Assembly: GCA_942493275.1 (NCBI GenBank) | Contig: OW818687.1 | Location: 1,857,918-1,921,917, forward strand | Source of the DNA: an uncultured Coriobacteriia bacterium | GTDB taxonomy: Bacteria > Actinomycetota > Coriobacteriia > Anaerosomatales > PHET01 | Direction: 5' to 3' | Length of the DNA: 64,000 bases | Shown: piece after piece, positions 1 through 64,000 of the stretch | Layout: each line of letters begins with the position of its first letter | Position numbering within the stretch: the first letter of the stretch is position 1 | Notes under the pieces: generated by a model | What the model saw: only the letters and a program-made list of their open reading frames with translations | What the model was told of the DNA's origin: nothing | The model's database searches: none | Program-made: the position numbers and the translations under genes

Positions 1-329
1 CCGTGCCGCTCATCATCATCGGGGTGCCGATCTTCGACACCGCCTCGGCGATCGTGCGGCGGCTGCGTCACAAGCGCCCGATCCAGGAGGCCGACAAGGG
101 TCACATCCACCACCGTCTTCTGGGAATCGGATTCAACCAGCGTCAGACCGTTCTGATCATCTACGCGTGGTGCATCGCGCTGTCGGTCGGAGGCTATGCC
201 GTGCGCTATGCGCCCGGGCCGGTGAAGCTGGCGGCACTCGTCGCGCTCTTTGTCATCACGGCGTTCATGGCGTACTGGCTGGGCCTTTACGAGGCCGCGC
301 ACCAGCACGCAGACGAGGGCGGCGAGTAG
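1..329 (+). CDS. C-terminal fragment of a polyprenyl-phosphate HexNAc-1-phosphate transferase (MraY/WecA/TagO family). The 5' end lies outside the window and the frame begins at nt 3.
   Basis: ORF 3..329. Block PIFDTASAIVRRL...KGHIHHRLL followed by two hydrophobic helices is typical of the WecA/TagO C-terminus. It sits directly upstream of the atp operon, as rfe/wecA does in mycobacteria. Confidence 0.75.
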   Translation, partial: VPLIIIGVPIFDTASAIVRRLRHKRPIQEADKGHIHHRLLGIGFNQRQTVLIIYAWCIALSVGGYAVRYAPGPVKLAALVALFVITAFMAYWLGLYEAAHQHADEGGE

Positions 330-618
330 GGGCTCGTTTCTCCTTGTCCGACCCTGAACCTTCCTGTACGATAAGTCCGCCTTCCGAGGCCCCCCGGTCC
401 GGACCCTCACGCACGAACGCTAGGGCAGTGCGAGTGGGTTCGAGAGGATGGTCCTTTCCGGACCGTCCGGCGGTCTTGGAAGCGTCAAACGAGTTGGGTC
501 GCAATAAGAGGGGTAAGGAACACTGACTCCCACGCCGGTCGATAGTCTCGTCGCGCTGCTTTCGCATCCTGTCGTTGCCGCCATTCTGGGCCTCGCATGC
601 GGGCTTGGTTTGTTGGCG

Positions 619-879
619 ATGTCGCGCAAGAGCTTCTTCTCCATCGACTCGGACGATCCCACTCGCGGCATCCTCATCGCTGGCATCGCACTCTTCGGCC
701 GTCTGTTCGTTGCGACGGTCGTTCTGTTTGTCTACAGCAAGTACGTCCCCGCGGGCTTTCCCGCTTTTGGTATCGCGCTCGCGGGTTCGTTTCTGATCGG
801 TTATATGGTCGAGCTGGTCCGGTACGCCGGCCTGCACAGGTACGCCCGACCTGAGGTCGGGCACCGGGATGGGAGGTAG
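619..879 (+). CDS. Small two-TM membrane protein, AtpI-like (ATP synthase protein I) by position
   Basis: ORF 610..879 begins with TTG; the ATG at 619 is more likely. Two hydrophobic helices, immediately upstream of atpB. The call rests on position only. Confidence 0.45.
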   Translation: MSRKSFFSIDSDDPTRGILIAGIALFGRLFVATVVLFVYSKYVPAGFPAFGIALAGSFLIGYMVELVRYAGLHRYARPEVGHRDGR

Positions 880-887
880 ATAGCAGC

Positions 888-1775
888 GTGAACCCCTTGG
901 ATCAGCTACCTGGAAAGATCGAAGAGCTCGTCCATGAGCTCTCGGTGCTGCCCTACAACGACATGCATACGACTGAGCCGGTGGTTTCGCCGTTGGTGCT
1001 CACGAACTATGTCGTGTGGGGCCTGTTCGCCGTTCTCGTGATCGGGACGCTGTTCTTCATCGTCGCGAGCAAGGAGCGTCGTCAGCTCAAGATGGTCGCC
1101 GATGGCGGTGCGGCCACGACGGCGCTGGCGCCGGCGGGCAAGCTTGTGGGCATGTTGGAGATGGGCGTCGAGTTCATCCGCAACATGGCCGTGGAGGTCA
1201 TCGGTGAGAAGGATGGTCCGAAGTACGTGCCGCTTCTCGGCGCGTTTTTCTTCTGGATCCTCACCGCGAACTTCCTTGGCCTGATCCCCGGCGGCAAGTC
1301 GATCGGCGGCGCCTTCGGCGCTTCCGTGGCACTCGCCCTCATCTCGTGGATCGTGTTCGTCTGGATCGGCTTCGCTAAGAACGGTGCGTTCGGCTATCTC
1401 AAGAGCCTGATTCCTTCGGGCGTCCGTGAGATGCCGCTCGCTGCGAGCATCCCGCTGGGAGGCTTCATCTTCCTGCTGGAGTTCATCTCGACGTTCCTCG
1501 TTCGACCGCTGACGCTCTCCGTTCGACTCTTCGCCAACCTGTACGCCGGTCACATCATCCTCGGCGTCTTCTCGGCGTTCGTCGCGCTGTTCTGGCCGAT
1601 CCTGGAGAAGAGCCTGGGTTGGTCCGTCGGCGGAGTGGCGGTGGGCGCGGTCTCGCTCGTGTTCTTGATTCTGATGTACGCCTTCGAGGTGTTCGTGGCC
1701 GTAATCCAGGCCTACGTGTTCACCATCCTCACGGCGGTCTACATCCAGAGCTCGGTCCACGCGTCCGAGCACTAA
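888..1775 (+). CDS. atpB: F0F1 ATP synthase subunit a
   Basis: Polytopic membrane protein with the conserved Arg block LSVRLFANLYAGH. First gene of the canonical atpBEFHAGDC order. Confidence 0.97.
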   Translation: MNPLDQLPGKIEELVHELSVLPYNDMHTTEPVVSPLVLTNYVVWGLFAVLVIGTLFFIVASKERRQLKMVADGGAATTALAPAGKLVGMLEMGVEFIRNMAVEVIGEKDGPKYVPLLGAFFFWILTANFLGLIPGGKSIGGAFGASVALALISWIVFVWIGFAKNGAFGYLKSLIPSGVREMPLAASIPLGGFIFLLEFISTFLVRPLTLSVRLFANLYAGHIILGVFSAFVALFWPILEKSLGWSVGGVAVGAVSLVFLILMYAFEVFVAVIQAYVFTILTAVYIQSSVHASEH

Positions 1776-1822
1776 GCACGGTAGTCTCCGGCACCCGCCG
1801 GTTACAACGACGGTTTGCATAA

Positions 1823-2077
<255 letters not shown>

Positions 2078-2107
2078 CACGCCGACACGCGGACGGAGGT
2101 TCGAAAA

Positions 2108-2686
2108 GTGTTTTCATTCGTTGAATACGCGTATGCGTCGGAGGGCGCCACGGAGGCAGCGGCCGAGTCAGGTCTTGCCGGCACGCTTGGTTCCGTGTAT
2201 CCCAACCCGGCCGCACTGTGGCCGACGTGGGTCGCGTTCCTGATCCTGTTCGTGCTGCTGTGGAAGTTCGCCTTCCCGGCCATCACGGCCATGCTCGACA
2301 AGCGTACCGACGCCATCCGGGAGTCCCTGGAGAAGGCCGAGGAGACCAAGGTCGAGGCCGAGCGCATGCTCGAGGAGTACAAGCAGCAGATGGCCGAGGC
2401 TCGCACCGAGGCCGGCAAGGTCATCGAGCAGGGCCGCAAGGTCGCTGAGACGATGAAGGACGAGATCGTCGCCAAGGCCAAGGAAGAGGCCGACCAGGTC
2501 GTCGCGAAGGCCCGTGAGGCCATCGTCGCCGAGCGCCAGGCCGCCATCGCCGAGCTGCAGACTTCGGTCGCCGATGTTTCGGTCGCCGTCGCCGGCAAGC
2601 TCATCGGCGAGAAGCTCTCGGCCGCCGATCACGCCAAGCTCATCGACCAGTACCTCTCAGAGGTGGGTGGCCTGAATGACAACTAG
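2108..2686 (+). CDS. atpF: F0F1 ATP synthase subunit b
   Basis: N-terminal TM helix followed by a long charged Ala/Glu/Lys-rich coiled coil, in the operon position of atpF. Confidence 0.93.
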   Translation: MFSFVEYAYASEGATEAAAESGLAGTLGSVYPNPAALWPTWVAFLILFVLLWKFAFPAITAMLDKRTDAIRESLEKAEETKVEAERMLEEYKQQMAEARTEAGKVIEQGRKVAETMKDEIVAKAKEEADQVVAKAREAIVAERQAAIAELQTSVADVSVAVAGKLIGEKLSAADHAKLIDQYLSEVGGLNDN

Positions 2687-3233
2687 CGAGATCGCAGGGA
2701 CCTACGCAAGGGTCCTGTTCGACCTCGCCGCAGCTGCGGACGCCGTTGACGCTACGGACGCCGGCATCAAAGCCGTCGCCGAAGCTGTCCGTGGTCATAT
2801 CGACCTGCGCCAGGCGCTCACCGACACGAGCGTCCCGGCCGAGAAGAAGCGCGACATCATGCGCGAGATCTTCGGTGACTCCGTGTCGCCCGAGGTCCTC
2901 GCGGTCGCGGGTCTCGCGGTCGATCGCGCCCACACCGAGCTCCTTGGTGAGGTCGCCCGCACGTTCGGCGAGATCGCCGAGAGGGAGCGTGGAATCGTCG
3001 TGGCCGAGGTCACGACCGCCATTGAACTCGATGACGCCACGCGCACCTCGATCGTCAACAAGTTGTCCGCCGCGCTGGCTCGGCCCGTCACGCTCCGTGA
3101 GCGTGTCGACGCCTCCATCGTCGGTGGCATCGTCATCAATGTCGCGGGCCGCGTGCTCGACGGGAGTCTTTCTTCCCAGCTCGACTCCATGCGCGCCACG
3201 CTCTCTACGACTCTGCAGGGAGGTGAGGCGTAG
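2676..3233 (+). CDS. atpH: F0F1 ATP synthase subunit delta (OSCP)
   Basis: 185 aa, overlaps the atpF stop, has a C-terminal GG(I/V)x(I/V)..G....DGS-type block, and lies between atpF and atpA. Confidence 0.92.
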   Translation: MTTSEIAGTYARVLFDLAAAADAVDATDAGIKAVAEAVRGHIDLRQALTDTSVPAEKKRDIMREIFGDSVSPEVLAVAGLAVDRAHTELLGEVARTFGEIAERERGIVVAEVTTAIELDDATRTSIVNKLSAALARPVTLRERVDASIVGGIVINVAGRVLDGSLSSQLDSMRATLSTTLQGGEA

Positions 3234-4799
3234 GTGGCTGAGATCACTGCTAGCGCCATTAACGATGTACTGAAAGCGCAACTGGACAAGTTCGTCGCAG
3301 AGGTTGACGTGCGTGAGGTAGGTACCGTCCTGCAGGTTGGAGACGGAATCGCACGCGTTGACGGACTGCGTGGAGCCATGGCTGGTGAGCTTCTCGAGTT
3401 CATGGCCGAAGGTGGCCAGGTTGTGTACGGAATGGCCCTCAACCTCGATGAGGATGAGGTCGGCGCCGTTCTTCTGGGCGGCCTCCAATCGATCAAGGAG
3501 AACGACACGGTTCGCACCACGGGCCGCGTCGTCGAAGTGCCGTCCGGCCGCGCCATGCTGGGCCGCATCGTGGACCCGCTCGGCCAGCCGCTTGACGGCA
3601 AGGGCCCGATCGCGGCCGAGGGCGTACGCCCGGTCGAGTTCCGCGCTCCCGGCGTCATCGAGCGCAAGGGCGTTCACGAGCCGCTCCAGACCGGCATCAT
3701 GGCCATCGACTCGATGATTCCCGTCGGTCGTGGCCAGCGCGAGTTGATCATCGGTGACCGTCAGACCGGTAAGACGGCTGTCGCCATCGACACGATCATC
3801 AACCAGAAGGGCAAGGACGTCATCTGCATCTACGTCGCGATCGGCCAGAAGGCCTCTACGGTCGCCGGCGTGGTCGAGACGCTTGCCCAGCACGGCGCGA
3901 TGGACTACACGATCATCGTCGCCGCCAACGCGTCCGACCCTGCGCCGATGCAGTACCTGGCCCCGATGTCGGGCGCCGCGATCGGTGAGTACTTCATGTA
4001 CAACGGCGAGGACGGCAAGCCCGCGAACCAGGACAACCCGGGTCGCGCGGTCCTTTGCGTCTACGACGACCTGTCCAAGCAGGCTGTCGCGTATCGCCAG
4101 ATGTCGCTCACGCTGCGCCGCCCGCCGGGCCGCGAGGCTTACCCGGGTGACGTCTTCTACCTGCACAGCCGCCTTCTGGAGCGCGCGGTCAAGATGTCTG
4201 ATGTCGAAGGCGCCGGTTCGCTCACGGCCCTGCCGGTCATCGAGACTCAGGCCGGTGACGTGTCGGCCTACATCCCGACCAACGTCATCTCCATCACCGA
4301 CGGCCAGATCTTCTTGCAGTCGGACCTGTTCTTCCAGGGCGTACGCCCCGCCATCAACGTTGGTATCTCCGTCTCTCGGGTCGGCGGTAACGCACAGGTG
4401 AAGGCGATGAAGCAGGTCGCGGGTTCGCTGCGTCTGGACCTCGCGAACTACCGCTCACTCGCGGCGTTCGCCCAGTTCGGCAGCGACCTCGACAAGTCGA
4501 CGCAGGACACGCTCGCTCGTGGTGCGCGTCTCGTCGAGCTCCTCAAGCAGGGGCAGTACGCCCCCATGCCTGTCGAGCACCAGGTCGTCGCGATCTTCGC
4601 GGGTACGAAGGGCTTCCTCGACGATCTCGATCCTGCCAAGGTGCCGGCGTTCCGCGACGGTCTCATCCAGTTCGTGGGCAGCGCGTATCCCGAGGTCGGC
4701 AAAGCGATCGTGGACACCAAGACGATCTCCGATGAAACCGCCGAGGCTCTCTCGAAGGCGATCACGGAGTTCAAGGCCCAGTTCACGGCCGGGGAGTAG
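3234..4799 (+). CDS. atpA: F0F1 ATP synthase subunit alpha
   Basis: Walker A GDRQTGKT, plus the blocks [10 protein letters not shown] and [18 protein letters not shown]. Confidence 0.99.
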
Positions 4800-4802
4800 C
4801 AC

Positions 4803-5693
4803 ATGCCCAACCTGAGAGACATCAAGCAGCGGATCGACAGCACGCATAGCACGCGTCAGATCACGCGCACCATGGAGATGGTCTCGACGGCCAAGATCAA
4901 GAAGGCGCAGGAGCGCATCGAGGCGGCACGTCCGTACGCCCTCTCGATGATGGAGGTCCTCGGCAACGTCGCCCGCTTCGCGGTCGGCGCCACCCACCCG
5001 CTGCTCGCGGAGCACGAGAAGCGTGAGCGTGTGATCGTGATCGCCGTGACCTCGGACCGTGGCCTCGCCGGCGCGTTCAACTCGTCCATCATCCGTCTCG
5101 CCGAGACGGCGATGCGCGACGAGACCGCCGCGGGTGCCAAGGTCGACCTGATCACGGTGGGCAAGAAGGCCGGCGCGTACTTCCGCTACCGCGGAGTCGA
5201 GCCCGTCGCCACCTACCGTGACATCTCTGACAAGCCCACCTTCGGTGACGCGAAGGCGATTGCCTCGAACTTCATCTCCGCCTATTCGGCCGAGGAAGTC
5301 GATGCGGTCTACATCGCCTTCAACAGGTTCAAGAACGTCGCCGAGCAGCTCCCGGAGATGCACCAGCTCCTGCCCATCGAGCGTCGCGTGATGACTGAAG
5401 CGGCTGAGGAAGTCGAGTCGCACAAGGTCAATGCGGAGTACCAGTTCGAGCCGGACGCAGAGTCCGTTCTCGAGATGCTGCTTCCCACGTACGTCGAGAC
5501 GCTCATCTACCGCGCCCTCATGGAGTCCGCGGCCTCTGAGCACGGCGCACGCCGCAAGGCGATGAAGTCCGCCACCGACAACGCCTCCGAGATGATCACG
5601 ACCCTGACGCGCAGCTACAACCGCGCACGCCAGGCCGCGATCACCCAGGAGATCGCCGAGATCGTCGGCGGCGCGGCGGCTCTGGAGGATTAG
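4803..5693 (+). CDS. atpG: F0F1 ATP synthase subunit gamma
   Basis: N-terminal LRDIKQRI.S...T.QIT.AM and C-terminal NRARQAAITQEI.EIV blocks. Confidence 0.98.
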   Translation: MPNLRDIKQRIDSTHSTRQITRTMEMVSTAKIKKAQERIEAARPYALSMMEVLGNVARFAVGATHPLLAEHEKRERVIVIAVTSDRGLAGAFNSSIIRLAETAMRDETAAGAKVDLITVGKKAGAYFRYRGVEPVATYRDISDKPTFGDAKAIASNFISAYSAEEVDAVYIAFNRFKNVAEQLPEMHQLLPIERRVMTEAAEEVESHKVNAEYQFEPDAESVLEMLLPTYVETLIYRALMESAASEHGARRKAMKSATDNASEMITTLTRSYNRARQAAITQEIAEIVGGAAALED

Positions 5694-7130
<1,437 letters not shown>

Positions 7131-7142
7131 GGGAGCGATGGA

Positions 7143-7568
7143 ATGGCACGCACACTACTGTGCGAGGTGATCACCCCGGAACGCATCCTCCACTCAAGTG
7201 AGGTGAGGATGGTCGTCGCCATGACGACCGCCGGTGAGGTCGGCATCCTTCCGCTGCACGCGCCGCTCGTGACCACGCTCGCTCCGGGCGAAGTCCGGCT
7301 GCAGTACGGCGAGGCGGCCAACGAGTGGGAGGTCTTCTCGATCGCCGGTGGCTACATGCAGGTGCACGAGGACAAGGTTATCGTGCTCGCCGATCAGGCG
7401 ATCGCCATCTCCAATATCGACAAAGCACGCGCCCTTGAGTCCAAGGAACGCGTCATGGCCGAGCTGGCCGAGCTGCCCGTCGATGCTGAGGACAGGCGCG
7501 CCGAGTGCGAGCGCGAGCTCCTGTGGTGCGATCTGCAGCTCAAGGCTGCCGAGAAGCGTTCGCGCTAG
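7143..7568 (+). CDS. atpC: F0F1 ATP synthase subunit epsilon
   Basis: 141 aa, last gene of the operon, with an N-terminal beta-sandwich-type sequence and a C-terminal helical hairpin. Confidence 0.93.
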   Translation: MARTLLCEVITPERILHSSEVRMVVAMTTAGEVGILPLHAPLVTTLAPGEVRLQYGEAANEWEVFSIAGGYMQVHEDKVIVLADQAIAISNIDKARALESKERVMAELAELPVDAEDRRAECERELLWCDLQLKAAEKRSR

Positions 7569-7594
7569 ACACGAACGCATGTCGATAGAGGTTC

Positions 7595-7625
7595 GGAAGG
7601 GGCGGGAGCATATCCCGCCCCTTCC
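7595..7625 (+). terminator. Stem-loop terminator candidate after the atp operon
   Basis: Perfect 13-bp GC-rich stem GGAAGGGGCGGGA / TCCCGCCCCTTCC with a 5-nt loop, 27 nt after the atpC stop, followed by TCTGTT (weak U-tract). Confidence 0.6.
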
Positions 7626-7674
7626 TCTGTTCACGGTGGGGTGACGGCCAAGCACGCCCGGGGCGGTGGTGGGG

Positions 7675-7680
7675 TATCCT
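7675..7680 (+). promoter_or_regulatory. Candidate -10 element (TATCCT, fits TANNNT) placing a transcription start at or next to the murA ATG (possible leaderless mRNA)
   Basis: The hexamer ends 7 nt before the A of the ATG at 7688, and there is no GGAGG-type SD in the intervening CTCGGGC. Confidence 0.3.
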
Positions 7681-7687
7681 CTCGGGC

Positions 7688-8971
7688 ATGGAATCCATCA
7701 TTGTTCGTGGAGGCAACCGCCTCGAGGGGGAAGTCAAGGTCGAGGGCGCAAAGAACTCCGCGCTCAAGCTCATGGCGGCCGCACTCCTCGCTCCGGGAGT
7801 CTCGCGCATCACCAACGTCCCGGACATCGCCGACGTCGACATCATGTCCGAGGTCCTCGGCGTCCTCGGCGCACACGTGACACGCTCAAAGCACGCCCTC
7901 GAGATAGACGCGACCGGCCTTACCGGCGCTGATACCCCCTACGAGCTCGTCGCCAAAATGCGCGCCTCGATCGCAGTGCTCGGCCCGCTCGTGGCCCGGC
8001 TCGGCGAGGCTCGGGTGGCATTGCCGGGCGGCTGCAACATCGGGTCCCGCAAGATCGACATGCACCTGCGCGGCCTCGAGCAGCTTGGCGCCGAGATCAC
8101 ATTCGGGCACGGGTTCGTGCACGCGAAGGCGCCGGATGGCGGGCTCGTCGGCACGCGTGTCACGCTCGAGTTTCCCAGCGTGGGCGCGACTGAGAACCTG
8201 CTGATGGCCTCGGTCCTGGCTCACGGCACCACCGTCATCGAGAATGCGGCGCGAGAGCCGGAGATCGTCGACCTCGCCACCATGCTCATCGGGATGGGAG
8301 CGCGCGTCACCGGCGCAGGCAGCCCGTCCATCACCGTCGAGGGGGTGGAGTCGCTCCACCCCGTTGAGCACCGGGTCGTAGGCGACCGTGTCGAGGCCGG
8401 TACCTTCATCGTCGCCGGCGCGATCACGAAGGGCCGGGTCACCGTCCGCGGCTTCGACCCGGCTCACCTCGAGCTCGTGCTCATCAAGCTCGCCGAGACC
8501 GGCTGCCACGTCGAGCGGCTTGCAGACGGCGTCACCGTTGACTGCCCCGACGGTCCGCTTCGGGCCATCGATATCCAGACGCTGCCGTTCCCGGGCTTTC
8601 CCACGGACATGCAGGCGCAGTTCATGGCGCTCGTCGCACTTGCCGAGGGGGGCTCGATCATCACCGAGAACGTCTTCGAGAACCGGTTCATGTTCGCCGA
8701 CGAGCTGTCCCGCATGGGCGCCGACATCCGCATCGAGGGGCATCACGCGCTCGTCAACGGGGTGAGGGCGCTGTCCGGCGCGCCGGTGCGCAGCACCGAC
8801 CTGCGCGGGGGAGCGGCGCTCGTCCTGGCCGGACTCGCTGCAGAGGGTGAGACGGTCGTGAGCGACGTTTACCACATCGATCGGGGCTACGAGCGCTTCG
8901 TGGAGAAGCTCGCCGCGCTGGGCGCCGACATCAGTCGCACTCAGGCCGCCGGTTCACCGGCAGCCTGCTGA
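7688..8971 (+). CDS. murA: UDP-N-acetylglucosamine 1-carboxyvinyltransferase
   Basis: Full-length 427 aa. Contains the active-site loop [13 protein letters not shown] (catalytic Cys) and [11 protein letters not shown]. Confidence 0.98.
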
Positions 8972-8996
8972 GCCGCATCCGAGAAGGGGAGTGACC

Positions 8997-9419
8997 ATGC
9001 TCGACCGTGAGGCTATCGAAGCCATAATCCCGCACCGCCACCCGTTCCTGCTCGTCGACCGCGTCGAGGAGTTCGAGCCGGGTGTCTCGGCGGTGGGGAT
9101 CCTTGAGGTGACCGACCAGATGTTCTGGGTGCCCGGGCACTTTCCCGAGTACGCGGTCATGCCCGGCGTGCTCATCGTCGAGGCGCTCGCCCAGGCGGGG
9201 GCCGTCGCGTTGCTGAGCCTGGACGAGAACAAGGGCAAGCTCGCGTTCTTCGCCGGCATCGACAAGGTGCGATTCAAGCGGCAGGTGGTGCCGGGCGACA
9301 CCCTGCGACTGGAGTGCAAGATCACTCGCATGCGCGGCCCGATCGGCTTTGGTGAAGCGACCGCAACGGTCGGTGGTGAACTCGCCTGTTCTGGCGAGTT
9401 GATGTTCGCGATAAAATAG
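8997..9419 (+). CDS. fabZ: 3-hydroxyacyl-ACP dehydratase FabZ
   Basis: Contains [13 protein letters not shown] and [17 protein letters not shown]. The ATG at 8997 has better SD spacing (GAAGGGGAG) than the GTG at 8991. Confidence 0.95.
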
Positions 9420-9480
9420 CAAGGTTGACGACCGGGGCGGGAGGTCCACTTCCGCCGCGCTACGAATAGGACTGGAGCCC

Positions 9481-10776
9481 ATGGGACTCGAAGAGCGTTT
9501 GCGCGACGGTAGTGCGGTGTTCGGCGTTGTCGGACTCGGCTACGTCGGACTGCCCCTGGCCGTCGAGATGGCCAAGGAGGGCAACCGGGTCATCGGCCTG
9601 GAGGTCTCGCAGGGCAAGACCGACGAAGTCAATGCGGGTCGGAGCTACATCCCCGACGTGCCCACCGAGGAACTCGCCCCACTCGTGGAGCAGGGTCTGA
9701 TCAGCGCGACCACGGACTTTTCGCGTGTCGCCGAGTGTGATGCGGTCGCGATCTGCGTCCCCACGCCGCTCAACAAGATGAAGGAGCCGGACGTCTCCTA
9801 CATGGTCTCGGCGACCGAGGCGCTCACGCCGTACCTGCGTCCCGAGATGCTCATCACCATGGAATCGACCACGTATCCCGGCACCACGGACGAGATCGTG
9901 CGCCCCATCCTGGAGGCCGGCGGCCTGAAGGTGGGCACCGATATCTACCTCGCCTTCTCCCCCGAGCGCGTTGATCCGGGAAACCCCGTGTACCAGACCA
10001 AGAACACGCCCAAGGTCGTCGGCGGTCAGACCCCGCGATGCACCGAGATGGCGGTCGCGTTCTACGAGAGCTTCCTCGACACCGTGGTCCCGGTCTCCTC
10101 GACCCGCGCGGCCGAGATGACCAAGCTCCTCGAAAACATCTTCCGCTGCGTCAACATCGCGCTCGTCAACGAGCTGCTGATGCTGTGCGAGCGCATGGAC
10201 ATCAACATCTGGGAGGTCGTGGACGCGGCCAAGACCAAGCCGTTCGGCTTCATGCCGTTCTACCCGGGCCCCGGTCTGGGCGGTCACTGCATTCCGATCG
10301 ACCCGTTCTACCTGTCGTGGAAGGCTCGTGAGTTCGACTTCCACACCGAGTTCATCGAGCTGTCCGGCAAGGTGAACGAGAACATGCCGTACTACGTGGT
10401 CACGCGCTTGATGTCGGCGCTCAACACGCGTCGCAAGGCGCTCGCGGGCAGCCGGGTACTGGTGCTCGGAGTCGCCTACAAGAACGACATCGACGACATG
10501 CGCGAGAGCCCGGCGATCAAGATCATCGACCTGCTCCTCGACAACGATGCCGAGGTCGTCTACCACGACCCCTACGTGCCTGAGTATCACGAGGACGGTC
10601 GCACGGTCCCGTACGTGGACCTGACCGAGCGAGAGCTCGCCGATGCCGATGCCGTGCTCATCGTCGCGGCACACCGCAACCTCGACTACGACCTCGTGGT
10701 GCGCTCGGCAGATCTGATCCTCGATACGCGTAACGCCCTCAAGGACTTCGCGAGCGATAAGGTGGTTCGCCTGTGA
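9481..10776 (+). CDS. UDP-N-acetyl-D-glucosamine (or -mannosamine) 6-dehydrogenase, WbpA/WecC-type nucleotide-sugar dehydrogenase
   Basis: N-terminal Rossmann motif VVGLGYVGLPLA and catalytic Cys block GLGGHCIPIDP. First gene of a WbpA-B-D-E-I-like string. Confidence 0.9.
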   Translation: MGLEERLRDGSAVFGVVGLGYVGLPLAVEMAKEGNRVIGLEVSQGKTDEVNAGRSYIPDVPTEELAPLVEQGLISATTDFSRVAECDAVAICVPTPLNKMKEPDVSYMVSATEALTPYLRPEMLITMESTTYPGTTDEIVRPILEAGGLKVGTDIYLAFSPERVDPGNPVYQTKNTPKVVGGQTPRCTEMAVAFYESFLDTVVPVSSTRAAEMTKLLENIFRCVNIALVNELLMLCERMDINIWEVVDAAKTKPFGFMPFYPGPGLGGHCIPIDPFYLSWKAREFDFHTEFIELSGKVNENMPYYVVTRLMSALNTRRKALAGSRVLVLGVAYKNDIDDMRESPAIKIIDLLLDNDAEVVYHDPYVPEYHEDGRTVPYVDLTERELADADAVLIVAAHRNLDYDLVVRSADLILDTRNALKDFASDKVVRL

Positions 10777-11798
10777 GCGCTCCCATCGGAGTTGGTGTCG
10801 TCGGGTTCGGTTACTGGGGCCCAAACCTCGTCCGCAACGTGGATAGACTCGGGGACGCGCGCCTGCTGGCGTGCTGTGATCTGTCCGAGGACAACCTCAA
10901 GCGCTTCTCGGCGGCGTATCCGGAGGTCGACGTCACGAGCGACCTCGGTGCGATGCTCGCCCGGGAGGACATCGGAGCGGTTGTCGTCGCGACGTCGGCA
11001 CCGAGCCATCACGCCATCGCCAAGCAGGTCATCGAGGCCGGCAAGCACTGCTTCGTCGAGAAGCCGCTGACCCTGACCTCAGCGCATGCCGAGGAGCTCG
11101 TGCGCCTCGCCGACGCCAAGGGCGTCACGCTGATGACCGGGCACCTCATGGTCTACCACACCGCCATCAACTGGATTCGCGACTACATCGCCTCAGGCGA
11201 GCTCGGCGACGTGCTCTACGTCTACCTGCAGCGTCTGAACCTGGGCAAGGTTCGCACCGAGGAGAACGCTTTCTGGTCGCTGGCTCCTCACGACGTCTCG
11301 ATCGCGCTCTATCTGCTCGGCGAGACGCCCGACCGCGTCTCGGCCAACGGCGCCGACTACGTGACGCCGGGTGTACACGACACCGTCTTTGCGAACTTGC
11401 ACTTCCCGAGCGGTCGCATGGCCAACATCCACGTGAGCTGGCTCGACCCCCACAAGGTCCGCAAGCTCACCGTCGTCGGCACCAAGAAGATGCTCGTGTT
11501 CGACGACATGGAGGCCACCGAGAAGATATGGATCTACGACAAGGGTCTCGGTGCTCCCGAGGACGCGATGTCGTGGAACCAGGACCTCACACTGCGCTTC
11601 GGCGACATCACCGTGCCGTTCGTGCAGATGAAGGAGCCTCTCTCCATCGAGGTCCAGCACTTCCTCGACTGCTGTAACAACGGCGAGAAGCCGCGCAGCG
11701 ACGGCCGTGACGGTCTTGCGGTCGTTCGCGTGCTGGAGGCCGTCGATGAGTCGATGGCCGGCGGCGGCGCCCCGATCGACATCGCGCTGGAGGTCTGA
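10773..11798 (+). CDS. Gfo/Idh/MocA oxidoreductase, WbpB-like (UDP-GlcNAcA 3-dehydrogenase type)
   Basis: Contains GVVGFGYWGPNLVRN and the EKP motif (CFVEKPL). GTGA overlap with the upstream gene. Confidence 0.8.
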   Translation: MSAPIGVGVVGFGYWGPNLVRNVDRLGDARLLACCDLSEDNLKRFSAAYPEVDVTSDLGAMLAREDIGAVVVATSAPSHHAIAKQVIEAGKHCFVEKPLTLTSAHAEELVRLADAKGVTLMTGHLMVYHTAINWIRDYIASGELGDVLYVYLQRLNLGKVRTEENAFWSLAPHDVSIALYLLGETPDRVSANGADYVTPGVHDTVFANLHFPSGRMANIHVSWLDPHKVRKLTVVGTKKMLVFDDMEATEKIWIYDKGLGAPEDAMSWNQDLTLRFGDITVPFVQMKEPLSIEVQHFLDCCNNGEKPRSDGRDGLAVVRVLEAVDESMAGGGAPIDIALEV

Positions 11799-11800
11799 AC

Positions 11801-12553
11801 ATGAACGACTTGGTCACCATCGACGCCGGCGCTCGCATCGAGCCCGGCGTCTCGCTTGGTAGCTTCGTGGTGGTCGAGGCGGGTGCGGTGATCGGATCCG
11901 ATTGCGTCATCGGAAACCACGTCACCATCTGCGAGGGCGCCGAGATCGGAGCCGGGACGGTCATCTCGGACTTCGCGATCGTGGGTAAGCGTCCCAAGCT
12001 GTCGCCGCGCTCGACCGCCAAGGGCGGCCCCCTTCCGGGAGTCGTGGTGGGCGAGGGGTGCGCGATCGGGTCGCACACGGTCGTCATGGCCGGGACCACG
12101 CTGGGCAACGGCGTTATCGTCGGCGACAACGCCGGCATCCGCGAGCGCTGCTCGGTGGGCGATTCGGCGGTCGTGGGCCGCAGCGTGACGGTGGAGAACG
12201 ACACCTCGATCGGCGCTCGGACCAAGATTCAGAGCGGCGCCTACATCACCGCCTACGTGACGCTCGAGGACGACGTCTTCATCGCGCCGATGGTCGTCAC
12301 CACCAACGACAACTACATGGGCCGTACCGAGAAGCGCTTCGCCGAGCTCAAGGGCTGCACCGTGCGGCGCGGCGCGCGTGTCGGCGGCGGGTGCCACATC
12401 CTCCCCGGCATTGAGATCGGCGAGGAGGCGTTTGTCGCCACCGGTTCGGTGGTCACCCGCGACGTGCCCGCAGGCAAGCTCGTGATGGGCGTGCCCGCGA
12501 AGGTCATCAAAGACGTGCCCGCCGACGAGCTGCTCGAGAATCAGGCCCGGTAA
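11801..12553 (+). CDS. Left-handed beta-helix (hexapeptide-repeat) N-acetyltransferase, WbpD-like
   Basis: Successive [LIV]-G-x-x-x-x hexapeptide turns throughout, and it lies between the oxidoreductase and the aminotransferase. Confidence 0.8.
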   Translation: MNDLVTIDAGARIEPGVSLGSFVVVEAGAVIGSDCVIGNHVTICEGAEIGAGTVISDFAIVGKRPKLSPRSTAKGGPLPGVVVGEGCAIGSHTVVMAGTTLGNGVIVGDNAGIRERCSVGDSAVVGRSVTVENDTSIGARTKIQSGAYITAYVTLEDDVFIAPMVVTTNDNYMGRTEKRFAELKGCTVRRGARVGGGCHILPGIEIGEEAFVATGSVVTRDVPAGKLVMGVPAKVIKDVPADELLENQAR

Positions 12554-12638
12554 CGGCTCGGTACCGCGCCTGGCGTGTGTGCCCGGGCTGCTTCACACTG
12601 AACGCAACGACCGTAGATGAAGGAGAGCGAAAGTATCC

Positions 12639-13745
12639 ATGGGTATCCCGCTGCTGGACCTGAAAGCGCAGTATCGCGACCTCAAGGACGAGCTCGACGC
12701 CGTGTGGTTCGACGTCATGAGCAACGCCTCGTTCATCGGCGGACCGCGCGTGAAGGCGCTCGAGGAGCAGGTTGCCGAGTACGTGGGCACCGAGCACTGC
12801 ATCGCCTGCGGTAACGGCACCGACGCGCTCTTCCTGATCATGGCCGCGCTCGGCATCGGTAAGGGCGACGAGGTCATCACGACCCCGTTCACGTTCTTCG
12901 CCACCGTCGAGTGCATCGCTCACGTCGGTGCGACCCCGGTCTTTGTCGACATCGAGCCCGGCACCTACAACATGGACATCTCGAAGGTCGAGGCCGCGAT
13001 CACCCCGCGCACCAAGGCCATCGTCCCTGTCCACATCTTCGGTCAGTGCGTGGACATGGACCCGCTCATCGAACTCGCCGCCGAGCACAACCTCGAGATC
13101 GTCGAAGATGCCTGCCAGGCGATCGGCGCCACCTACAAGGGCAAGCGCGCCGGCTCTCTGGCCCGCGCGGCCGCCTTCTCGTTCTTCCCGAGCAAGAACC
13201 TCGGCTGCGCCGGCGACGGCGGTTGCGTGACCACCGACGACGCGGTTCTCGCTGCGCGCATGCGCAAGCTCGCGGCGCACGGCACCACCAAGAAGTACTT
13301 CCACGACACCTTCGGCGTGAACTCGCGCCTCGACTCGCTGCAGGCCGGGATCCTCTCGGTGAAGCTGCCGCACCTCGACCGATGGAACGCCGAGCGCCGC
13401 GCCGCGGCCTCCGTCTACGACGAGCTGCTCGCCGGCACCCCGGATCTCGAGCTGCCGGTCGTGCGCGACTACGGCGAGGCGGTCTACCACCTCTACATCG
13501 TCAAGTCGGACCGTGCGGGCGACGTGATGGCCGCACTCGGCGATGCCGGCATCGGCACCGCGCTCTACTACCCGATGTCCCTGCACGAGCAGGAGGTCTT
13601 CGACAAGCGCGAGGGATGGGTTCGCCCGTCCCTGCCTGTCACCGAGTCCTGTGACGGTTCGACGTTCGCGCTGCCGGCCTTCCCCGGCATCACGCGCGAG
13701 CAGATCGAAGAGGTCGTCTCGGTTGTGAAGGGTGTGCTGAGCTGA
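12639..13745 (+). CDS. DegT/DnrJ/EryC1 PLP-dependent sugar aminotransferase, WbpE-like
   Basis: Contains GTEHCIACGNGTDAL and the PLP-lysine block FSFFPSKNLG. Confidence 0.9.
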   Translation: MGIPLLDLKAQYRDLKDELDAVWFDVMSNASFIGGPRVKALEEQVAEYVGTEHCIACGNGTDALFLIMAALGIGKGDEVITTPFTFFATVECIAHVGATPVFVDIEPGTYNMDISKVEAAITPRTKAIVPVHIFGQCVDMDPLIELAAEHNLEIVEDACQAIGATYKGKRAGSLARAAAFSFFPSKNLGCAGDGGCVTTDDAVLAARMRKLAAHGTTKKYFHDTFGVNSRLDSLQAGILSVKLPHLDRWNAERRAAASVYDELLAGTPDLELPVVRDYGEAVYHLYIVKSDRAGDVMAALGDAGIGTALYYPMSLHEQEVFDKREGWVRPSLPVTESCDGSTFALPAFPGITREQIEEVVSVVKGVLS

Positions 13746-13746
13746 C

Positions 13747-14835
13747 ATGAAGGTCATCTCGGTCGTCGGGGCCAGGCCCCAGTTCGTCAAAGCGGCACCG
13801 GTCTGCCGGGCTCTCCGCGCGCGTCACGAGGAGATCCTCGTGCACTCGGGTCAGCACTACGACTACGAGATGTCCGACGTCTTCTTCGAGCAGCTCGGCA
13901 TCCCGAAGCCGGACTTCAACCTCGCTGTCGGCAGTGGTTCGCACGCCAAGCAGACCGGCGAGATGATGGGACTGCTCGAGGAGCTGTTCATCGAGCAGAA
14001 GCCCGACGTCGTGCTCGTCTACGGCGACACCAACACCACGCTGGCCGCGGGACTCGCGGCAGCCAAGGCGCACATCCCGGTCGCGCACATCGAGGCGGGT
14101 CTGCGCTCGTTCAACCGCTCGATGCCCGAGGAGACCAACCGCGTCCTGGTCGATCACCTGAGCGAGCTGCTCCTGTGCCCGACACGGGCGGCGGTCGCCA
14201 ACCTGGGTGCCGAGGGCATCGTCCACGGCGTCCACCTCGTGGGCGACGTCATGCTCGACACCGCGCGCTTCTTCGCCGATCAGGTCGACGCGTCCGATGC
14301 GCTCGAGCGCTTCGAGGTCGAGCGGGGAGAGTACTTCCTCGCCACGGTCCACCGCGCGGGCACCTCGGACTCACGGGCCAGGCTCGAGTCGGTCATCCGC
14401 GCGTTTGGCCAGCTCGACAAGACCGTCATCTGGGCGATTCATCCGCGTACGCGCAAGAACATCGAGTCGTTCGGCCTCGACGCCCTGCTCTCGACCGCCC
14501 GCAACGTCGTGGCGGTGCCGCCGATCAACTACATCGACACCGTCTCGCTCCTCCGGTGCGCGAAAGGCCTGCTCACCGACTCGGGCGGCATGCAGAAGGA
14601 GGCCTACTTCTTCGGCGTCCCCTGCGTCACACTGCGTGACGAGACCGAGTGGGTCGAGACCGTGGAGCTCGGCTGGAACCGCCTCGTGGGCACCGACGAG
14701 TCCGCGATAATCGCTGCGGCGGGCAGTTTGGCAACTCCTTCGCTCCATCCTGATGTCTACGGGGACGGTCGAGCGGCCGAAGCCATCGTCGTCGCGCTCG
14801 AGCAAAGGTTCGACTCGAATCGCGTCGGCGAGTAG
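13747..14835 (+). CDS. UDP-N-acetylglucosamine 2-epimerase family (WbpI/WecB-type, non-hydrolysing)
   Basis: Contains RPQFVK, HSGQHYD, YGDTNTTLA and HIEAGLRSF. Confidence 0.9.
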   Translation: MKVISVVGARPQFVKAAPVCRALRARHEEILVHSGQHYDYEMSDVFFEQLGIPKPDFNLAVGSGSHAKQTGEMMGLLEELFIEQKPDVVLVYGDTNTTLAAGLAAAKAHIPVAHIEAGLRSFNRSMPEETNRVLVDHLSELLLCPTRAAVANLGAEGIVHGVHLVGDVMLDTARFFADQVDASDALERFEVERGEYFLATVHRAGTSDSRARLESVIRAFGQLDKTVIWAIHPRTRKNIESFGLDALLSTARNVVAVPPINYIDTVSLLRCAKGLLTDSGGMQKEAYFFGVPCVTLRDETEWVETVELGWNRLVGTDESAIIAAAGSLATPSLHPDVYGDGRAAEAIVVALEQRFDSNRVGE

Positions 14836-14859
14836 TCACGCACACTATCTCGGAGGGTC

Positions 14860-16407
14860 ATGGGTAAGCATTCTTCAAGTAATGGGTCGGGTCCGTTCAA
14901 GCGTGGCGGGTCTGACCGCCAGGGTTCCGGACTTCCGCGCCCGGCGAAGCGCTCCTCCGCAGGGGCTCGTCGCGGCACGCCCATCCCCAAGAACACCAAG
15001 CCCCGTGTTCCCGATGAGACGTACTCCCTGTCGGATGCATCGTCGCGCCGCAAAGGCCCGCTGGAGAGCGCTCCGGCCCGCCTTCGCGTCGAGCGCGAGC
15101 GTCGTCGTTCCCGCACCAAGCGCTACGCGGCCATCGGAGCCGTTGCTCTCGGCGTGCTGATCGTGACCGCCGGAATCGGTGTGTTCGCGTACGCCAAGCA
15201 CATCGAGAAGACGATGCAAAAGACGATCTACAAGCAGGAGAAGGTCATCGCTCAGCTCGATAAGGCAAAGCCGATGGAGCCGTACAACATGCTCCTCGTC
15301 GGCTTCGACCGCCGACCGGGCGAGACCGTGTATCGCACTGACTCCATGCTGCTCGCACGAGTCGATCCCAAGACCAAAGAGGTCTGGCTTCTGTCGATCC
15401 CTCGCGACACCAAGGTCACGGTGCCGGGTCACGGGACCCAGAAGATCAACAACGCCTACGCGCTCGGCGGGCCTGAGCTGACCATCGAGACGGTGGAGAA
15501 GTTCACGGACGTGTCGATCAACCATTACATGGCCATCAACTTCGAGGGCTTCGAAAAGGCCGTCGACGCGATGGGCGGCGTGTGGGTCGACGTCCCGCAG
15601 GAGATCAACGACATCAAGGCCGACCGCAGTCCCGGACACCGGGCCGCACACGTCGATGCCGGCTACCAGCTTCTGGACGGCGAGCACGCACTCACCTTTG
15701 TCCGCAGCCGAGACTATCCGGACGCCGACATCACCCGCATGAAGAATCAGCAGTCGTTCTTCATGGCGATCGCCGATCAGGTCGCCGAGCGCACCAGCAT
15801 GGCCAGGATCCCCGGCATCGTTTCGGGCGTCGCACCCTACATCTCGACCGACATGTCGCTGATGGAGATGCTCCGCACCGCCCAGGCGCTTCGCGGGGCC
15901 GGCAGCAAGCGGGTCTACACCTCGACCATCGGTGGTGACTGGGTCTCGCCCTACATCGTCACCGACGAGGAGGCCAAGGCAACGCTTCTCGCCAAGTTCA
16001 ATGCCGGCGAGCCCTTTGTGAAGCCCAAGGCATCCGAGGGGGACAGCTCGACTCCCGACGCAGAGGAGACCGAGGCGGAGTCCACGGTCGACCCGGCCAA
16101 GGTGACGGTCACCGTGCGCAATGGTGCCGGCATCGCGGGATGCGCGAAGCAGGCGTCATCGATCCTCAAGGCGCAGGCATTCCAGGTGCTCGACGTGGGC
16201 AACGCCAACCAGTTCGTCTACCCGGAGACGCTCGTGGTCTTCAAGGGCGACAGGAGCGCGGCCGAGCTGGTCGCCAAGGCGCTGCCGCCGGGAACCAAGC
16301 TCGTTGAGAGCCGCGGGATGTATGCCTACTCCACGGAGGTACTCGTTGTCGTCGGGCGGAACTGGGACGTGAGCAAGGTCCCGGTCGCGCCGATCAGGAC
16401 GAACTAG
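14860..16407 (+). CDS. LytR-CpsA-Psr (LCP) family glycopolymer-to-peptidoglycan ligase with a C-terminal LytR_C domain
   Basis: Basic cytoplasmic tail, one TM helix (AIGAVALGVLIVTAGIGVFAY), and an LCP core (LLVGFDRR...RTDSMLLARVDP...SIPRDT). The C-terminal part VTVTVRNGAGIAGCA...VVF is typical of LytR_C. Confidence 0.9.
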   Translation: MGKHSSSNGSGPFKRGGSDRQGSGLPRPAKRSSAGARRGTPIPKNTKPRVPDETYSLSDASSRRKGPLESAPARLRVERERRRSRTKRYAAIGAVALGVLIVTAGIGVFAYAKHIEKTMQKTIYKQEKVIAQLDKAKPMEPYNMLLVGFDRRPGETVYRTDSMLLARVDPKTKEVWLLSIPRDTKVTVPGHGTQKINNAYALGGPELTIETVEKFTDVSINHYMAINFEGFEKAVDAMGGVWVDVPQEINDIKADRSPGHRAAHVDAGYQLLDGEHALTFVRSRDYPDADITRMKNQQSFFMAIADQVAERTSMARIPGIVSGVAPYISTDMSLMEMLRTAQALRGAGSKRVYTSTIGGDWVSPYIVTDEEAKATLLAKFNAGEPFVKPKASEGDSSTPDAEETEAESTVDPAKVTVTVRNGAGIAGCAKQASSILKAQAFQVLDVGNANQFVYPETLVVFKGDRSAAELVAKALPPGTKLVESRGMYAYSTEVLVVVGRNWDVSKVPVAPIRTN

Positions 16408-17624
16408 CGTCCCTCGACCGCACTCTCGAGTACGTCAAAGACGCGCGCTGCGAGCAAATCTCGTGCGAACTCACTCTCAGCAAGAGCGCGCGCGTTCGCG
16501 CCCATCCGGGTGCGCTCGCCCTCGTGATCCGCGAGCCGCTCGATCGCGTCGGCTAGCGCCGCTCCATCCTCGGCGGGGAAGTAGATGCCGCACTCGTGGT
16601 CCTCGACCAGCTGCCGCGTCCACCCGTCCGAGTTCACGATCATCGGCCGTCCGGTGGCGAGCCCGTCGAAGAACTTGTTGGGCGAGTTGGTCGCAAGGAT
16701 CGGCTTGTCGGCGAACAGCGCCATCAGCGCGTCAGCGGTCCGCGTGAAGCGCGGCACCTCGGCCTTGGGCATCGAACCGGCGATGATGACGTTGGGCAGG
16801 CCCTCCGTGCGCTCAGTCAGTGCGGGGACCGACTTGCCGTCACCGGCGACCAGGAATACGACGTCGTCGCGTCCACGCTCGTGCAACAGGCGCGCAGCCT
16901 CGGGGACGTTGTCCTCGACGGCGTTCGAAGGTCCGATCGCGCCGGCGTAGCCCACCACGAAGCGCTCGTGAAGCCCGTAGCGCTCCACGAGCTCCGGGTC
17001 CTTGGGTCCGGGCCCAAACAGGTCGAGATCGCTCGAGTTGGGAACCATGTGCACGCGGTCGGGGTCCACGCCCTCGCCGATGACGCCGGCTACCATGCCG
17101 GGCGAGAGTGCGACCACGTGGCGCGCACGATGGTAAAGGAACCGCTCGAGCATCTTGCCGATGCGTCCCAGCAGGCCGGTGCGGCTGATCGCACCCATCT
17201 GAATCGCAGCCTCAGGCCACAGGTCGCGCACCTCGAAGACGAACGGCGTGTTGTGCAGCGCCGCAGCGATCCATCCCGGGATGCCTACGGTGAGCGGCGT
17301 GGAGGTCGCGAAGACGACGTCGTGACGGCCGGCGGTCGACGCGAGCCAGGACGCACCGAACATGAAGGTCGCGAACGACACGATGCGCCGCCAAGTCCCC
17401 ATGCGGTTGTCGTAGTTCACGCGCACGCTGCGGATACGGATGCCGTCGATCTCGCCTTCCGAGTAGAGCTTCTCGGAGAACTCCGCGGGCAAGCGCGAGG
17501 CCGAGGTGATGACAGTGACTTCGTGGCCCTGCTCGACCCACCGGCGAGAGAACTCGTAAGAGCGGATGAGCCCGAGCGAGCTGTCGCGGGTGGCGAAGAA
17601 CTGGTGGACGTAGAGGATGCGCAC
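16404..17624 (-). CDS. Glycosyltransferase family 4 (WcaI/WbuB-like)
   Basis: Contains MRILYVHQFF...G..R..E and a C-terminal GT-B block with E(x7)E-type acidic residues. GTG start 12 nt after the ugd stop. Confidence 0.85.
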   Translation of the reverse strand: MRILYVHQFFATRDSSLGLIRSYEFSRRWVEQGHEVTVITSASRLPAEFSEKLYSEGEIDGIRIRSVRVNYDNRMGTWRRIVSFATFMFGASWLASTAGRHDVVFATSTPLTVGIPGWIAAALHNTPFVFEVRDLWPEAAIQMGAISRTGLLGRIGKMLERFLYHRARHVVALSPGMVAGVIGEGVDPDRVHMVPNSSDLDLFGPGPKDPELVERYGLHERFVVGYAGAIGPSNAVEDNVPEAARLLHERGRDDVVFLVAGDGKSVPALTERTEGLPNVIIAGSMPKAEVPRFTRTADALMALFADKPILATNSPNKFFDGLATGRPMIVNSDGWTRQLVEDHECGIYFPAEDGAALADAIERLADHEGERTRMGANARALAESEFARDLLAARVFDVLESAVEGR

Positions 17625-17636
17625 GCGAAGCGGTCC

Positions 17637-18938
17637 CTAGTGCCGGTGCGAGCCGTCGCGGCCCACTGCCATGTACGTGCAGCCAGCCGCTTCGATCGCC
17701 TCGCGGTCCAGAGCGTTGCGGCCGTCGAAGATCACGGCCGGCTCGGCCATGACCGAGCGGACGCGCGCCCAGTCGAGCTCGATGAACTCCGGCCATTCGG
17801 TCACAAGCACCGCTGCCGAGGCGCCCTCGAGCGCGTCCCACACGGAGTCGGTACGCGTCGCGCCGTCCAGCTCGATGGGGCCCGCGATGGGGTCGTAGCA
17901 CGCGACCTCGGCGCCCTCCTCGATGAGCAGGGGAGCGATGTCGAGGGCCGGGCTCTCGCGCACGTCGTCGGTGTAGGGCTTGAACGACAGGCCGAGGAGC
18001 GCGACCTTACGGCGGTGCAGATCGGGAAACGCCTTGGACAGATGGATCACCGGCAGCAGACGCTGGCGGTTGTTGACCTCGATGACGGCCTTGAGCAGGT
18101 CGAACTGGTAGCCGTTCAGCATCGAGATGAAGTCGAGCGCTCGCGTGTCCTTGGGGAAGCAGGACCCGCCGTAGCCGATGCCGGCCTGCAGGAAGTGCGG
18201 GCCGATGCGCTTATCGAGGCCCATTCCCTCGGCGACGGCGCCGATGTCGGCTCCCACGCAGTCGCAGACGTTGGCCATCTCGTTGATGAAGCTGATCTTG
18301 GTCGACAGGAACGCGTTCGAGGCGTACTTGATCGTCTCGGCGCTCGCCACGTCGGTGAGGACCACCGGGGCGTCGAGGGACTCGTAGAGCTTCGCGACGC
18401 GCTCGCCTGCCGCGCGATCTTCGGCGCCGATCACCACGCGGTCGGTGTGGTACCAGTCTTCGATGGCGTGACCCTCGCGCAGGAACTCCGGGTTGGAGAC
18501 GTAGGAGATCTCGACCTCAGCCTCGCCGAGGATGCGGTCGAGGGTGGCGCGTCCGGTGCCCATCGGCACGGTCGACTTCATGACGAGCGTGAAGGGCTCG
18601 GCGGCCTCCGCGGCAAGCGAGGTGGCGACGGCGCGGACGAACGAGAGGTCGGCGGCGCCGTTCTCGGCCATGGGCGTGCCGACCGCGACAAAGACGACGT
18701 CGCCGAGCAGCGGCGCCCATCCGCCCTCGGGCGTCTCGAAGCGCAGACGGCCGGAGTCGATGCCGGAGCGCAGCAGCGCGTCGAGACCGGGCTCGTAGAT
18801 GGTGGGCTCGCCGCGGCGGAGGCGCTCGACCTTGGAGCGGTCGATGTCGACACAGGTGACATCGTGGCCCACATCGGCGAGACACACGCCCTGGATGAGA
18901 CCGACGTAGCCCGTTCCGACGACTGTGACCCTGGCCAT
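17637..18938 (-). CDS. ugd: UDP-glucose 6-dehydrogenase
   Basis: Contains MARVTVVGTGYVGL and the catalytic Cys block GYGGSCFPKD. The start was moved to the ATG at 18938, which is preceded by GGAGG; the ORF-track extension to 19019 is unlikely. Confidence 0.93.
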   Translation of the reverse strand: MARVTVVGTGYVGLIQGVCLADVGHDVTCVDIDRSKVERLRRGEPTIYEPGLDALLRSGIDSGRLRFETPEGGWAPLLGDVVFVAVGTPMAENGAADLSFVRAVATSLAAEAAEPFTLVMKSTVPMGTGRATLDRILGEAEVEISYVSNPEFLREGHAIEDWYHTDRVVIGAEDRAAGERVAKLYESLDAPVVLTDVASAETIKYASNAFLSTKISFINEMANVCDCVGADIGAVAEGMGLDKRIGPHFLQAGIGYGGSCFPKDTRALDFISMLNGYQFDLLKAVIEVNNRQRLLPVIHLSKAFPDLHRRKVALLGLSFKPYTDDVRESPALDIAPLLIEEGAEVACYDPIAGPIELDGATRTDSVWDALEGASAAVLVTEWPEFIELDWARVRSVMAEPAVIFDGRNALDREAIEAAGCTYMAVGRDGSHRH

Positions 18939-19170
18939 TAGCTCTACCTCCCCGGCTCGCGTTGAGCCCGTGAATACATACATAGGGGCGCGTGTTGGCG
19001 CCACACGGCAGGTTAGCACAGCGGGTACGTGCCACGACGCGTCGTCACGGGTCCGTTACGGGGCTTGCAGCCCGGTCGCCCGACCCGTGGTTAGGCGGGC
19101 GGGCAGGGTGGCCCGTGCGGTATCCTGTGAGCGCATTGCGTCTGCATGTGACGACGACCGAAGGACGAAC

Positions 19171-19845
19171 ATGGCACAAGACACGGACACCTCGGCACGC
19201 AACACGCTCATCGCCGCTATCGCGGTCTCAGTGCTGCTGGTCGCGTCGATCGCCGTTGCAGCGGTTCGCGGCCCGGCTGATGAGCCCGTGGGGCAGGCCA
19301 CTGGCGAGTCCACGATGACGGGCGAGCAGTCCGGCGCAACGGGCACGCCCGATAACGGCACGCCCGGCGAGCCCGGGGACACGTCGGGAGGCGGTCAGAC
19401 CGCGCCCGGGACCACCCAGGATCCGACGGACGACGAGGGCAAGAACCTGCCCTCAGGCAATCGCGCCGGCGCCCCGACCGCACCCGCACCGGAGGGAAGC
19501 AGGCTCACGACGCTTCCTGCGCCGCCGCTTAAGACGATCGGGCTCATCAAACTGCCGGACAACTTCAAGGGCGCCACGTACGCGATCACATTCGAGCCCT
19601 ACGGCTGGGGGCCTTCGGGAGTCCAGGGCGGACGGCTGGTTGCCCGCATCAAGACGTCGAAGGCCGCCGATGACGGAGCCAAGGCGCTGAACCGCGACTT
19701 CACGGATCGAAACGCGACACTGTGGTGCACGCCGGAAGTGGCGCGCATCGTCAAGATCGGCGGCGAGTACCAGGCCAAGCTCGTGGTCAGGCCCCAAGGT
19801 GACGCCGGGGTGCTCTACATCGAGAACGTGAAGGCGGTCGAGTAG
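19171..19845 (+). CDS. Membrane-anchored hypothetical protein (N-terminal TM, Pro/Gly/Thr-rich linker, ~110-aa C-terminal domain of unknown function)
   Basis: Start at MAQDTDTS..., then the TM helix LIAAIAVSVLLVASIAVAAV. No recognisable family motif. Confidence 0.55.
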   Translation: MAQDTDTSARNTLIAAIAVSVLLVASIAVAAVRGPADEPVGQATGESTMTGEQSGATGTPDNGTPGEPGDTSGGGQTAPGTTQDPTDDEGKNLPSGNRAGAPTAPAPEGSRLTTLPAPPLKTIGLIKLPDNFKGATYAITFEPYGWGPSGVQGGRLVARIKTSKAADDGAKALNRDFTDRNATLWCTPEVARIVKIGGEYQAKLVVRPQGDAGVLYIENVKAVE

Positions 19846-20008
19846 CCGCACTCTTCAGGTGTTTTGCGCTGGGCGGCAGGCCGCGCCGGCGTTATGATTC
19901 GTAGGTACGCTCGGAAAGGCATTTCAGGGGGGACGACCGGCATTCGTGGCGGCGTCCAGGGAACGCGATGCCGTCTGTCATGGGCGGCACGAGCCAAGGA
20001 GGACGTGT

Positions 20009-23000
20009 ATGTCAGGCCGATGGCGCGCAACACTGTTCGCGCTGGTGCTCGGAGTAGCGCTCATGCTTGCTCCGACCCTCGCAAGCGCAGCTCCGGGTGT
20101 GATCACCGGAATGGTTACCGACGCAGACACGGGTGAGCCCGTCGCGGGCGTCGATATCTATGCATGGTGGTGGGACGGCCTGTGGGAGGGTCCCGACGGC
20201 TACGCCACCACCGATGAGAACGGCGTCTACACCTTTGACGCGCTCCCTGCGAATGGGACGTACGACCTCGAGGCGTACCGTGACGGCTACGAGGACTTCT
20301 ACTACGGTGACGGCCTCACGACCACCGAGAACCTCGACACCACTTTCGACTTCGAGATGTTCCCCCTGGTCCCGATGGCCTCCGGCAATGTGCGCGCGTC
20401 TGACGGCGGTGCGGGCATCCCCGTCGATGGCGCCGAGGTCACGGCCTACACCTACGACGCCGACTGGGGCGAGTGGTGGACCGAGAACTGGGCCTACACC
20501 GACGCGGAGGGCGACTGGTCGATGTCGGGCAGCTCGGGCGTCTACCGCTTCGGCTTCACGGCTGAGGGCCTGCGCAGCGAGTTCTACGACAACCAGGCCA
20601 CGATCGAGGCCGCCGATAACGTCACCATCGTGACAAGCGACAGCGATCCTCGCCCGGCGACCGGCATCGACGCGGAGCTGGACCCGGCCACCGTCGCGAT
20701 CAGCGGCGTGATCATGGAGGAAGACGGAGTCACTCCCGCCGACTGGGCGCCCGTCGCCCTGTGGGCGTGGGACGACGAGTTCAGCGAGTACGTCCAGGTC
20801 GACTGGACGATGACGAACATCGACGGTTCGTACGCCTTCTACGACCTGCCCGATAACCTCTACCTCGTGCAGTTCGAGGGCGGGATGATCGACTGGGATC
20901 CTGAGACCGGCGAACCTGTGGGCACCGTGTGGCAGGAGCAGTGGTTCGAGGCGGCAGCCACGATGGATCTGGCGACCGAGCTCAACTACGTGGGCGTCGA
21001 GATCGGGGGCGTCGACTTCGCCTTGACCCCTTCAGAGATCTCACTCGGCGGTGTCGTGTACGCCGAGGACGGAGTCACCCCGCTTCCGGGTGTGTGGATC
21101 GACATCTGGGGCTCCCTGGACGGCCTTGAGTTCTTCTGGGTGGACGGCGCCGAGAGCGACGAGGCCGGCGAGTGGGAGGTCTACGACCTTCCGGCAGGTC
21201 TCTACATCGCGGGCTACACCGGCGAGAACCCCCAGTACATCGAGGAGAGCGACGACCAGTTCTACTACCTCCCTGAGTACTTCAATAACGTACCCGCCGC
21301 GGACCTCGCCGAATGGCAGTTCCTGCCCGGCGGCGAGCGCACCGACATGAACTTCACTCTGGCTCCCGCGGGTCCTCAGCTTGAGGGCACCGTCACGCGC
21401 GCCTCGGACTCGGCTCCGGTCGAGGGCCTCGAGGTCAGCACGTTCGTGTACAACGCGGACGAGGAATACTGGGAGAACACCAAGTGGGACATCTCGGACG
21501 CCACCGGCGCCTACGGCATCGGCGGTGTTGCGCCGGGTGACGTGAAGCTCGGCACCATGGGCGGCGCTCCGCAGGTCGAGACCCCGCTCGACGGCTACTA
21601 CAATGCCGCGTTCTGGGATGGCGCTGTCGACGTCTCGCTCGCCGACACGGTCACCGTCGACCCCAGCTGGGCCGACCCGCAGACCGGCTTCGACCTTGAG
21701 GTCACGCCGACCGAGCCCATGCTCACGGGCAAGCTCGTCAGCGCGACCGCTCAGCCGATCGCTGACGGCGCTGTCACGCTCTACCAGCAGGGCGGTTGGG
21801 GCGAAGGCAGCACCTGGGATGTCATGGCGACTGCTTGGAGCCGCGCCGACGGCACCTTCGAGGTTTACCCCGACTATCCCGGTCAGGAGCTCACCGGCTC
21901 CGTCGCCGTCGAGTTCGACGCCGGCTGGGAGTACTACCGTGAGTACTACAACAACAAGCGCCGCCTGGCGGACAGCAACCTGGTCACGATGACGCCCGGA
22001 ACCCCCGTGGGACTTGGCAACATCGTCATGGATGACTACACGGCGGTCTCGACCCGTCTGTCGGCGACGAGCCGCTACGGTACCGCGGCGACCATCGCCA
22101 AGAAGCTCACCAACGGCTACGAGAACGTGAGCCACGTCATCATCGCCTCCGGCACGAGCCCGGCCGACCCGCTGGCCGCTGCAGGCCTCACGTGGGCCTA
22201 CGACGGCGCTCCGATGCTCCTGACGGTCCCGACGTTCGTGCCCGACGAGACCATCGCCGCGCTGCGCGAGATCATCGACGTGAACGGCGACATCGAGATC
22301 CACTTCGTCGGTGGCGTCAACGCTCTTCCTGAGGCTCGCTACGCCGAGATCAAGACCAAGCTCGGCGCCGACGCAGCCCACCTGATCGATGACGCCGGAG
22401 TCGTCGACCGCATCGCCGGCGGCAACCGCTTCGCGACTGCCGCTGCGATCTCGCAGCGCATGGGCGAGGTCCGGCCCGACATGCCCGAGATGGTCCTCAT
22501 CGCCAACGGCGCCGAGGAGACCAAGTTCGTGGACGCTCTCGCGCTCTCGACGGTCGCCGCGTACAAGGGCGCTCCGATCCTGACCGTGAGCCAGACGCTG
22601 GTTCCGCAGGCGACGATCGATGAGATCGACCGTCTCGGTGTGAGCCCGGACAAGATCTACATCGCGGGTGGCGTGAACACCGTCTCCGAGAGCGTGCGCA
22701 ACGCCCTCGGCGTGGCTCCTGCCAACCGTCTCGCGGGCAACAACCGCTACAACACGGCCATCGCCGTTGCCGACTGGGCCGTCCAAAGCGGCCTGCTCGT
22801 CGGTGACTCGTGCGGTGTTGCGGCCAACATCCCCGACGCGCTGACCGGTGGCGCGACCGTGGGTTCGCAGGGCGGCACATTGCTGCTCACGACGAAGGAC
22901 TACCTGTTCGGCTGGGACGACTACACCTCGACCACCGAGTACATGGGCGACGTGGTCGTGCCGATGGTGGACCTGGGCGACGGCTCGCTGCCGAAGCTCT

Positions 23001-23080
23001 ACATCTTCGGCGGCGCGAACAGCGTCTCCGAGAACACGCGTCAGCAGATCGACTCGCTGTTCGAGTTCGGCGCCTTCTAG
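20009..23080 (+). CDS. Large secreted cell-surface protein: signal peptide, six divergent transthyretin/CarboxypepD_reg-like beta-sandwich repeats, three C-terminal CWB2 repeats
   Basis: AAGGAGG lies before the ATG at 20009. Signal peptide ...LAPTLASAAPG. Six units of the type G.V.d..G.Pv.ga.V..y....w......TD..G.Y....l..G.Y. The CWB2 triplet begins RLSATSRYGTAA, RIAGGNRFATAA, RLAGNNRYNTAI. Confidence 0.85.
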   Translation: MSGRWRATLFALVLGVALMLAPTLASAAPGVITGMVTDADTGEPVAGVDIYAWWWDGLWEGPDGYATTDENGVYTFDALPANGTYDLEAYRDGYEDFYYGDGLTTTENLDTTFDFEMFPLVPMASGNVRASDGGAGIPVDGAEVTAYTYDADWGEWWTENWAYTDAEGDWSMSGSSGVYRFGFTAEGLRSEFYDNQATIEAADNVTIVTSDSDPRPATGIDAELDPATVAISGVIMEEDGVTPADWAPVALWAWDDEFSEYVQVDWTMTNIDGSYAFYDLPDNLYLVQFEGGMIDWDPETGEPVGTVWQEQWFEAAATMDLATELNYVGVEIGGVDFALTPSEISLGGVVYAEDGVTPLPGVWIDIWGSLDGLEFFWVDGAESDEAGEWEVYDLPAGLYIAGYTGENPQYIEESDDQFYYLPEYFNNVPAADLAEWQFLPGGERTDMNFTLAPAGPQLEGTVTRASDSAPVEGLEVSTFVYNADEEYWENTKWDISDATGAYGIGGVAPGDVKLGTMGGAPQVETPLDGYYNAAFWDGAVDVSLADTVTVDPSWADPQTGFDLEVTPTEPMLTGKLVSATAQPIADGAVTLYQQGGWGEGSTWDVMATAWSRADGTFEVYPDYPGQELTGSVAVEFDAGWEYYREYYNNKRRLADSNLVTMTPGTPVGLGNIVMDDYTAVSTRLSATSRYGTAATIAKKLTNGYENVSHVIIASGTSPADPLAAAGLTWAYDGAPMLLTVPTFVPDETIAALREIIDVNGDIEIHFVGGVNALPEARYAEIKTKLGADAAHLIDDAGVVDRIAGGNRFATAAAISQRMGEVRPDMPEMVLIANGAEETKFVDALALSTVAAYKGAPILTVSQTLVPQATIDEIDRLGVSPDKIYIAGGVNTVSESVRNALGVAPANRLAGNNRYNTAIAVADWAVQSGLLVGDSCGVAANIPDALTGGATVGSQGGTLLLTTKDYLFGWDDYTSTTEYMGDVVVPMVDLGDGSLPKLYIFGGANSVSENTRQQIDSLFEFGAF

Positions 23081-23103
23081 CCGGTACTCTCGGTTCAGCG
23101 TTC

Positions 23104-23146
23104 GCGCCCCCGTCCGGATACTCCGGGCGGGGGCGCTCTTTGTTTT
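23104..23146 (+). terminator. Intrinsic terminator
   Basis: 14-bp GC-rich stem (GCGCCCCCGTCCGG / CCGGGCGGGGGCGC, one mismatch) with loop ATACT, followed by TCTTTGTTTT, 24 nt after the stop at 23080. Confidence 0.8.
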
Positions 23147-23202
23147 GGCGACAACGGGACATACAATGCACCCAGGTTCATAGGGCCAACCGGGGGGTTC
23201 AC

Positions 23203-24924
23203 GTGTCGTCGATCACCGCGCCAATCCGTTCGTTCATCCGCGCCTCGCTCGCAGTGGCGGTCCTGTGCTCCACGCTGCTCGTGGCCCCTGTGGCCACGCC
23301 CGCCGCCGGCGCCTGGCCCTCGGGCGTCACCAAACTCTCGATCCCCGCAGTGCGACTCGCGGGCGGCGATCGCTTCGCCTCCGCGGCTGCCGCGGCACAC
23401 GACGCCTACCCGGGCTGGGCCGGCATCGAGCACGTGGTGGTCGCCAGCGGTGACCAGGCCGGGCTCGTCGACCCGCTCGCGGCGTCGTCTCTGTGCTGGG
23501 CCTACGACGCGCCCCTCCTGCTTACCTCCGCGAAGACGACCCCTGCCGCCACTCGATCGGCCCTGCAGGCGATCGTCTCGGCGAACACGACCGTCACGGT
23601 TCATGTGGTCGGAGGCACCATCGCGGTCCCGTCGGCGCGCGTGAGCGAGATCCGCTCACTCGTGGGCAGCGGCACCGTCGAGCAGCCGTGGAAGACCGGT
23701 GGTCGCTACGCGACCGCAGCGGGCATCGCCAATCGCGTGCGCAAGGTCGCTGCCGAGACGTCTCGCACGGTCCCCAACGCGGTGTTCGTCGCCAACGGCG
23801 CGGAGGCCAAGCGCTTCAGTGACGCGCTGGCCGCCTCGGCGGTTTCGCGCGCAACCGGCATCCCCGTGCTGCTCACCGCACCCGCCGGCGTTCCGGGTTC
23901 CACCGCAGCAGTCATAGCCACCGGCACACCCGAGGTCATCGTCATCGGCGGGTCGCAGGCGGTGAGCGCCGCGCAGTACGGCGCGCTCAGCGGCGACGCG
24001 CGCTGGTGGGGCGGAAACAAGTACTCGACGGCAACCTCGGTAGCGCGCAACGCGGTCAACCGCGGCTGGAGCACGGGAGACCGGGTCGGCATCGCATCCT
24101 CGATCGCCGACGCGCTTGCAGGCGCCTCATCGCTGGGTCGCTCGGGCGGCGTGGTTCTGCCCACTGACTCCGTGCGGCTGCCCAAGGAGCTGTTCACCTA
24201 CCTCACCAACCCTCCGGCGCCGGTTTCGCAGGTCGTCGTCCTCGGCGGCTCCAGGGCCGTCGCCGATCATCAGCTCGCCGAGGTCCAGGGCGCGCCGGGC
24301 CGTCCGCGTATCACGGCGCCTTCGGGCAAGTGGGTCGGCAAGACCATGCGCGTGAAGGGCTCGGTCAACTCCAATACCACGCGCGTCGCGCTGTACGTGG
24401 GCGGCGTGTGGAAGATCACCAAGAGCGTGCTGCCCTACAGCAACTACGACTTCGGCGACGTCACCTCGCCGTCGAAGTCCGGAACCATCGAGGTCCGCGC
24501 GCTCAACCCGGATGACAAGCGCTGCTCGGCCACGATGACCGTCGAGAGGCTCGCCTACCCGTACCCCACGTGCATCGTCATCGACAAGTCGGACTTCAAG
24601 CTCTACTGGGTTCGTGACAACAAGCTGGTGAAGAGCTACCCGATCGCCATCGGCGCCCCGGGCATGGAGACGCCCACCCGGACGTGGAAGATCCTCGCCA
24701 AGTACCACACCGATCCGAGCAGCGTGTACGGTCCACGCAAGATGCGGATGTTCAAGCAAAGCGGGTCGGGCTGGGAGTTCACCGCCTACGCCATTCACGG
24801 CACCAACCAGCCGTGGGTCATCGGCACCAAGGCGAGCCATGGCTGCATCCGCATGTACAACACGGACGTGCTGGAGCTGTTCCCGCAGGTACCGCTCGGC
24901 ACCTACGTGATCACCCGCCAGTAG
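23203..24924 (+). CDS. L,D-transpeptidase (YkuD domain) with an N-terminal CWB2 triplet
   Basis: GTG start after GGGGGG. Signal peptide ...VATPAAGA. CWB2 units begin RLAGGDRFASAA, GGRYATAAGIA, GGNKYSTATSVA. The C-terminal YkuD block is YAIHGTN...SHGCIRM. Confidence 0.88.
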   Translation: MSSITAPIRSFIRASLAVAVLCSTLLVAPVATPAAGAWPSGVTKLSIPAVRLAGGDRFASAAAAAHDAYPGWAGIEHVVVASGDQAGLVDPLAASSLCWAYDAPLLLTSAKTTPAATRSALQAIVSANTTVTVHVVGGTIAVPSARVSEIRSLVGSGTVEQPWKTGGRYATAAGIANRVRKVAAETSRTVPNAVFVANGAEAKRFSDALAASAVSRATGIPVLLTAPAGVPGSTAAVIATGTPEVIVIGGSQAVSAAQYGALSGDARWWGGNKYSTATSVARNAVNRGWSTGDRVGIASSIADALAGASSLGRSGGVVLPTDSVRLPKELFTYLTNPPAPVSQVVVLGGSRAVADHQLAEVQGAPGRPRITAPSGKWVGKTMRVKGSVNSNTTRVALYVGGVWKITKSVLPYSNYDFGDVTSPSKSGTIEVRALNPDDKRCSATMTVERLAYPYPTCIVIDKSDFKLYWVRDNKLVKSYPIAIGAPGMETPTRTWKILAKYHTDPSSVYGPRKMRMFKQSGSGWEFTAYAIHGTNQPWVIGTKASHGCIRMYNTDVLELFPQVPLGTYVITRQ

Positions 24925-24930
24925 CCGCAC

Positions 24931-27069
24931 TCACTCCCTGATGCGCGCCACGTCGCCGCGGACCTCGTCGGTGATGGCGTTGCCGCCGCCGAGCACCCAC
25001 ACCCGGGTGACATTGTTGCGGTGCGTCTCGAGGAAGTGCGCCGGCTCGGCCGACAGGTCGCTGCCTACCGAGAAGACCAGCACGCCGCCGTCGCGCCCGA
25101 CCGCGGCTCCGCCGGCGAGTGCATCCGGCAGTCCCGACGCGATCCCGACGGTCCCCGTGTCGAGCCAGAGCTGCTCCACGGCTTTCTCGGCGACCGCGAC
25201 CGACGTCGCCATGCGGTTTGCCCCCGCGAGCCGGTTGGCCTCGCTGATGCCCAGCGCGGCGAGCACCGCGGGGTCGAGCGACACGGGGCCGCCGGCGGCG
25301 TAGCGCTCGGTGAGTCCCAGGTCGTCGGCGGTTCCGGAGGTCGTTGCGGGAACGCTGGCGGTCGCGCACAGCAGGATCGGCGAGCCGGTGGCGCGCGCGA
25401 TCGGAGCCAGTGCGAGCGCGTCGGCGAAGCGCGCGGAGTCGCTGCCGTTGGCGAACAGCGCGCGGCTCGGGAAGTCGCCGGGTCGCACCTGCCGCATCCG
25501 GTGCGCGATAGCGGCCGCGGTCTCGTAGCGGTCCCCGCTCGCCAGCACCCTCTCGGCGGTAGAGCCCGCGCCGGCCGCGCTCACCAGTGCCGCCAGGCGG
25601 CTGTCGGGCAGCGCTGCGGACCCGCCGACCACGTGCAGCGTGAGCGGCCCGCCGGTCGCGGCCCGGATCGCCTGCAGGGCGGCGACGGTGTCGGGAGGGG
25701 TGTGGGTCGCGCTCGCAAGGAGCAGCGGCGCGTCGTAGGCCCAGCACAGGCCCGAGGCCGCGAGCGGGTCGACCAGTCCGCGGTCATCGCCGCTCGCGAT
25801 TACCACGTCGGTCACGCCCGCCCACCCGGGGTATGACTCCTCGGCGGTCACCGCTGCGGTGGCGAAGCGGTTCTGCCCCGAAAGCCGGTCCGAGAAGGTC
25901 TCGGCGTCGCCCAGCTCGTAGACTGCCCCGTTGGCCCACGAGACGAGGTAGAGGTTGTCGGCGTCGTCAGTGCCGAACGAAGTGATGAGATAGTTGGTGT
26001 CGGCGAGCACCGGCGCGTTCCACGTCGCCGAGGCGCTCTTGCGGGTGCCGTAGATGGTGCCCATCACGAAGTCGCCGAACACGTACGTGCCCACCATCGC
26101 CGGATGCTTGGCGCCGCGGTAGACGTATCCACCGGTGATCGACTCGGCCGCCGGATGGCTGAACTCGGCGACGGGGAAGGTGATCCCGCTTGACGACGGT
26201 GACGTCGCGGCGGGGTAGGGGTGCCGGCCCTCCCAGCGGTTCCAGCCGTAATTGCGCCCCCCGGTGGCCGGCGGTTCGAGGTTGAGCTCCTCCCAGTCAT
26301 TCTGGCCGACGTCGGCCACGTAGAAGTCGCCGTTCACGTCGAACGAGTTGCGCCACGGGTTGCGCAGCCCATAGGCCCAGACCTCTCCCCGCGCTCCGGC
26401 AACCCCCACGAACGGGTTGTCCGCCGGCACCGTGTAGGTAGTCGGCGAGCCGGTCTCGGGGTCGATGCGCAGCATCTTACCCAGCAGCGACCCTCGATTC
26501 TGCGCGTCACCCTCGGGGTCGCCCGAGCCGCCCCCGTCGCCCACCGCGACGTACAGGTAACCGTCGGGCCCGAACGCGATCCAGCCGCCGTTGTGATTCC
26601 CGGCCGAGGAGTGCTCGATGGTGAGTATGGTCTGCCGACTCGCCGGCAGCGCGAGATCGGGGTTGCCGGGGTCGCGAAGGTAGCGAGCGAGCACAATGTC
26701 GCCCCCGGTGTCGGTGTAGTACACGTAGAACCGCCGGTTCGACGCGTACTGAGGCGAGAACGCCAGGCCGAGCAGGCCTCGCTCGGAGGTGGTCGTCGTG
26801 AGCGTGGTGATGTCGAGGAATGTTGCGAGCGCGCCGCCGCCGGCGGGCGCGACCTTGATCATGCCGCCCCGCTCGACCACGTAGACGCGCTGGCCCGTGC
26901 CGTCCCCGGTGAAGAAGAGGGGGGACGACAGCCCGGTGAAGCGCGTGGTGAGGTAGGGAACCGGCCATCCGGCGGGCGCAGTGACCGCAGGCGCCACCGA
27001 CGGCGCCGCGAGCGCCGCCACGATCATCGCCGCGAACAGACGGGTCACGCGAAGTCGGGGTAGCCGCAT
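24931..27069 (-). CDS. Secreted glucose/sorbosone-dehydrogenase-type (PQQ-dependent aldose dehydrogenase-like) beta-propeller with a C-terminal CWB2 triplet
   Basis: Signal peptide MRLPRLRVTRLFAAMIVAALAAPSVAPA. Blocks GLLGLAFSP, GNHNGGWIAFGPDGYLYVAVGDGG, GKMLRIDP..G.....P.DNPF and WAYGLRNPWR. CWB2 units begin RLSGQNRFATAA, SGDRYETAAAIA, RLAGANRMATSVA. Confidence 0.85.
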   Translation of the reverse strand: MRLPRLRVTRLFAAMIVAALAAPSVAPAVTAPAGWPVPYLTTRFTGLSSPLFFTGDGTGQRVYVVERGGMIKVAPAGGGALATFLDITTLTTTTSERGLLGLAFSPQYASNRRFYVYYTDTGGDIVLARYLRDPGNPDLALPASRQTILTIEHSSAGNHNGGWIAFGPDGYLYVAVGDGGGSGDPEGDAQNRGSLLGKMLRIDPETGSPTTYTVPADNPFVGVAGARGEVWAYGLRNPWRNSFDVNGDFYVADVGQNDWEELNLEPPATGGRNYGWNRWEGRHPYPAATSPSSSGITFPVAEFSHPAAESITGGYVYRGAKHPAMVGTYVFGDFVMGTIYGTRKSASATWNAPVLADTNYLITSFGTDDADNLYLVSWANGAVYELGDAETFSDRLSGQNRFATAAVTAEESYPGWAGVTDVVIASGDDRGLVDPLAASGLCWAYDAPLLLASATHTPPDTVAALQAIRAATGGPLTLHVVGGSAALPDSRLAALVSAAGAGSTAERVLASGDRYETAAAIAHRMRQVRPGDFPSRALFANGSDSARFADALALAPIARATGSPILLCATASVPATTSGTADDLGLTERYAAGGPVSLDPAVLAALGISEANRLAGANRMATSVAVAEKAVEQLWLDTGTVGIASGLPDALAGGAAVGRDGGVLVFSVGSDLSAEPAHFLETHRNNVTRVWVLGGGNAITDEVRGDVARIRE

Positions 27070-27132
27070 CGTCACTCCAGTCACCGGCGGGTGTCACGCT
27101 GTTCATACCCGTGCGGTGCATGGCAGGGTGCA

Positions 27133-27141
27133 TGCTAGAAT
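27133..27141 (+). promoter_or_regulatory. Extended -10 promoter candidate TGCTAGAAT for the amidase gene
   Basis: TGn + TAGAAT, 58 nt upstream of the ATG at 27199. The same GCTAGAAT octamer recurs at 54649 and 63342. Confidence 0.5.
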
Positions 27142-27198
27142 GAGCGCGCGGCGTCGCCGGGCGCCACCGATCTGCAACCTTCCGGCGCGAGGTGCCAC

Positions 27199-28875
27199 AT
27201 GCAGCCCATTCGTCGACACGCCCTCGCATCGCGCGCGTTCGCCCTCGTGGCGGTCGCCGTGATGTCCCTCGGACCCGTCGCCCCCGCTCCCGCAGCTCCC
27301 GTCAAGCCTGTCGCATTGCGCGTGGCGGTCGATCCCGGGCACGGTGGCGGTTACTCGGGCGCCTACTACAGCGGCACCGCCGAGAAGAACCTCAACCTCG
27401 CCATCGCCAAACGGCTCGTCGCCGAGCTTCGCCGCCGAGGCATCGACGCGTCACTCACGCGTTCCTCGGACACGAAGGTCTACACCGGTGGAGGCCTGCG
27501 CACCTGGCGCTGGATCGAATCCGCCAACGCGTACCGCTACGCCACCTATCCGGCCGAGGACGCGGGTGACCGGTTGACGCTCGACCTGCAGGCTCGCGCC
27601 GACCGCGCGAATGCGGCAGGCGCGGACCTCTTTGTCTCGATCCACTGCAACGCCGCGGGCTCCACCGCTCGCGGCATCGAGGTGTGGCGTGCGCCCAACG
27701 ATCCGCTCGGCCAGGCGTTCGCCACCGACGTGCTCGCGGGCCTCATCGGCAGGACCGGCGCGACCAATCGGGGTGTCCACGAGGCCAACTTCTACGTGAC
27801 CCGCTGGTCGAACATGCCGGCGATCCTCGTCGAGTCCGGCTTCATGTCGAACTCGACCGAGCTCAGCAGACTCCGCTCTTCCTGGTACCAGGAGCGCCTG
27901 GCCGATGGCATCGCCGATGGAATCGAGTCGTTCTCGGCCGATGCCGTCGCCGAGCCCTACGATCGCATCGCGGGCTCAGATCGCTGGAGTACCGCCACCC
28001 AGGTGTCCAAGCGCAGTCATCCTTCCGGCGCCCAGGCCGTTGTTCTCGCGTCCGGCGAGGGCTTTGCGGACTCGCTCGTGGCCGGTCCGCTCGCACGCTC
28101 GATGGACGCGCCGGTGCTCACGACCGGCGCCGCCACGCTGCCGCCTGCGATAGCCGCCGAGATAGAGCGCCTGTCGCCGGCCCGGCTCGTGATCGTGGGT
28201 GGCGAGAACGCGGTGTCCTCGGCGGTCGCGACTGCGGCTGCGGAGGCGGCCGGCATCCCGGTCGAGGACGTGGAGCGGCTCGGCGGGCGCACTCGCTACG
28301 ACGTGTCGCTCGCGGTCGCCCGCCAGCTCGAGAGCGCGGATACGTCTGCGGTCGTGGTGACAGCCGGCGAGTCGTGGGCCGATGCACTGAGCATCTCGGC
28401 GAGCGCGGCCGATCGCGGCGAGCCTATCGTGCTGTGTCCGCCTTCGGGCTTGACCACCAGCCAGGTCGCCTTCATCGCTTCGGGCGACTCGACGCGCGCT
28501 GTCACGGTGGTCGGCGGCACGGCAGTGGTCCCGACTTCGGCCCTGCGCGGGCTCGCATTCAAGCGGCTCTCCGGCTACGGACGCTACGACACCAACTGGG
28601 AGGTGCTCAAGGCCCGCTACACGGAGGCTCAGAGGCTCTCACCGATACTGGCGTCGGGCGAGCGCTTCAACGACGCGCTCGTCGTAGGTCCCTACGCCGC
28701 CACCCTCGACCGGCCGGTGATGCTGGTGGGCAAGTCCACGGTGTCGGCCGACGCGCGTCCCTGGCTCTACGATCGGCGTAGCAAGGTCTTCTCGGCGACG
28801 GTGGTCGGAGGTACCGCGGCGGTCACCGCCTACGCCGGTCCCTCGCACGAGAAGTGGCGCATGCGAAGCTACTGA
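27199..28875 (+). CDS. N-acetylmuramoyl-L-alanine amidase (Amidase_3) with a C-terminal CWB2 triplet
   Basis: Signal peptide, then VAVDPGHGG...EKNLNL...ADLFVSIHCNA...GIEVW...ESGFMSN. CWB2 units begin RIAGSDRWSTAT, RLGGRTRYDVSLA, RLSGYGRYDTNW. Confidence 0.9.
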   Translation: MQPIRRHALASRAFALVAVAVMSLGPVAPAPAAPVKPVALRVAVDPGHGGGYSGAYYSGTAEKNLNLAIAKRLVAELRRRGIDASLTRSSDTKVYTGGGLRTWRWIESANAYRYATYPAEDAGDRLTLDLQARADRANAAGADLFVSIHCNAAGSTARGIEVWRAPNDPLGQAFATDVLAGLIGRTGATNRGVHEANFYVTRWSNMPAILVESGFMSNSTELSRLRSSWYQERLADGIADGIESFSADAVAEPYDRIAGSDRWSTATQVSKRSHPSGAQAVVLASGEGFADSLVAGPLARSMDAPVLTTGAATLPPAIAAEIERLSPARLVIVGGENAVSSAVATAAAEAAGIPVEDVERLGGRTRYDVSLAVARQLESADTSAVVVTAGESWADALSISASAADRGEPIVLCPPSGLTTSQVAFIASGDSTRAVTVVGGTAVVPTSALRGLAFKRLSGYGRYDTNWEVLKARYTEAQRLSPILASGERFNDALVVGPYAATLDRPVMLVGKSTVSADARPWLYDRRSKVFSATVVGGTAAVTAYAGPSHEKWRMRSY

Positions 28876-28946
28876 GATACCCGCCCGTGTTAGACTGAAG
28901 TGACGTACGAGCCCTCTTTGGCTCGCCATGTGCAGGGAGTCGTAGC

Positions 28947-31199
28947 ATGAGTCGTAGCAGCCTGACATGTCGTCGCGCCCTTAACGCGGCGCTCGCCCTC
29001 TCGCTTCTTGCGAGCCTTTTCGTGGCACCGGTCAGCGCCGGCGCTGCGTATCCTTCGTTTCAGTTCACCGGTGCGGGCTACGGCCACGGCATCGGCCTGT
29101 CGCAGTACGGATCCAAGGGCTGGGCCGAGCACGGCAAGACCGGCTCGTGGATCGCGACGTACTACTACCCGGGCAGCAAGATCGGCACCGCCGACACGCG
29201 CACGATGTACGTGAACCTCGACGCGGACGCCAACTACCGCAGCACCTCGTCCGGCTACAACTCCGGGTACACCCGCTCCACCTGGCGCATCCGTCCGGGG
29301 TTCGTCGGCGGAAAGCTCAAGATCAACGGCGTCGAACGCCCCGACAGCACCTACACCTTCACGGCGACCACCTCTGGTGGAAGCCCCGCGATGAAGGTGA
29401 CCAATAGCGGCGGCACCGTGATAGGCACCTACACGGGGACCTTGCTGGTCGAACCGGCCAGCACGTCTCAGTGGCTGCTACAGGTCGTCGACGCCAGCGG
29501 CGCCTTCGACCACACCTACGTTCGCTATCGCGGGCGCATGCAGGTCAGGGTCAACAGCAGCGGAAAGCTCAAGCTGCTCAACAAGCTCTCGATGAGCGAG
29601 TACCTCAAGGGAGTCATTCCTCGCGAAACCCCGGCATCGTGGCACATCGAGGCGCTGAAGGCGCAATCCATCGTTGCCCGCTCCTATGCGTACGTGAGCA
29701 GCGGTGACCTCTACTGCACAACGTGGAGCCAGGTCTACAACGGTCACTCCCGAGGAGACCGTGCCGCTCCCACGATGCACGAGGACGATCGCTCGAGCGC
29801 GGCCGTCGATGTCACGAACAACCAGTACGTGACCTACAACGGATCCGTCATCCAGACCTACTTCCACAGCTCGTCGGGCGGCCATACCGCAAACATCGAG
29901 GACGTGTGGCCGGGCACCGGTCAGCCTTCGAGCTCGTACCCGTACCGCAAGGGCGTCTCGGACCCGTACTGCGCAGGTCCGTACGACCCCTGGTCCGATG
30001 CGCCCACGTACGACGGCATGGTGCTCGCGAACAAGATCAAGGGCTACGTGAGCGGCGAGCCGTCCGGCGCGGGCAGCACCGTGTACGTGAAGTCCCTCGC
30101 GCTCGAACGCGTGTGGCCCTCGGGCTTCGTGAAGACCGTCGATATCACGTGGTCCAACGGGGCGGTCACGAGCAATGTCGCCGGCGACACGTTCCGCTCG
30201 GCGCTCGGTCTTCGCAGCACCAAGTTCTTCGTCAACGGGAAGTTCAGCAGGATCGCCTTGGGTGATCGCTACGACACTGCTGTGGCTATTTCGAAGCAGA
30301 CATACCCCTCCGCAGGGCTCGCCAAGGGCGCCGTCATCGTCAACGGATCCAACGACAAGTTCCCTGACGCCCTGACCGCGGCGGCTCTCGCAGGCACCGT
30401 CGACGGCCCCGTGCTGCTCGTCTCGGGCTCCACTCTGCCGGGCGCCGTGGCCAACGAGCTCAAGCGACTCGGCGTGACAAAGGCCTACGTGGTCGGCGGG
30501 ACGGCGAGCGTTCCCGCAGCCACGTTCAACGCAGTCAAGGCAATCGTCCCCACAACCAAGCGTCTTGCCGGTAGCGACCGTTACGGCTACGACCGTTATG
30601 GGACGGCTGCGAGCGTGGCCATGGAGATGAAGGTGCTTGCACCTTCGACCAAGGTGCTCGTCGCCACCGGCGAGAACTGGCCGGATGCCGCAGTGGCCGC
30701 TGGCGTCGCGGCCGGATCGAAGCGCCCGCTGCTACTGGTTCGCAAGGACGCGATGCCGAGCGGCACCGTGTACGCCCTGCGCGATCTCGGAGCCACCGAG
30801 AGCGCTGTCTTTGGCGGTGCGAACGCGATCTCTTCGCGCACGATCGCGACGCTCGTACGCGAGACGGGCGAGTCCGCGCCCACCAAGCGATTCGGCATGA
30901 CCGGCGGTCGCTACGACGTCGCCGTCGAGGCCGCGAAGTGGAGTGTGTCGACGTTTGGGTACACGCTCAGCACCGTCTACATCGCCTCCGGGCAGACGTT
31001 CCCCGATACGGTCACCGGTGGCGTCCTGGCGGGCAAGAACAAGCACCCGCTGCTTCTGACGCCTGCAAAGGATCCGGCGTCCGCGACGTGCGGCTACCTG
31101 GCTGCGAACCGGGCGACGGTCGCCAATGTCACGGTGATCGGCGGACCACTCGCCGTCTCGGACGCGTGTGCGTCGACTATTGCGAGCTACGCGTACTAG
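28947..31199 (+). CDS. SpoIID/LytB-domain protein (lytic-transglycosylase type) with a C-terminal CWB2 triplet
   Basis: Contains GAGYGHGIGLSQYG, MSEYLKGVIPRE..ASW..EALKAQSIVARSYA, TW.QVY.G and YFHSSSGGHTANIEDVW. CWB2 units begin RIALGDRYDTAVA, RLAGSDRYGYDRYGTAA, GGRYDVAVEAA. Confidence 0.9.
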   Translation: MSRSSLTCRRALNAALALSLLASLFVAPVSAGAAYPSFQFTGAGYGHGIGLSQYGSKGWAEHGKTGSWIATYYYPGSKIGTADTRTMYVNLDADANYRSTSSGYNSGYTRSTWRIRPGFVGGKLKINGVERPDSTYTFTATTSGGSPAMKVTNSGGTVIGTYTGTLLVEPASTSQWLLQVVDASGAFDHTYVRYRGRMQVRVNSSGKLKLLNKLSMSEYLKGVIPRETPASWHIEALKAQSIVARSYAYVSSGDLYCTTWSQVYNGHSRGDRAAPTMHEDDRSSAAVDVTNNQYVTYNGSVIQTYFHSSSGGHTANIEDVWPGTGQPSSSYPYRKGVSDPYCAGPYDPWSDAPTYDGMVLANKIKGYVSGEPSGAGSTVYVKSLALERVWPSGFVKTVDITWSNGAVTSNVAGDTFRSALGLRSTKFFVNGKFSRIALGDRYDTAVAISKQTYPSAGLAKGAVIVNGSNDKFPDALTAAALAGTVDGPVLLVSGSTLPGAVANELKRLGVTKAYVVGGTASVPAATFNAVKAIVPTTKRLAGSDRYGYDRYGTAASVAMEMKVLAPSTKVLVATGENWPDAAVAAGVAAGSKRPLLLVRKDAMPSGTVYALRDLGATESAVFGGANAISSRTIATLVRETGESAPTKRFGMTGGRYDVAVEAAKWSVSTFGYTLSTVYIASGQTFPDTVTGGVLAGKNKHPLLLTPAKDPASATCGYLAANRATVANVTVIGGPLAVSDACASTIASYAY

Positions 31200-31245
31200 A
31201 CGGTTCGCGTCTCGCGCTGGGTAACCGCAGGGTTTCCGCCCGCCA

Positions 31246-31281
31246 TATACGGTTTAGGTACAGCTGTACCTAAACCGTATA
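31246..31281. repeat. Perfect 36-bp palindrome TATACGGTTTAGGTACAG|CTGTACCTAAACCGTATA
   Basis: All 18 arm positions were checked base by base. Only 14 of 36 positions are G/C, in an otherwise GC-rich window. It lies 47 nt after the SpoIID-like stop and has no following T-tract. Confidence 0.95.
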
Positions 31282-31487
31282 GCCGCCCCCAGATAATCCG
31301 CCGCCGCCCGCTCTGGCGCGACGACCTTTCATGGACCGCAGCCGTCGGGCAGTGCGGGCCGTCCTCTCGCGTGGCACCAGCGGCGGAGTCTGCTCGGAGG
31401 AATCAGGAGATTCCTGATTGTTTCGGCTCAAGTAGGCGAAGTACGCTGTGTGCGATGAGAGGACATCGGGTGTACTGCGGGGAGACG

Positions 31488-31901
31488 ATGACCATGAGAC
31501 GCGTGGCGTTCGCTTCTTGTTGTCTCGCCCTGTCGGCAATTGTCGCGACGGTCATCTCCGCGTACTCGGCATCCGCCGATCTCACCCCGCCACCGAGTGG
31601 CACGTCGACTGACTGGCCCAAGAACGAGTATGGCGTCACGTATGGCAGCGGTGGAGAGGCTGTCTCATATGAGGATGAGCCAGATCTCATCAAGGTCGAG
31701 GCAACGAACGGCAAGGTGGGGTACTGCTACCGAACCGACCTGGAGGGACCGGAGCCGTCATCCCCGGCCGCGGCGGTCGCGCAGCAGAAGGCGAGAGGGG
31801 GCAGGTCCGTCGTCATCCCGGTATATCAGGTGGACGGCGTCACTCAGATCGGGTCATTCGTGATCAGCCATGACCCTCGGCTCTCGATTGAGGTGCGCTG
31901 A
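31488..31901 (+). CDS. Small secreted hypothetical protein (137 aa)
   Basis: GGGGAG lies before the ATG at 31488. Signal peptide MTMRRVAFASCCLALSAIVATVISAYSASA. No family motif recognised. Confidence 0.55.
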   Translation: MTMRRVAFASCCLALSAIVATVISAYSASADLTPPPSGTSTDWPKNEYGVTYGSGGEAVSYEDEPDLIKVEATNGKVGYCYRTDLEGPEPSSPAAAVAQQKARGGRSVVIPVYQVDGVTQIGSFVISHDPRLSIEVR

Positions 31902-31916
31902 TTCCACTGTTACACG

Positions 31917-31950
31917 ACCGGCCCGGGAGGCGATTGCCTCCCGGGCCGGT
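31917..31950. terminator. Bidirectional stem-loop between convergent genes
   Basis: Perfect 15-bp stem ACCGGCCCGGGAGGC / GCCTCCCGGGCCGGT with loop GATT, followed by GTTGCTTGTT on the + strand. It sits between the stops at 31901 (+) and 31984 (-). Confidence 0.7.
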
Positions 31951-31983
31951 GTTGCTTGTTGCATGTGCGAGTCGTGCGGTGTG

Positions 31984-33717
31984 CTAGTGCAGGCAGTTGG
32001 CGACCGCGTTGCGCACGGTGACCGGTACCACGCTGGCGCCGCCGAAGAAGTGCACCGAGTTGATGCTGTCGGCATTCGCGGCGAGCTTCGCAGACGTGGG
32101 CGAAGGCAGAGGCGCGGTCGTAGCCGTCAGAAGCATGACGGTGTCGAGCTGGCCGAGAACGGGGCCTGCCGCCAAGGCGTCGGGGAAGTTCATGCCGGTT
32201 GTGACACCGACCCCGTCCCAGCCCATGCCGTACGTGCTCACGCCGATCTGGGCGACCTGCGCCGCCGTATCGAAGCGTGAGCTACCTGCCACGCGGGTGA
32301 CCTGCGACGAGCCGAGCTTGGTCTTCAGGCTGTTCTCGATGGTGCTGGGAACGGCGTTGGTGCCGCCGCAGATGTAGACGGCGGTCACCGTCTCGGGAAG
32401 GCTGACCGTGCCCGCGGTCGGGTTGGCCAACAGGACGGGCACGCCGGCCGCCGCGGAGATCGGTGCCGCGCCGAGGGCATCCGGGAAGTTCATGCCGGTG
32501 GCGACGAACGCGGTTCCGGAGTACGAGGGTCCGAGGATCTCAATGGTCTCCTCGGCCACCATGTAGGCGGTCGCAAAGCGGCTCGCGCCGGCGATGCGCT
32601 CGACCCCGTCGGCGCCCACCTTGGCCTTGAGTGCGTTCTCGACGGCCGCGGAAACGGCGTTGGTGCCGCCCAGCACGTAGGCCTTCGTGGCACCGAGGCG
32701 CGTGATTTCCGCCCCTACTTCGGCGGGGAGGGTGCCCTTCTGCGTGAGAAGGAGCGGGCCGTTGACAGCTCCCGCGAGACCGGCGCCACCCAGGGCGTCA
32801 GCAAAGCTCTCGCCGGTGGCGATCACGACAGTGTCGGCGCTAGTGAATGCGGCCTTTGACGCCGCTACCGCGGTGCCGTAGCGGCCCTGACCCTCGACCG
32901 CCGTCAGTCCGGTCAGACCGGTGACGGTCACCTTCGTGCTTGTCTCGGGAGACCAGTGCCCCTGGGAGCATCCGGCTTTGAAGTAGATCGTATGGGTGCC
33001 GACGGACAGCGACGAAGTTGAGAAGCTCGAGCTGCTCGACAACGTGCCATCGAGGCTTGAGCGCCACTGGTAGGCGTTGATGCTATGACCAAGAGAGCTG
33101 GTGCCAGAGCCCGAGAAGTTGACGGTGTCACCCTTGACGGGCGTCGTGTCGCTGATCGAGCCGATGCTCGCGCTGACGCTGTCGGCAGGAGGCGCCGTGA
33201 TGGTGGCACGGAAGTACTCGTAGTCCTCGATGTACTCATTCCAGTCGTCCCACAGGACGGCGTAGACCTCGTAGCGGCCCGAGGATATCTGCCACCCGCT
33301 GGTTGAAAGGTTGGTGCTCGCCGTCTGCGAACCGTTCACGTAGCTACCGGTTCCATAGACGGCGAGTATTTCATCGGTGGTGGCGTCGACGATCCAGAGT
33401 TCAAGCAGGTAGTCCTGCCAACCGTCAGGGTCGCTGCCGGTCGCCTGGACGTAGATGCTGTTGCCCCGAGGATACGAGTACGTCGCCCCGTTCGTGTGTG
33501 AATCAAGCCACACATACCCCTGGTAGAGAGCGGCTTGAGAGACTCCGCCGCCCAGCGACTTCGCCGCTTGTGCGCGCGCGGCGGTCACGGGCAGAGGCTG
33601 CAGAGCGCCGGCTGCCGTTGGCTCAGCTGCGAACGCTGTACCTGACAAGATGACCAACATACAGACAGTGGCCGCAGCAAGCAGCGACAGCCGACTACGC
33701 AAGAATGACCTTTCCAC
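31984..33717 (-). CDS. Secreted protein: N-terminal beta-sandwich region, PKD-like domain, C-terminal CWB2 triplet
   Basis: GTG start after GGAGGGGG. Signal peptide ...ILSGTAFAAEP. PKD-like segment GDTVNFSGSGTSSLGHSINAYQWRSSLDGTL...GTHTIYFKA. CWB2 units begin GQGRYGTAVAAS, RIAGASRFATAY, RVAGSSRFDTAA. Confidence 0.82.
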   Translation of the reverse strand: MERSFLRSRLSLLAAATVCMLVILSGTAFAAEPTAAGALQPLPVTAARAQAAKSLGGGVSQAALYQGYVWLDSHTNGATYSYPRGNSIYVQATGSDPDGWQDYLLELWIVDATTDEILAVYGTGSYVNGSQTASTNLSTSGWQISSGRYEVYAVLWDDWNEYIEDYEYFRATITAPPADSVSASIGSISDTTPVKGDTVNFSGSGTSSLGHSINAYQWRSSLDGTLSSSSSFSTSSLSVGTHTIYFKAGCSQGHWSPETSTKVTVTGLTGLTAVEGQGRYGTAVAASKAAFTSADTVVIATGESFADALGGAGLAGAVNGPLLLTQKGTLPAEVGAEITRLGATKAYVLGGTNAVSAAVENALKAKVGADGVERIAGASRFATAYMVAEETIEILGPSYSGTAFVATGMNFPDALGAAPISAAAGVPVLLANPTAGTVSLPETVTAVYICGGTNAVPSTIENSLKTKLGSSQVTRVAGSSRFDTAAQVAQIGVSTYGMGWDGVGVTTGMNFPDALAAGPVLGQLDTVMLLTATTAPLPSPTSAKLAANADSINSVHFFGGASVVPVTVRNAVANCLH

Positions 33718-33790
33718 CCAGGACCCCCTCCTCGACCGAACATGACTGACCCCAGTCTCTCTGCAGGGGTCGGCATGGTCAAGGGAGAAA

Positions 33791-36031
33791 TTACCTGCCG
33801 GAATTCATCGCAGCGAGAACCTGGGCACCGACGTCCGTTGACACCGCGACCTGCCCTCCCACCACATAGCAGCGCACACTCGTCCCAGCCTGTCCGTTCA
33901 CAACGTCGGTAGCTGCGGTGGAGAGCGTGGAGGGCGCGGTCAGCAGCAGCGGCGCGCGCAGCCTCGCCGAGAGCACGCCTGCGGTCAGCGAGTCCGGGAA
34001 GGTGCGTCCGCCAGCCACCACGAAGCGATCCCCGAGCATCCCATCGGCAAGAGACGCCTCGGCGACGGCTGCGGCGGTCGAGTATCGGTCGGCGCCGCTG
34101 ATGCGCGTGGGTGCGGGGAGGCGCCGGAACACGGGAGCGCCCACCGCCGTGTCGTCGCCTATCACGATGGTGCGGGTCACCGCGAGCGAGGCGAGCGCAG
34201 AGGCGGTCTCCGGCGGCAGCCACGTGCGCTCGGTCAACAGGATCGGGCGGTTGCGATAGGCGGCCCAGCCCGCGACCGCCGAACCGTCGGCAAACGAGCG
34301 CCCGGTCACCACGATGGCGGCGTCGGGCTGCCCCGCAACACCCGCAAGCCTGCGAGCGATGCGGTTCGCGGTGTCGTAGCGGTTGGCCCCCGAGATGCGC
34401 TCGATTGCGGTCTTCGGCAGCGCCGCCCGCACGCCCGTGGCTACCGAGCCCGCAAGCGCACGCTGACCGCCCACGAGTACCACGCGCGTCGGTGCAAGCC
34501 GCTTGAGTTCGGCCGCGGTGGCGGAGCTCAGACCGCCCGCCGAGGAAAGCAGCACCGGACCGTCGAGAGCGTAGGCGAGAGGTCCCCCCGCGAGGGCATC
34601 GGCGTAGTCCGCGGCGGATGCGACCACCACGGTCTTGGCGCCAACCGGGAACGCCTCCTTCGACACCGCGACCGAGGTGGCGATGCGGTCGCCGCCCGAG
34701 ACGCGCTTCACATGCGGCGAGAACTCGGCACCCAGCGGTCCGCCGTCACCCGAGAGATAGAGCTTCAGCCCAAAGATCGATGAGCCGCTCGTCCACTCGT
34801 TCAAGACGAACGCCGCATCGTCAGTTCCCCCGCGCACGACCTGCGGGTTCTGGTAGATCGCCTCGGGTACATCGGGGGAGACGATGGTCCCTTCGGCGGG
34901 CCAGCTGACACCGCCATTGGCCGAGTTCCGCTCCACCAGCAGACCGCCGTCGTCGGTGTAGTCGCGGTCGCCGTCTCCGACTCCGCGCGTGCCGCCCTCG
35001 ATGGTGAGTGCGCGCAGGTCACCGGACTCGTCGAAACGGAAGGTGCAGACGTCGAAGAAGTGGTCGGTGCGTGCGACTTGCGATGCTGTCCACGCACCCC
35101 CGTCGAGCCGCATGAACCGGTGGGCGTACGATGTCGGCCCGGCTCCCGAGCCAACCGTGAACATCAGGCACGGATCGCCGTCGGGCGCGGGTTTCACGGT
35201 CGGGTTGTTGGTGTTGGCCGAGCCGCTCGCGTACACCCGCGTCGTGCTATCAGCTGTGGCCTTCGTGAGCGGGAGCGTCACCGGCGTGTCGCTCGTGTTA
35301 CGCCACACGCCATTTGTGTCACGACGCATGTAGTGCGCGTCGCGCCGCGCCCACGAGGTCCCCGTGAAGTAGAGGTCCCAGTCGAGCGCCACGAAGGCCG
35401 CCAGGACTTCCCCGTCAACCCCTTCCGAGAAGTTCGCGTAGAAGCCCCAGCGCCCGTCCTTGTCGAGGATGCGGGTGGGCGAACTCCAGGTCGCTCCGTC
35501 ATTGGTGGAGCGACGTACCACCCAGTCGAGCGATCCGTCTCGGTAGAAGAGGTCGATCGTGCCGTCGTCGTGCACGACGGGTTGCGGGTAGGTGAACGAC
35601 TGCGCGATCGCGGGCAGGTCCTGCCATGCCGATATGTCGTGTGGGCGCAACGAGCGCGCGTGACGGAGCGGCGAGTGGTGTCCGCCGTAGAAGACGTGAA
35701 GGTAGCCGGCGCGGTCCACCACGAGCGCGGGTGCGCCGTGCATGTCGGTCGCGAGCGGGTTGTCGCCGACGCGGTAGGGGCCCGACCAGTCGCCGGTCGT
35801 GTGGTCGTAGGCACGCGCGTAGGCGTCGAGCCCGGGACCCTGGTAGACGACGATGGTCTGATCGGCATCGCGGACGGCCTGCGGGTGGATCGCCCACTCC
35901 TGGTAGATGCTGTCCTTCGAGCCGTCGTGAGCGAAGTAGGGGCGGCTTGCCGCCCCCGCCGAGGGAGCGCCGGCTACCGACAGCGCAAGCGTCAGCACGA
36001 TTGAGGCAACTGCGTGTGGGGCGCGGGTCAT
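33791..36031 (-). CDS. Secreted BNR/Asp-box beta-propeller (BNR-4 / sialidase-like fold) with a C-terminal CWB2 triplet
   Basis: Signal peptide ...SVAGAPSAGAAS. Asp-box STNDGATWS and the related SANGGVSW. CWB2 units begin RVSGGDRIATSVA, RISGANRYDTAN, RISGADRYSTAA. Confidence 0.78.
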   Translation of the reverse strand: MTRAPHAVASIVLTLALSVAGAPSAGAASRPYFAHDGSKDSIYQEWAIHPQAVRDADQTIVVYQGPGLDAYARAYDHTTGDWSGPYRVGDNPLATDMHGAPALVVDRAGYLHVFYGGHHSPLRHARSLRPHDISAWQDLPAIAQSFTYPQPVVHDDGTIDLFYRDGSLDWVVRRSTNDGATWSSPTRILDKDGRWGFYANFSEGVDGEVLAAFVALDWDLYFTGTSWARRDAHYMRRDTNGVWRNTSDTPVTLPLTKATADSTTRVYASGSANTNNPTVKPAPDGDPCLMFTVGSGAGPTSYAHRFMRLDGGAWTASQVARTDHFFDVCTFRFDESGDLRALTIEGGTRGVGDGDRDYTDDGGLLVERNSANGGVSWPAEGTIVSPDVPEAIYQNPQVVRGGTDDAAFVLNEWTSGSSIFGLKLYLSGDGGPLGAEFSPHVKRVSGGDRIATSVAVSKEAFPVGAKTVVVASAADYADALAGGPLAYALDGPVLLSSAGGLSSATAAELKRLAPTRVVLVGGQRALAGSVATGVRAALPKTAIERISGANRYDTANRIARRLAGVAGQPDAAIVVTGRSFADGSAVAGWAAYRNRPILLTERTWLPPETASALASLAVTRTIVIGDDTAVGAPVFRRLPAPTRISGADRYSTAAAVAEASLADGMLGDRFVVAGGRTFPDSLTAGVLSARLRAPLLLTAPSTLSTAATDVVNGQAGTSVRCYVVGGQVAVSTDVGAQVLAAMNSGR

Positions 36032-36067
36032 GCGGGTCTCCTCGGAAGATGGTGTCCGAGGACCATT

Positions 36068-37261
36068 CTACGCTCCTGCGCGCACGGCTTCCTGGGCGAG
36101 CAGCTCGGTGAGCGCGCGCAGCATCCATGCCTCGGCCCAGCGCAGGTACGGTGCGGTGCGACGATGCCCGTTCCACTCGCCGTGGATGAAGGTACCGTCG
36201 GCGTTGCGCATGTTCTCGACGGTCCACTCGGCTGCCGTGCGGGCTCGCTCAAGCGCGCCGGGGAAGCGGTCGGCGAACAGCGCCGGGCACAGCACCGACT
36301 CGGCGCACGAATGGATGTCGAGCGCTCCCGGCCGGTCCGGCGCCTGGTTTGGACGCCCGTGGCCGAGAAGCACGCGCTCGTAGTACTCCCAGCCGCGTTC
36401 GAGCGCGGCACCGGCCTCGGCGTAGCCTGCGTTCTCGAACGCGAACAGGGACCGCAGCACGTAGCCGGTGTGGTAGTTGTCGATCTGGCTCACGGTGCGC
36501 TGCGGCTCGGCCCAGTACTCCCACGAACCGTCATCGAACCGCTCGTTTACGGTGAAGCGCATCGCGCGTGCGGCGAGATCCTCCCACTCAGGTTCGCCGA
36601 ATGCGCGAGATGCGCGCAGCAGGTACTCGGCGGCCATGAGTGAGGCGTTGTGGACCTGGAAGTCGTCGAGCGGCGTGTAGGAGAAGCAGAGCGTGCCGTC
36701 GGCGAGTTCAGTGCGGTTGAGGCCCTCGCTGAGGAACACGGCCGCGCCACGGGCAGCGTCGAGAGCGCGCTCGTCGCCGGTCTTCTCGGCATGGTCGAGA
36801 AGGGCCTGTGCGATGGTCGAAGTGACGACCGCCGAGGGGGTGCCGGTCGGGACAGTGATGCGCGTGTACCAGTCGAACGGGTAGCCCCAGCTGATGCCGG
36901 GATAGCCGGTCGAGGGGTGGTCGACCAGCCATGAGGCGGCCTCGCGGGCGCGCTCGAGCGAGCCGAGGATACCGAGATCGTGCTGGCGCAGTCGTGCGGC
37001 GAGCACGACACCAACGCCCTTCGCGTTCACCTGCGGCTTCATCCCGAGCGCCCGGCGCGTGGCGATCGGCCAGCGGTGACGGGCGCTGCGAACGGCGCGG
37101 GGCAGGAGGCCGGGGCGATCTTTGCCGCTCGCATCCACGGTAAGCTTCCGGTAACGCTCGTCGCCGAGGATGTCGTATGGGTCCCAGCCCGCGAGGCCGT
37201 TGGTGTCGAACCAGGCCGAGAGACGGTCGAGGGCGGAGGCGACGGGGTCGACAGAGGTCAC
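36068..37261 (-). CDS. Conserved hypothetical protein of the polysaccharide operon (Trp/Tyr/Glu-rich; possibly an alpha/alpha-toroid fold)
   Basis: 397-aa ORF whose GTG start overlaps (GTGA) the stop of the upstream GT4 gene. No signal peptide. The fold guess rests on composition only. Confidence 0.5.
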   Translation of the reverse strand: MTSVDPVASALDRLSAWFDTNGLAGWDPYDILGDERYRKLTVDASGKDRPGLLPRAVRSARHRWPIATRRALGMKPQVNAKGVGVVLAARLRQHDLGILGSLERAREAASWLVDHPSTGYPGISWGYPFDWYTRITVPTGTPSAVVTSTIAQALLDHAEKTGDERALDAARGAAVFLSEGLNRTELADGTLCFSYTPLDDFQVHNASLMAAEYLLRASRAFGEPEWEDLAARAMRFTVNERFDDGSWEYWAEPQRTVSQIDNYHTGYVLRSLFAFENAGYAEAGAALERGWEYYERVLLGHGRPNQAPDRPGALDIHSCAESVLCPALFADRFPGALERARTAAEWTVENMRNADGTFIHGEWNGHRRTAPYLRWAEAWMLRALTELLAQEAVRAGA

Positions 37262-38514
37262 GCGCGGGCTCCTTCGTGGATGGCGATGGCATCGCGATAC
37301 GCCGACTCGACGAGCACGACGACGCGGGATGAATCGAACTCGGAGGCGGCCTCGCGAGCCGCTGCCGAGCGATCGCGAGCGGAGGCGGGGTCGGCCAGCA
37401 CGCTCTCGATGGCGGCGGCGAGTCCGGCGGGGTTGTCAGGGGGCGCAAGCACGCCGAGCCGGCCCTGGCCGAGCAGGTCGGCGACGGCGCCGGTGCCGGT
37501 AGCGACCACGGGCACGCCGGCGGCGAAGGCCTCGATGACGACCCGAGATTGGCCCTCTCGGACACGGGAGGGGAGTACGAACACGTCGGCGGCGTGCAGC
37601 CAGCGCACGACCTCATCCTGGCCCACGGCGGTCGAGACCACGAAGGAGCCGCCATCGGCGCTCCAGCGGTCGCGCAGCTGCTGTACGGTCAGGTCGATCT
37701 CAGGGCCCACGAGCGCAAGGGTCGCGGTGGGGTTGCTTTCGACGACGACGGCCATCGCGTCGACCAGATCCTCGACGCCTTTGCTCTGCGCGAGCCAGCC
37801 CACGTAGAGCACGAGCGGGCGCGCGCCGGGGTCGTCGGTGGCAAGAGTGCCGGGATCGGTCGCGAACACCTCGACGTCGATGCCGTTAGGGACGAATCGC
37901 GGAGTCGTACTCTGCACGAGTCCCGCGAGCGCCTCGGCGGCATCCGGGCTCACCGCGAGCACCACGTCTGCTGCCGCGAGGTTCTCGGCAGCCAGACGCT
38001 GGCGCGGGCCGGGGCCCTCGTCGCGGAAGCTCGACAGCGAGTGCGAGGTGATGAGTGCGGGAGCCGATGCGCCGGCGAGGCGGCCGTAGTACGGGCGCAT
38101 CTCGGCGTGGTGGTAGTGGATGACGTCAGGTGCGAAGTCGGCGATCGCGCGGTGCAGTCCCACGGCGTGTGCCGCGATCGACTCCGGCTTCCACCCGCAC
38201 TCGCGAGTGGTGGTCCGGGAGCGGAACGCGCGCAGGTAGGCGCCGAGCCCGCGGCTGCCGAGCGCCTTGGCGAGCGCGCCGCGGCGCGACACCGGGCGGT
38301 AGAGGCGGCCGAACTCAGCGCGTGCTGCTGGGCCGGGGCTCGCGTTGTCGGCGTAGACGGCGACCTCGTGGCCGCGCGCTTCGAGACTGCGGGCGAGGTT
38401 GGAGACGTGTGCCGCCACGCCGCCGGTGGTGTTGCCGCCGTCGTCAGCGGCAACGGGGCCGACGAGGAGCACCCGCAACGGGGCGCCGGAGGTGCGGGAG
38501 TGCGCCTCAGGCAT
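37258..38514 (-). CDS. Glycosyltransferase family 4
   Basis: Start at MPEAHSRTSGAPLRVLLVGP (the ATG at 38514 overlaps the upstream stop by 8 nt). Contains GG....HV..LA..L..RGHEV and a C-terminal PS..EG....IEA.A.G.PVV block. The ORF-track extension to 38862 is rejected. Confidence 0.85.
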   Translation of the reverse strand: MPEAHSRTSGAPLRVLLVGPVAADDGGNTTGGVAAHVSNLARSLEARGHEVAVYADNASPGPAARAEFGRLYRPVSRRGALAKALGSRGLGAYLRAFRSRTTTRECGWKPESIAAHAVGLHRAIADFAPDVIHYHHAEMRPYYGRLAGASAPALITSHSLSSFRDEGPGPRQRLAAENLAAADVVLAVSPDAAEALAGLVQSTTPRFVPNGIDVEVFATDPGTLATDDPGARPLVLYVGWLAQSKGVEDLVDAMAVVVESNPTATLALVGPEIDLTVQQLRDRWSADGGSFVVSTAVGQDEVVRWLHAADVFVLPSRVREGQSRVVIEAFAAGVPVVATGTGAVADLLGQGRLGVLAPPDNPAGLAAAIESVLADPASARDRSAAAREAASEFDSSRVVVLVESAYRDAIAIHEGARA

Positions 38515-40699
38515 CGGCGGCCTTAACCGGGAGCACGACGTCGACGGGGGCTCCGGTGCGCGCGGCCTCGAGTGCGGCGAGCGCCACGATGGTGCCGCGC
38601 ACGCCGTCGACCACGCCCATGCCGAGCGTCGCCTTGCCCTGGCAGGCCTCGACGAACTCGGTGAGGCAGGCGAGGTGACCCTTGTCGATCTCCTTGGTCT
38701 CGAGCCCCTTCTCGGATCCGGCGCCCGCGACCGTGGTGACGCGGTAGTCGTCGATGGCGAAGGCGGCCTTGTCGCAGAAGACCTCGATGCGCTCCTTGGG
38801 AAACGCCGAGGAGCCGTTGCCGGCATAGAACACTTGGCCGATGGAGCCGTCAGCGAACTCAATGGTGATCGCGAGGTTGTCGTAGGCGGCGTACTCGGCG
38901 CCCAGGCCCCCGAGCGCGCTCGCGCTCACTCGCGTGGGCTCGGCGCCGGCGAAGTACGTCAGCAGGTCGAAGAAGTGGCAGGCCTCGCCGACGATGCGTC
39001 CGCCGCCCTCGATGGGGTCGTAGACCCAGTGGCTCGGCTCCTTGTAGCCGGCGTTCACGCGGTACGTCATCATCTTCGGGCCGCGACGCTTCTCAAGCGC
39101 GCGCTTCACGACCACGGAGTGCGGCGAGTACCGGCGGTTGAAGCCGACGGTCAGCAGAACGCCCGACTCGGCGACGGCGGAGGCGACGTCGGCGCACTCC
39201 TCGGCGGTGAGACCGAGCGGCTTCTCGACGAACACGTGCTTGCCCGCGCGCGCGGCAGCAGCCGCGAGCGAGGCGTGCGAGTCGTGACGGGTCGAGATGA
39301 TGACGGCGTCGATCTTGTCGTCGGCGATGATCTGGTTGTCGTCGGTGGTCGCGTACTCGGCGCCGGCCTTCTTCGCCGAGGATGCGGCCGAGGACCCCCG
39401 CTTCGTGGCGACCCCGCGGATGGAGGCGCCGGGAATCCGCATGAGGTTGGGGATGTGGAAGGCGCGGGCGAACGAACCCGCCCCGATGACGCCAAAGCTG
39501 ACGTCGCCGGCGATAGCGCCCTGACGCATCTGCACGATGCGCGGGGCCGGCTCGCCGACGGGCTCATCGGCCGGGGTGTAGGCGAGGAGCGTGGCGACCG
39601 CGGCGCCGGTGGCGGCGAGCGCGGAGGTGTAGGCGGTCTCGGCCTCGTCGATGCCGAACACCTTATCGACCAGCGGCGCGAGCTTGATGCGGCCGTCGGC
39701 GGCGAGGCGCAGGAACTCGTCCATATTGCGCTTCTCGGTCCAACGGACGTAGGCGATCGGGTAGTCGAGCCCGTCCTCCTCGTAGCTCGTGTCGTAGCGG
39801 CCGGGGCCGTACGAACGCGAGATGAGGAGGTCCTGCTCGCGGTGGTAGAACGTCTTGCGCTCGAGCTCCATGCCGACGTCGCCCACGATGACGACCTTAC
39901 CGCGCTCGCGACACATCTCGAACGCCTGGTTCACAACCGCACTCGACTTGGTGCCCGCATAGATCAGCACCGCATCAAGACCGACGCCTTCCGAGAAGCG
40001 CATCGCGGCGTCGACCGGGTCCACGTCGCTCGATACCACGCCGTCATGAGCGCCGAGCTCGCGGGCGAGCGACACGCGGTCGGCGGCGAGGTCGAAGCCG
40101 ATGACGCGGCAGCCCGCCGAGGTCAGGATCTGGCACCCGATCTGGCCGAGCAGACCAAGGCCCACCACGCCAACACGGTCGCCGAGTCCAACCTCGGCAC
40201 GGCGCACGCCCTGCATCGAGATGGCGCCGAGCGTGACGAACGCCGCCTCGACGGTGTCGAGTCCCTCAGGCACGGGGATGCACAGGTTCACCGGCACCGT
40301 GATGTACTCGGCGTGTACGGCGTAGCCGCCGCCTGCGCACGCGACCACGTCACCGGGCTCGAAGCCCTCGACGCCGGCGCCGACAGCCGTGACCACGCCG
40401 GCTGCGCTGTAGCCGAGCGGGCGCAGGTCTCCGCCGCCGCCCTGGACCGCCTTCGCGGTCGCGCCCACGCCATCACTGATGGCCTTCTTGATGGCCTTGC
40501 GCACGAGTGCGGGGTTACGCATGACGCGCTCGATCGGCGTGCCGGACTTGGCTGCGGCGCCCTTGACGCCGGAGCCCTCGGTGCCGGTGCTGATCAGCGA
40601 GTGGGCGGTGCGGACGAGGACTTCGCCCGGACCCGGCGCGGGTGCGGGGACCTCCTGCACGTTGACGCCGGCGGGACCGCCGAGGAAGACCTGCTTCAT
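38507..40699 (-). CDS. Bi-domain oxidoreductase: N-terminal medium-chain (Zn-ADH-like) dehydrogenase fused to a C-terminal Gfo/Idh/MocA oxidoreductase
   Basis: GGAGG lies before the ATG at 40699. The N-terminal half has GEVLVRT..S.IS.GTE and VGVVGLGLLGQ. The C-terminal half has FGVIGAGSFAR and HVFVEKPL. Confidence 0.85.
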   Translation of the reverse strand: MKQVFLGGPAGVNVQEVPAPAPGPGEVLVRTAHSLISTGTEGSGVKGAAAKSGTPIERVMRNPALVRKAIKKAISDGVGATAKAVQGGGGDLRPLGYSAAGVVTAVGAGVEGFEPGDVVACAGGGYAVHAEYITVPVNLCIPVPEGLDTVEAAFVTLGAISMQGVRRAEVGLGDRVGVVGLGLLGQIGCQILTSAGCRVIGFDLAADRVSLARELGAHDGVVSSDVDPVDAAMRFSEGVGLDAVLIYAGTKSSAVVNQAFEMCRERGKVVIVGDVGMELERKTFYHREQDLLISRSYGPGRYDTSYEEDGLDYPIAYVRWTEKRNMDEFLRLAADGRIKLAPLVDKVFGIDEAETAYTSALAATGAAVATLLAYTPADEPVGEPAPRIVQMRQGAIAGDVSFGVIGAGSFARAFHIPNLMRIPGASIRGVATKRGSSAASSAKKAGAEYATTDDNQIIADDKIDAVIISTRHDSHASLAAAAARAGKHVFVEKPLGLTAEECADVASAVAESGVLLTVGFNRRYSPHSVVVKRALEKRRGPKMMTYRVNAGYKEPSHWVYDPIEGGGRIVGEACHFFDLLTYFAGAEPTRVSASALGGLGAEYAAYDNLAITIEFADGSIGQVFYAGNGSSAFPKERIEVFCDKAAFAIDDYRVTTVAGAGSEKGLETKEIDKGHLACLTEFVEACQGKATLGMGVVDGVRGTIVALAALEAARTGAPVDVVLPVKAADA

Positions 40700-40818
40700 G
40701 AAGACCTCCGAGGTTTCATTCGGGTGGGTGGAGACGCGCGATGTCGTTCCCCCCAAGCACGCCGGATTCTACCACTCAAGGGAGATTACCGGCCGCTCGA
40801 GCGACGTGCGTCGAAGGG

Positions 40819-42414
40819 TCAGGACGAGCGCCGGATGAGGCGCTTTGCGACGTTGCCGATGGCCTGCCGCTCGCTCGGGCGCACCGCGCCCGTGAGCAGA
40901 GCGAGCACCGTGTAGACCACGACGCCGAGGGCCGCCTCGGCGAGCAACAGCCACACCGAGTCCTTCGGTGTGGCGAACACGGTCACGAGCAGCAGCCACA
41001 TCGCGGCGCTCGAGCCGGCGATGCGCGCCACGTCGAGCCACGGGATGTGCCACGCCATGTAGGGACGGCTGCGCAGCCACGTGACGCTCAAGAGCAGCAC
41101 GTAGGAGGCGAGCGTCGTCCACGCTGCGGCCATGTAGCCGTAGCGTGGTACGAGCACGAGGTTGAGACCGATCTGGAAGAGGGCCGCGATCAGCGTGTTG
41201 GTCATGATGATCTTCGACTTCTTGTGCAGGCTCACGCCCACGCCCGCGATCTGCGTGAGTCCGTAGCACAGCGCGCCTGCGGCCACGATCGCAAGGATCG
41301 GGTACGCCTCCTGATAGCGCTCGTTGGTGAAGACGATCATGAACTCCTCGGAGGCTGCGGCGATACCTGCGAGAAGCGGCACCGTCACCAGCAGGAAGTA
41401 GCGCGTGAACTGCGTCTGGACCTTCTCGGCCAGGTGCTGGCCCTGCTTCTCGAACGTCTGCACCATCACCGGGCCCATGGTGAGCGTCAGCGGGGCGATG
41501 AACAGCTGCATGATCTTGTCGCCCAGGCCGTAGGTGACCGAGTAAAGGCCGACTTCGGCGGCGTCTCGGAAGGCCTGGATGATGTAGCGGTCTGAGAGCA
41601 CCAGCGCCCACGATGAGATGTTCGCGAGCATGATCGGCACGCCGTATGAGAGGTACTCGGCTGCGAGTTCGCGGTTCGCCTCCTTGGGCGAGAGCGAACC
41701 TTCCTGCGCGACGCGCCGGAGCACGATCGGCAGTACGAGCAGGTTGCCGCTCAGCGTGCCCACGAGGATGCCGAGGGCGCCCGCCGAGGTCTTTGCGACG
41801 AGCGCGACGGCAATCACCGTGGTCACGATCGTGACCGTGTTCGCGATGCGCGCGAAAGACTTCGCGCGGTTGGCGGCACGTTGTATTTGTTGGAGAACGG
41901 TGACGAGTGACGCGACGAGCATCGAGGCGAGCGCGACCGGCACGAGGCGCACCAGCCCCGGCTCCAGATGGGGGAGCGCGACGAGCACGATGGCGCCGAG
42001 AACGAAGATCGCGACGAACAGCGAGGCGAGCGCGACCCACAGGGTGGTCGCCGTGAACTGGTCGCCTCGGTCTTCCTTCTCGCACGGCCAGTAGTAGCGG
42101 ATGACTGAGGGCGAGATCCAGCCCACGGCGAGCGTGGTCGCGAGCGAGGTGGCCGACGAGATCAGGTAGAAGAAGCCGTAGTCGGCCGGGTCGATGTTGG
42201 CCGTGAAGACCGGCACCGTGACGAGCGACGTGAGTGCCGGCAGGAACCGCACCGGGAAGTAGGTGAGCGCGTCAGAGCCCGCACCCCGAAGGATGCGCTC
42301 GAGGTTCACCGTCGGCAGCGGGGCCTCGGTGGGGGCTGGTGTCTTCTCGTCGCTCACGGATGGAATCGTATGCCGAGGCGGCCTACGAGCGCTTCTCCGT
42401 CGCCAAAGCGTCAT
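40819..42414 (-). CDS. Wzx-type polysaccharide flippase (MOP/PST family)
   Basis: 12 or more hydrophobic helices across the protein, with typical polysaccharide-biosynthesis-protein topology. The start is ambiguous (ATG 42414, GTG 42357 or GTG 42309) and none has a clear SD. Confidence 0.8.
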   Translation of the reverse strand: MTLWRRRSARRPPRHTIPSVSDEKTPAPTEAPLPTVNLERILRGAGSDALTYFPVRFLPALTSLVTVPVFTANIDPADYGFFYLISSATSLATTLAVGWISPSVIRYYWPCEKEDRGDQFTATTLWVALASLFVAIFVLGAIVLVALPHLEPGLVRLVPVALASMLVASLVTVLQQIQRAANRAKSFARIANTVTIVTTVIAVALVAKTSAGALGILVGTLSGNLLVLPIVLRRVAQEGSLSPKEANRELAAEYLSYGVPIMLANISSWALVLSDRYIIQAFRDAAEVGLYSVTYGLGDKIMQLFIAPLTLTMGPVMVQTFEKQGQHLAEKVQTQFTRYFLLVTVPLLAGIAAASEEFMIVFTNERYQEAYPILAIVAAGALCYGLTQIAGVGVSLHKKSKIIMTNTLIAALFQIGLNLVLVPRYGYMAAAWTTLASYVLLLSVTWLRSRPYMAWHIPWLDVARIAGSSAAMWLLLVTVFATPKDSVWLLLAEAALGVVVYTVLALLTGAVRPSERQAIGNVAKRLIRRSS

Positions 42415-43573
42415 ACACGCCGAGAAGCGCGGGTGCGTCCGCTTCGAGGTTCCAGCGGTCGAGAACCGCCTTGCGACCTGCGGCTGCGGCGGTGCGGGCG
42501 ACCTCGGGGTCACTCAGCTCGAGTGCCTCGCGCGCGAAGTCAGCCGCGTCGCCGGTGCGAAACACGCCGCCCGCCTGCGCCTCGCGCACGATGCGTGCGA
42601 GCGGCAGGCAGTCGCTGACGAGGACCGGCCGCTCGAGCGCCATGTACTGGAACAGCTTGTGCGGCACGGTGGCATCGGTGTGTGGCGAGCGGTGGTGCGG
42701 CACCAGCGCGAGCGTTGCGGTGCGGATGTACTCCATTGCCGCGTCCTTCGACAGCCAGCCGGTGAACTCGACCGCGTCGCTGAGGTTCAGCGCGGCGGCC
42801 TGTGCCTTGAGCTCGGTGAGGGTGTCACCGTCGCCGACGATCGTGAGGCGTGCGTCGGGACGCTTCGCGAGGATGGCCGGCATTGCCGCGACGGCGGTGT
42901 CGAGACCGCGATGCGCGGCCACGCCGCCCACGTACACGAGGCGCGGGCCCGCCGAGAAATCGAGTGCGGGGGGCTCGGGAAGCGCGAGCGCGAGGGGCTC
43001 GGTGTTGCCGAAGACCGCGATCTTGGCGGGGTCGGCTCCGAGACCGGCGAGTCGCTCGCGTGCCTCGTCGACGACTACGATCACGCGGTCGGCGTTCTCG
43101 ACCGACCAGCGCTCGAGCTTCTCGGCGCGCTCGGGGGAGAACAGGATGCGGTCCGCGCGACGGCGACGCCACAAGCGAAGGGCGGCGGGGTAGTTCTCGT
43201 GGAAGTCGAGCACGACCGGCACGCCGGTCTCGCGCCCGGCGAGAATCGCCGACTTCGCGTACGGCAGGTCGTGCACGTGGAGCGCCTCGGCGCCGTGCAC
43301 GCGCACGAGGTCGACCATGCCCTGGCGCCACGAAGGCGAGTCGAGCGTGGTGAGGAAGCGCCACGAGTCGAATTTGCGCGCGAGCGTGTTGCCCGGGTGG
43401 ACGCGATGGCGGACGGCGGTGACGGAGCCGACGGTCTCGACCTCGGCCTGCCCCGGCTCGCGGCGACACAGCACCAGGATCTCGTGGCCGGCTGCGGCGA
43501 GCGCGTCGGCCTCCTTCTCGATGCGGATGTCGGGTGGGAACTTGTGGTTGGCGTGCACCATGCCAATGCGCAT
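42383..43573 (-). CDS. Glycosyltransferase family 4
   Basis: Start at MRIGMVHANHKFPPDIRIEKEA.AL..AGHEI. GT-B C-terminal block F.GW........Y......L.P......D...P.KLFQYMA..RPV. Confidence 0.85.
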   Translation of the reverse strand: MRIGMVHANHKFPPDIRIEKEADALAAAGHEILVLCRREPGQAEVETVGSVTAVRHRVHPGNTLARKFDSWRFLTTLDSPSWRQGMVDLVRVHGAEALHVHDLPYAKSAILAGRETGVPVVLDFHENYPAALRLWRRRRADRILFSPERAEKLERWSVENADRVIVVVDEARERLAGLGADPAKIAVFGNTEPLALALPEPPALDFSAGPRLVYVGGVAAHRGLDTAVAAMPAILAKRPDARLTIVGDGDTLTELKAQAAALNLSDAVEFTGWLSKDAAMEYIRTATLALVPHHRSPHTDATVPHKLFQYMALERPVLVSDCLPLARIVREAQAGGVFRTGDAADFAREALELSDPEVARTAAAAGRKAVLDRWNLEADAPALLGVYDALATEKRS

Positions 43574-43641
43574 GGGGGTCCTTTCGGGAGGTGGCGGTTC
43601 GACAACGGACGGGGCTGTTATGGCTCCTCGGCGCGCTGCCC

Positions 43642-43650
43642 TGCTAGTAT
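43642..43650 (+). promoter_or_regulatory. Extended -10 candidate TGCTAGTAT placing the transcription start at the GTG of the next gene (leaderless candidate), in an 84-bp divergent region
   Basis: The hexamer TAGTAT ends 7 nt before the GTG at 43658, with no SD between them. Confidence 0.4.
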
Positions 43651-43657
43651 CCATTCC

Positions 43658-44998
43658 GTGGAAGAGAACCAGCGGCGAAACGTGCTCATTGTAGCCTACG
43701 AGTTCCCTCCCTCGGCGGGCGGGGGCGTGCAGCGCCTCGCCAAAATGGTGCGCTACCTGCCCGATTCGGGGTGGACACCGCACGTGCTCGCGGCCACGCC
43801 CGTGTGGGGTAGGCCCCAGGACGAGAGCCTGGTCGAGCAGGTCGCCTTTGCCGAGGTCACGCGTCTGCCCAACAGGAGCATCGGCGCGTCGGTTGCGCGC
43901 GCCCTGGCACCGGTGAAGGCGCTTCGCCGCCGAGGTGGCGGCAGCTCGGCAGGTGCAGGCGTCCCCGCAAAGCCCGCGGCCGCGGCAGGTGCTACCGGGA
44001 TCCCGGCCAGCACCCGGATCGTGCGCAGGCTCGGCATCGACACCGCCGAGCTGTGGGCGCGCAAAGTTCCCGCCGAGGCGCTTCGGCTCCATCGCAAGAT
44101 CGGCTTCGACGCCGTCATCGCTTCCGGACCTCCGCACTCAGCGCTGGTCGCCGGTGCGCGCGCCGCCCGCGAGATGGGCGTGCCGTTCATCGCCGACTTC
44201 CGCGACGCCTGGCGCGAGAATCCCGACTTCCGCCGTCCCGAGTCGCCGGATCAAGACGCTCGCTCGCTCGCGCTCGAGCGTGAGGTTCTCTCGGTGGCAG
44301 ACGCCGTGGTCGCGGTGAGCCAGCCGATAGCGGATGAGACGCTTGAGGAGGGCGCCACCACGGCGATCGTTGTCCCCAACGGCTTCGACCCCTCCGATCT
44401 GCCGCGCCATCGCGTGCAGCGCGGGCCGCTCACCATCGCGTTCATGGGCCGCTTCTACGGCAGCACCGACCCCACGCCGTTCTTCGACGGCGCGGCTGAG
44501 GCGGTTCGCCGAGGAGGCCCCGCGGCTGACCTGCACATCGAGGTCCTCGGCCAGATGTCCGATTTCGTGCGCGACGCCATCGAATCACGAGGGCTTGACG
44601 GCCACGTCACCTATCACGGGTACCTGCCGCACGCCCAGGCTCTCGAGATCGTGTCGCGCTCCGACGCGGGGCTCGTGGCACTGCGCGATCATGCGGGCGG
44701 CGAGGCCAACTACACCGGAAAGATATTCGAGTACCTCGGGGTCGGCCTGCCGATCCTGCTCGTGGGACCGGAGATGGGCGTCGCAGCACAGCTTGTCCGA
44801 GAAGCCCGGGCCGGCATCGCGGTGCCGTACTCGCGCCCCGACCGAGTCGCCGACGCACTTGAAGAGCTCGCGCGCCGCAAGGTGGACGGGTTCTCGGTCG
44901 TGGACCCGGTCGCCGAAGTCGTCGCACGTTTCGACCGCCGTACGCAGGCTGCGCGCATCGCCGCGCTGCTCGACGAGGTGGTGAGCGCCCGTGCGTGA
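43658..44998 (+). CDS. Glycosyltransferase family 4
   Basis: Contains VEENQRRNVLIVAYEFPPSAGGGVQR and a GT-B C-terminal half. The upstream 465 codons of the ORF-track entry are antisense to two real genes and are rejected. Confidence 0.8.
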   Translation: MEENQRRNVLIVAYEFPPSAGGGVQRLAKMVRYLPDSGWTPHVLAATPVWGRPQDESLVEQVAFAEVTRLPNRSIGASVARALAPVKALRRRGGGSSAGAGVPAKPAAAAGATGIPASTRIVRRLGIDTAELWARKVPAEALRLHRKIGFDAVIASGPPHSALVAGARAAREMGVPFIADFRDAWRENPDFRRPESPDQDARSLALEREVLSVADAVVAVSQPIADETLEEGATTAIVVPNGFDPSDLPRHRVQRGPLTIAFMGRFYGSTDPTPFFDGAAEAVRRGGPAADLHIEVLGQMSDFVRDAIESRGLDGHVTYHGYLPHAQALEIVSRSDAGLVALRDHAGGEANYTGKIFEYLGVGLPILLVGPEMGVAAQLVREARAGIAVPYSRPDRVADALEELARRKVDGFSVVDPVAEVVARFDRRTQAARIAALLDEVVSARA

Positions 44999-46379
44999 GG
45001 CGATCGCTCGCATTCCTGACTCGCGGGCGACGTGGGTCATCCTCGCGGGCGCCGCAGGCCTCGTGGTCGCGGCCGGAGCCTCGCAGCTGGGGCTTGCGGG
45101 CGCGATCGCCGCGCTCGTCGTACTCGGCGGTCTGGTCGCGGCAGCGAAAGGGGTGCTCGACGTCCGTTTCGCGCTCTCGCTCTCGCTCGTCGCGCTGCCG
45201 CTCGATGTCTACGGGCGCCTGATCGAGCGCCCGATCGCGCTCACGGCGTATCAGGGGACCCTGTTCATCGCTCTGGCTGCGTGGGCGCTCGCCATCGCGC
45301 GCGGCAAGCAGCGGCTGCCTCGTCCCAGCGCGGTCGACGCCGCCATGGCGCTCTTCGTGATCGCCGGACTCTGGTCGCTGCCGCACTCGCTTGCTCCGAG
45401 TGCCACTGCGCTCTCAATCGCGCGTCTCGTCTTCATATGGGCCTTCGTCGCTCTCATCTCCCATAACCTGCGTTCGGAGGTCGACCTCAGGACCTTCGTG
45501 AACGTGCTCATCGCCACGGGTGTCGCCGGCGGCCTGCTCGCGTTGGCGCAGTACATGGGATACGACGTCGGCAACATCCACGTGCAGGGCCCGGATGACT
45601 TCCGGGCGCTCTCGCGCGTCTCGGGATTCTTTGATGACCCGAACTACTTCGCAGGCTTCCTGACCGCATGCGCCGTTGCGGCCGCCGGGCTCTTGGCGCA
45701 CTCGAAGCGGTGGATCGACGTGCTCGTCTACGCGGCCGGCGTGGGCATCTGCTCCCTGGGCGTCGTGCTCACGTTTTCGCGCACCGCGTGGCTCGGTCTG
45801 GCGTTGGGCTTCGTGTTGGTGGCGTTCACAGCTCCCAGGCGTGTCCGGTTCGTCCTCGTCTCGGCAGGCGTCGCAGGGGTGCTGCTGTTGGTGGCGCTCC
45901 AGCCGGCCACCGTCATCGACCGGGTCGCATCGTCGTTTGACTTCCAGGGTGACGAGTCGATCTCGACGCGCATCTACATGGCTGGTTCGATGCTCGACAT
46001 GATCGAGGACAATCCGGTGTGGGGGACGGGGCTTGCGGCGTTCGACCGCGAGTATCCGTATTATCGCAACGCGTATGCGAGCAGAACCATCCTCCGGCCG
46101 CACCAGATCCCGCTCGGCCTGTGGTCCGAGGCGGGTATCGCGGGCCTGATCGCCCAACTCGGAATGCTCATCGCGGTGGGCTTCACGCTCTTTGCCGACC
46201 GCCGCAAGCGTCCGTTCTCCGCCTACGAGTCGGTCGCGTTGGCCGGCATCGTGTGCATGTCGGTCCAGTCCCTGTTCCAGTACTATCTCTATTTCGAGTA
46301 CCTGTGGCTGTTTGTGGCGCTCGCCGTGGCCGCTTCGCGGGTCGCTCGACGTGATGAGGAGGCTTCACAGCATGTCTGA
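44991..46379 (+). CDS. O-antigen ligase / Wzy-type polymerase family membrane protein
   Basis: About 10-12 TM helices. Wzy_C-like block LTFSRTAWLGLALGF, and a large loop with W.GTGLAAF. Confidence 0.8.
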   Translation: MREAIARIPDSRATWVILAGAAGLVVAAGASQLGLAGAIAALVVLGGLVAAAKGVLDVRFALSLSLVALPLDVYGRLIERPIALTAYQGTLFIALAAWALAIARGKQRLPRPSAVDAAMALFVIAGLWSLPHSLAPSATALSIARLVFIWAFVALISHNLRSEVDLRTFVNVLIATGVAGGLLALAQYMGYDVGNIHVQGPDDFRALSRVSGFFDDPNYFAGFLTACAVAAAGLLAHSKRWIDVLVYAAGVGICSLGVVLTFSRTAWLGLALGFVLVAFTAPRRVRFVLVSAGVAGVLLLVALQPATVIDRVASSFDFQGDESISTRIYMAGSMLDMIEDNPVWGTGLAAFDREYPYYRNAYASRTILRPHQIPLGLWSEAGIAGLIAQLGMLIAVGFTLFADRRKRPFSAYESVALAGIVCMSVQSLFQYYLYFEYLWLFVALAVAASRVARRDEEASQHV

Positions 46380-47133
46380 CGAGTCCCGGTTCGACCTGGC
46401 AGGCGCCGTTCGCCGCGAGTGGTGGCTCGTGCTGCTTGTCGTTGCGGTCGCCATGATCGGCACCATTCTCGCCACCTCGGGAGGCGTGGCGTCATACACG
46501 GGCAGTGCGACCGTCTACATCGACTACCCCGCGGTCAACAGGTTCCCGCCGTTGTTCTACGGCGACCGCATGCTCGAGCTCATCCAGTCCCCCGCGTTCT
46601 TCAATGCCTTGTCCGAGAAGACCGGCATTCCGGTCGAGGACATCAGAGCGAACATGCGCACCTCGGCGCAGGGCAAGTTCCTCGACAAGCTCGCGATCCG
46701 GTACACCGCTGATACTGAGGCGGAGGCCGAGGAGGCCGCCGACAAGCTCGCCGCCGCCGTCATCGAATATGCGGGTGAAGTGGGCGCAGTCGAGACGGAT
46801 CGTCAGGCCGCCGTCATCGCGGTGAATGAGGATGCGGTCGCGAAGATAGAGGTGCTTCTCGAGACCGTGCGCGCGCAGGGCGAGCCGTACCAGGAGGCTG
46901 ATCTCGTCAGCAAACTCGCGATGCACGAGGCCGAGATCATCAATACGGCCACCGCGCTCAGAGCAATCGAAGACGCCTACACGTACGACGGGGTCGTCAA
47001 GGTCGATGGCGGTACGGCATCCACTCTGCGTATCGACGCTCTTGCCGGAGCGCTGCTGGCGGGACTCGTCGCAGGTATCGGCATCGCTGCGCTGCGTGAG
47101 TGGTGGCTGCTTCGCCGCGCCAAGACGGTCTGA
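46372..47133 (+). CDS. Wzz-like polysaccharide co-polymerase (chain-length determinant); short form without a kinase domain
   Basis: The ATG at 46372 overlaps the previous gene by 8 nt. N-terminal TM (WWLVLLVVAVAMIGTILA), an Ala/Glu-rich helical middle, and a C-terminal TM (LLAGLVAGIGIAAL). Confidence 0.65.
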   Translation: MSDESRFDLAGAVRREWWLVLLVVAVAMIGTILATSGGVASYTGSATVYIDYPAVNRFPPLFYGDRMLELIQSPAFFNALSEKTGIPVEDIRANMRTSAQGKFLDKLAIRYTADTEAEAEEAADKLAAAVIEYAGEVGAVETDRQAAVIAVNEDAVAKIEVLLETVRAQGEPYQEADLVSKLAMHEAEIINTATALRAIEDAYTYDGVVKVDGGTASTLRIDALAGALLAGLVAGIGIAALREWWLLRRAKTV

Positions 47134-47141
47134 CGAGAGAG

Positions 47142-48353
47142 ATGTCTCCCAAGCTCAACGGAATCACCTTCGCGAAGCAGTTCCCCAACCCGGCGGAGCC
47201 GCTGAGAGGCCTGTTCGTGGCCGAGCAGGTCGCCGCGACGTCGTCTGAGGTCGACTGGAGTGTCATCTCGGCGGTTCCGTGGATACCCAAGGTGCTGGCC
47301 GGTCCTCTCGGTAGGCCATTCATCAAGGGCTCCGAGCGGCGCGATGGCGTCGAGGTCGCGCACCCTCGCTACCCGGTGCTGCCCAAGAGGATGCTTTACA
47401 CGACCGTCGCGCCCGCCGTCGCGACCGCGGCCCGCGCCGACTTCGAGCGGTTCGCTCGCGGCGCCGACTTCGTGCACGCGCACGCTCTGTATCCGAGTGC
47501 GGCTGCGGCTCGGAGACTCGCGGGTCCTGCTGGGCTGCCGCTCATCGTGAGTATCCACGGCTCCGACCTCTACACCAACGCCGCCAGGCCCGCGTGGAAG
47601 CGTGAGCTCGAAGAGGTGGCTCGTGACGCCGCGGCGATCGTGTGTGTGAGTGCATCGCTCGCCCGCGACGCCGTACGACTTATCGGCGCGTCTCCCGAGA
47701 AGGTCTGTGTCATCCCCGATACCTACGACGAGGCTCGGTTCAGTCTCGTCGAGCGTGATGCTCCCGACGGTCGTTCGCTACGCCTGGTGACTGTGGGCCG
47801 CCTGGTGCCGGTCAAGGGCTTCGACGTGCTCCTCTCGGCGCTTGCGACCGCAGTTGAGAGCGGCCTGGACGCGGAGCTCGCCATCGTCGGCCAGGGTCCG
47901 GAGCGCTCGCGACTGCAGGAGCGCTCAGTGGCGCTGGGGATCGCTGGGCGCGTGCGATTCACCGGTGCGCTGGCGCCGGAGGATCTCGCCTCCGAGCTCG
48001 CGCGGGCGGATCTGTACCTTCAGCCTTCGCGTGCGGAGGGGTTCGGTGTCGCGCTTGTCGAGGCGATGGCGACCGGATTGCCCGCGATCGCGACCGACGT
48101 CGGCGGGCCGGCCGACATCGTGGAGCCGAGCCTCGGCGAGCTCGTGGCCGGCGACGACGCGGCCGCACTCGCGGGAGCGCTGGCGCGCGGTCGCGATCTG
48201 GTGGCCGCCGCGGACTCGCGCGCGATCGCCGCGAGCATCGCCCGGCGGTTCGGCCGCGCGGGTGTGGCTTCTCGGCTGGTGGGACTGTACCGGGCCGTGG
48301 TGGCCGGCGCCGCCGTGCCGGACTCGCTCGCGATCAACAGGAGCGGCGCATGA
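47142..48353 (+). CDS. Glycosyltransferase family 4
   Basis: Contains HAHALYPS..AA, VGRLVPVKG and PSRAEGFGVALVEAMATGLPAIATDVGG. Confidence 0.88.
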   Translation: MSPKLNGITFAKQFPNPAEPLRGLFVAEQVAATSSEVDWSVISAVPWIPKVLAGPLGRPFIKGSERRDGVEVAHPRYPVLPKRMLYTTVAPAVATAARADFERFARGADFVHAHALYPSAAAARRLAGPAGLPLIVSIHGSDLYTNAARPAWKRELEEVARDAAAIVCVSASLARDAVRLIGASPEKVCVIPDTYDEARFSLVERDAPDGRSLRLVTVGRLVPVKGFDVLLSALATAVESGLDAELAIVGQGPERSRLQERSVALGIAGRVRFTGALAPEDLASELARADLYLQPSRAEGFGVALVEAMATGLPAIATDVGGPADIVEPSLGELVAGDDAAALAGALARGRDLVAAADSRAIAASIARRFGRAGVASRLVGLYRAVVAGAAVPDSLAINRSGA

Positions 48354-49501
48354 GCCGTCACGTGGTGATGTTGCTGTCCAACGACGCGGTCTCGGACCCT
48401 CGCGTGGAGAAGGAGGCCCAGGCGCTGGCCCAAGACGACTGGCGCGTGACCGTTCTCGCATGGGATCGCTCAGGTCAGGCCCCTGCCCGAGAAGATCGCT
48501 CGGGCTACACCATCGAACGGCATGGTCCGCCATCCATGCATGGCGGTGGCGTGAGAAACATCCCGGCTTACCGCAGGTTCTGGGCCGCCGTCGCTGCGCG
48601 CGCCGTCGAGCTCAAGCCCGACGTCATCCACTGCCACGACCTCGATACGGCTCCGGCGGGGCAGAGTGCGCACCGCAGCTGCCGCAAGGCGGGCCTCTCC
48701 ACAAAGCTGGTGCTGGACTTTCACGAGTTGTACCGCGAGAGCAAGATGGTGCCGCAGAAGGGGGCCGTTGGCATCGCCGCCCGCGCGGCGGTTCGCGTTG
48801 TCGAGAAGCGCGCGATCCCGGCCGCGGACGTGATCCTGGTGGCTAATCCCGGCACGCTTGGCTACTACGACCGTTTCCGACCGCGCAGGGTGGTCACCAT
48901 CGAGAACGCTCCCGACCTCGAGCGGTTCTCCCCGTCGGCTCCCCGCGAAGCGGGCACGCCCCTCAAGGCATGTTTCATCGGACAGAAGCGCTATACGCAG
49001 GGCCTCTACACGCTCATGGAGGCAGTGCAGCGTCACGATGACATCACCGCGCTGCTTGCGGGCGGGGGAGTGGCCGAAGCCGAGATCGCCGAGGCGGCGA
49101 AGCGCTACGAACGCGTCGAGACCATGGGCCGCATCGCTTATGCCGACATCCCGGCGCTCTACAGGGACTGCGACGTGGTGTACGCGGTCTACGACCAGGG
49201 ACTCGGAAACGTGCAGACGCTCTTCCCGGTAAAGGCGATGGAGGGGATGGCGTGCGCGGTCCCGGTCATCGTCAGCACCGGGACGTGGATCGCCGAGTAC
49301 GTCGAGGCGCACGGACTGGGCTTCGCGGTGGACGCGGGTGACGTCGACTCGGTCGAGGCCGCACTCGTGGCACTCCGAGACAACCCGGCGCTCGCCGCCG
49401 AGATGGGGCAGCGCGGCAGGGCGATCATCGAATCGGAGCTCAACTGGCAGGCGGTGGCCGAGCGGCTCCGCGCGACCTATCGGGAGCTTGCCAGCGCCTA
49501 G
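48350..49501 (+). CDS. Glycosyltransferase family 4
   Basis: ATGA overlap with the upstream gene. N-terminal VVMLLSNDAVSDPRVEKEAQALA and a GT-B C-terminal block. Confidence 0.82.
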   Translation: MSRHVVMLLSNDAVSDPRVEKEAQALAQDDWRVTVLAWDRSGQAPAREDRSGYTIERHGPPSMHGGGVRNIPAYRRFWAAVAARAVELKPDVIHCHDLDTAPAGQSAHRSCRKAGLSTKLVLDFHELYRESKMVPQKGAVGIAARAAVRVVEKRAIPAADVILVANPGTLGYYDRFRPRRVVTIENAPDLERFSPSAPREAGTPLKACFIGQKRYTQGLYTLMEAVQRHDDITALLAGGGVAEAEIAEAAKRYERVETMGRIAYADIPALYRDCDVVYAVYDQGLGNVQTLFPVKAMEGMACAVPVIVSTGTWIAEYVEAHGLGFAVDAGDVDSVEAALVALRDNPALAAEMGQRGRAIIESELNWQAVAERLRATYRELASA

Positions 49502-49566
49502 TCTGCCCGGACGGCGCCCTCAGTCTGCCGTCTTTGGGTAACTTCGACTCACCGAAGGAGGTTCCC

Positions 49567-50376
49567 ATGACCCAGTTTGTCATCGACGTTCCCGCGCGCC
49601 TCAGCAGGTTTGCCCCCGTGGATGTCGCGCTTGTGCTCGGCTCCGGGCTCTCGGGGCTCGCGGACCGTATCGAGAACGCCGAATCCGTCCCCTATGCAGA
49701 GATCGAGGGCTTTCCGGACCCGCCGAGCGCCGTCGTCGGTCACGCGGGCAGGCTCGTGTTCGGTGAGCTGGGCGGCAAGCGCATCGTCTGCTTCCAGGGG
49801 CGCGTGCATCGCTACCAGGGCGCCACGGCGCTCGACGCCGCGTGGCCGGCGCGGCTCGCGGCGGCGCTCGGGGCGAGGGTGCTGGTCGTGACCAACGCCG
49901 CGGGCAGCGTGAACCCGGACCTGCGCGTCGGCGACCTCGTGCTCATGAGCGATCACGTCAACCTCACCGGCGACAACCCGCTCGTGGGCTGGCCGGGACC
50001 GCCGGGGGGCACGCCGTTCGTGCCCATGACCGATGCCTACGACGCCGAGCTGCGCCGCTTCGCGATCGAGGCGGCGCTCGCCGAGGACGTCGCACTGCAA
50101 CCGGAAGGCGTCTACTTCGGGCTTCTCGGCCCGTCGTACGAGACGCCTGCCGAGGTGCGGATGCTCAGGGGGCTCGGAGCCGACGTGGTGGGCATGTCGA
50201 CGGTGCACGAGGTGATCGCCGCGCGTGCGCTTGGGCTGCGGGTTCTCGGCATGTCGCTCGTGACCAACGCCGCAGCCGGAGAGAATCTGAGTCACGCGGA
50301 GGTGCTTGAAGCGGGAGAGCACGCCGCCGCCGATATGCAGCGTCTCGCGATTGCTATACTTTCGCGGTTGCCGTAA
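49567..50376 (+). CDS. Purine nucleoside phosphorylase family 2 (PunA/MTAP family)
   Basis: GAAGGAGG lies before the ATG at 49567. Contains [27 protein letters not shown] and GMSTV.EVI.AR. The substrate (inosine/guanosine versus MTA) cannot be decided from sequence. Confidence 0.85.
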
Positions 50377-50416
50377 CCGCCGCAGTGCCTGCTGCGGCTT
50401 GAACCTAGGAGACACC

Positions 50417-51676
50417 ATGGAACATCACGTCAAGGACCTCTCGCTGGCTGACGCCGGCAAGGCGCGCATCGAGTGGGCCGACAAGGACATGCCCGTGCTC
50501 GCCAGCATTCGCGAGCGCTTTGAGGTCGAGAAGCCGCTCGACGGCATCCGCGTCGCGGCATGCCTGCACGTCACCACCGAGACCGCGAACCTCATGCGGA
50601 CCCTCAAGGCCGGCGGCGCCGATATCGTGCTGTGCGCGAGCAACCCGCTGTCGACCCAGGACGACGTCGCCGCTGCGCTCGTCGAGCACTACGGCATCCG
50701 CACCTACGCCATCAAGGGCGAGGACACCGAGACCTACTACGCGCACATCGACGCCGCGATCGCGCACAATCCGCAGATGACGATGGATGACGGCGCGGAC
50801 GTCGTCGGCCGTATCCACGCCGACTTCCCCGAGAAGCTCGAGTACATCATCGGCGGCACCGAGGAGACCACCACCGGCGTCATCCGACTCGTCGCCATGG
50901 CCGATGACGGCGCCCTGAAGTACCCGATCGTGGCCGTCAACGAGGCGATGACCAAGCACCTGTTCGACAACCGCTACGGCACCGGCCAGTCCACGCTCGA
51001 CGGCATCATCCGCGCCACCAACCGCCTGCTCGCCGGCCGCACGCTCGTCGTCTCCGGCTACGGCTGGTGCGGCAAGGGCATTGCGATGCGCGCCTCGGGC
51101 ATGGGCTCCAACGTCATCGTGTGCGAGGTCGACCCGCTCAAGGCGCTCGAGGCCGTCATGGACGGCTACCGCGTCATGCCGGCTGTCGAGGCTGCAGCGG
51201 TGTGTGACGTGTGGGTCACCGTCACCGGCGACATCAACGTCATCGACGTCGCGATGTTCGAGGCCATGAAGGACGGCGCGATCATCTGCAACTCCGGCCA
51301 CTTCAACGCCGAGATCAACATCCCCAAGCTGCGCGAGATGGCCGTGAGCCACCGCGAGGTCCGTCCGCTGGTCGAGGAGTTCGTCATGTCGAACGGCAAG
51401 GCGATCCACCTGCTCGCCGACGGTCGCCTCGTCAACCTCTCGTGCGCCGAGGGCCACCCGGCCAACGTCATGGACATGAGCTTCGCCAACCAAGCCCTGT
51501 GCGCCGAGTACATGGCGCAGAACGCCGCCGAGCTCGAGCCCGGCGTCTACGACGTGCCCGAGGAGATCGACCAGATGATCGCGGCGGTCAAGCTCGCGAG
51601 CATGGGTGTCGAGATCGACGTGCTCACCGCCGAGCAGGAGAAGTACCTCTGCTCGTGGGAAGAGGGCACCTGCTAG
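50417..51676 (+). CDS. ahcY: Adenosylhomocysteinase
   Basis: Contains VKDLSLA..G...I.WA...[13 protein letters not shown], the NAD motif SGYGWCGKG, and GHFN.EI. Confidence 0.97.
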
Positions 51677-51710
51677 TTCCCGACTGACAACACCCTCGCC
51701 GGAGGCACAC

Positions 51711-53006
51711 ATGGCTATCTCGGACATCCCGCGCACAATCTGGTGGGACGAAGGCAAGGTCTACCTGATCGACCAGACGCGTCTGCCCCTCCAAGGCGAC
51801 GTGCTCGTCTGCAACACCTACGACGGTGTCTGTCTGGCGATCAAGACCCTCGCCGTCCGAGGTGCCCCGGCGCTGGGTGTCGCCGCAGCTCTCGCGGTCG
51901 CCTTGTGGAGCGAGACCGAAGGCGCTGAGATCGAGACGACCAGCGACTACCTCGACCGCCTCGATGAGGTCGCCGATGAGATCATGTCGGCGCGTCCCAC
52001 CGCGGTGAACCTGATGTGGGGCGCCGAGCGCATCCGACAGGTCGCACACGCGAACGAGTTCCTCCCCGTGGCCGAGCTGCACGACATCGTCGTCCAGGAG
52101 GCCCTCAACATGATGGCCGAGGACGAGGAGCGCAACCGCAGGATCGGGGCGCACGGCGCCGAGCTCCTCTCGGAAGGTTCGAAGGTGCTTACGCACTGCA
52201 ACGCCGGCTCGCTTGCGACGGCGTTCTTCGGCACCGCGCTGGGCGTCATCTTCACCGCCTTCGAGCAGGGCAAGATCGAGCACGTCTGGGTTGACGAGAC
52301 GCGTCCCGTGAACCAGGGCGGGCGCCTCACCGCGTGGGAACTGCGCGTGGCCGGGGTCCCCTCCGCGCTCATCGCCGACAACATGGCCGCCTCGGTCATG
52401 CACAACGGCTGGGTCGACGCCGTCATCGTGGGCGCGGACCGCATCGCGGCCAATGGCGACACCGCCAACAAGATCGGAACCTACGGGCTTGCGGTGCTGT
52501 GCAAGGAGCACAACATCCCGTTCTACGTCGCGGCCCCTACGTCCACTGTCGACCTTACGCTCAGCAGCGGTGAGCAGATCCCTATCGAGGAGCGCGACCC
52601 CCGCGAGCTGGAGGGCGTGACCGTCTCGGGCACGTTCGAGCCCGACTCGCCGGCGGCGGCCCGCGCATTCGATGCCCTGACCGAGAACGGCTCCTATGAG
52701 GTGCCGATCCAGAAGGGCCACGCGATGACGATCACCCGCAAGGGCGGCGCATACAGCTTCGACGCGTGGTTCCGCATGGTTCCTCCCGGCATCGACGTCT
52801 ACAACCCCGCCTTCGACGTCACTCCCGCCGAGTACATCACGGCATTCATCACCGAGAACGGCGTCGTCCGCCCCGAGCCCGACTTCGAGACCGCTCTCGC
52901 GATCATGTGCATGGGTTCCGGCGGTCTGCACGAGCTTGGCATCGAGAACTTCGCGGGCTCCGCGGAAGGCGAGCTCGGCCCGGGACGCCGCGAGGACATC
53001 GGCTAG
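51711..53006 (+). CDS. mtnA: S-methyl-5-thioribose-1-phosphate isomerase (eIF-2B alpha/beta/delta-like family)
   Basis: Contains AVRGAPALG, THCNAGSLAT, VDETRP..QG, GADRIAANGDTANKIGTY and NPAFDVTP. It is longer than the family members I recall (see findings). Confidence 0.88.
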   Translation: MAISDIPRTIWWDEGKVYLIDQTRLPLQGDVLVCNTYDGVCLAIKTLAVRGAPALGVAAALAVALWSETEGAEIETTSDYLDRLDEVADEIMSARPTAVNLMWGAERIRQVAHANEFLPVAELHDIVVQEALNMMAEDEERNRRIGAHGAELLSEGSKVLTHCNAGSLATAFFGTALGVIFTAFEQGKIEHVWVDETRPVNQGGRLTAWELRVAGVPSALIADNMAASVMHNGWVDAVIVGADRIAANGDTANKIGTYGLAVLCKEHNIPFYVAAPTSTVDLTLSSGEQIPIEERDPRELEGVTVSGTFEPDSPAAARAFDALTENGSYEVPIQKGHAMTITRKGGAYSFDAWFRMVPPGIDVYNPAFDVTPAEYITAFITENGVVRPEPDFETALAIMCMGSGGLHELGIENFAGSAEGELGPGRREDIG

Positions 53007-53012
53007 CCGCGC

Positions 53013-53930
53013 ATGTCGTTTCTGGCGCTCGCGCAGACGATCCTGACCTTCACGGCGATCGTCGCCGTGGGCGCTCTCCTGCGCGCGAGCGGTCGCGTCA
53101 CCGCTGAGGACGGCCGCGCGCTGCACAACGTCATCATCTACGTGGGCCTGCCCGCCTTCGTCTTCAAAGCGGTCCGCGGCGCGGTGATAACCCGAGAGCT
53201 GATCGCGATGGTGGGCGTCGCGTGGGTCGTCTACGCCGTCATGCTGCTCCTCGCATGGCTCGCCGCGCGCGCCCTCAAGCTGCCGCCCGCAATCGCAGGC
53301 GGTTTCGTCATCGCATCCGTGTGGGGTAACACCGGGTTCATCGGCTATCCCATCACCGAGGCGCTCTTCGGCGCTGACGCCGTACCGCCGGTCGTCTTCT
53401 CCGACGTCTTCGGGACCGTCTTCTCGATCGTGCTCGTAGGGCTTCTGGTGGCCGAGAAGTACGGGTCCATGAAGGAGGGCGTGAAGCTCAACCTGCTGCG
53501 GGAGCTGCTCTCCTTCCCCGCGGTGATCGCGCTGTTTGTGGGACTCGCGCTGCGCCCCTTCGCGATTCCGGAACTGGTAAGCAACGGGATAGACCTTCTT
53601 GCGAGCATGCTCGCGCCGCTCATCATGCTGTCTGTTGGTATCGCGCTCCGGCCGGGGTCGCTCGTCGAGCACATCCGGTCGCTCGGCGCGCTGTGCGGGC
53701 TGCGGCTCCTGGTCGCGCCCGCACTGGCCGTCATCGTTGGGGGATTGGTGCTGTCCCCGGGGGTCCTGCTGCGCTCGGCGGTGCTCGAGGCGAGCATGCC
53801 CGCGATGATGCTGACCCTGGTGATTGGCGCCCGGTTCGATCTGGACACCGACTTCATCGCTTCGGCGATCTTCCTGAGCACGGCCCTGTCGGCGATCACC
53901 ATTCCGCTGGTACAGCTGCTCGCGTTCTGA
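53013..53930 (+). CDS. AEC (auxin efflux carrier) family transporter
   Basis: 305 aa with about 10 TM helices. Two-repeat membrane-transport architecture with GNTGF.G.P. Confidence 0.8.
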   Translation: MSFLALAQTILTFTAIVAVGALLRASGRVTAEDGRALHNVIIYVGLPAFVFKAVRGAVITRELIAMVGVAWVVYAVMLLLAWLAARALKLPPAIAGGFVIASVWGNTGFIGYPITEALFGADAVPPVVFSDVFGTVFSIVLVGLLVAEKYGSMKEGVKLNLLRELLSFPAVIALFVGLALRPFAIPELVSNGIDLLASMLAPLIMLSVGIALRPGSLVEHIRSLGALCGLRLLVAPALAVIVGGLVLSPGVLLRSAVLEASMPAMMLTLVIGARFDLDTDFIASAIFLSTALSAITIPLVQLLAF

Positions 53931-53954
53931 GAGGTCGCCCGATTAGGGGGCCTC

Positions 53955-54626
53955 GTGCGGCTGCTGGAGGGGCTCGCCGAGCTGGTCGCGCCCACGCGGT
54001 GCGCGGGCTGCGAGCTGCCCGGTTCACTGCTGTGCCCCGGCTGCCTCGACGCGGTGCCCTACCTGCGGCCGGGTGACGCCTGTGCGCGGTGCGCGGCTCC
54101 CTTCGGGGCGCTCGTGTGCACCGAGTGCTGGAACCGGGAGTTCGCCTTCTCCGAGGCGATCGCCGTGGGCCCGTTCGAAGGGCCGCTCGCGCGGGCGGTG
54201 GCTCTCCACAAGGATGCTGGCGAACGGCGCCTGGGCGGGCTTCTCGGAGGGATGTTGGCGCGGCAGGTGCGGCCGTGGAATGGATGGCCGGATGCGGTCA
54301 CGTGGATTCCGCCGACGCGCGCCGCGATGCGGCGCCGTGGGTTCGATCACGCGTTCGCGTTCGCGCAGCCGGTCGCCGAGGCGCTCGGCGTGGAGGCGAT
54401 ACCGCTGCTCACCCGTGGTGCGGCCCGCGATCAGCGCGCGCTCGGGAGAGGGGAGCGGGCGCGAAACGTGCGTGGTTCTGTGAGCGCTGACGGGCAGGCG
54501 CCGTCGCGCGTTGTGCTGGTAGACGACGTGATGACCACGGGCGCTACGCTCGACGAGGCGGCGAATCAGCTGTTGTCTGCTGGCGCGTTTGAAGTCCGCG
54601 TGGCGGTGGTCGCACGAACCTGGTGA
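53955..54626 (+). CDS. comFC: ComF family protein (ComFC-type phosphoribosyltransferase-fold)
   Basis: N-terminal double CxxC zinc finger (CAGC...CPGC, CARC...CTEC) and a PRTase loop VVLVDDVMTTGATL. Confidence 0.88.
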   Translation: MRLLEGLAELVAPTRCAGCELPGSLLCPGCLDAVPYLRPGDACARCAAPFGALVCTECWNREFAFSEAIAVGPFEGPLARAVALHKDAGERRLGGLLGGMLARQVRPWNGWPDAVTWIPPTRAAMRRRGFDHAFAFAQPVAEALGVEAIPLLTRGAARDQRALGRGERARNVRGSVSADGQAPSRVVLVDDVMTTGATLDEAANQLLSAGAFEVRVAVVARTW

Positions 54627-54647
54627 GGTCCGCGGCGGCACGCGCTC

Positions 54648-54656
54648 TGCTAGAAT
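54648..54656 (+). promoter_or_regulatory. Extended -10 promoter candidate TGCTAGAAT
   Basis: TGn + TAGAAT, 22 nt after the comFC stop, at the 5' edge of a 312-nt non-coding gap. Confidence 0.5.
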
Positions 54657-54658
54657 CA

Positions 54659-54935
54659 GCGTCGCTTCCGTCCGGGTCTGTGGTTGCGGGTGCGCAAGCA
54701 CCTCAGTCCAAGGTAGACGCGGCCGAAAGGACCCACGTAAGCCGGCGGTTCGCCGTCGCGCGAGCATGGCGCGTCTTAGGGGTAAGTCGTACCGTCCGAT
54801 AGGATCCGCATCCCGCGGTCCCGGGCGAGAGGGCCGGTAGTGAGATCACATCAAGCGGAAGCTCCAGTATGCGAGTGTGGGGCCAAAGACCAGGTCAGCC
54901 GGGCGGAAGCACCCTGCGGTTTCTCGGGAGGACGC
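54659..54935 (+). promoter_or_regulatory. Candidate structured 5' leader / unclassified cis-regulatory RNA upstream of the first amino-acid binding protein gene
   Basis: No credible CDS in 54627..54938. A long-range helix pairs 54659-54670 (GCGUC-G-CUUCCG) with 54925-54935 (CGGGAG-GACGC) and covers the SD GGGAGGA. A local GNRA hairpin GGUGC-GCAA-GCACC lies at 54689-54702. Confidence 0.4.
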
Positions 54936-54938
54936 CAG

Positions 54939-55787
54939 ATGGCACGCATCATCAGAATCGCCCTAGCCATCGCCCTGTGTGTAGGGGCGCTTTCGGTCAC
55001 CGCGTGCGGCGCTGAGGCGCCCCGCGTGCGCAAACCCAAGATCGCTCCGCCCGCCATCAAGTCCGAGGGCATTCTCGTGGCGGGAGTCGACATGGAGACG
55101 CCGCCGTTTGCCGGCAAGGACGCCGACAAGCTCGCGGGCATCGACGTCGATGTCGCTGCCGCGCTCGCTGATTCCTTGGGCCTGACAGTGGAGTACGTCG
55201 ACGTGAAGCCGAGCGAGGCTGCAACGGCGCTCGCGGAGGGCACCGTGGACGTAGTCTTCTCGATACCGTTCTCCAGCGCCGATCTCGCGAAGATCTCGCC
55301 TGCGGGCACCTATCTCACCGATGGTCCGGCTCTGTTCATCGCGGTCGAAGGAACCGGTTCTGTCGAGCCGACTATGAGCCTCGACGGGCCCATGCCGGAG
55401 AAGGTCGGCGTGCAGACGGAGTCGCAGGCGTTCTGGCTGCTGCGCTCCGAGTTCGGGGAGGAGATCTTGGAGCCCTACGACCAGCTGAGGGACGCTATCG
55501 ACGCCGTTGCCGAGGGCAAGGTTCCAGCGGTCGCAGGTGACGCCCTCGTCGGCGCCTACATCGCGAGGGACTACCCCGGAGTGGTCTACGCCGGCCAGCT
55601 CGGTCCCGCCGAGCCGCTGGCTGTAGCGGTCGCTCCCGAGAACGTCGCGCTCTCCGACGCGGTGCGCGAGTCACTCGACTCGATGGTCGCGGGCGGCGTC
55701 ATCGACGCAATCCGGCGCAAGTGGGTCGGGGACTTCCCAATGCTCGACGTTCCGGAGTCAGACGAAGAGACGGCAGCGGCCGAGTAG
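54939..55787 (+). CDS. ABC transporter substrate-binding lipoprotein, family 3 (polar amino acids)
   Basis: Start MARIIRIALAIALCVGALSVTAC (lipobox). SBP_bac_3-type blocks L.VG.D...PPF......K..G.DVD.A.A.A..LG. Confidence 0.85.
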   Translation: MARIIRIALAIALCVGALSVTACGAEAPRVRKPKIAPPAIKSEGILVAGVDMETPPFAGKDADKLAGIDVDVAAALADSLGLTVEYVDVKPSEAATALAEGTVDVVFSIPFSSADLAKISPAGTYLTDGPALFIAVEGTGSVEPTMSLDGPMPEKVGVQTESQAFWLLRSEFGEEILEPYDQLRDAIDAVAEGKVPAVAGDALVGAYIARDYPGVVYAGQLGPAEPLAVAVAPENVALSDAVRESLDSMVAGGVIDAIRRKWVGDFPMLDVPESDEETAAAE

Positions 55788-55816
55788 CTCGGTTCACCGC
55801 GACTCGCACTCCCAAC

Positions 55817-55868
55817 TGTATGCACCGGCGCCCGCGATTCGCATGAATCACGGGCGCTATTGCATACA
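55817..55868 (+). terminator. Long imperfect hairpin (about 21 bp paired) after the first binding-protein gene; U-tract-less terminator candidate
   Basis: TGTATGCA...GCGCCCGCGATTC-GCAT-GAATCACGGGCGC...TGCATACA, 30 nt after the stop at 55787. No T-tract follows. Confidence 0.45.
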
Positions 55869-56006
55869 AGTGGTCACGCTCTGTATACGCCGCGGAATCC
55901 TTCCTGAGTTGCACTTTCGGTGTATGATTATGCATCGTGTTAGGTATGTGACGGGCCGCATCCGACCGGAAGGTTGTTGCGGCGCAACATTGTTAAGGAG
56001 GGGACG

Positions 56007-56849
56007 ATGCTGAAGGCTCGCAAGCTTATTTCTCTGCTGCTCGCACTCGCGCTCGTGTTCGCCATGGGTGCGCTCGCGGGTTGCGGTGGCGCCGAGGAGC
56101 CCGCTGAGGAGCCGGCTGCCGAGGAGCCGGCTGCCGCCGAGTTCACCACGATCACCGAGGGCAAGATCATTGTCGGTTCCGATACGGCCTATCCGCCGTT
56201 CGAGAACGTCGTCAACGGTGTGACCGAGGGCTTCGACGTCGACATGGTTACGGCCATCGGCGAGAAGCTCGGCTACGAGGTCGAGTTCAAGACCTACAAG
56301 TTCGACGCGCTCATCGCCGGCATGCAGGCCGGTACCGAGTTCGACATGATCGCCTCGGCGATGACGATCACGGACGAGCGTAAGGAAGCCATCGACTTCT
56401 CCGATCCTTACATCAACTCGAACCAGTCGCTGGCCGTTGCCGCCGACTCCGCGATCGCCACGGTCGACGACCTCAAGTCGGGCGACAAGGTCGGCGTGCA
56501 GTCGGGTACCACCGGTGAGAAGTGGGCCCAGGACAACCTGGCTCCCAAGGGCGTCGTCGTGACCCCGTACGATGACATCCTCACCGCTTTCAACGCTCTT
56601 TCGTCGGGCGACATCGTGGGCGTCATCAACGACGCGCCGATCTCGCAGGATGTCGTCAAGGACCCGGCCCGTAAGGCCAAGGTCGTTTCCGAGATCCCGA
56701 CCGGCGAGCAGTACGGCTTCGCGTTCAACAAGGACAACGCCGCGCTTCGCGACGCTGTCAACGGCGCTCTGGCCGAGCTCAAGGCCGACGGCACCTACGT
56801 CGAGATCTACACCAAGTGGTTCGGCGCTGAGCCGCTGTCCATTCCCTAA
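56007..56849 (+). CDS. ABC transporter substrate-binding lipoprotein, family 3 (polar amino acids), second copy
   Basis: AAGGAGGGG lies before the ATG at 56007. Lipobox LAGC. Contains VGSDTAYPPFE, GFDVD and DMI.SAMTIT.ER. Confidence 0.9.
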   Translation: MLKARKLISLLLALALVFAMGALAGCGGAEEPAEEPAAEEPAAAEFTTITEGKIIVGSDTAYPPFENVVNGVTEGFDVDMVTAIGEKLGYEVEFKTYKFDALIAGMQAGTEFDMIASAMTITDERKEAIDFSDPYINSNQSLAVAADSAIATVDDLKSGDKVGVQSGTTGEKWAQDNLAPKGVVVTPYDDILTAFNALSSGDIVGVINDAPISQDVVKDPARKAKVVSEIPTGEQYGFAFNKDNAALRDAVNGALAELKADGTYVEIYTKWFGAEPLSIP

Positions 56850-56930
56850 GGGGTAAGGACGCTCCTGTTTTGCTAGAGTGAGGCCGGCGACTACGGTCGC
56901 CGGCCTCTTCTTCGCCCAGAATGGTCGTCA

Positions 56931-57827
56931 TTGCGAGGGGTACACGGCGTGGACGCTCTCATCGACTCTTTCCAGACAATCAAGGAACTCTTCTTCAACG
57001 CTGAGAAGATGGCCGATGCGTTTCCGGTGATTCTCGCGGCCTTCCCGGTCTCGGTCTTCATCGGGGTCGGCGCGTTCTTCCTTGCCATTCCCGGCGGCCT
57101 GTTGCTCGCGTTCATGAAGATGGCGAAGTCCCGGCTGGTTCGATGGCCGGCGACCTTCTACGTCGACGTCGTTCGCGGAACTCCGCTCTTCCTGCAGATT
57201 CTCATCGTCTACTTTGGCCTGACACTACTGCCGTTCTACCAGACGCTGATCAAAGAAGTGCCGTGGGTGAAGGAGCCGTTCCTGTTCGGGATCGACTTCA
57301 CCGTGTACATGCGCGCGTTCTTCGTGCTTTCGTTCAACTCGGCGGCCTACATGGCCGAGATCTTCCGCGCCGGTATCCAGTCGATCCCGAAGGGGCAGAT
57401 GGAAGCTGCGCGTTCGCTGGGCATGTCGACGCCGGCGGCGATGGCGTACGTCATCATCCCTCAGACGGTGCGGCGCATCCTGCCGACGCTCATGTCGGAG
57501 TTCATTCTGCTGTTCAAGGACACGGCGCTCCTGGCCGCGGTCGGCGTCGCCGAGATGACGCTTCGCTCGCGCGAGTTCGTTGCCAGTACGTTCAACCAGT
57601 CGGCATACATGGTCGCCGCCGGCTTCTACCTCCTGTTGACTATCCCGCTCGGCCGTTTGGTCGGGCGTCTCGAAGACAAGCTCGCAGAGTCTGAGGGTGG
57701 GGGCGGCGGCAAGCGTCCGCCCACGATCGACGCCACGGCGATCGACTCCGAGCACGTGATCGCGCACAGCGAGTCGATCCTTCACACCGCGTCGCGACCG
57801 AACCCGCATACGGGAGGCCACCGATGA
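56931..57827 (+). CDS. Amino-acid ABC transporter permease (His/Glu/Gln/Arg/opine family)
   Basis: Contains [10 protein letters not shown] and the EAA loop [10 protein letters not shown]...A...VI.PQ. The start is uncertain (TTG 56931 or GTG 56949). The C-terminal ~50 aa are non-conserved and Gly-rich. Confidence 0.88.
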
Positions 57828-58564
57828 GCAGCGTTCAGCCCATCGTCCGGATCAAGGGCCTCATGAAGGCCTTCGGTGAGCTCGAAGTCCTCAAAGGCGT
57901 CGATCTCGAAGTCAACAAGGGCGAGGTTGTTGTCATCCTCGGTCCCTCGGGTTCGGGCAAGTCGACACTGCTGCGCTGTGTCAACCGCCTCGAGGACTCA
58001 ACCGGCGGGGAGATCTGGTTCGAGGACACGGAAGTCACGTCGAAGAAGACCGACATCAACAAGGTGCGAGAGCGCATCGGTATGGTCTTCCAGTCCTTCA
58101 ACCTGTTCCCGCACCTCACCGCCAAGGGCAACGTCATGCTCGCGCAGCGCAAGGTCCTCAAGCGCAACAAGGCCGAGGCCGAGAAGATCGCGGCCGAGCA
58201 GCTCGAGCGAGTGGGCCTCTCGGACAAGATCGACTACTTCCCGGCACAGCTGTCCGGCGGGCAGCAGCAGCGCGTCGCCATCGCTCGCGCGCTTGCGATG
58301 AACCCGCACGTGATGCTCTTCGACGAGGCTACCTCGGCTCTTGACCCGGAGCTGGTGCGCGGAGTGCTCGACGTCATGAAGTCGCTGGCCAAGGCCGGTA
58401 TGACGATGATGGTCGTGACGCACGAGATGGGTTTCGCTCGCGACGTCGCGGACAGAGTGGTGTTCATGGACGATGGCGTCATTGTGGAGCAGGGGACCCC
58501 GCAAGAGGTCTTCGACAATCCCCAGAATGAGCGCACGAAGGATTTCCTGGGCCACATCTCCTGA
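57824..58564 (+). CDS. Amino-acid ABC transporter ATP-binding protein (GlnQ-like)
   Basis: Walker [10 protein letters not shown], signature [15 protein letters not shown], Walker [16 protein letters not shown] overlap with the permease gene. Confidence 0.96.
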
Positions 58565-58696
58565 TCGCGCGCCGCTCTCATTCGAGCTCATCCGGGTTGT
58601 GCGGTAATCTCCGCATTCTGCGTCCGAGTGGGCGACCCGCGCGCGCGGTCTAAGGGTATCTTCTAGGTACGGAACATTCTCAAAGGAGGCTCCGCG

Positions 58697-59257
58697 ATGC
58701 AAATCAGGGTCACTGGACGTCACATGGACGTCACCGATGCGATCCGCGTGTACGCCGAGGAGAAGATCTCCAAGGCCAGCAAGATTCACGACCGCGATGA
58801 GATGCAAGTCGAGGTCACACTGCACGTAGAGAAGAACCCCGCAGTCAAGAACAAGGACGTCGCCGAGGTAACGGCGCGCATGAAGGGCATCGTCGTCCGC
58901 GCCGAGGAGTCGGCACCGGACATGTACGCGGCCATCGATCTGGTTTCCGAGAAGCTCGAGCGCCAGATGCGCAAGTTCAAGGCGAAGCTGCTCGACCGCC
59001 GCAGCGGCAAGGTGGTCGTGAAGACCGCGCCCGGCGACCAGGAGCTGGCGGTCGTGCTCCCCGAGGACGAGATGTCGGGCTCGATCGTGAGGACCAAGAC
59101 GGTCGAGACCAAGCCGATGACCGAGGACGAGGCGATTCTCCAGATGGAGTTGCTCGGCCACGATTTCTTCGTGTTCCGGCACGCCGAGACCGCCGACATC
59201 AATGTGCTGTACAGGCGCAACGACGGCGACCTGGGGCTCATCCAGCCGGAGGGATAG
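58697..59257 (+). CDS. hpf: Ribosome hibernation promoting factor, long form (S30AE / sigma-54 modulation protein family)
   Basis: Contains MQIRVTGRHMDVTDAIR.YAEEK and the long-HPF C-terminal dimerisation part K.MT.DEA..QMELLGHDFFVF. Confidence 0.93.
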   Translation: MQIRVTGRHMDVTDAIRVYAEEKISKASKIHDRDEMQVEVTLHVEKNPAVKNKDVAEVTARMKGIVVRAEESAPDMYAAIDLVSEKLERQMRKFKAKLLDRRSGKVVVKTAPGDQELAVVLPEDEMSGSIVRTKTVETKPMTEDEAILQMELLGHDFFVFRHAETADINVLYRRNDGDLGLIQPEG

Positions 59258-59279
59258 GCGCTAGTGAGTTCGGGATTCG

Positions 59280-59308
59280 AGCGGGGGTACCCATTGGGTG
59301 CCCCCGCT
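59280..59308 (+). terminator. Stem-loop after hpf
   Basis: 13-bp stem AGCGGGGGTACCC / GGGTGCCCCCGCT (one G-U pair), 23 nt after the stop. No clear U-tract. Confidence 0.5.
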
Positions 59309-59337
59309 TCGCGTATCCATGGCACGGCGTGACGCGG

Positions 59338-59367
59338 TTGACATGTGACCTGTATCACAACTATGGT
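59338..59367 (+). promoter_or_regulatory. Sigma-70-type promoter candidate (TTGACA - 18 nt - TATGGT)
   Basis: Perfect -35 hexamer at 59338-59343 and a -10-like TATGGT at 59362-59367, about 85 nt upstream of the ATG at 59451. Confidence 0.5.
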
Positions 59368-59450
59368 TCGTGTAAGTCCTTTCAGGCGAGGGCCCGTTCG
59401 TCGCACCAGTCGCAGCTTAGTCGCAGAAGCATTTGCATCAGGGGGCACCA

Positions 59451-60119
59451 ATGGAACAGGACGTTACTCGTGTCCGCGTCGAGGACATCGAGGCCACGTT
59501 GGGCGAGGTCGGGGAGATCAAAGCCGCCCGAGTCGTGGTCGACGCCGATGAGCGAATCCAAGAGATTCACGTTCTTGCGCTGCCCACCAAGCCGCCGAAG
59601 CAGTTAGTTCGCGACATCGAGTCCGCTTTGATGGCGCGCTTCGGAATCCCGATCGATCACCGCAAGATATCCATTGCCCAGCTCGGCCGTGACGTCGACG
59701 AGATTGCTGTCTCGGCGACCGCAACGCCCGTGGTGCGCCCCCGAATCGTCGCGATCAACGCATCTGTGTCTGGAGTGCAAGCGGCAGCGTCAGTGACGCT
59801 CGAGATCGGGGGTTCTGAGTACATCGGCACGGCATCCGGTCCGGCCAGTCAGTCAGGGCGCTCTCGGCAGGTCGCGCTTGCGACCCTTGATGCGGCCGCG
59901 CAGTACCTGGGTGGTGCGGAGACCTTCGCGCTCGAAGATGTGACGATCGCTCAGCTCGGCCGAGAGCGTGTGGCCGTGTCGTGCGTGACGCTCGTCTCGG
60001 CGTTTGGGGAGCAGGCGTTTACCGGCTCCGCACTCGTCAGGCAGACCGAAAACGACTCCATCGTGAGGGCGACCCTCGACGCGATCAACCGTCGAATCGG
60101 CCTCCTGAAAACAGAATAG
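59451..60119 (+). CDS. Hypothetical cytoplasmic protein (222 aa), family not recognised
   Basis: The ORF-track start is the TTG at 59433; the ATG at 59451 follows GGGGG. No TM helix or signal peptide. The C-terminal half has two units of the type G.A.G......R..ALATLDA... (a dsRBD/ACT-like pattern; weak). Confidence 0.55.
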   Translation: MEQDVTRVRVEDIEATLGEVGEIKAARVVVDADERIQEIHVLALPTKPPKQLVRDIESALMARFGIPIDHRKISIAQLGRDVDEIAVSATATPVVRPRIVAINASVSGVQAAASVTLEIGGSEYIGTASGPASQSGRSRQVALATLDAAAQYLGGAETFALEDVTIAQLGRERVAVSCVTLVSAFGEQAFTGSALVRQTENDSIVRATLDAINRRIGLLKTE

Positions 60120-60256
60120 ATCCATCATGGTTTGGACCGGCGCCGTGTACAGCAGGGCGAACACTGTCAGCCATTCAATGAGCGGAGCGGACAGCGTTCT
60201 TCCATCACGAGCGGGATGGGAGGAGACCACATCACTTGTGATAAGGGGGTCTTCTC

Positions 60257-60334
60257 ATGAAGCGAATCATTCTGCTTGTTGGTTCACTGTCGGCGCTTAT
60301 TCTGTCCGGCGGCGCGTTTCTGCAGGTCCGCTAG
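60257..60334 (+). CDS. Candidate 25-codon small membrane peptide MKRIILLVGSLSALILSGGAFLQVR
   Basis: AAGGGGG lies 7 nt before the ATG. A single hydrophobic helix flanked by basic residues. Below the ORF-track size cutoff, 47 nt upstream of the HD-GYP gene. Confidence 0.35.
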   Translation: MKRIILLVGSLSALILSGGAFLQVR

Positions 60335-60380
60335 ACGCACGTGCGTCGGTCCCTGCCAATCGAAGGGGCGAGGAGGCGGC

Positions 60381-61721
60381 ATGAGTGAAGAAGTCGTTCC
60401 TCGCCCCTTTCGGTTGATGGCGCTCGTCCTGATTGCGACTGTCGTAGGAATGGCCTACTCCACCTCCGGCAGGATGGGTATCGGCGAACTCGGCCTGCTT
60501 CTGTTTATCGCTGCGCTGGCCTGGCTGTCGGAGAACTTCGCGCCAGTGCTCGGCGGTTACAGTGCATCCCTTGCTCTGCCGCTTACAATGGCGGCTTTGC
60601 TGCTGTATGGGCCGCTTGGAGCGGCCCTTGTTGCGGCTGTGTCGGCCCTGAAGACGGAGGCCGTTCGCCATTCCAGGGCATTCTGGACGAGCTGCTACAA
60701 CCTAGGGCAGTTGGTGCTCGCCGCTTTGGTTTCTGGCTGGCTCTACAGCGTGCTGGGAGGACGCTTCTTGTCCGCGGGAGGAATGGGCGCTGTCCCTCTC
60801 GGCGGCCATGACTTCCCTAGGGTGCTTCTGCCGCTGATGGTCGCGGCTGTCGCTTGTGCCGGTCTGAATGTCGTCATGACCGCGCTAGGCGTGAGCGTGC
60901 TCAATTCGGCGGCCTTTGTCGACGTTATTCGATCCGCGAGCACGTACCTGCCCTCACTGCTCGCCCTGGCCGCTGTGGGTTACCTCGTGGCGCAAGTGAT
61001 GGCAATCGAGGCATTGGGACTCGTACTCTTCGTCTTCCCCCTATTCGTCGCCGGTCAGCTTTACCAGAGATTCGTTGCACTACGGGACGCCTACACCAAT
61101 ACCATTCGCACCTTTGTGCATGCGCTTGAGGCGAAGGATGGCTACACGTCGGGTCACTCCGAGAGGGTGTCACGTTACGCCGTGATGATTGCCCGTTCGC
61201 GAGAGATGGATGCGAAGACAATCGAGCTGGTTGAGCATGCGGCCCTGCTGCATGACCTTGGCAAACTCGGCCTGCCGATCAGCGTACTCGTGAAGCAGGG
61301 GACGCTGACTTCGGAAGAGTGGGCCCTGGTCCGGGAGCATCCAGTGAATGGCGCACGAATGGTTGGCCGTATTCCGCCGTTGGCGGGTTTGGCGGAGGCG
61401 GTCGCACAGCACCATGAGAGGCTCGACGGCACAGGTTATCCATCTGGGCTTCGGGGTGACACAATCAACGTCGTTGCACGCATACTTGCGGTCGCCGATG
61501 CTTACGACGCGATGACTTCGTCTCGACCCTATCGAAGTGCGTTGACTCCGAGCGAGGCTCGCGAGGAATTGCGGAAGTGCTCGCTCACCCAGTTCGACAG
61601 CACGATCGTCGGGAGTCTGGAACAGGCGCTCTTCGAGGACGATCTCTCGATGTCGTTGGAGCTGAGCGCGTCCAAGTCAGTCGCGCGCTCGGGATCGACA
61701 GCAGAGGCGGGCGGCCAATGA
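60381..61721 (+). CDS. Membrane-bound HD-GYP domain protein (c-di-GMP phosphodiesterase family)
   Basis: GAGGAGG lies before the ATG at 60381. About 7 N-terminal TM helices. Contains HSERVSRYA...LLHDLGKL...HHERLDGTGYPSGL. Confidence 0.88.
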   Translation: MSEEVVPRPFRLMALVLIATVVGMAYSTSGRMGIGELGLLLFIAALAWLSENFAPVLGGYSASLALPLTMAALLLYGPLGAALVAAVSALKTEAVRHSRAFWTSCYNLGQLVLAALVSGWLYSVLGGRFLSAGGMGAVPLGGHDFPRVLLPLMVAAVACAGLNVVMTALGVSVLNSAAFVDVIRSASTYLPSLLALAAVGYLVAQVMAIEALGLVLFVFPLFVAGQLYQRFVALRDAYTNTIRTFVHALEAKDGYTSGHSERVSRYAVMIARSREMDAKTIELVEHAALLHDLGKLGLPISVLVKQGTLTSEEWALVREHPVNGARMVGRIPPLAGLAEAVAQHHERLDGTGYPSGLRGDTINVVARILAVADAYDAMTSSRPYRSALTPSEAREELRKCSLTQFDSTIVGSLEQALFEDDLSMSLELSASKSVARSGSTAEAGGQ

Positions 61722-62794
61722 CAGCCGGGCTCATAGCGGCAGCAGCCTGCATTCTGGTACTCGACGTAACCGACTTGCGTCGCTCAAGTGTGACCATTGT
61801 GTCCGCCGGTGGTGCAATGGTGGCCGTATGCATAGTGGTACACGGCCCTCTCGCAGCGCTACTGGTGGGCCTTCTTTCCTTGGCGACAATATGGGCCCTG
61901 GCTTCGCGTCAAGTTCGCCCCCCAGATGTCGCACTGGCGCTTCTCGTTCGCGGCTGTGCTGTCGCCGCAGGTGCGACAGCAATGCGACTCGCCGACATGG
62001 CTGCAGGCTCCGGCCCCTTCATCGTTGCCCTCACCGTACCTGCGACTTATCTCCTGGTTGAGCAAGGGATGCTGAAGCTGCACGGCCGTGAGGGGGTGTT
62101 TCGACGACGAATTCCTGCCCTCTTTGATCCACCCGAGCCAGCGGAGGTTTCAGTGCTGTTGGCGCAGTCCTCTGCGGCGGCACTTGCACTGATCACCTAT
62201 GACGTGATGGACGCGTGGGCCTTGCTTCCGGTTCTGGCGCTACTGATCCTAATCGGGCAGTCAAACGGCAAACTCGGGGAGGTGCGAGAGGCATACTCGT
62301 CGACTGTGGCCGTCTTGGTCGAAGCGGCCGAATCTCAGACTCCGCGGTTGGTGGGTCACGGGGGGAGAGTCGCAGAAATTGCAGGACGGGTGGGTTATGC
62401 CTGCGGGATGTCACGCGGACAAGTCGAGCGCGTCGAACTCGCCGGCATGCTTCATGACATTGGGTGCATAGGCCTGTCTGAGCAGCCCGAATCCCTAGAC
62501 GATGCCACGGGGTCGTCTGCTCGCATAGTCGAAGACATAGGCTACCTTGAGGCTGTTCTGCCGATCCTTGAAGTCATCGACGGCCTTGATGGGGCGCATG
62601 CCACCGATGATGTGGTCCTTGCAGCATATGTTGTGTCACTGGCCTCGGACATCGACGAGATGGCGTCCCCCGGAGGGGACGTGCTGATACACAGTCGCGC
62701 CGCGTCAGTCGGTTCGCTCGTGCCGTCTCGCGACAAGGCACGAGTGGCAGGGGCCGCGATTGCCCTCGGCTACGCCGTTCCGGCGATCGCGTGA
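61718..62794 (+). CDS. Membrane protein with a degenerate HD-GYP-like domain (HD kept, GYP lost)
   Basis: ATGA overlap with the upstream gene. N-terminal TM helices. Contains GHGGRVAEIAGRVG...MLHDIGCIGL but no HHExxDGxGYP block. Confidence 0.7.
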   Translation: MTAGLIAAAACILVLDVTDLRRSSVTIVSAGGAMVAVCIVVHGPLAALLVGLLSLATIWALASRQVRPPDVALALLVRGCAVAAGATAMRLADMAAGSGPFIVALTVPATYLLVEQGMLKLHGREGVFRRRIPALFDPPEPAEVSVLLAQSSAAALALITYDVMDAWALLPVLALLILIGQSNGKLGEVREAYSSTVAVLVEAAESQTPRLVGHGGRVAEIAGRVGYACGMSRGQVERVELAGMLHDIGCIGLSEQPESLDDATGSSARIVEDIGYLEAVLPILEVIDGLDGAHATDDVVLAAYVVSLASDIDEMASPGGDVLIHSRAASVGSLVPSRDKARVAGAAIALGYAVPAIA

Positions 62795-63330
62795 TGGCAG
62801 CGGCCGCGATTCTCCTGTTCCTCGCGCTCTCAGCGGCTGCGGGAGGCAGGTGGGAACGACTTCAGGACGTATCCCTAGGTCGAGCCGAGTACCTGGTTGT
62901 CGTGTTGTGGCTCGCCCAGTCGGGTCTGAGGTTTGGGTTCGGGCCGATACAGACGGTAGTACCGATTGCCTGGGCGGCGGTCTCCTGTGGTCTGGGCATA
63001 GCGCTCTACATGTTTCGGAGTCGCCCCGGGTTTGGGTTGCTTGCAATGGGAGTCGCGGCGAACTCGTTCGTGGTGGCCCTGAACGGAGGCATGCCCGTTC
63101 TCGCGAGTCGATCACCACTGGGGGAGACGTTAGTCATGACGGCGGTCGAGTCCAATGGCTTCTATCATCTGACGGGCTCAACCACGCTGTGTCCCTGGCT
63201 GGGGGACGTCCTCCCGACGCCGGCGGGAAGCATGGCAAGCGCTGGCGATCTGTTGATGCTTCTTGGTGTCGGCGTGTTTCTGGCCGGTTCGATGATTCAT
63301 TCGCGCGAGACTTCCCCCCTTGATGCCTAG
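62791..63330 (+). CDS. DUF5317-like integral membrane protein
   Basis: Overlaps the upstream stop. About 5 TM helices. LNGGMPV and SAGDLLMLLG blocks resemble my recollection of the DUF5317 family. Confidence 0.6.
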   Translation: MMAAAAILLFLALSAAAGGRWERLQDVSLGRAEYLVVVLWLAQSGLRFGFGPIQTVVPIAWAAVSCGLGIALYMFRSRPGFGLLAMGVAANSFVVALNGGMPVLASRSPLGETLVMTAVESNGFYHLTGSTTLCPWLGDVLPTPAGSMASAGDLLMLLGVGVFLAGSMIHSRETSPLDA

Positions 63331-63343
63331 CCGCTCGTAGCGC

Positions 63344-63349
63344 TAGAAT
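63344..63349 (+). promoter_or_regulatory. -10 candidate TAGAAT (third copy of GCTAGAAT)
   Basis: 48 nt upstream of the ATG at 63397. Confidence 0.35.
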
Positions 63350-63396
63350 CACTGCGACTCGGTGCCCCTCACCGCTGGGTCATAGAGAGGAAGACC

Positions 63397-64000
63397 ATGG
63401 TGTCCGCCCCTGAGCGCGGAGATCTTCGTGAGGAATCTGCGATCTCACTCCGCCCGAGGTTTTTTCGCATGCACAACATGCGATCCCATGTCCTACTGGT
63501 CGCCCCGCCGGGATGGGGGAAGTCGACAGTGCTGCGTCAACTCGCCGGTTCTCGAGTACCCACGATCAGCGTTGAGTGGGACGAAATGGCGAGCACGCAC
63601 CTCCAGCGAGAGATTGCCAAACTCGCGGATACTGGACCACCACTTCAATCCGGCGACAGACAGCGCTGGCGCGGCGTTGCAGTCGTAGACGGAGCGCTTC
63701 CTCAGGACGGGTTCGCTGCGAGACTGCATGAGTGCTGCCGCGTCGCCACTCTCGGGGGACTGCAGCTTGTGGTCGCCGTCGACGGGCACTCGGATGACAG
63801 ACTGGTCATCGACGAACACTGCGTATTGCTTGCTGAGAGTGAACTTGCGTTCTCGCGCCTCGAGGTCGAGTCATACTATGAGTCCGCCTTGGGGCCCCAT
63901 GACGAGCTGAGTCACATGGCAGAAGAGGGCTTCAGGCTCAGTTCCGGACACCCCGAGTTACTCACGCGCATTTTGAGAAGCCATGCGGCGTGCCTGCTGG
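63397..64000 (+). CDS. N-terminal part of a P-loop NTPase, probably a large ATP-dependent (MalT/LAL-type) regulator. It runs off the window end and is not in the supplied ORF track.
   Basis: Hand translation from the ATG at 63397 (after AGAGAGGAAG) gives 201 codons with no stop. Walker A LLVAPPGWGKST and a Walker B-like LQLVVAVDG. Confidence 0.6.
   Translation, partial: MVSAPERGDLREESAISLRPRFFRMHNMRSHVLLVAPPGWGKSTVLRQLAGSRVPTISVEWDEMASTHLQREIAKLADTGPPLQSGDRQRWRGVAVVDGALPQDGFAARLHECCRVATLGGLQLVVAVDGHSDDRLVIDEHCVLLAESELAFSRLEVESYYESALGPHDELSHMAEEGFRLSSGHPELLTRILRSHAACLL

Follow-up and report, generated by a model that had tools for sequence, protein, structure and literature searches.

A cell-envelope island with acidic wall-polymer genes, an LCP ligase and seven CWB2 proteins

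Polymer genes on either side of the CWB2 genes

The analyzed stretch of DNA (64,000 nucleotides, here called the window) contains a 40-kb cell-envelope island at positions 9481-49501, in which genes for an acidic wall polymer and an LCP ligase are interleaved with genes for seven CWB2 proteins. The CWB2 genes are flanked on the left by a WbpA/B/D/E/I-like pathway, the LCP gene, a GT4 gene and Ugd, and on the right by Wzx, Wzy_C and five GT4 genes. The division into three gene sets (9481-18938, 20009-36031 and 36068-49501), originally proposed from the sequence alone, was confirmed by Pfam, PDB and NCBIfam matches.

The left-hand set opens with a UDP-N-acetylhexosamine 6-dehydrogenase of the WbpA/WecC/Cap5O type (9481-10776, plus strand), which has three UDPG_MGDP_dh domains and Cap5O (6e-71) and UDP-ManNAcA dehydrogenase as its top PDB matches. 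On the same strand follow a Gfo/Idh/MocA oxidoreductase identified by Pfam (10773-11798), which is a candidate sugar 3-dehydrogenase with a WbpB-like role, a hexapeptide-repeat N-acetyltransferase similar to WbpD, WlbB and QdtC (11801-12553; Hexapep), a WbpE-like PLP aminotransferase for a 3-keto sugar (12639-13745; DegT_DnrJ_EryC1, 395 bits), and a non-hydrolysing UDP-HexNAc 2-epimerase of the WecB/WbpI family (13747-14835; Epimerase_2, 344 bits). The oxidoreductase scored 152 bits, under the cut-off, against the archaeal UDP-GlcNAc 3-dehydrogenase model NF040723, and its top PDB matches were generic. The acetyltransferase matched QdtC (2e-24) and WlbB (3mqg, 8e-22). For the aminotransferase, glutamine--scyllo-inositol transaminase (7b0d, 1.4e-100) came first and WbpE second (about 1e-91), and QdtB was also matched (3e-90). 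The epimerase passed the wecB cut-off (TIGR00236, 311.7 bits vs. 210); for most enzymes of the block, NCBIfam equivalog cut-offs were unmet.

The LCP glycopolymer-peptidoglycan ligase (14860-16407, plus strand) is membrane anchored, with a visible TM segment, and combines LytR_cpsA_psr (150 bits) and LytR_C domains. More than 120 orthologs at 49% identity or above were found in Coriobacteriia/Actinomycetota MAGs. Two minus-strand genes complete the set. One encodes GT4_a (16404-17624; Pfam GT4 domains), which belongs to the conserved core (66-77% identity in L001, L081, L084 and L087). The other encodes a Ugd/TuaD-like UDP-glucose 6-dehydrogenase (17637-18938), which starts with an ATG at 18938 preceded by GGAGG and scored 474 bits with the TuaD model NF047673 (under the 700 cut-off) and 417 bits with TIGR03026.

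Searches for an initiating phosphoglycosyl transferase (PF00953, PF02397) found none inside 9481-49501. The C-terminal end of a WecA/TagO-type GlcNAc-1-P transferase lies at 3-329 on the plus strand, 9 kb upstream and outside the block (TIGR02380 ECA_wecA, E 2e-10, profile positions 244-329), and is the candidate for the initiating enzyme. The original prediction of a complete, self-contained display system is thus overstated.

The right-hand set is divided between the two strands. On the minus strand are a cytoplasmic carbohydrate-active protein with an (alpha/alpha)6-barrel fold and uncertain activity (36068-37261), GT4_b (37258-38514; Pfam, NCBIfam), a fusion of a Zn-type alcohol dehydrogenase (ADH_zinc_N) with GFO_IDH_MocA that may act in sugar modification (38507-40756; Pfam), a Wzx-type flippase (40819-42357; Polysacc_synt_3 and Polysacc_synt, start codon uncertain) and GT4_c (42383-43576; Pfam). 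The barrel protein matched GH88 only under the cut-off (E 2e-4), and its homologs often have GH88 or C5-epim_C matches. Its AF2 model (pLDDT 94.8) retrieved only generic (alpha/alpha)6 epimerases, GH76, GH88 and PL entries with Foldseek. On the plus strand are GT4_d, which is divergent from GT4_c (43745-44998; Pfam, start codon approximate), a Wzy_C-domain membrane protein that is a polymerase or a ligase/O-oligosaccharyltransferase-type protein (44991-46379; 84 bits), a Wzz-like candidate chain-length regulator (46351-47133), GT4_e (47142-48353; Pfam, NCBIfam) and GT4_f (48350-49501; Pfam), the last island gene before PNP_UDP_1.

Matched Polysacc_synt, Wzy_C and GT4 domains bear out Wzx, Wzy and the five GT4 genes. 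For Wzz, the match to PF02706 was weak (E 0.013, 16.3 bits, below the 25.5 cut-off), but a helical domain set between two TM helices, as judged by eye, and the position after Wzy fit the assignment. An unannotated gene of 249 aa follows Wzy in L085, a match by position alone.

Secreted proteins with CWB2 triplets

All seven cargo proteins have a signal-peptide-like N-terminus (judged by eye) and three CWB2 units apiece. Pfam CW_binding_2 (PF04122) scored 107-153 bits (cut-off 24.9), and with domain E-values of 1e-31 to 1e-45 chance is no issue. A custom HMM placed the 21 units in these proteins and detected none in other annotated proteins of the window. Together with a PDB match to Cwp6 (6e-49) and an AF2 model that resembles Cwp6, Cwp8 and SlpA SLPH, this establishes the repeats as genuine CWB2 triplets. 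The motif first proposed for the units, R[LI][AS]G.[ND]R[YF].TA, fared less well: its strict form is present in at most 6 of 21 units, a count obtained with a somewhat looser pattern, but a looser consensus holds. Of the 21 units, 17 retain the P-[ILV]-L-L motif described by Willing et al. (PMC4973711).

A membrane-anchored conserved protein lacking a Pfam match (19171-19845, plus strand) is encoded 5' of the cargo genes; L081 and L084 have homologs there, and L090 has an unannotated 220 aa gene. Cargo 1 (20009-23080, plus) carries about six CarboxypepD_reg-like beta-sandwich domains (98 bits) besides its CWB2 region (134.6 bits, three stretches) and is very acidic, with a net charge of -107 outside that region. 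Cargo 2 (23203-24924, plus; start codon examined) has a YkuD L,D-transpeptidase domain identified by Pfam and orthologs in L001, L081, L084, L085, L089 and L090. Cargo 3 (24931-27069, minus) has a GSDH-type beta-propeller (130 bits; CW_binding_2 124 bits). Cargo 4 (27199-28875, plus) has an Amidase_3 domain (MurNAc-L-Ala amidase; Pfam) and provided the Cwp6 match and the AF2 model (pLDDT 89.9), for which Foldseek returned Cwp6, Cwp8 and SLPH, with a TM-score on target of 0.69 for 7acy_B. Cargo 5 (28947-31199, plus) has a SpoIID domain (Pfam).

A small secreted protein with a signal-peptide-like N-terminus and no Pfam match (31491-31901, plus) is followed by a strong, terminator-like GC-rich hairpin with a 15 bp stem (31917-31950) between convergent genes. 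Cargo 6 (31984-33717, minus; CW_binding_2 152.5 bits) has a region of about 240 aa before its triplet, for which there is a mere hint of PKD (E 0.65; possibly Ig/PKD-like), and is absent from L090.

Cargo 7 (33791-36031, minus) combines its triplet with a PL25-like seven-bladed propeller, a putative uronate beta-eliminase (BNR_4, 90.6 bits; PL25 ulvan lyase 5uam, 5e-33). His98, Tyr148 and Arg164 align with the catalytic His123, Tyr188 and Arg204 (PMC13193363), and all three are conserved in L001, L081 and L085. A PL25-type homolog with the catalytic His/Tyr/Arg retained fits a uronic-acid polymer, and the protein probably trims that polymer itself. In the direction of transcription, the Wzx, GT4_b and (alpha/alpha)6 genes are succeeded on the same strand by the genes of cargo 7 and cargo 6, across gaps of 36 and 73 bp. 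Between 31984 and 43576 there is no terminator-like site on the minus strand, the first being the hairpin at 31917-31950. Both cargo genes therefore seem to share a transcript with the Wzx operon.

Judged from domain content, the cargo would mostly be wall-remodelling machinery, namely the amidase, the L,D-transpeptidase and the SpoIID protein. The rest comprises the PL25-type lyase, the very acidic multi-domain wall protein, the GSDH-type propeller and a small protein without assigned function.

Variation of the island among relatives

The frame around the block is constant (atp-murA-fabZ-dehydrogenase-LCP-[island]-PNP-AdoHcyase), and the island itself varies in size between one gene and over 20. 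The dehydrogenase at 9481-10776 is a conserved LCP partner, located directly 5' of LCP in L087, L088 and L089 (72-82% identity). Linkage of the gene sets recurs in L001, L081, L084, L085 and L090 (47-62% identity). Wzx, Wzy, GT4_c and GT4_d orthologs lie beside cargo genes in L001, L084 and L085 at 39-64% identity (Wzx 46-54% in L001, L081 and L084; GT4_c 61-64% in L001 and L085; Wzy_C 43% in L085). LCP and amidase-CWB2 orthologs were found on contigs of the same sizes (31-164 kb) in seven cases, including L001 and L090. At least two polysaccharide genes were present within 10 kb of 4 of 10 CWB2 loci vs. 0 of 76 Amidase_3 loci without CWB2. All of the syntenic loci belong to a single clade, and common descent of the gene order, not independent association, may account for much of the synteny.

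Other features are not constant. The fusion gene (also in L090), the (alpha/alpha)6 protein and wbpB/D/E/I are present in some relatives only. Between dehydrogenase and LCP, wbpB/D/E occur only in the window and in L001, where wbpI (13747-14835) is missing at that position. In L089, two genes for CWB2 cargo occupy the site, GT4, Ugd and Wzx genes are missing between LCP and PNP, and a transposase gene lies some 2.5 kb past the PNP end of the island. The L088 island is a single SpoIID gene, an ortholog of cargo 5 without CWB2, and that of L084 has received a restriction-modification system. In the distant relatives L082, L083 and L086 (37-43% identity), the amidase-CWB2 gene lies between guaB and ychF, away from such a locus. 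Adjacency of murA and spoIID is also seen in Bacillus.

The block is thus a variable island between the conserved dehydrogenase-LCP pair and PNP/AdoHcyase rather than a cohesive module. On balance, we regard it as the main cell-envelope island of a high-GC, Coriobacteriia-like actinobacterium, inserted at a fixed chromosomal site.

Proposed polymer anchoring and competing explanations

The best reading of the block, which we hold with moderate confidence, is a polymer-ligase-cargo system. From their families, the five Wbp-like enzymes would produce a UDP-HexNAc-uronic acid or UDP-2,3-diacetamido-2,3-dideoxy-hexuronic acid, and Ugd would supply UDP-GlcA in the cytoplasm. The WecA-like enzyme, whose gene precedes the atp operon, may prime undecaprenyl phosphate, on which six GT4 enzymes would build the repeat unit. 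Wzx would flip the unit, the Wzy_C protein would polymerize it, and the Wzz-like protein may set chain length. In line with established LCP function, the ligase would then move the polymer onto peptidoglycan. The seven proteins, presumably Sec-exported, would be held on it non-covalently via their CWB2 triplets, whose fold and motifs are recognizable, much as Cwp proteins are held on PSII. That the triplets bind the polymer of this block, we infer from gene context.

The two NDP-sugar 6-dehydrogenases, the 3-amino-sugar enzymes and the PL25-like lyase support the original prediction of a uronic-acid rather than a PSII-like polymer, with products deduced from enzyme class. CWB2 cargo is kept in other relatives without wbpB/D/E/I at that position, so the diacetamido sugar is a candidate ligand only. 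The triplets range in pI from 4.5 to 10.3, and 3 of 7 are acidic (pI 4.5-5.0). Since they are not uniformly basic, there is no evident match by simple charge complementarity with an anionic polymer.

Experimental precedent for polymer-anchored CWB2 proteins exists in Clostridioides difficile (PMC4973711, PMC5065235, PMC10100865). There, the PSII (AP) locus, which includes LCPs and has cwp genes scattered through it, directly adjoins the slpA/cwp cluster (PMC4973711, PMC5065235), so that a polymer locus with LCP lies beside CWB2-protein genes as it does here, but the polymer predicted here is of the uronic-acid type, unlike PSII. This direct precedent reduces the novelty implied at first: the layout was already known, and what is new is its occurrence in another phylum with a different predicted sugar chemistry.

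A tentative alternative is co-location without a ligand-receptor tie. The Wzx/Wzy genes would make a capsule or exopolysaccharide at the murA site, an old cell-envelope neighborhood and insertion hot spot, and CWB2 would bind another, more conserved wall component: only what the conserved dehydrogenase-LCP core produces, or a polymer encoded elsewhere. The widely variable island content (as in L084, L088 and L089), the unlinked CWB2 genes of L082, L083 and L086, and the patchy occurrence of the fusion, the (alpha/alpha)6 protein and wbpB/D/E/I fit this explanation. However, a hypervariable capsule locus would turn over, whereas here orthologs of Wzx, Wzy, GT4_c and GT4_d persist beside the cargo. 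The apparent co-transcription of cargo 6 and 7 with the Wzx operon, together with the LCP ligase and wall-anchored PL25-like lyase encoded in the same block, also argues for a functional tie, and C. difficile illustrates that such adjacency can be functional.

We consider it unlikely that the Wzy_C protein is an O-oligosaccharyltransferase (WsaB/PglL-like) and that the third gene set glycosylates surface proteins in the manner of S-layer glycans. The Wzy_C family (PF04932) does include O-OTases besides polymerases and ligases, Thr, Ser and Pro are abundant in cargo 1 and in the 19171-19845 protein, and there are NCBIfam matches to 'putative O-glycosylation ligase', RfaL and, for the flippase, 'O-glycosylation flippase' (36 bits), all weak and far under cut-off. 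But Wzx, Wzy_C and a Wzz-like two-TM protein form a classical polymerization set, described S-layer glycan loci mostly have ABC transporters, and the LCP gene and lyase suit a peptidoglycan-linked polymer.

Least probable is that the triplets bind peptidoglycan itself and the polysaccharide genes are irrelevant to anchoring. Most cargo enzymes (amidase, L,D-transpeptidase, SpoIID) do act on peptidoglycan, but where CWB2 binding has been tested, in a single case, the ligand was the polymer PSII and not peptidoglycan (PMC4973711), and the review literature, which had already noted CWB2 in Actinobacteria, gives wall polysaccharides as its target (PMC5817068).

Domain composition of the CWB2 proteins

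The block at 9481-49501, in which polymer genes and genes for CWB2 proteins are interleaved, begins just past fabZ (8991-9419) and ends just short of PNP_UDP_1 (49534-50376). Because the GC content of the window is 0.61-0.70, six-frame ORF lists were crowded with shadow ORFs, and genes were chosen by third-position GC and then scanned with Pfam. The translated genes fell into the three sets that the original prediction had described, namely sugar, LCP, GT4 and Ugd genes at 9481-18938 (set 1), seven genes for CWB2 proteins at 20009-36031 (set 2, cargo 1 to 7 by position), and Wzx, Wzy and GT4 genes at 36068-49501 (set 3). According to Pfam and NCBIfam, the left flank consists of a WecA-like fragment (3-329; TIGR02380, E 2e-10), the atp operon, murA and fabZ. 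The right flank contains PNP_UDP_1, AdoHcyase, MtnA, a transporter, a ComFC-like protein and ABC transporter genes. A tRNA-flanked mobile island was considered and rejected, since the window contains no tRNA genes and the block, at 0.64-0.70 GC, is no poorer in GC than its flanks.

The CW_binding_2 profile (PF04122) matched three stretches in each of the seven cargo proteins, with 107-153 bits against a gathering score of 24.9, bearing out the assignment of the repeats to this family. An HMM built from the units recovered exactly three per protein, 21 altogether as predicted, and zero units in the other annotated proteins of the window. The units are non-identical tandem copies with mutual identities of 29-39 %, and position-specific similarity was seen among the units of proteins 1-3. 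The strict unit motif proposed earlier, R[LI][AS]G.[ND]R[YF].TA, did not hold up, as a somewhat looser pattern was found in at most 6 of the 21 units; what is visible is a looser consensus, together with an F-[AP]-D-A-L segment. The P-[ILV]-L-L motif, which Willing et al. found to be essential for anchoring (PMC4973711), is kept in 17 of the 21 units when scored as P-[ILVM]-[ILVM]-[LVTPF]. A signal-peptide-like N-terminus, judged by eye, is present in all seven proteins, in agreement with their predicted secretion.

By sequence, the amidase-CWB2 protein (cargo 4) matched Cwp6 (5j72) with an E value of 6e-49. It was the only one of the seven cargo proteins to be modelled, and its AF2 model, calculated from a 16-sequence alignment, had a pLDDT of 89.9. 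The top Foldseek matches were 5j72, 5j6q, 9f8e_B and 7acy_B, representing Cwp6, Cwp8 and the SlpA high-molecular-weight subunit (SLPH); 7acy_B was matched with a TM score on the target of 0.69 and an rmsd of 3.2 Å. The assignment to the CWB2 triplet family is well supported. The triplets are of mixed net charge (pI 4.5-10.3) and not uniformly basic, and their charge argues neither for nor against an anionic ligand.

The domains attached to the triplets were identified by Pfam as about six CarboxypepD_reg-like domains, YkuD, GSDH, Amidase_3, SpoIID, an unassigned region and BNR_4. The CarboxypepD_reg-like domains are tandem beta-sandwiches in cargo 1 (20009-23080, + strand), a protein with a net charge of -107 outside the CWB2 region, 2.3 % K+R and 10 % W+Y. 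Of all the proteins in the window, cargo 1 is the strongest candidate for a structural or S-layer-like wall protein of high abundance. It was rejected as a homolog of SlpA, because the SlpA model matches the CWB2 part only, with 44 bits against a cut-off of 650. Rfam identified no riboswitch for the cargo genes in the block.

Two small genes in this region have no family match. The first (19171-19845, + strand) encodes a small envelope protein with one TM helix, a Pro/Gly/Thr-rich linker and a C-terminal domain; homologs lie upstream of cargo genes in two loci from related MAGs, L081 and L084, and the closest related locus, L090, has an unannotated 220 aa gene at the corresponding position. 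The second (31491-31901, + strand) encodes a secreted protein of 136 aa and is absent from L090.

Predicted polymer, its assembly and a PL25-like lyase

In set 1, Pfam identified UDPG_MGDP_dh, Gfo/Idh/MocA, hexapeptide acetyltransferase, DegT, Epimerase_2, LytR_cpsA_psr with LytR_C, GT4 and a second dehydrogenase. Genes for the 6-dehydrogenase, 3-dehydrogenase, aminotransferase, N-acetyltransferase and 2-epimerase classes are contiguous (9481-14835). The same five classes make up the UDP-ManNAc3NAcA pathway (Wbp, Wlb) of Pseudomonas aeruginosa and Bordetella and its archaeal counterpart; the product serves LPS there, whereas here it would serve a Gram-positive wall polymer. PDB searches placed the DegT aminotransferase near WbpE (E ~1e-91) and QdtB, and the hexapeptide acetyltransferase near QdtC and WlbB (8e-22 for WlbB). 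The nearest model for the Gfo/Idh/MocA oxidoreductase was an archaeal UDP-GlcNAc 3-dehydrogenase, below its cut-off, and structures of WbpB or WlbA were not among its listed PDB matches. The first dehydrogenase is closest to Cap5O-type UDP-ManNAc dehydrogenases and not to any named WbpA model, while the second is TuaD/Ugd-like (474 bits). NCBIfam equivalog naming failed for nearly all enzymes, with scores under the cut-offs, which were passed only by the wecB epimerase model and by generic domain or subfamily models.

As far as sequence comparison can tell, the enzyme classes fit a pathway to 2,3-diacetamido-2,3-dideoxy-hexuronic acid and UDP-GlcA, and UDP-ManNAcA with UDP-GlcNAc3NAc could be an alternative product set. 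Whichever split holds, the presence of two 6-dehydrogenases predicts an acidic, uronic-acid polymer. In L001, another related locus, the 2-epimerase gene (13747-14835 in the window) is absent between the aminotransferase and the LCP gene (L001 3666-3902), despite 68-80 % identity of wbpA/B/D/E to their counterparts in the window. The absence points to a product of gluco instead of manno configuration in L001, or to an epimerase gene at another location.

The LCP protein, a predicted ligase, was matched by LytR_cpsA_psr with 150 bits (cut-off 24.6) and by LytR_C, and a TM segment is visible in its sequence as an N-terminal membrane anchor. Set 3 comprises Wzx (Polysacc_synt_3, 68 bits), Wzy (Wzy_C, 84 bits), five GT4 genes (GT4_b to GT4_f), an ADH_zinc_N+Gfo/Idh/MocA fusion and an (alpha/alpha)6 protein. 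For the gene predicted to encode Wzz (46351-47133), the two-TM topology and the place after Wzy fit, but PF02706 scored 16.3 bits, below the cut-off of 25.5. Pfam detected no initiating phosphoglycosyl transferase inside 9481-49501.

The (alpha/alpha)6-barrel protein (36068-37261, - strand) is cytoplasmic and belongs to a large uncharacterised family, whose members often match GH88 or glucuronyl C5-epimerase C-terminal models. Its AF2 model (pLDDT 94.8) yielded only generic Foldseek matches, to AGE epimerases, GH76, GH88/GH105 and one PL. The alcohol dehydrogenase and Gfo/Idh/MocA oxidoreductase fusion (38507-40756, - strand) is 749 aa long. The two proteins occur together in the window and in L090, and possibly modify uronic acids.

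The BNR_4 domain of cargo 7 (33791-36031, - strand; residues 32-318) is homologous to the PL25 ulvan lyase PLSV_3936, a seven-bladed propeller (5uam, E 5e-33). In the alignment, the catalytic His123, Tyr188 and Arg204 of PLSV_3936 correspond to His98, Tyr148 and Arg164 of cargo 7, and the substrate-binding Tyr246 to Tyr198 (PMC13193363). PL25-like cargo is conserved in L001, L081, L085 and L090; the catalytic three are retained in the orthologs from L001, L085 and L081, and Tyr198 in those from L001 and L085, at identities down to 32 %. Unlike PLSV_3936, cargo 7 is fused to a CWB2 anchor. It has lost the structural Zn site, with His208 deleted and His264, Cys266 and His278 replaced in the alignment as read by hand, and has Met and Ala in place of the ulvan-binding Asn122 and Lys125.

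PL25 enzymes cleave by beta-elimination beside uronic acids, and AlgL, PslG and PelA each have as substrate the polymer made by their own locus. By analogy with these three, the wall-tethered PL25 homolog plausibly trims the uronic-acid polymer of its own cell, a likely substrate because this is a Gram-positive, anaerobe-like lineage without ulvan context. It may be a turnover enzyme of the uronic-acid wall polymer. Few turnover enzymes of secondary wall polymers are known, and the tethered lyase suggests one. Cargo 7 and cargo 6 trail Wzx, the ADH/Gfo fusion, GT4_b and the (alpha/alpha)6 gene, all in one orientation and separated by 36 bp before cargo 7 and 73 bp before cargo 6, and a consensus scan found no terminator-like site between the Wzx operon and cargo 6 before a strong hairpin at 31917-31950. 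This arrangement is consistent with co-transcription of cargo 6 and 7 with polymer genes.

Comparison with characterised anchoring systems

In Clostridioides difficile, the slpA/cwp cluster is followed immediately downstream by the AP locus, whose proposed product is the anionic polymer PSII. The AP locus contains glycosyltransferase, MviN flippase and LCP genes with interspersed cwp genes, one of which encodes an amidase with CWB2; PSII is bound by CWB2 triplets and linked to the wall by LCP proteins (PMC4973711, PMC5065235, PMC10100865). The cwp/AP layout is a direct precedent for the one in the original prediction, which was not aware of a characterised CWB2 system of this kind. Both arrangements place CWB2 triplet proteins, an Amidase_3 protein among them (Cwp6 in C. 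difficile), beside or within an LCP-bearing glycopolymer locus, with a triplet fold like that of Cwp6, Cwp8 and SLPH and the P-[ILV]-L-L motif kept.

There are also differences. C. difficile belongs to the Bacillota, whereas the window is Actinomycetota/Coriobacteriia-like. Pfam and NCBIfam found no SecA2, Cwp84 or SlpA-type S-layer protein in the window, and no manC/pgm2, uppS2 or glycerophosphotransferase genes. A uronic-acid Wzx/Wzy polymer is predicted here, compared with the phosphodiester-linked PSII hexasaccharide. In the amidase the two domains come in the reverse order, with the catalytic domain N-terminal. Finally, a PL25-like lyase is among the cargo here, and the block behaves as a variable island.

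The TuaD-like Ugd, together with weak similarities to TuaB, TuaC and TuaH, all below equivalog cut-offs, recalls the tua operon of Bacillus subtilis. In that species, lytC and tua are not known to form one interleaved cluster, and the window differs from it in having seven cargo proteins. LytC (CwlB) shares with cargo 4 the combination of Amidase_3 and three CWB2 units (PMC5817068). CWB2 has also been noted in Actinobacteria, mainly in Micrococcales (PMC5817068); our literature search found no published description of a CWB2 system in Coriobacteriia.

Two further systems anchor proteins by other modules. In Geobacillus stearothermophilus, a wall polymer with 2,3-diacetamido-2,3-dideoxy-mannuronic acid, the sugar class predicted here from the Wbp-like genes, anchors the S-layer proteins SbsC and SgsE, so that a non-pyruvylated uronic-acid polymer serves as a non-covalent anchor (PMC4232325). 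The binding part there is a conserved N-terminal non-SLH region, here it is CWB2, and the polymer composition here is a prediction. SLH domains and pyruvylated SCWP (CsaB) in Bacillus anthracis and Paenibacillus alvei follow the same logic of a triple module, a peptidoglycan-linked polymer and diverse cargo (PMC6081394, PMC4973711), but SLH is of another fold family, and neither an SLH nor a CsaB gene is present in the window.

Variation of the island and the ligand of the triplets

Homologs of the amidase-CWB2 protein and of LCP came from Coriobacteriia and Actinomycetota MAGs, and AtpD falls into one cluster, at 90 % or more, with a protein of a Coriobacteriia MAG. Orthologs of the amidase-CWB2 protein and of LCP had identical contig-length values for seven contigs of 31-164 kb, including those of L001 and L090. 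Polymer and cargo genes are interleaved in L090, L001, L084, L081 and L085, in line with the predicted linkage of the gene sets. The closest relative, L090 (62 % amidase identity), has a near-identical gene order without cargo 6 and the ORF at 31491-31901. L001 (56 %) has wbpA/B/D/E-LCP-GT4-Ugd, four CWB2 genes and then GT4-Wzx-GT4-GT4. In L084 (56 %), L081 (53 %) and L085 (47 %) the interleaving is kept with differing cargo sets, which include S8 peptidase-CWB2 proteins; L085 terminates at PNP/AdoHcyase exactly like the window. Control loci were taken from a contig search with amidase-domain patterns, which returned mostly unrelated Amidase_3 loci and, as the only close relative, L001. At least two polysaccharide-type genes were present within 10 kb in 4 of 10 Amidase_3 loci with CWB2, but in none of the 76 without; the four positive loci and all five syntenic relatives belong to one lineage, so that the synteny in part reflects shared ancestry.

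Anchored on LCP orthologs, a constant frame emerged, atp-murA-fabZ-dehydrogenase-LCP on one side and PNP-AdoHcyase-MtnA on the other. Between LCP and PNP, L088 has a single SpoIID gene without CWB2, L089 has YkuD-CWB2 and SpoIID-CWB2 only, and the window has about 33 kb; in L087, LCP is followed by GT4-Ugd-Wzx and onward. The first dehydrogenase, 72-82 % identical, always lies directly 5' of LCP, and wbpB/D/E(/I) separate the two only in the window and L001. The dehydrogenase-LCP pair is thus constant, GT4_a (the GT4 gene between LCP and Ugd) and Ugd accompany it in many relatives, and the rest expands and contracts, with 0, 2, 3, 4, 5, 6 or 7 CWB2 genes in the island states seen. The site acts like a hot spot for insertions. 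A Vsr/NgoMIV/Dcm restriction-modification system lies inside the island of L084 (4747-6968), and in L089 an rve transposase gene (18430-19047) lies about 2.5 kb past the PNP end, followed by a Bac_transf and GT4 locus.

The reading we consider most likely, with slightly better than even confidence, is a polymer-ligase-cargo arrangement that would work like the C. difficile system. To this extent the original prediction is supported. Its further claim of a self-contained system is too strong: the block contains no initiating transferase, and only the dehydrogenase-LCP pair is constant. The main rival, which seems rather unlikely to us, is that the genes have in common only their place at an envelope hot spot, with the product of the conserved core alone, or a polymer encoded elsewhere, as the ligand. 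The variable content of the site speaks for this rival, as do L082, L083 and L086 (37-43 % identity), where amidase-CWB2 lies between guaB and ychF with no polysaccharide locus near it. Its neighbourhood there consists of housekeeping genes (guaB-guaA ... ychF ... groES/EL-tsaBDE), and L082 and L083 have a second CWB2 protein beside groEL.

The working-together of polymer, ligase and cargo can be given a chemical form, which we advance tentatively: the triplets may recognise a teichuronic-type polymer of (di)acetamido-hexuronic acid and GlcA, made by Wzx/Wzy, attached by LCP and trimmed by the tethered PL25-type lyase. A uronic-acid rather than PSII-like polymer, as originally predicted, is favoured by the two 6-dehydrogenases and the PL25-like cargo. 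CWB2 cargo is retained even where the site lacks the genes for the diacetamido sugar, so this sugar cannot be put forward as the ligand.

Experiments have resolved CWB2 anchoring in C. difficile alone, where PSII is the single ligand, and the present system, unsurprising in principle, is useful as a probable second one that is chemically distinct and naturally variable. A second system in another phylum, with a chemically different and predictable polymer, would show what CWB2 triplets recognise, and would test "polymer locus + LCP + cargo" as a general rule for predicting wall ligands from genomes. If the reading is true, the pair of CWB2 and ligand would be the first from outside Bacillota and the first of non-PSII, non-phosphodiester chemistry, and the series of island states would be a ready-made experiment on the co-evolution of CWB2 specificity and polymer chemistry. 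OPB41/Anaerosomatales-like Coriobacteriia occur widely in the subsurface and in anoxic habitats, and the descriptions of them that we found in the literature are silent on envelope chemistry. Isolates, which the source resembles in GC content and small genome, have 66.6-67.7 % GC and genomes of 1.8-2.1 Mb, and are described with a Gram-positive wall and no mention of an S-layer (PMC9686372).

In the window, murA (7688-8971) and the SpoIID gene (28947-31199) share one neighbourhood. In Bacillus subtilis, murAA and spoIID are neighbours as well. In the minimal relative L088, from an HGW-Actinobacteria-7 MAG, SpoIID (11555-14044) is about 3.5 kb from murA, and the SpoIID gene may be an ancestral resident around which the island grew. 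The L088 ortholog (829 aa) has no CWB2 triplet and aligns over the N-terminal 400 residues only; the wall-anchoring module seems to have been exchanged in this genome, whose island is without GT, Ugd and Wzx genes.

In the right flank, a raiA RNA (54667-54907, + strand; RF03072, 155.6 bits against a gathering score of 101.3) lies just 3' of the ComFC-like phosphoribosyltransferase gene (53955-54626). It is overlapped by an ORF at 54840-55787 that was possibly called too long. An hpf/raiA-type gene follows at 58697-59257, beyond the amino-acid ABC transporter. Further on, at 60276-62794 (+ strand) and unrelated to the island, two adjoining HD_5 (HD-GYP-like) proteins are followed by a DUF5317 membrane protein.

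Follow-up and report, generated by a model that had tools for sequence, protein, structure and literature searches.

PSII of C. difficile is bound by CWB2 repeats, and the AP locus of this organism adjoins, and is interleaved with, cwp genes (Willing et al. 2015, PMC4973711; Chu et al. 2016, PMC5065235). The CWG locus includes the N-acetylmuramoyl-L-alanine amidase CD2784 and the cell wall binding protein CD2782, and RT-PCR has demonstrated partial co-transcription of the locus (PMC4973711, PMC5065235). A second described arrangement is the csaAB-sap-eag locus of Bacillus anthracis, where SLH domains bind pyruvylated SCWP, as cited in PMC4973711. SCWP enzymes have also been found to co-distribute with CWB2 anchors (bioRxiv 10.1101/2025.04.02.646754). 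CWB2 anchoring is understood from a single Firmicute, C. difficile, whose ligand polymer, PSII, is encoded beside the cwp genes. The sequence analysed here, referred to as the window, is a 64,000 nucleotide stretch from an uncultured Coriobacteriia bacterium in which CWB2 genes and polysaccharide genes also lie together.

Organisation of the minus-strand gene string

Analysis of the open reading frames and their Pfam domains revealed a minus-strand run of seven ORFs, from 43573 down to 31984, consisting of five polysaccharide-synthesis genes and two CWB2 genes (Table 1). The original prediction of a co-oriented string with overlapping or tiny junctions was borne out, as all seven ORFs, their domains and the junction lengths could be read directly. 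Seven co-oriented genes alone are ordinary bacterial gene organisation and nothing beyond that.

Table 1. Features of the gene string and of the surrounding locus, with positions in the window
Feature	Position	Strand	Basis or remark
GT4a, GT4 glycosyltransferase, first gene of the string	42383-43573	-	Pfam Glyco_trans_1_4 / Glyco_trans_4_4
Wzx-type polysaccharide flippase	40819-42357 (alternative start 42414)	-	Pfam Polysacc_synt_3 / Polysacc_synt
Bi-domain oxidoreductase, MDR/ADH_zinc_N + GFO_IDH_MocA fusion	38507-40699	-	Pfam
GT4b, GT4 glycosyltransferase	37258-38514	-	Pfam
397-aa protein	36068-37261	-	Weak Pfam GH88 match
Cargo 1, BNR_4 + three C-terminal CWB2 repeats (BNR-CWB2)	33791-36031	-	Pfam
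Cargo 2, N-terminal domain + Ig/PKD-like domain + three CWB2 repeats	31984-33717	-	Pfam
UDP-glucose 6-dehydrogenase (UGDH)	17637-18937	-	Pfam, NCBIfam TuaD-like
GT4c	16404-17636	-	Pfam
Rest of CWB2 island, five genes: CarboxypepD_reg-CWB2 (+), CWB2-YkuD (+), GSDH-CWB2 (-), Amidase_3-CWB2 (+), SpoIID-CWB2 (+)	19946-31199	both	Pfam
GT4 + Wzy_C (polymerase/ligase-like), divergent	43658-46379	+	Pfam
Nucleotide-sugar pathway then LCP ligase, left arm of the locus	9415-16407	+	Pfam
Strong hairpin, terminator common to convergent units	31917-31950	.	Fold, shuffles
7-bp inverted repeat CCTCGGA/TCCGAGG	36040-36061	-	3′ arm overlaps GAGGAG Shine-Dalgarno
P2, predicted promoter, extended -10	40766-40774	-	In 119-nt gap, 72 nt upstream of oxidoreductase ATG
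P3, predicted promoter, -10 hexamer TAGAAT	36065-36070	-	Overlaps TAG stop of the 397-aa gene

The first gene, GT4a, had 63% identity to its orthologue in the related locus L001 (blastp) and its ATG is preceded by GAAAGGA. It is divergent from the plus-strand GT4/Wzy pair, with an 84-bp region between them. The flippase matched Polysacc_synt_3 (E = 6.6e-19), and an NCBIfam HfsF-like match fell under its cut-off. Two kinds of flippase start had been proposed: an ATG at 42414, which would make the gene overlap GT4a, and GTG alternatives, which would leave a gap. The GTG at 42357, giving a 25-nt gap after GT4a, is most likely the start, since the extension from the ATG is non-coding-like by codon-position GC (0.53/0.79/0.53, with GC3 at 0.87 past the GTG), the flippase orthologues have gaps of 25 nt in L001 and 14 nt in L005, and conservation starts at LERILRGAG.

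The flippase is followed by a 119-nt gap (40700-40818) and the bi-domain oxidoreductase, which had 82% identity to its L001 orthologue (blastp). The stop of the oxidoreductase and the start of GT4b share an 8-nt overlap, ATGCCTGA (38507-38514), that recurs in L001 and L007. GT4b and the 397-aa gene overlap by GTGA (37258-37261), a 4-nt overlap retained in L001, L003, L005 and L007. Gaps of 36 nt (36032-36067) and 73 nt (33718-33790) separate the 397-aa gene from BNR-CWB2 and BNR-CWB2 from cargo 2. In its co-orientation and short spacing (two overlaps, and no gap longer than 119 nt) the string has the form of a single operon.

The 397-aa protein and the cargo proteins

In a Foldseek search, the AlphaFold model of the 397-aa protein (pLDDT 92.6) resembled AGE-type 2-epimerases, GH76 and GH88 (TM ~0.6), and the protein is predicted to be a cytoplasmic, carbohydrate-active (alpha/alpha)6-barrel. 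A search of its family profile against PDB sequences gave no useful match. As the fold similarity was only that of a generic (alpha/alpha)6-barrel, a specific enzymatic assignment was dropped.

Cargo 1 matched Pfam BNR_4 (E = 1.4e-25) and, in three stretches, CW_binding_2 (E = 6.2e-45); cargo 2 also matched CW_binding_2 in three stretches (E = 4.6e-45). The three tandem CWB2 (PF04122) repeats of Cwp-type proteins were present in both cargoes and in the five other CWB2 genes of the window. The cargo N-termini, judged by eye from the translations (MTRAPHAVASIVLTLALSVAGAPSAGA; VERSFLRSRLSLLAAATVCMLVILSGTAFA), were Sec signal peptide-like; cargo 1 is predicted to be a secreted BNR_4 beta-propeller protein and cargo 2 is also predicted to be secreted. 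Cargo 1 had orthologues in L001, L174 and L010.

The “PKD” label that cargo 2 had been given was not supported at Pfam thresholds, as a relaxed-threshold search returned sub-threshold matches only, the best being PF00801 with E = 0.01 and 16 bits where the cut-off is 23.5. Its Ig-like domain (residues ~172-266) was widely shared in a search of metagenome contigs. This generic domain was the sole match, and no orthologue of the N-terminal part of cargo 2 was found in those contigs. The cargo 2 gene was missing at the corresponding position in L001 and L174, and cargo 2 appears to be lineage-specific.

The surrounding polysaccharide locus

A wall-polysaccharide locus of the Wzx/Wzy type, which includes an LCP ligase gene, occupies the region from 9.4 to 48.4 kb and encloses all seven CWB2 genes of the window. 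Both the flippase and the Wzy-type polymerase (Wzy_C domain, E = 1.1e-23) by which a Wzx/Wzy pathway is recognised were present. The pathway genes of the left arm encode a dehydrogenase, a GFO oxidoreductase, a hexapeptide acetyltransferase, a DegT aminotransferase and a 2-epimerase. An initiating phosphoglycosyl transferase (Bac_transf/WecA-type) was not found in any window ORF scanned, so the locus may not be complete; this gene could be located elsewhere in the genome.

Gene order in relatives

A genome contig scan yielded only three close actinobacterial relatives; the remaining matches were distant 397-aa homologues from Bacteroidota and Archaea and were irrelevant to CWB2. The closest named relatives were MAGs designated ‘Coriobacteriia bacterium’ and ‘Actinomycetota bacterium’. 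The oxidoreductase-GT4b-397aa core was kept in the relatives. The CWB2 genes were co-oriented with the polymer genes only in the closest of them (L001, L174 and L010), were on the opposite strand, convergent or divergent to the core, in L003, L007 and L008, and were missing from this position in L005, L006 and L092. The conserved order and orientation expected of a single operon therefore extended to the core and not to the CWB2 genes.

Counterparts of UGDH and GT4c (64-78% identity, blastp) directly followed the 397-aa gene in L005, L006, L007 and L092, and in L092 the nucleotide-sugar/LCP block was convergent to 397aa-GT4c. In the window UGDH and GT4c are ~17 kb from the 397-aa gene, and they appear to be the displaced continuation of an ancestral polysaccharide operon. 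Because the 397-aa gene of these relatives runs straight into UGDH/GT4, the two cargo genes were assigned to the CWB2 island. CWB2 genes adjoined the oxidoreductase-GT4b-397aa genes in at least four arrangements: that of the window with L001, and those of L003, L007 and L008.

Hairpins in and after the string

A bidirectional terminator had been placed downstream of cargo 2, and the sequence there folded at -38.6 kcal/mol, the sole outlier on the minus-strand transcript (mean -13.2), with z = -6.8 against shuffles. Its stem is 15 bp, 13 of these being G-C, and it has a T-rich tail on the plus strand only, the minus strand being without a U-tract. Between 43573 and 31984, a terminator scan and folds compared with shuffles detected no terminator-like hairpin on the minus strand. 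The intergenic gap folds had z = -0.35, -0.79 and -2.2, and the equivalent gaps in the relatives were also free of terminator-like folds. With respect to hairpin-type terminators, the string is thus uninterrupted, as a single operon would be. A hairpin at 40864-40907 (-29.7 kcal/mol), just ahead of the 119-nt gap, was rejected as a terminator because it is inside the flippase coding sequence and has no U-tract.

The 7-bp inverted repeat in the 36-nt junction was present and overlapped the Shine-Dalgarno sequence as described in the original prediction. Its fold was modest (-15.9 kcal/mol, z = -2.2 against shuffles) and no U-tract follows the stem. The stem was intact, with two loop changes, in L010 (a 93% relative), had lost its 5′ arm in L174 (a 78% relative) and had no counterpart in L001. 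It was rejected as a conserved regulatory hairpin, being kept in L010 only, with no compensatory change and with the 5′ arm lost in L174, and is probably not a conserved functional element.

Conserved promoter-like elements

No canonical sigma-70 promoter was recognised between the genes of the string by a consensus scan. The strict two-hexamer model used is blind to the extended -10 type found here, and orthologous intergenic regions were compared for this reason. The comparison revealed an extended -10, TGGTAGAAT, in the 119-nt gap (P2). TAGAAT preceded the oxidoreductase orthologue in 6/6 loci (the window, L001, L003, L005, L007 and L008) and the TGn extension was present in five of the six. 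What precedes the oxidoreductase differed between these loci: the flippase gene, the 397-aa gene, or a divergent gene for either a CWB2-YkuD or a 254-aa protein.

At P3, TAGAAT was positioned at -39 from the BNR-CWB2 ATG in the window and L010, at -38 in L174 and at -36 in L001. This conservation (4/4 loci) could partly be coding constraint, since the hexamer contains the stop codon in three of the four loci; L001 alone separates the two, having a 110-nt gap and a stop codon elsewhere, uncoupled from TAGAAT. P3 has no TGn extension and no convincing -35 element was seen with it. The conserved TAGAAT before BNR-CWB2 suggests that the cargo genes probably have a promoter of their own.

All five occurrences of TAGAAT in the window were sense-upstream of a gene or RNA start, a zone that makes up 4.5% of positions, and TGnTAnnnT fell in this zone in 7/10 occurrences. 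A raiA RNA match (155.6 bits) starts 11 nt downstream of one TAGAAT site. A TGCTAACCT element at 19010-19018 was upstream of UGDH/GT4c, extended -10 motifs at 27133-27141 and 28888-28896 were before Amidase-CWB2 and SpoIID-CWB2, respectively, and TGCTAGTAT at 43642-43650 was before the plus-strand GT4/Wzy_C genes. The absence of internal promoters expected of a single operon was therefore contradicted by the predicted P2 (6/6 loci) and P3 (4/4 loci).

Transcription of the polymer and cargo genes

Our preferred reading, held with moderate confidence, is that this is a composite string and not a simple operon, in which a biosynthetic core and a CWB2 island are joined, promoters are internal and the polymer serves as CWB2 ligand. 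The core comprises GT4a-Wzx and oxidoreductase-GT4b-397aa, as kept in related uncultured Actinomycetota, with the latter three genes translationally coupled via their 8-nt and 4-nt overlaps. The two cargo genes are part of a seven-gene CWB2 island (~19.9-36.0 kb) set into the LCP-type wall-polysaccharide locus between the 397-aa gene and UGDH-GT4c. The sequence suggests three transcription starts: one ahead of 43573, within the 84 bp that separate GT4a from the divergent GT4/Wzy pair, a second at P2 and a third at P3, over the 397-aa stop codon. Transcription from P3, plus any read-through from the polymer genes, would feed the cargo genes. As there is no terminator between these start points, all transcripts probably end at the hairpin at 31917-31950. 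For cargo 2 no promoter could be recognised and no terminator precedes it, so this gene most likely shares a transcript with BNR-CWB2.

A single operon, in which one promoter upstream of 43573 serves the whole string down to the terminator and cargo expression depends on the polymer promoter, would account for the co-orientation, the short gaps without terminator-like hairpins and the negative consensus scan. It is nonetheless unlikely, as TGnTAGAAT or TAGAAT is conserved precisely at the 119-nt and 36-nt junctions in relatives, the same motif is ahead of the raiA RNA and other genes, and the linkage of cargo to polymer genes varies in orientation and position. Fully separate units are similarly improbable. 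Here Rho-dependent or non-canonical termination, for instance, would insulate the cargo from the polymer genes, and the cargo would be expressed from its own promoter only; the predicted P3 and the location of the CWB2 genes on the other strand in most relatives, which means that shared transcripts are not required, point this way, but the 36-nt gap has no terminator-like structure (its lone hairpin is weak, with z = -2.2, unconserved and without a U-tract) and the -10 element runs into the stop codon of the 397-aa gene, leaving no space for an insulator.

The proposed co-transcription of polymer and cargo genes was therefore supported in part: read-through may occur, the gaps being free of terminator-like hairpins, but would probably not be the sole mechanism, given the conserved -10 elements and the shuffled gene order. 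It had also been put forward as direct regulatory evidence that polymer and CWB2 proteins form one system; even if it occurs, it would be circumstantial. The recurrent yet rearranged neighbourhood is a better argument than co-transcription for a functional link.

The polymer as a candidate CWB2 ligand

Returning to the composite string, the polymer of the locus would, by analogy, contain uronic acid and be attached to peptidoglycan by the LCP ligase, and would be a likely ligand of the CWB2 triplets, like PSII in C. difficile. The oxidoreductase-GT4b-397aa module was at most one gene from CWB2 genes in every relative with visible CWB2 genes, in four arrangements. We tentatively raise the rather doubtful idea that the oxidoreductase-GT4b-(alpha/alpha)6 module installs the specific sugar epitope recognised by the CWB2 triplets, playing the part that CsaB pyruvylation plays for SLH domains. 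If this were true, ligand and cargo production in the window lineage would be coupled by transcripts that read on from the module into BNR-CWB2, and CWB2-polymer anchoring would exist outside Firmicutes with a defined candidate ligand-determining module. That the CWB2 island simply landed in a recombination-prone polysaccharide locus, whose polymer is not the CWB2 ligand, fits the heavily shuffled gene order and the cores of L005 and L092 without nearby CWB2 genes, but is very unlikely given that CWB2 genes abut the core in at least four arrangements, that all seven in the window are within the locus and that published precedent ties CWB2 repeats to the polymer of a neighbouring locus.

Comparison with known systems

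The analysis revealed no new mechanism and the operon question is routine; what it offers is a concrete candidate ligand locus with a predicted promoter map. Compared with Wzx/Wzy, LCP-attached loci of the SCWP or teichuronic-acid type, the locus shares the Wzx-type flippase, Wzy_C, several GT4 genes, a TuaD-like UDP-glucose dehydrogenase and the LCP ligase. It differs in that the window ORFs scanned yielded no initiating phosphoglycosyl transferase, in its extra bi-domain oxidoreductase and (alpha/alpha)6-barrel protein and in the 16-kb block of cargo genes embedded in it.

The B. anthracis csaAB-sap-eag locus (cited in PMC4973711) is similar in that genes for making or modifying a wall-polymer ligand adjoin those for non-covalently anchored proteins. 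There, however, the anchor is SLH and not CWB2 and the modification enzyme is CsaB, a pyruvyl transferase; nothing resembling csaB was seen in the window.

The locus parallels the cwp and AP/CWG (PSII) genes of C. difficile, where triple-CWB2 paralogues are also clustered and interleaved with glycosyltransferase, flippase, polymerase-like and LCP genes. The CWB2 cluster is contiguous with the polysaccharide locus, whose GT4, Wzx, Wzy_C, UGDH and LCP genes stand to either side of the seven CWB2 genes. The cargo types overlap, with an amidase in the CWG locus and Amidase_3-CWB2 in the window; L,D-transpeptidase is a C. difficile cargo type. The differences are that the window host is a high-GC uncultured actinomycetotan, in another phylum, and that the sugar chemistry is that of UGDH and a five-enzyme diacetamido-uronic-acid-type pathway. 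No SlpA-type S-layer protein was detected, NCBIfam SlpA matches being via the CWB2 region only (43-69 bits against a cut-off of 650). No SecA domain (SecA/SecA2) was present in any window ORF scanned. The PSII genes of C. difficile (CD2769-CD2783) include mannose-phosphate genes, and neither pgm2/pgm nor manC was seen in the window.

Taken together, the comparison suggests, by analogy, that the locus is an actinobacterial counterpart of the C. difficile surface-protein/polysaccharide locus. The same genomic logic is seen here in a high-GC lineage of uncultured actinobacteria whose predicted polymer is a different one, and the movement of the cargo island around the same core in relatives supports the generality of encoding anchor proteins beside their polymer.

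A minus-strand string of polysaccharide and CWB2 genes

The original prediction described a co-oriented string of seven minus-strand genes, and this observation was confirmed as a whole by the ORFs and their Pfam domain content (Table of features). All seven ORFs, from 43573 to 31984, showed a strong third-position GC bias, the G+C content of the window being ~67 %. The PKD label of the last gene was not upheld, as its Pfam match was sub-threshold (E = 0.01). Junctions read directly from the sequence were as described: an 8-nt overlap (ATGCCTGA) between the oxidoreductase gene and GT4b, a GTGA overlap between GT4b and the 397-aa gene, and gaps of 119, 36 and 73 nt ahead of the oxidoreductase, BNR-CWB2 and PKD-like genes respectively. 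For the flippase, codon-position GC and the starts of orthologues made the GTG at 42357 the most likely start, leaving a 25-nt gap; the overlapping ATG at 42414 was not favoured. Both overlaps inside oxidoreductase-GT4b-397aa were kept in relatives, a sign that the genes of this module are translationally coupled.

Features of the locus in the window
Feature	Position	Strand	Content
Nucleotide-sugar dehydrogenase, GFO-type oxidoreductase, hexapeptide acetyltransferase, DegT aminotransferase, UDP-GlcNAc 2-epimerase, then LCP ligase	9415-16407	plus	left of string
GT4c	16404-17636		convergent to 9415-16407 block
TuaD-like UDP-glucose dehydrogenase (UGDH)	17637-18937		convergent to 9415-16407 block
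Predicted UGDH-GT4c promoter	19010-19018
ORF, ~224 aa	19171-19845	plus	one predicted membrane helix, Pro/Thr/Gly-rich linker; no Pfam match
Five further CWB2 genes	19.9-31.2 kb	both	cargo domains CarboxypepD_reg, YkuD, GSDH, Amidase_3, SpoIID
Small ORF, ~137 aa	31488-31901	plus	signal-peptide-like N-terminus; no Pfam match
Terminal hairpin	31917-31950		15-bp stem
PKD-like CWB2	31984-33717	minus	N-terminal region, three CWB2 repeats
BNR-CWB2	33791-36031	minus	BNR_4, three CWB2 repeats
Inverted repeat	36040-36061
397-aa protein	36068-37261	minus	only a weak GH88 match
GT4b	37258-38514	minus	GT4 domains
Oxidoreductase	38507-40699	minus	ADH_zinc_N + GFO_IDH_MocA fusion
Wzx-type flippase	40819-42414 or shorter	minus	Polysacc_synt_3
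Flippase hairpin	40864-40907	minus	no U-tract
GT4a	42383-43573	minus	GT4 domains
Near-palindromic element	43640-43652
GT4 + Wzy_C protein	43658-46379	plus	right of string, divergent from GT4a
Conserved protein, ~250 aa	46378-47133	plus	no Pfam match
Additional GT4	47100-48353		right of string
raiA-motif RNA	54667-54907	plus	Rfam RF03072, 155.6 bits
Hibernation-factor (S30AE) gene	58667-59257

Terminators and the inverted repeat

Folding covered every 44-nt window of the minus-strand transcript between 43700 and 31850. The predicted hairpin at the end of the string was the sole outlier (-38.6 kcal/mol; mean -13.2, sd 4.5), with a z of -6.8 relative to shuffled sequences, compared to -0.35, -0.79 and -2.2 for the 73-, 119- and 36-nt gaps. 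The corresponding gaps of three relatives' loci (L001, L005 and L008) folded into nothing remarkable. Folding, a test for hairpin-type rather than Rho-dependent termination, revealed no sequence feature that would block read-through. The second-strongest hairpin of the transcript (-29.7 kcal/mol) lay inside the 3'-end of the flippase coding sequence, ~45 nt before the stop.

The inverted repeat in the 36-nt gap did overlap the ribosome-binding site GAGGAG. Its stem was intact in L010, with two changes in the loop; the 5' arm was lost in L174, and L001 had no counterpart. The ribosome-binding site (CCGAGGAG) was kept. The repeat showed neither a compensatory change nor a U-tract, and we consider it not demonstrably functional. 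We speculate that transcripts starting 6-8 nt past TAGAAT would partly miss the 5' arm, which would be complete only in read-through transcripts.

Predicted promoters

The hexamer TAGAAT was present upstream of the oxidoreductase gene in 6/6 loci compared, with a TGn extension in five. The element read TGGTAGAAT in the window, L007 and L008, TGATAGAAT in L001 and L003, and CGATAGAAT in L005; the intergenic regions of the six loci were otherwise unalignable and the upstream gene varied. Upstream of BNR-CWB2, TAGAAT was found at -39 in the window and L010, -38 in L174 and -36 in L001. The TAG stop of the 397-aa gene falls within this hexamer in the window, L010 and L174; in L001 the stop codon is 73 nt further upstream, so that TAGAAT tracks the BNR-CWB2 start and not the stop.

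TAGAAT occurred five times in the window, which is not above chance, and all five sites lay 5-120 nt sense-upstream of a start, a zone comprising 4.5 % of strand-positions. Seven of the ten TGnTAnnnT matches in the window were also in this zone. One element, TGCTAGAAT, ended 11 nt before the high-scoring raiA RNA match and serves as an internal control for the motif marking transcription starts. The raiA RNA (region 54648-54907) is followed by solute-binding and ABC-transporter genes, with the hibernation-factor gene ~4 kb on.

From sequence conservation, separate promoters were predicted for UGDH-GT4c, the oxidoreductase module, the plus-strand GT4-Wzy pair and three of the CWB2 genes (Amidase-, SpoIID- and BNR-CWB2); the map assigned none to the flippase, GT4b, 397-aa or PKD-like CWB2 genes. 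The near-palindromic element in the 84-bp divergent region reads TGCTAGTAT on the plus strand and is GATACT-like on the minus strand, so two divergent -10 elements may overlap. The GTG of the plus-strand GT4, at 43658, is only 8 nt past the -10 hexamer, suggesting that the transcript is leaderless or that the true start lies further on.

Gene order in relatives

Homologues of the 397-aa protein were found on metagenomic contigs at 51-93 % identity, the named ones being Coriobacteriia or Actinomycetota MAGs. Orthology of the neighbouring genes was assigned by blastp.

Loci around homologues of the 397-aa gene (397aa)
Locus	Identity	Arrangement
L010	93 %	397aa, 36-nt gap, BNR-CWB2
L174	78 %	397aa, 35-nt gap, BNR-CWB2, convergent SpoIID-CWB2
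L001/L002	75 %	same five-gene core, 110-nt gap, co-oriented BNR-CWB2, convergent SpoIID-CWB2; no PKD-like gene
L007	62 %	CWB2 genes divergent, upstream of oxidoreductase; 397aa, 3 nt, GT4c orthologue
L092	62 %	GT4c after 397aa; convergent block LCP-epimerase-DegT-hexapeptide-GFO-dehydrogenase-FabZ-MurA, same as window's
L003	61 %	SpoIID-, Amidase-, YkuD-CWB2 on opposite strand, between flippase and oxidoreductase
L005/L006	55 %	UGDH + GT4c directly after 397aa; no CWB2 genes in view
L008	52 %	flippase-397aa-oxidoreductase-GT4b, then four convergent CWB2 genes

The position and orientation of the CWB2 island relative to the biosynthetic core differed between lineages. The genes following 397aa in L005, L006, L007 and L092 were 64-78 % identical to the UGDH and GT4c of the window, which lie ~17 kb downstream of the 397-aa gene. 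On the simplest reading of this gene order, a pre-existing operon received the CWB2 island by insertion.

The claim that polymer and cargo genes are co-transcribed is an ordinary operon prediction, and the comparative data uphold it only partly: the lack of terminator-like folds between the genes favours it, and the predicted internal promoter elements and the shuffled order in relatives count against it. Three promoters and one terminator would give nested transcripts of the seven-gene block. Transcription of the polymer genes may run on into the cargo genes, which would also be served by a separate promoter; the PKD-like gene would be carried on the BNR-CWB2 transcript.

The 397-aa protein

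AlphaFold, supplied with 14 homologues, predicted an all-alpha (alpha/alpha)6 barrel (pLDDT 92.6), closest in structure to AGE-family sugar 2-epimerases, GH76 and GH88 (TM ~0.6, 12-15 % identity). The protein is cytoplasmic and carbohydrate-active, with no specific enzymatic assignment, and we group it with the biosynthetic genes, not the cargo. This barrel family, for which Pfam has no dedicated entry, is widespread: members with 27-37 % identity occur in Bacteroidota, Ignavibacteriota, Balneolaceae and several archaeal MAGs (loci L015-L091).

The wider locus and comparison with C. difficile

The seven CWB2 genes form an island within a Wzx/Wzy-type, LCP-linked wall-polysaccharide locus, bordered by ATP synthase genes, MurA and FabZ on one side and methionine-salvage genes on the other. 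The ~224-aa ORF immediately precedes the CarboxypepD_reg-CWB2 gene and diverges from the UGDH promoter; the ~137-aa ORF, with a GC3 only moderately coding-like, separates SpoIID-CWB2 from the shared terminator. The ~250-aa conserved protein follows the Wzy_C gene, as do 240-263-aa genes without a Pfam match in L001, L005 and L008, a comparison of position and size.

The five-enzyme set at 9415-16407 resembles WbpA/B/D/E/I, the enzymes that make UDP-2,3-diacetamido-mannuronic acid, and is a putative pathway of this type. The locus would assemble a uronic-acid-type polymer, attached by the LCP enzyme. Analogy with C. difficile makes this polymer the probable ligand for the CWB2 triplets: there, CWB2 repeats bind the wall polysaccharide PSII, and the AP/CWG locus lies next to the cwp genes and is interleaved with them (PMC4973711, PMC5065235). 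The reported co-distribution of secondary cell-wall polymer enzymes with CWB2 anchors in Firmicutes supports this (bioRxiv 10.1101/2025.04.02.646754). As a whole, the locus is an actinobacterial equivalent of cwp/AP in C. difficile. Unlike that locus, the window has no SlpA, SecA2 or mannose genes, and its sugar pathway differs; like it, the window combines CWB2 genes, here seven, with glycosyltransferase, flippase, polymerase and LCP genes, and its Amidase_3 cargo resembles that of C. difficile CD2784.

Follow-up and report, generated by a model that had tools for sequence, protein, structure and literature searches.

The gap at 54627-54938 of the window (the whole 64-kb stretch of Coriobacteriia DNA under analysis) is a full-length raiA motif RNA (ModT) of about 247 nt, positioned directly upstream of SBP1, a gene for a divergent family-3 solute-binding lipoprotein. 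The arrangement is best explained, and here our confidence is high, by a gap that encodes the raiA RNA, by probable read-through of transcription into SBP1, and by translation of SBP1 that is not gated through the helix over its SD that the original prediction had put forward. The raiA RNA and its usual neighbourhood are already known, and a further copy of it belongs to routine Rfam annotation. What may be new is a modest observation, namely that the start codon of the divergent SBP1 follows helix P1 of the RNA at a distance of 24-40 nt; the class-wide, near-fixed coupling between raiA and SBP1 is a lead, not a result. The features of the locus are collected in Table 1.

Table 1. Features of the raiA-SBP1 locus, in positions of the window
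Feature	Position	Strand	Basis or remark
ComF-family phosphoribosyltransferase-like gene (putative)	53955..54626	+	Pfam Pribosyltran 31.7 bits
Extended -10 of the raiA RNA gene, TGCTAGAAT	54648..54656	+	read directly; conservation
raiA motif RNA (ModT)	54664..54910	+	Rfam match 54667-54907 plus 3-bp P1a extension
P1a	54664..54675 with 54899-54910	+	cmscan alignment and pair map
GU bulge	54676-54677	+	conserved; between P1a and P1b
P1b	54678-54680 with 54896-54898	+	cmscan alignment and pair map
P1c	54681-54685 with 54888-54892	+	cmscan alignment and pair map
Optional P2 hairpin	54688..54703	+	GNRA loop GCAA 54694-54697; 16 nt inserted relative to the Rfam model, at P2
GGU bulge	54893-54895	+	conserved; between P1b and P1c
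Linker from RNA to gene	54911..54938	+	SD GGAGGA 54927-54932
SBP1, divergent family-3 solute-binding lipoprotein, 282 aa	54939..55787	+	Pfam SBP_bac_3 65 bits
Long GC-rich hairpin after SBP1	55817..55868	+	surrounding 186 nt (55788-55973) at -74.1 kcal/mol, z = -3.3
Amino-acid ABC transporter cassette (SBP2, permease, ATPase)	55974..58564	+	SBP_bac_3 143.6 bits, BPD_transp_1, ABC_tran (Pfam)
Long-form ribosome hibernation factor HPF/RaiA	58697..59257	+	Pfam Ribosomal_S30AE and S30AE_C

Identity and structure of the gap RNA

A cmscan search with Rfam 15 matches the gap to the raiA motif RNA (RF03072) at 155.6 bits, against a gathering score of 101.3 (E = 7e-39), and the match runs over model positions 1-209 of 209, that is, over the full length of the model. 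It is the sole Rfam match above gathering score in the entire window, and a sensitive Rfam search of 54400-55100 lists raiA alone at E <= 1, with no 6S, Ms1 or riboswitch alternative. The original prediction had described an unclassified leader RNA and had suggested this very search; the confident full-length match to a known family, an outcome it had itself named as counting against it, overturns that description. Its view of the gap as structured noncoding RNA rather than coding region is borne out by the raiA match together with the covariation given below, and the gap indeed holds no credible ORF, as an extension from GTG 54840 would cross the conserved RNA.

The same prediction had offered, as its second option, an independent sRNA with pairing ends of the 6S or Ms1 kind. 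The independent RNA with paired ends comes close to the truth, and paired ends, an own promoter and a length of about 250 nt would all suit a 6S- or Ms1-like RNA that binds RNA polymerase. Such an identity is nevertheless extremely unlikely: raiA stands alone at E <= 1 in the sensitive Rfam search, and the fold contains several junctions instead of forming a rod with a central bubble.

The comparison across genomes starts from SBP1, whose homologs number more than 260, with identities of about 50-60%. Twenty-eight of these were aligned, and the alignment served to retrieve 80 loci from species-representative genomes, which are almost entirely MAGs of uncultured Coriobacteriia/Actinomycetota but include an Adlercreutzia, Eggerthellaceae and Atopobiaceae. 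With the window RNA as nhmmer query, an RNA homolog lies directly upstream of the SBP1 homolog and on the same strand in 76 of the 80 loci, while the remaining 4 begin too near a contig end. All 13 related loci that were checked with Rfam give full-length raiA matches of 121-163 bits. The covariation analysis uses a MAFFT alignment of 71 loci (A2), which extends from 12 nt before P1 through the start codon. Several genes are split into frame-shifted pieces in three of the loci (L036, L048 and L063), probably through long-read assembly errors.

Analysis of this alignment reveals that the Rfam structure with three added pairs is paired in 89.9% of cells, with 26 pairs changed on both sides; none of 500 shuffles reaches this level, and slid controls stay at 36-42%. 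The closing helix P1 joins both ends of the RNA, is split by the GU and GGU bulges, and is 99.2% paired over the 71 loci with changes on both sides in 11 of its 15 pairs. The three added pairs extend P1a beyond the Rfam match by GCU 54664-54666 with AGC 54908-54910, and all three covary (columns 10-12 with 293-295), for example from UA to CG in 6 loci. The two bulges and the architecture of P1 have been described for raiA by cryo-EM (PMC12968392). One variable hairpin falls behind, its distal part being just 53.7% paired, and misalignment by MAFFT is probably responsible. The folding energy of the full 289-nt region has a z-score of -0.2, but the whole-region minimum free energy is uninformative here because the sequence is 66% GC.

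Inside P1, the clean GNRA hairpin that had been pointed out at 54689-54702 (GGUGC-GCAA-GCACC) is present and represents the optional P2 of raiA, an element found in 42% of raiA RNAs (PMC12968392). Inspection by eye across the 71 loci indicates that its stem sequence and loops vary and that the hairpin itself is kept. The cmscan alignment also spans the region of the remaining consensus stems, and the PK1 and PK2 regions, which form the core pseudoknots of raiA, are nearly invariant in the 71-sequence alignment.

The 3' border of the RNA carries a further sequence feature. Most loci, judged by eye, share AGC(A/G)C directly after the Rfam end of P1 (54908-54912 in the window); its AGC extends P1, and the AC or GC that follows may represent a 3' overhang or mark a processing site. 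The linker sequence AGCACC resembles the 3' strand of P2, and an alternative pairing based on this resemblance was considered and rejected, as no co-variation with P2 is visible by eye.

Promoter, linker and the downstream gene

The extended -10 element that had been read upstream of the RNA is strongly confirmed by its conservation. In 71/71 loci the extended P1 has a TAnnnT hexamer upstream of it, 5-9 nt away from its first base (6-7 nt in 66 of them), and TG precedes the hexamer in 70/71; TAGAAT is the hexamer in 43 loci and TACACT in 16. A strict sigma-70 scan finds no promoter, because no -35 match is present, and the raiA promoter is recognised only through conservation. From the conserved spacing of the -10 element, transcription probably starts at G54664 or right beside it, which would leave the 5' end of the RNA flush with P1. 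With this start, positions 54659-54663 would be discriminator DNA rather than RNA. The original assignment of 54659-54670 as the first transcribed bases would then need correction, since its first five positions fall into the stretch that separates the conserved -10 from this probable start.

At the opposite end, the RNA is separated from SBP1 by a short linker of near-constant length. Specifically, the distance from the Rfam end of P1 to the SBP1 start codon is 24-40 nt in 64 of the 71 loci and 26-35 nt in 56 of them, with a mode of 31 nt. The exceptions measure 45-81 nt; among the loci with long linkers, L006, L031 and L056 carry extra GC hairpins in the linker (by eye), and the outliers L048 and L063 are accounted for by their frameshifted MAG contigs. 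The raiA RNA and SBP1 share a strand in all 71 analysed loci, and the junction between them is never interrupted among the related loci. The physical placement that had been described for the RNA, directly in front of the binding-protein gene, is therefore correct.

Insertions of about 0.7-2.5 kb are found elsewhere in the cluster: between the ATPase gene and the HPF gene in L021, L039, L041 and L072, between SBP1 and SBP2 in L066, and between ComF and raiA in L023, L033, L057 and L072.

No promoter-like TAnnnT element occurs in the window linker or in the invariant 3' part of the RNA, and neither the scan nor direct reading finds a terminator-like site in these same segments. The hexamer is likewise absent from the four longer linkers that were inspected by eye (L006, L031, L056 and L078). 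With neither promoter nor terminator in a linker of about 31 nt, read-through into SBP1 is probable, and the raiA RNA and SBP1 are likely co-transcribed. RNA polymerase departing from the raiA promoter would then read on into SBP1 and stop at the hairpin behind it; the raiA promoter would drive SBP1, and the mature raiA RNA would be the stable 5' part of a raiA-SBP1 transcript or arise from it by processing.

SBP1 itself is a divergent member of its family. It scores lower against SBP_bac_3 than its paralog SBP2 (Table 1), with which it shares 25% identity, and every NCBIfam match of SBP1 is far below cut-off. Its Cys23 is invariant in the 28-protein alignment, which is consistent with a lipoprotein.

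An in-frame GTG at 54840 adds 33 codons to the SBP1 ORF, all of them upstream of the ATG and running across the 3' part of raiA, and could mislead gene callers. As a start codon this GTG was rejected: it overlaps the conserved RNA, the offsets of upstream starts differ between loci, and it is with the ATG that the signal peptide of the lipoprotein begins. ATG 54939 is also the start of the database protein P0001 (282 aa, 100% identical).

The hairpin that had been noted downstream of SBP1 is present, within a region whose fold has z = -3.3 (Table 1), and it is probably the terminator of the raiA-SBP1 unit, although its U-tract is weak in the window. Homologous loci (L002-L011) carry hairpins at the same place in which the stem sequence differs and the stem is kept; a U-tract comes after the hairpin in several relatives, as UUUU in L003 and L008. 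The hairpin is flanked by GUAUnGCAUA ... UUGCAUAC, and over the 220 nt behind SBP1 the motif TGCATAY/RTATGCA reaches 2.53 per kb, compared with 0.067 per kb in the rest of the loci (32/70 loci). Another sequence, GTGTATGATTATGCAT, at about 55920-55936 in the window, recurs in L002. Hairpin and motif together could be a terminator combined with an operator for the transporter operon.

Pairing over the SD of SBP1

The original prediction regarded the gap as a ligand- or protein-responsive translational leader of the riboswitch type, in which GCGUCGCUUCCG (54659-54670) pairs with CGGGAGGACGC (54925-54935) around one bulge, with a further CCG (54672-54674) opposite CGG (54917-54919), so that the SD of SBP1 is hidden in response to a ligand or protein signal. 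The complementarity exists, with a duplex energy of -18.5 kcal/mol in the window; no terminator stands between the RNA and SBP1, and Rfam types the raiA family as "Cis-reg; riboswitch". Against these points, the pairing does not exceed chance. Among shuffled arms, 3.5-7% reach -18.5 kcal/mol, and 11% of the 3' arms of other loci pair equally well with the 5' arm of the window.

The comparative data contradict the riboswitch-like leader more directly. A covariation check, which the prediction had itself suggested, gives the SD helix no support over the 71 loci: 50.8% of its positions are paired, against 51.6% in shuffles (425 of 500 reach the observed value) and 49-57% in slid controls, and the pairing is not kept in relatives. 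An alignment-free comparison leads to the same outcome, as the duplex between the 5' arm and the SD region averages -11.93 kcal/mol within a locus and -11.85 kcal/mol across loci (Wilcoxon p = 0.97). This background of about -12 kcal/mol arises because the pyrimidine-rich 5' strand of P1 (CUUCC) faces a purine-rich SD.

Moreover, the proposed helix competes with P1. Within the whole region, the best partner of the proposed 5' arm is the 3' strand of raiA P1 (-23.0 kcal/mol), and the extended P1a, which the helix overlaps, is both stronger (-23.4 kcal/mol) and 99% conserved. With transcription starting at G54664, the proposed 5' arm would be partly untranscribed and partly locked in P1; counted from that base, the alternative duplex with the SD region amounts to just -12.1 kcal/mol, which is the background level. 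A local hairpin in the linker that might hide the SD was considered separately and rejected, as SD accessibility is 0.45 in the linkers and 0.46 in shuffled linkers (p = 0.59).

Evidence from other raiA RNAs points the same way: no small-molecule binding was found in vitro (PMC5737381), and the phenotypes of raiA deletions are rescued in trans (PMC10861870, PMC11706538). A cis-acting leader that conceals the SD of SBP1 through this helix is thus very improbable. The complementarity stands as an observation, and its role as a device that buries the SD does not, given the absence of covariation, an energy within the range of chance and the competition from P1. Judged from sequence comparison, the helix appears to be a chance match, and the RNA would not gate SBP1 translation by means of it.

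Neighbourhood, function and relation to known systems

The genes around the RNA match the setting known for the family. A ComF-family gene lies upstream, and a binding-protein gene and hpf lie downstream on the same strand. The ComF assignment is putative and draws on synteny and on sub-threshold family matches (NCBIfam ComF TIGR00201 at 57.4 bits and GntX at 64.8 bits, both below cut-off), whereas the HPF/RaiA gene, which gave the raiA RNA its name, reaches 87.8 bits against a cut-off of 40.9 for NCBIfam TIGR00741 (yfiA). Among genomes with a raiA RNA, comFC is found upstream in 74% and raiA downstream in 66% (PMC10861870), and a 2017 study had already noted that periplasmic-binding-protein genes lie downstream of raiA RNAs (PMC5737381). 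Most of the related loci keep the order IF-2B family, membrane transporter, ComF, raiA RNA, SBP1, SBP2, permease, ATPase and HPF. In the window, a 228-aa ORF at 59433-60119 directly follows hpf and has no Pfam or NCBIfam match.

Loci in which this order is reduced retain the raiA-SBP1 pair. In three loci from Atopobiaceae, L076 (1040-2939), L078 and L080, the order is ComF, raiA RNA, SBP1 and HPF, with hpf directly after SBP1, and tblastn (E <= 1e-8) detects no permease or ATPase genes. The SBP1 of Atopobiaceae may accordingly be an orphan binding protein that is linked to the RNA and hpf instead of a transporter. The pair also persists in L074, L075, L077 and L079, where ComF is inverted, distant or undetected. 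One of these loci, L075 (473-643) from Eggerthellaceae, has two tRNA genes about 4 kb upstream of the raiA RNA and lacks the usual upstream genes.

The known biology of raiA favours action in trans. The RNAs are abundant, very stable and trans-acting (PMC10861870, PMC11706538, PMC12968392), and their deletion in Clostridia delays entry into stationary phase and impairs sporulation (PMC10861870, PMC11706538). They bind KhpA and KhpB, and their biochemical activity is not yet known (PMC10861870, PMC11706538, PMC12968392); in C. difficile, raiA has been renamed ModT (2024 ModT study, PMC11706538). A trans-acting function has been shown in Clostridia only, not in Actinomycetota, and nothing on raiA in Eggerthella was found in the literature. 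The raiA RNA of the window would most likely act in trans as well, and would probably also form the 5' part of the SBP1 transcript.

The near-fixed spacing of 24-40 nt to SBP1 would also fit a role in cis. Under such a reading, raiA would have a second function in Coriobacteriia as the obligate 5' leader of SBP1, without the proposed helix, and would work through coupling to the raiA promoter, through stabilisation of the mRNA, or through control by processing or by a protein bound at P1 and the following AGCAC. The near-constant linker and the shared strand in every analysed locus are in line with this, as are the persistence of SBP1 beside the RNA where transporter genes are undetected nearby or ComF is displaced, the AGC(A/G)C after P1 in most loci, and the association with binding-protein genes in two phyla (PMC5737381). 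Compact genomes and inherited synteny could, however, explain the adjacency by themselves, and the SD takes part in no conserved structure. Other lineages have the RNA hundreds of nt away from the next gene, or oriented against it (PMC10861870), and the constant leader position is seen within Coriobacteriia but not across the raiA family (PMC10861870, PMC5737381). We consider a second, cis-linked role unlikely.

The trans-acting raiA RNA with probable read-through into SBP1 remains the preferred reading, and the wider idea, in which the Coriobacteriia raiA RNA is an obligate, co-transcribed 5' leader in functional partnership with, or acting in cis on, a possibly "orphan" SBP1, has a low though appreciable probability. 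If true, it would contradict the present picture of raiA RNAs as purely trans-acting, and it would point to a specific protein partner worth pursuing for raiA, which is among the most widespread RNAs of bacteria whose function is not known. Should raiA and SBP1 be co-expressed or interact, cultured Coriobacteriia (Adlercreutzia, Eggerthellaceae) would offer a useful raiA test system.

Compared with the raiA/ModT RNAs described so far (Weinberg 2017, Soares 2024, PMC11706538), the window RNA agrees in its full model match, in P1a, P1b and P1c with the GU and GGU bulges, and in the flanking ComF-family, hpf/raiA and immediately downstream binding-protein genes. It differs in that the Coriobacteriia start codon follows P1 after about 31 nt with no evident terminator, whereas published accounts emphasise distances of hundreds of nt and an orientation that varies, and in that hpf is displaced by about 3.8 kb through SBP1 and the ABC transporter cassette. 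The RNA Ns-raiA of Nocardioides sp. Iso805N, solved by cryo-EM (PMC12968392), also comes from Actinomycetota and has 253 nt, compared with about 247 nt here. According to the cmscan alignment, the window RNA carries P2, and a large variable-hairpin insertion and a stem-loop occupy the place of P7-P8 in that subtype; the host class here is Coriobacteriia, and the likeness is drawn from the published description and the cmscan alignment.

SD-sequestering riboswitches share with the window RNA the leader position of a structured RNA directly upstream of an SD. The difference lies in their defining feature, a conserved alternative helix that occludes the SD: here neither conserved SD pairing nor a known ligand accompanies the RNA, and the raiA family acts in trans where tested.

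In the ssrS-ygfA unit of E. coli, 6S RNA is co-transcribed with the downstream protein gene and then processed. That RNA belongs to another family and has another function, and co-transcription at the present locus is one that we infer. By analogy, the raiA-SBP1 unit may nonetheless follow the same plan, in which an abundant structured RNA has its own promoter and a close downstream gene with no intervening terminator.
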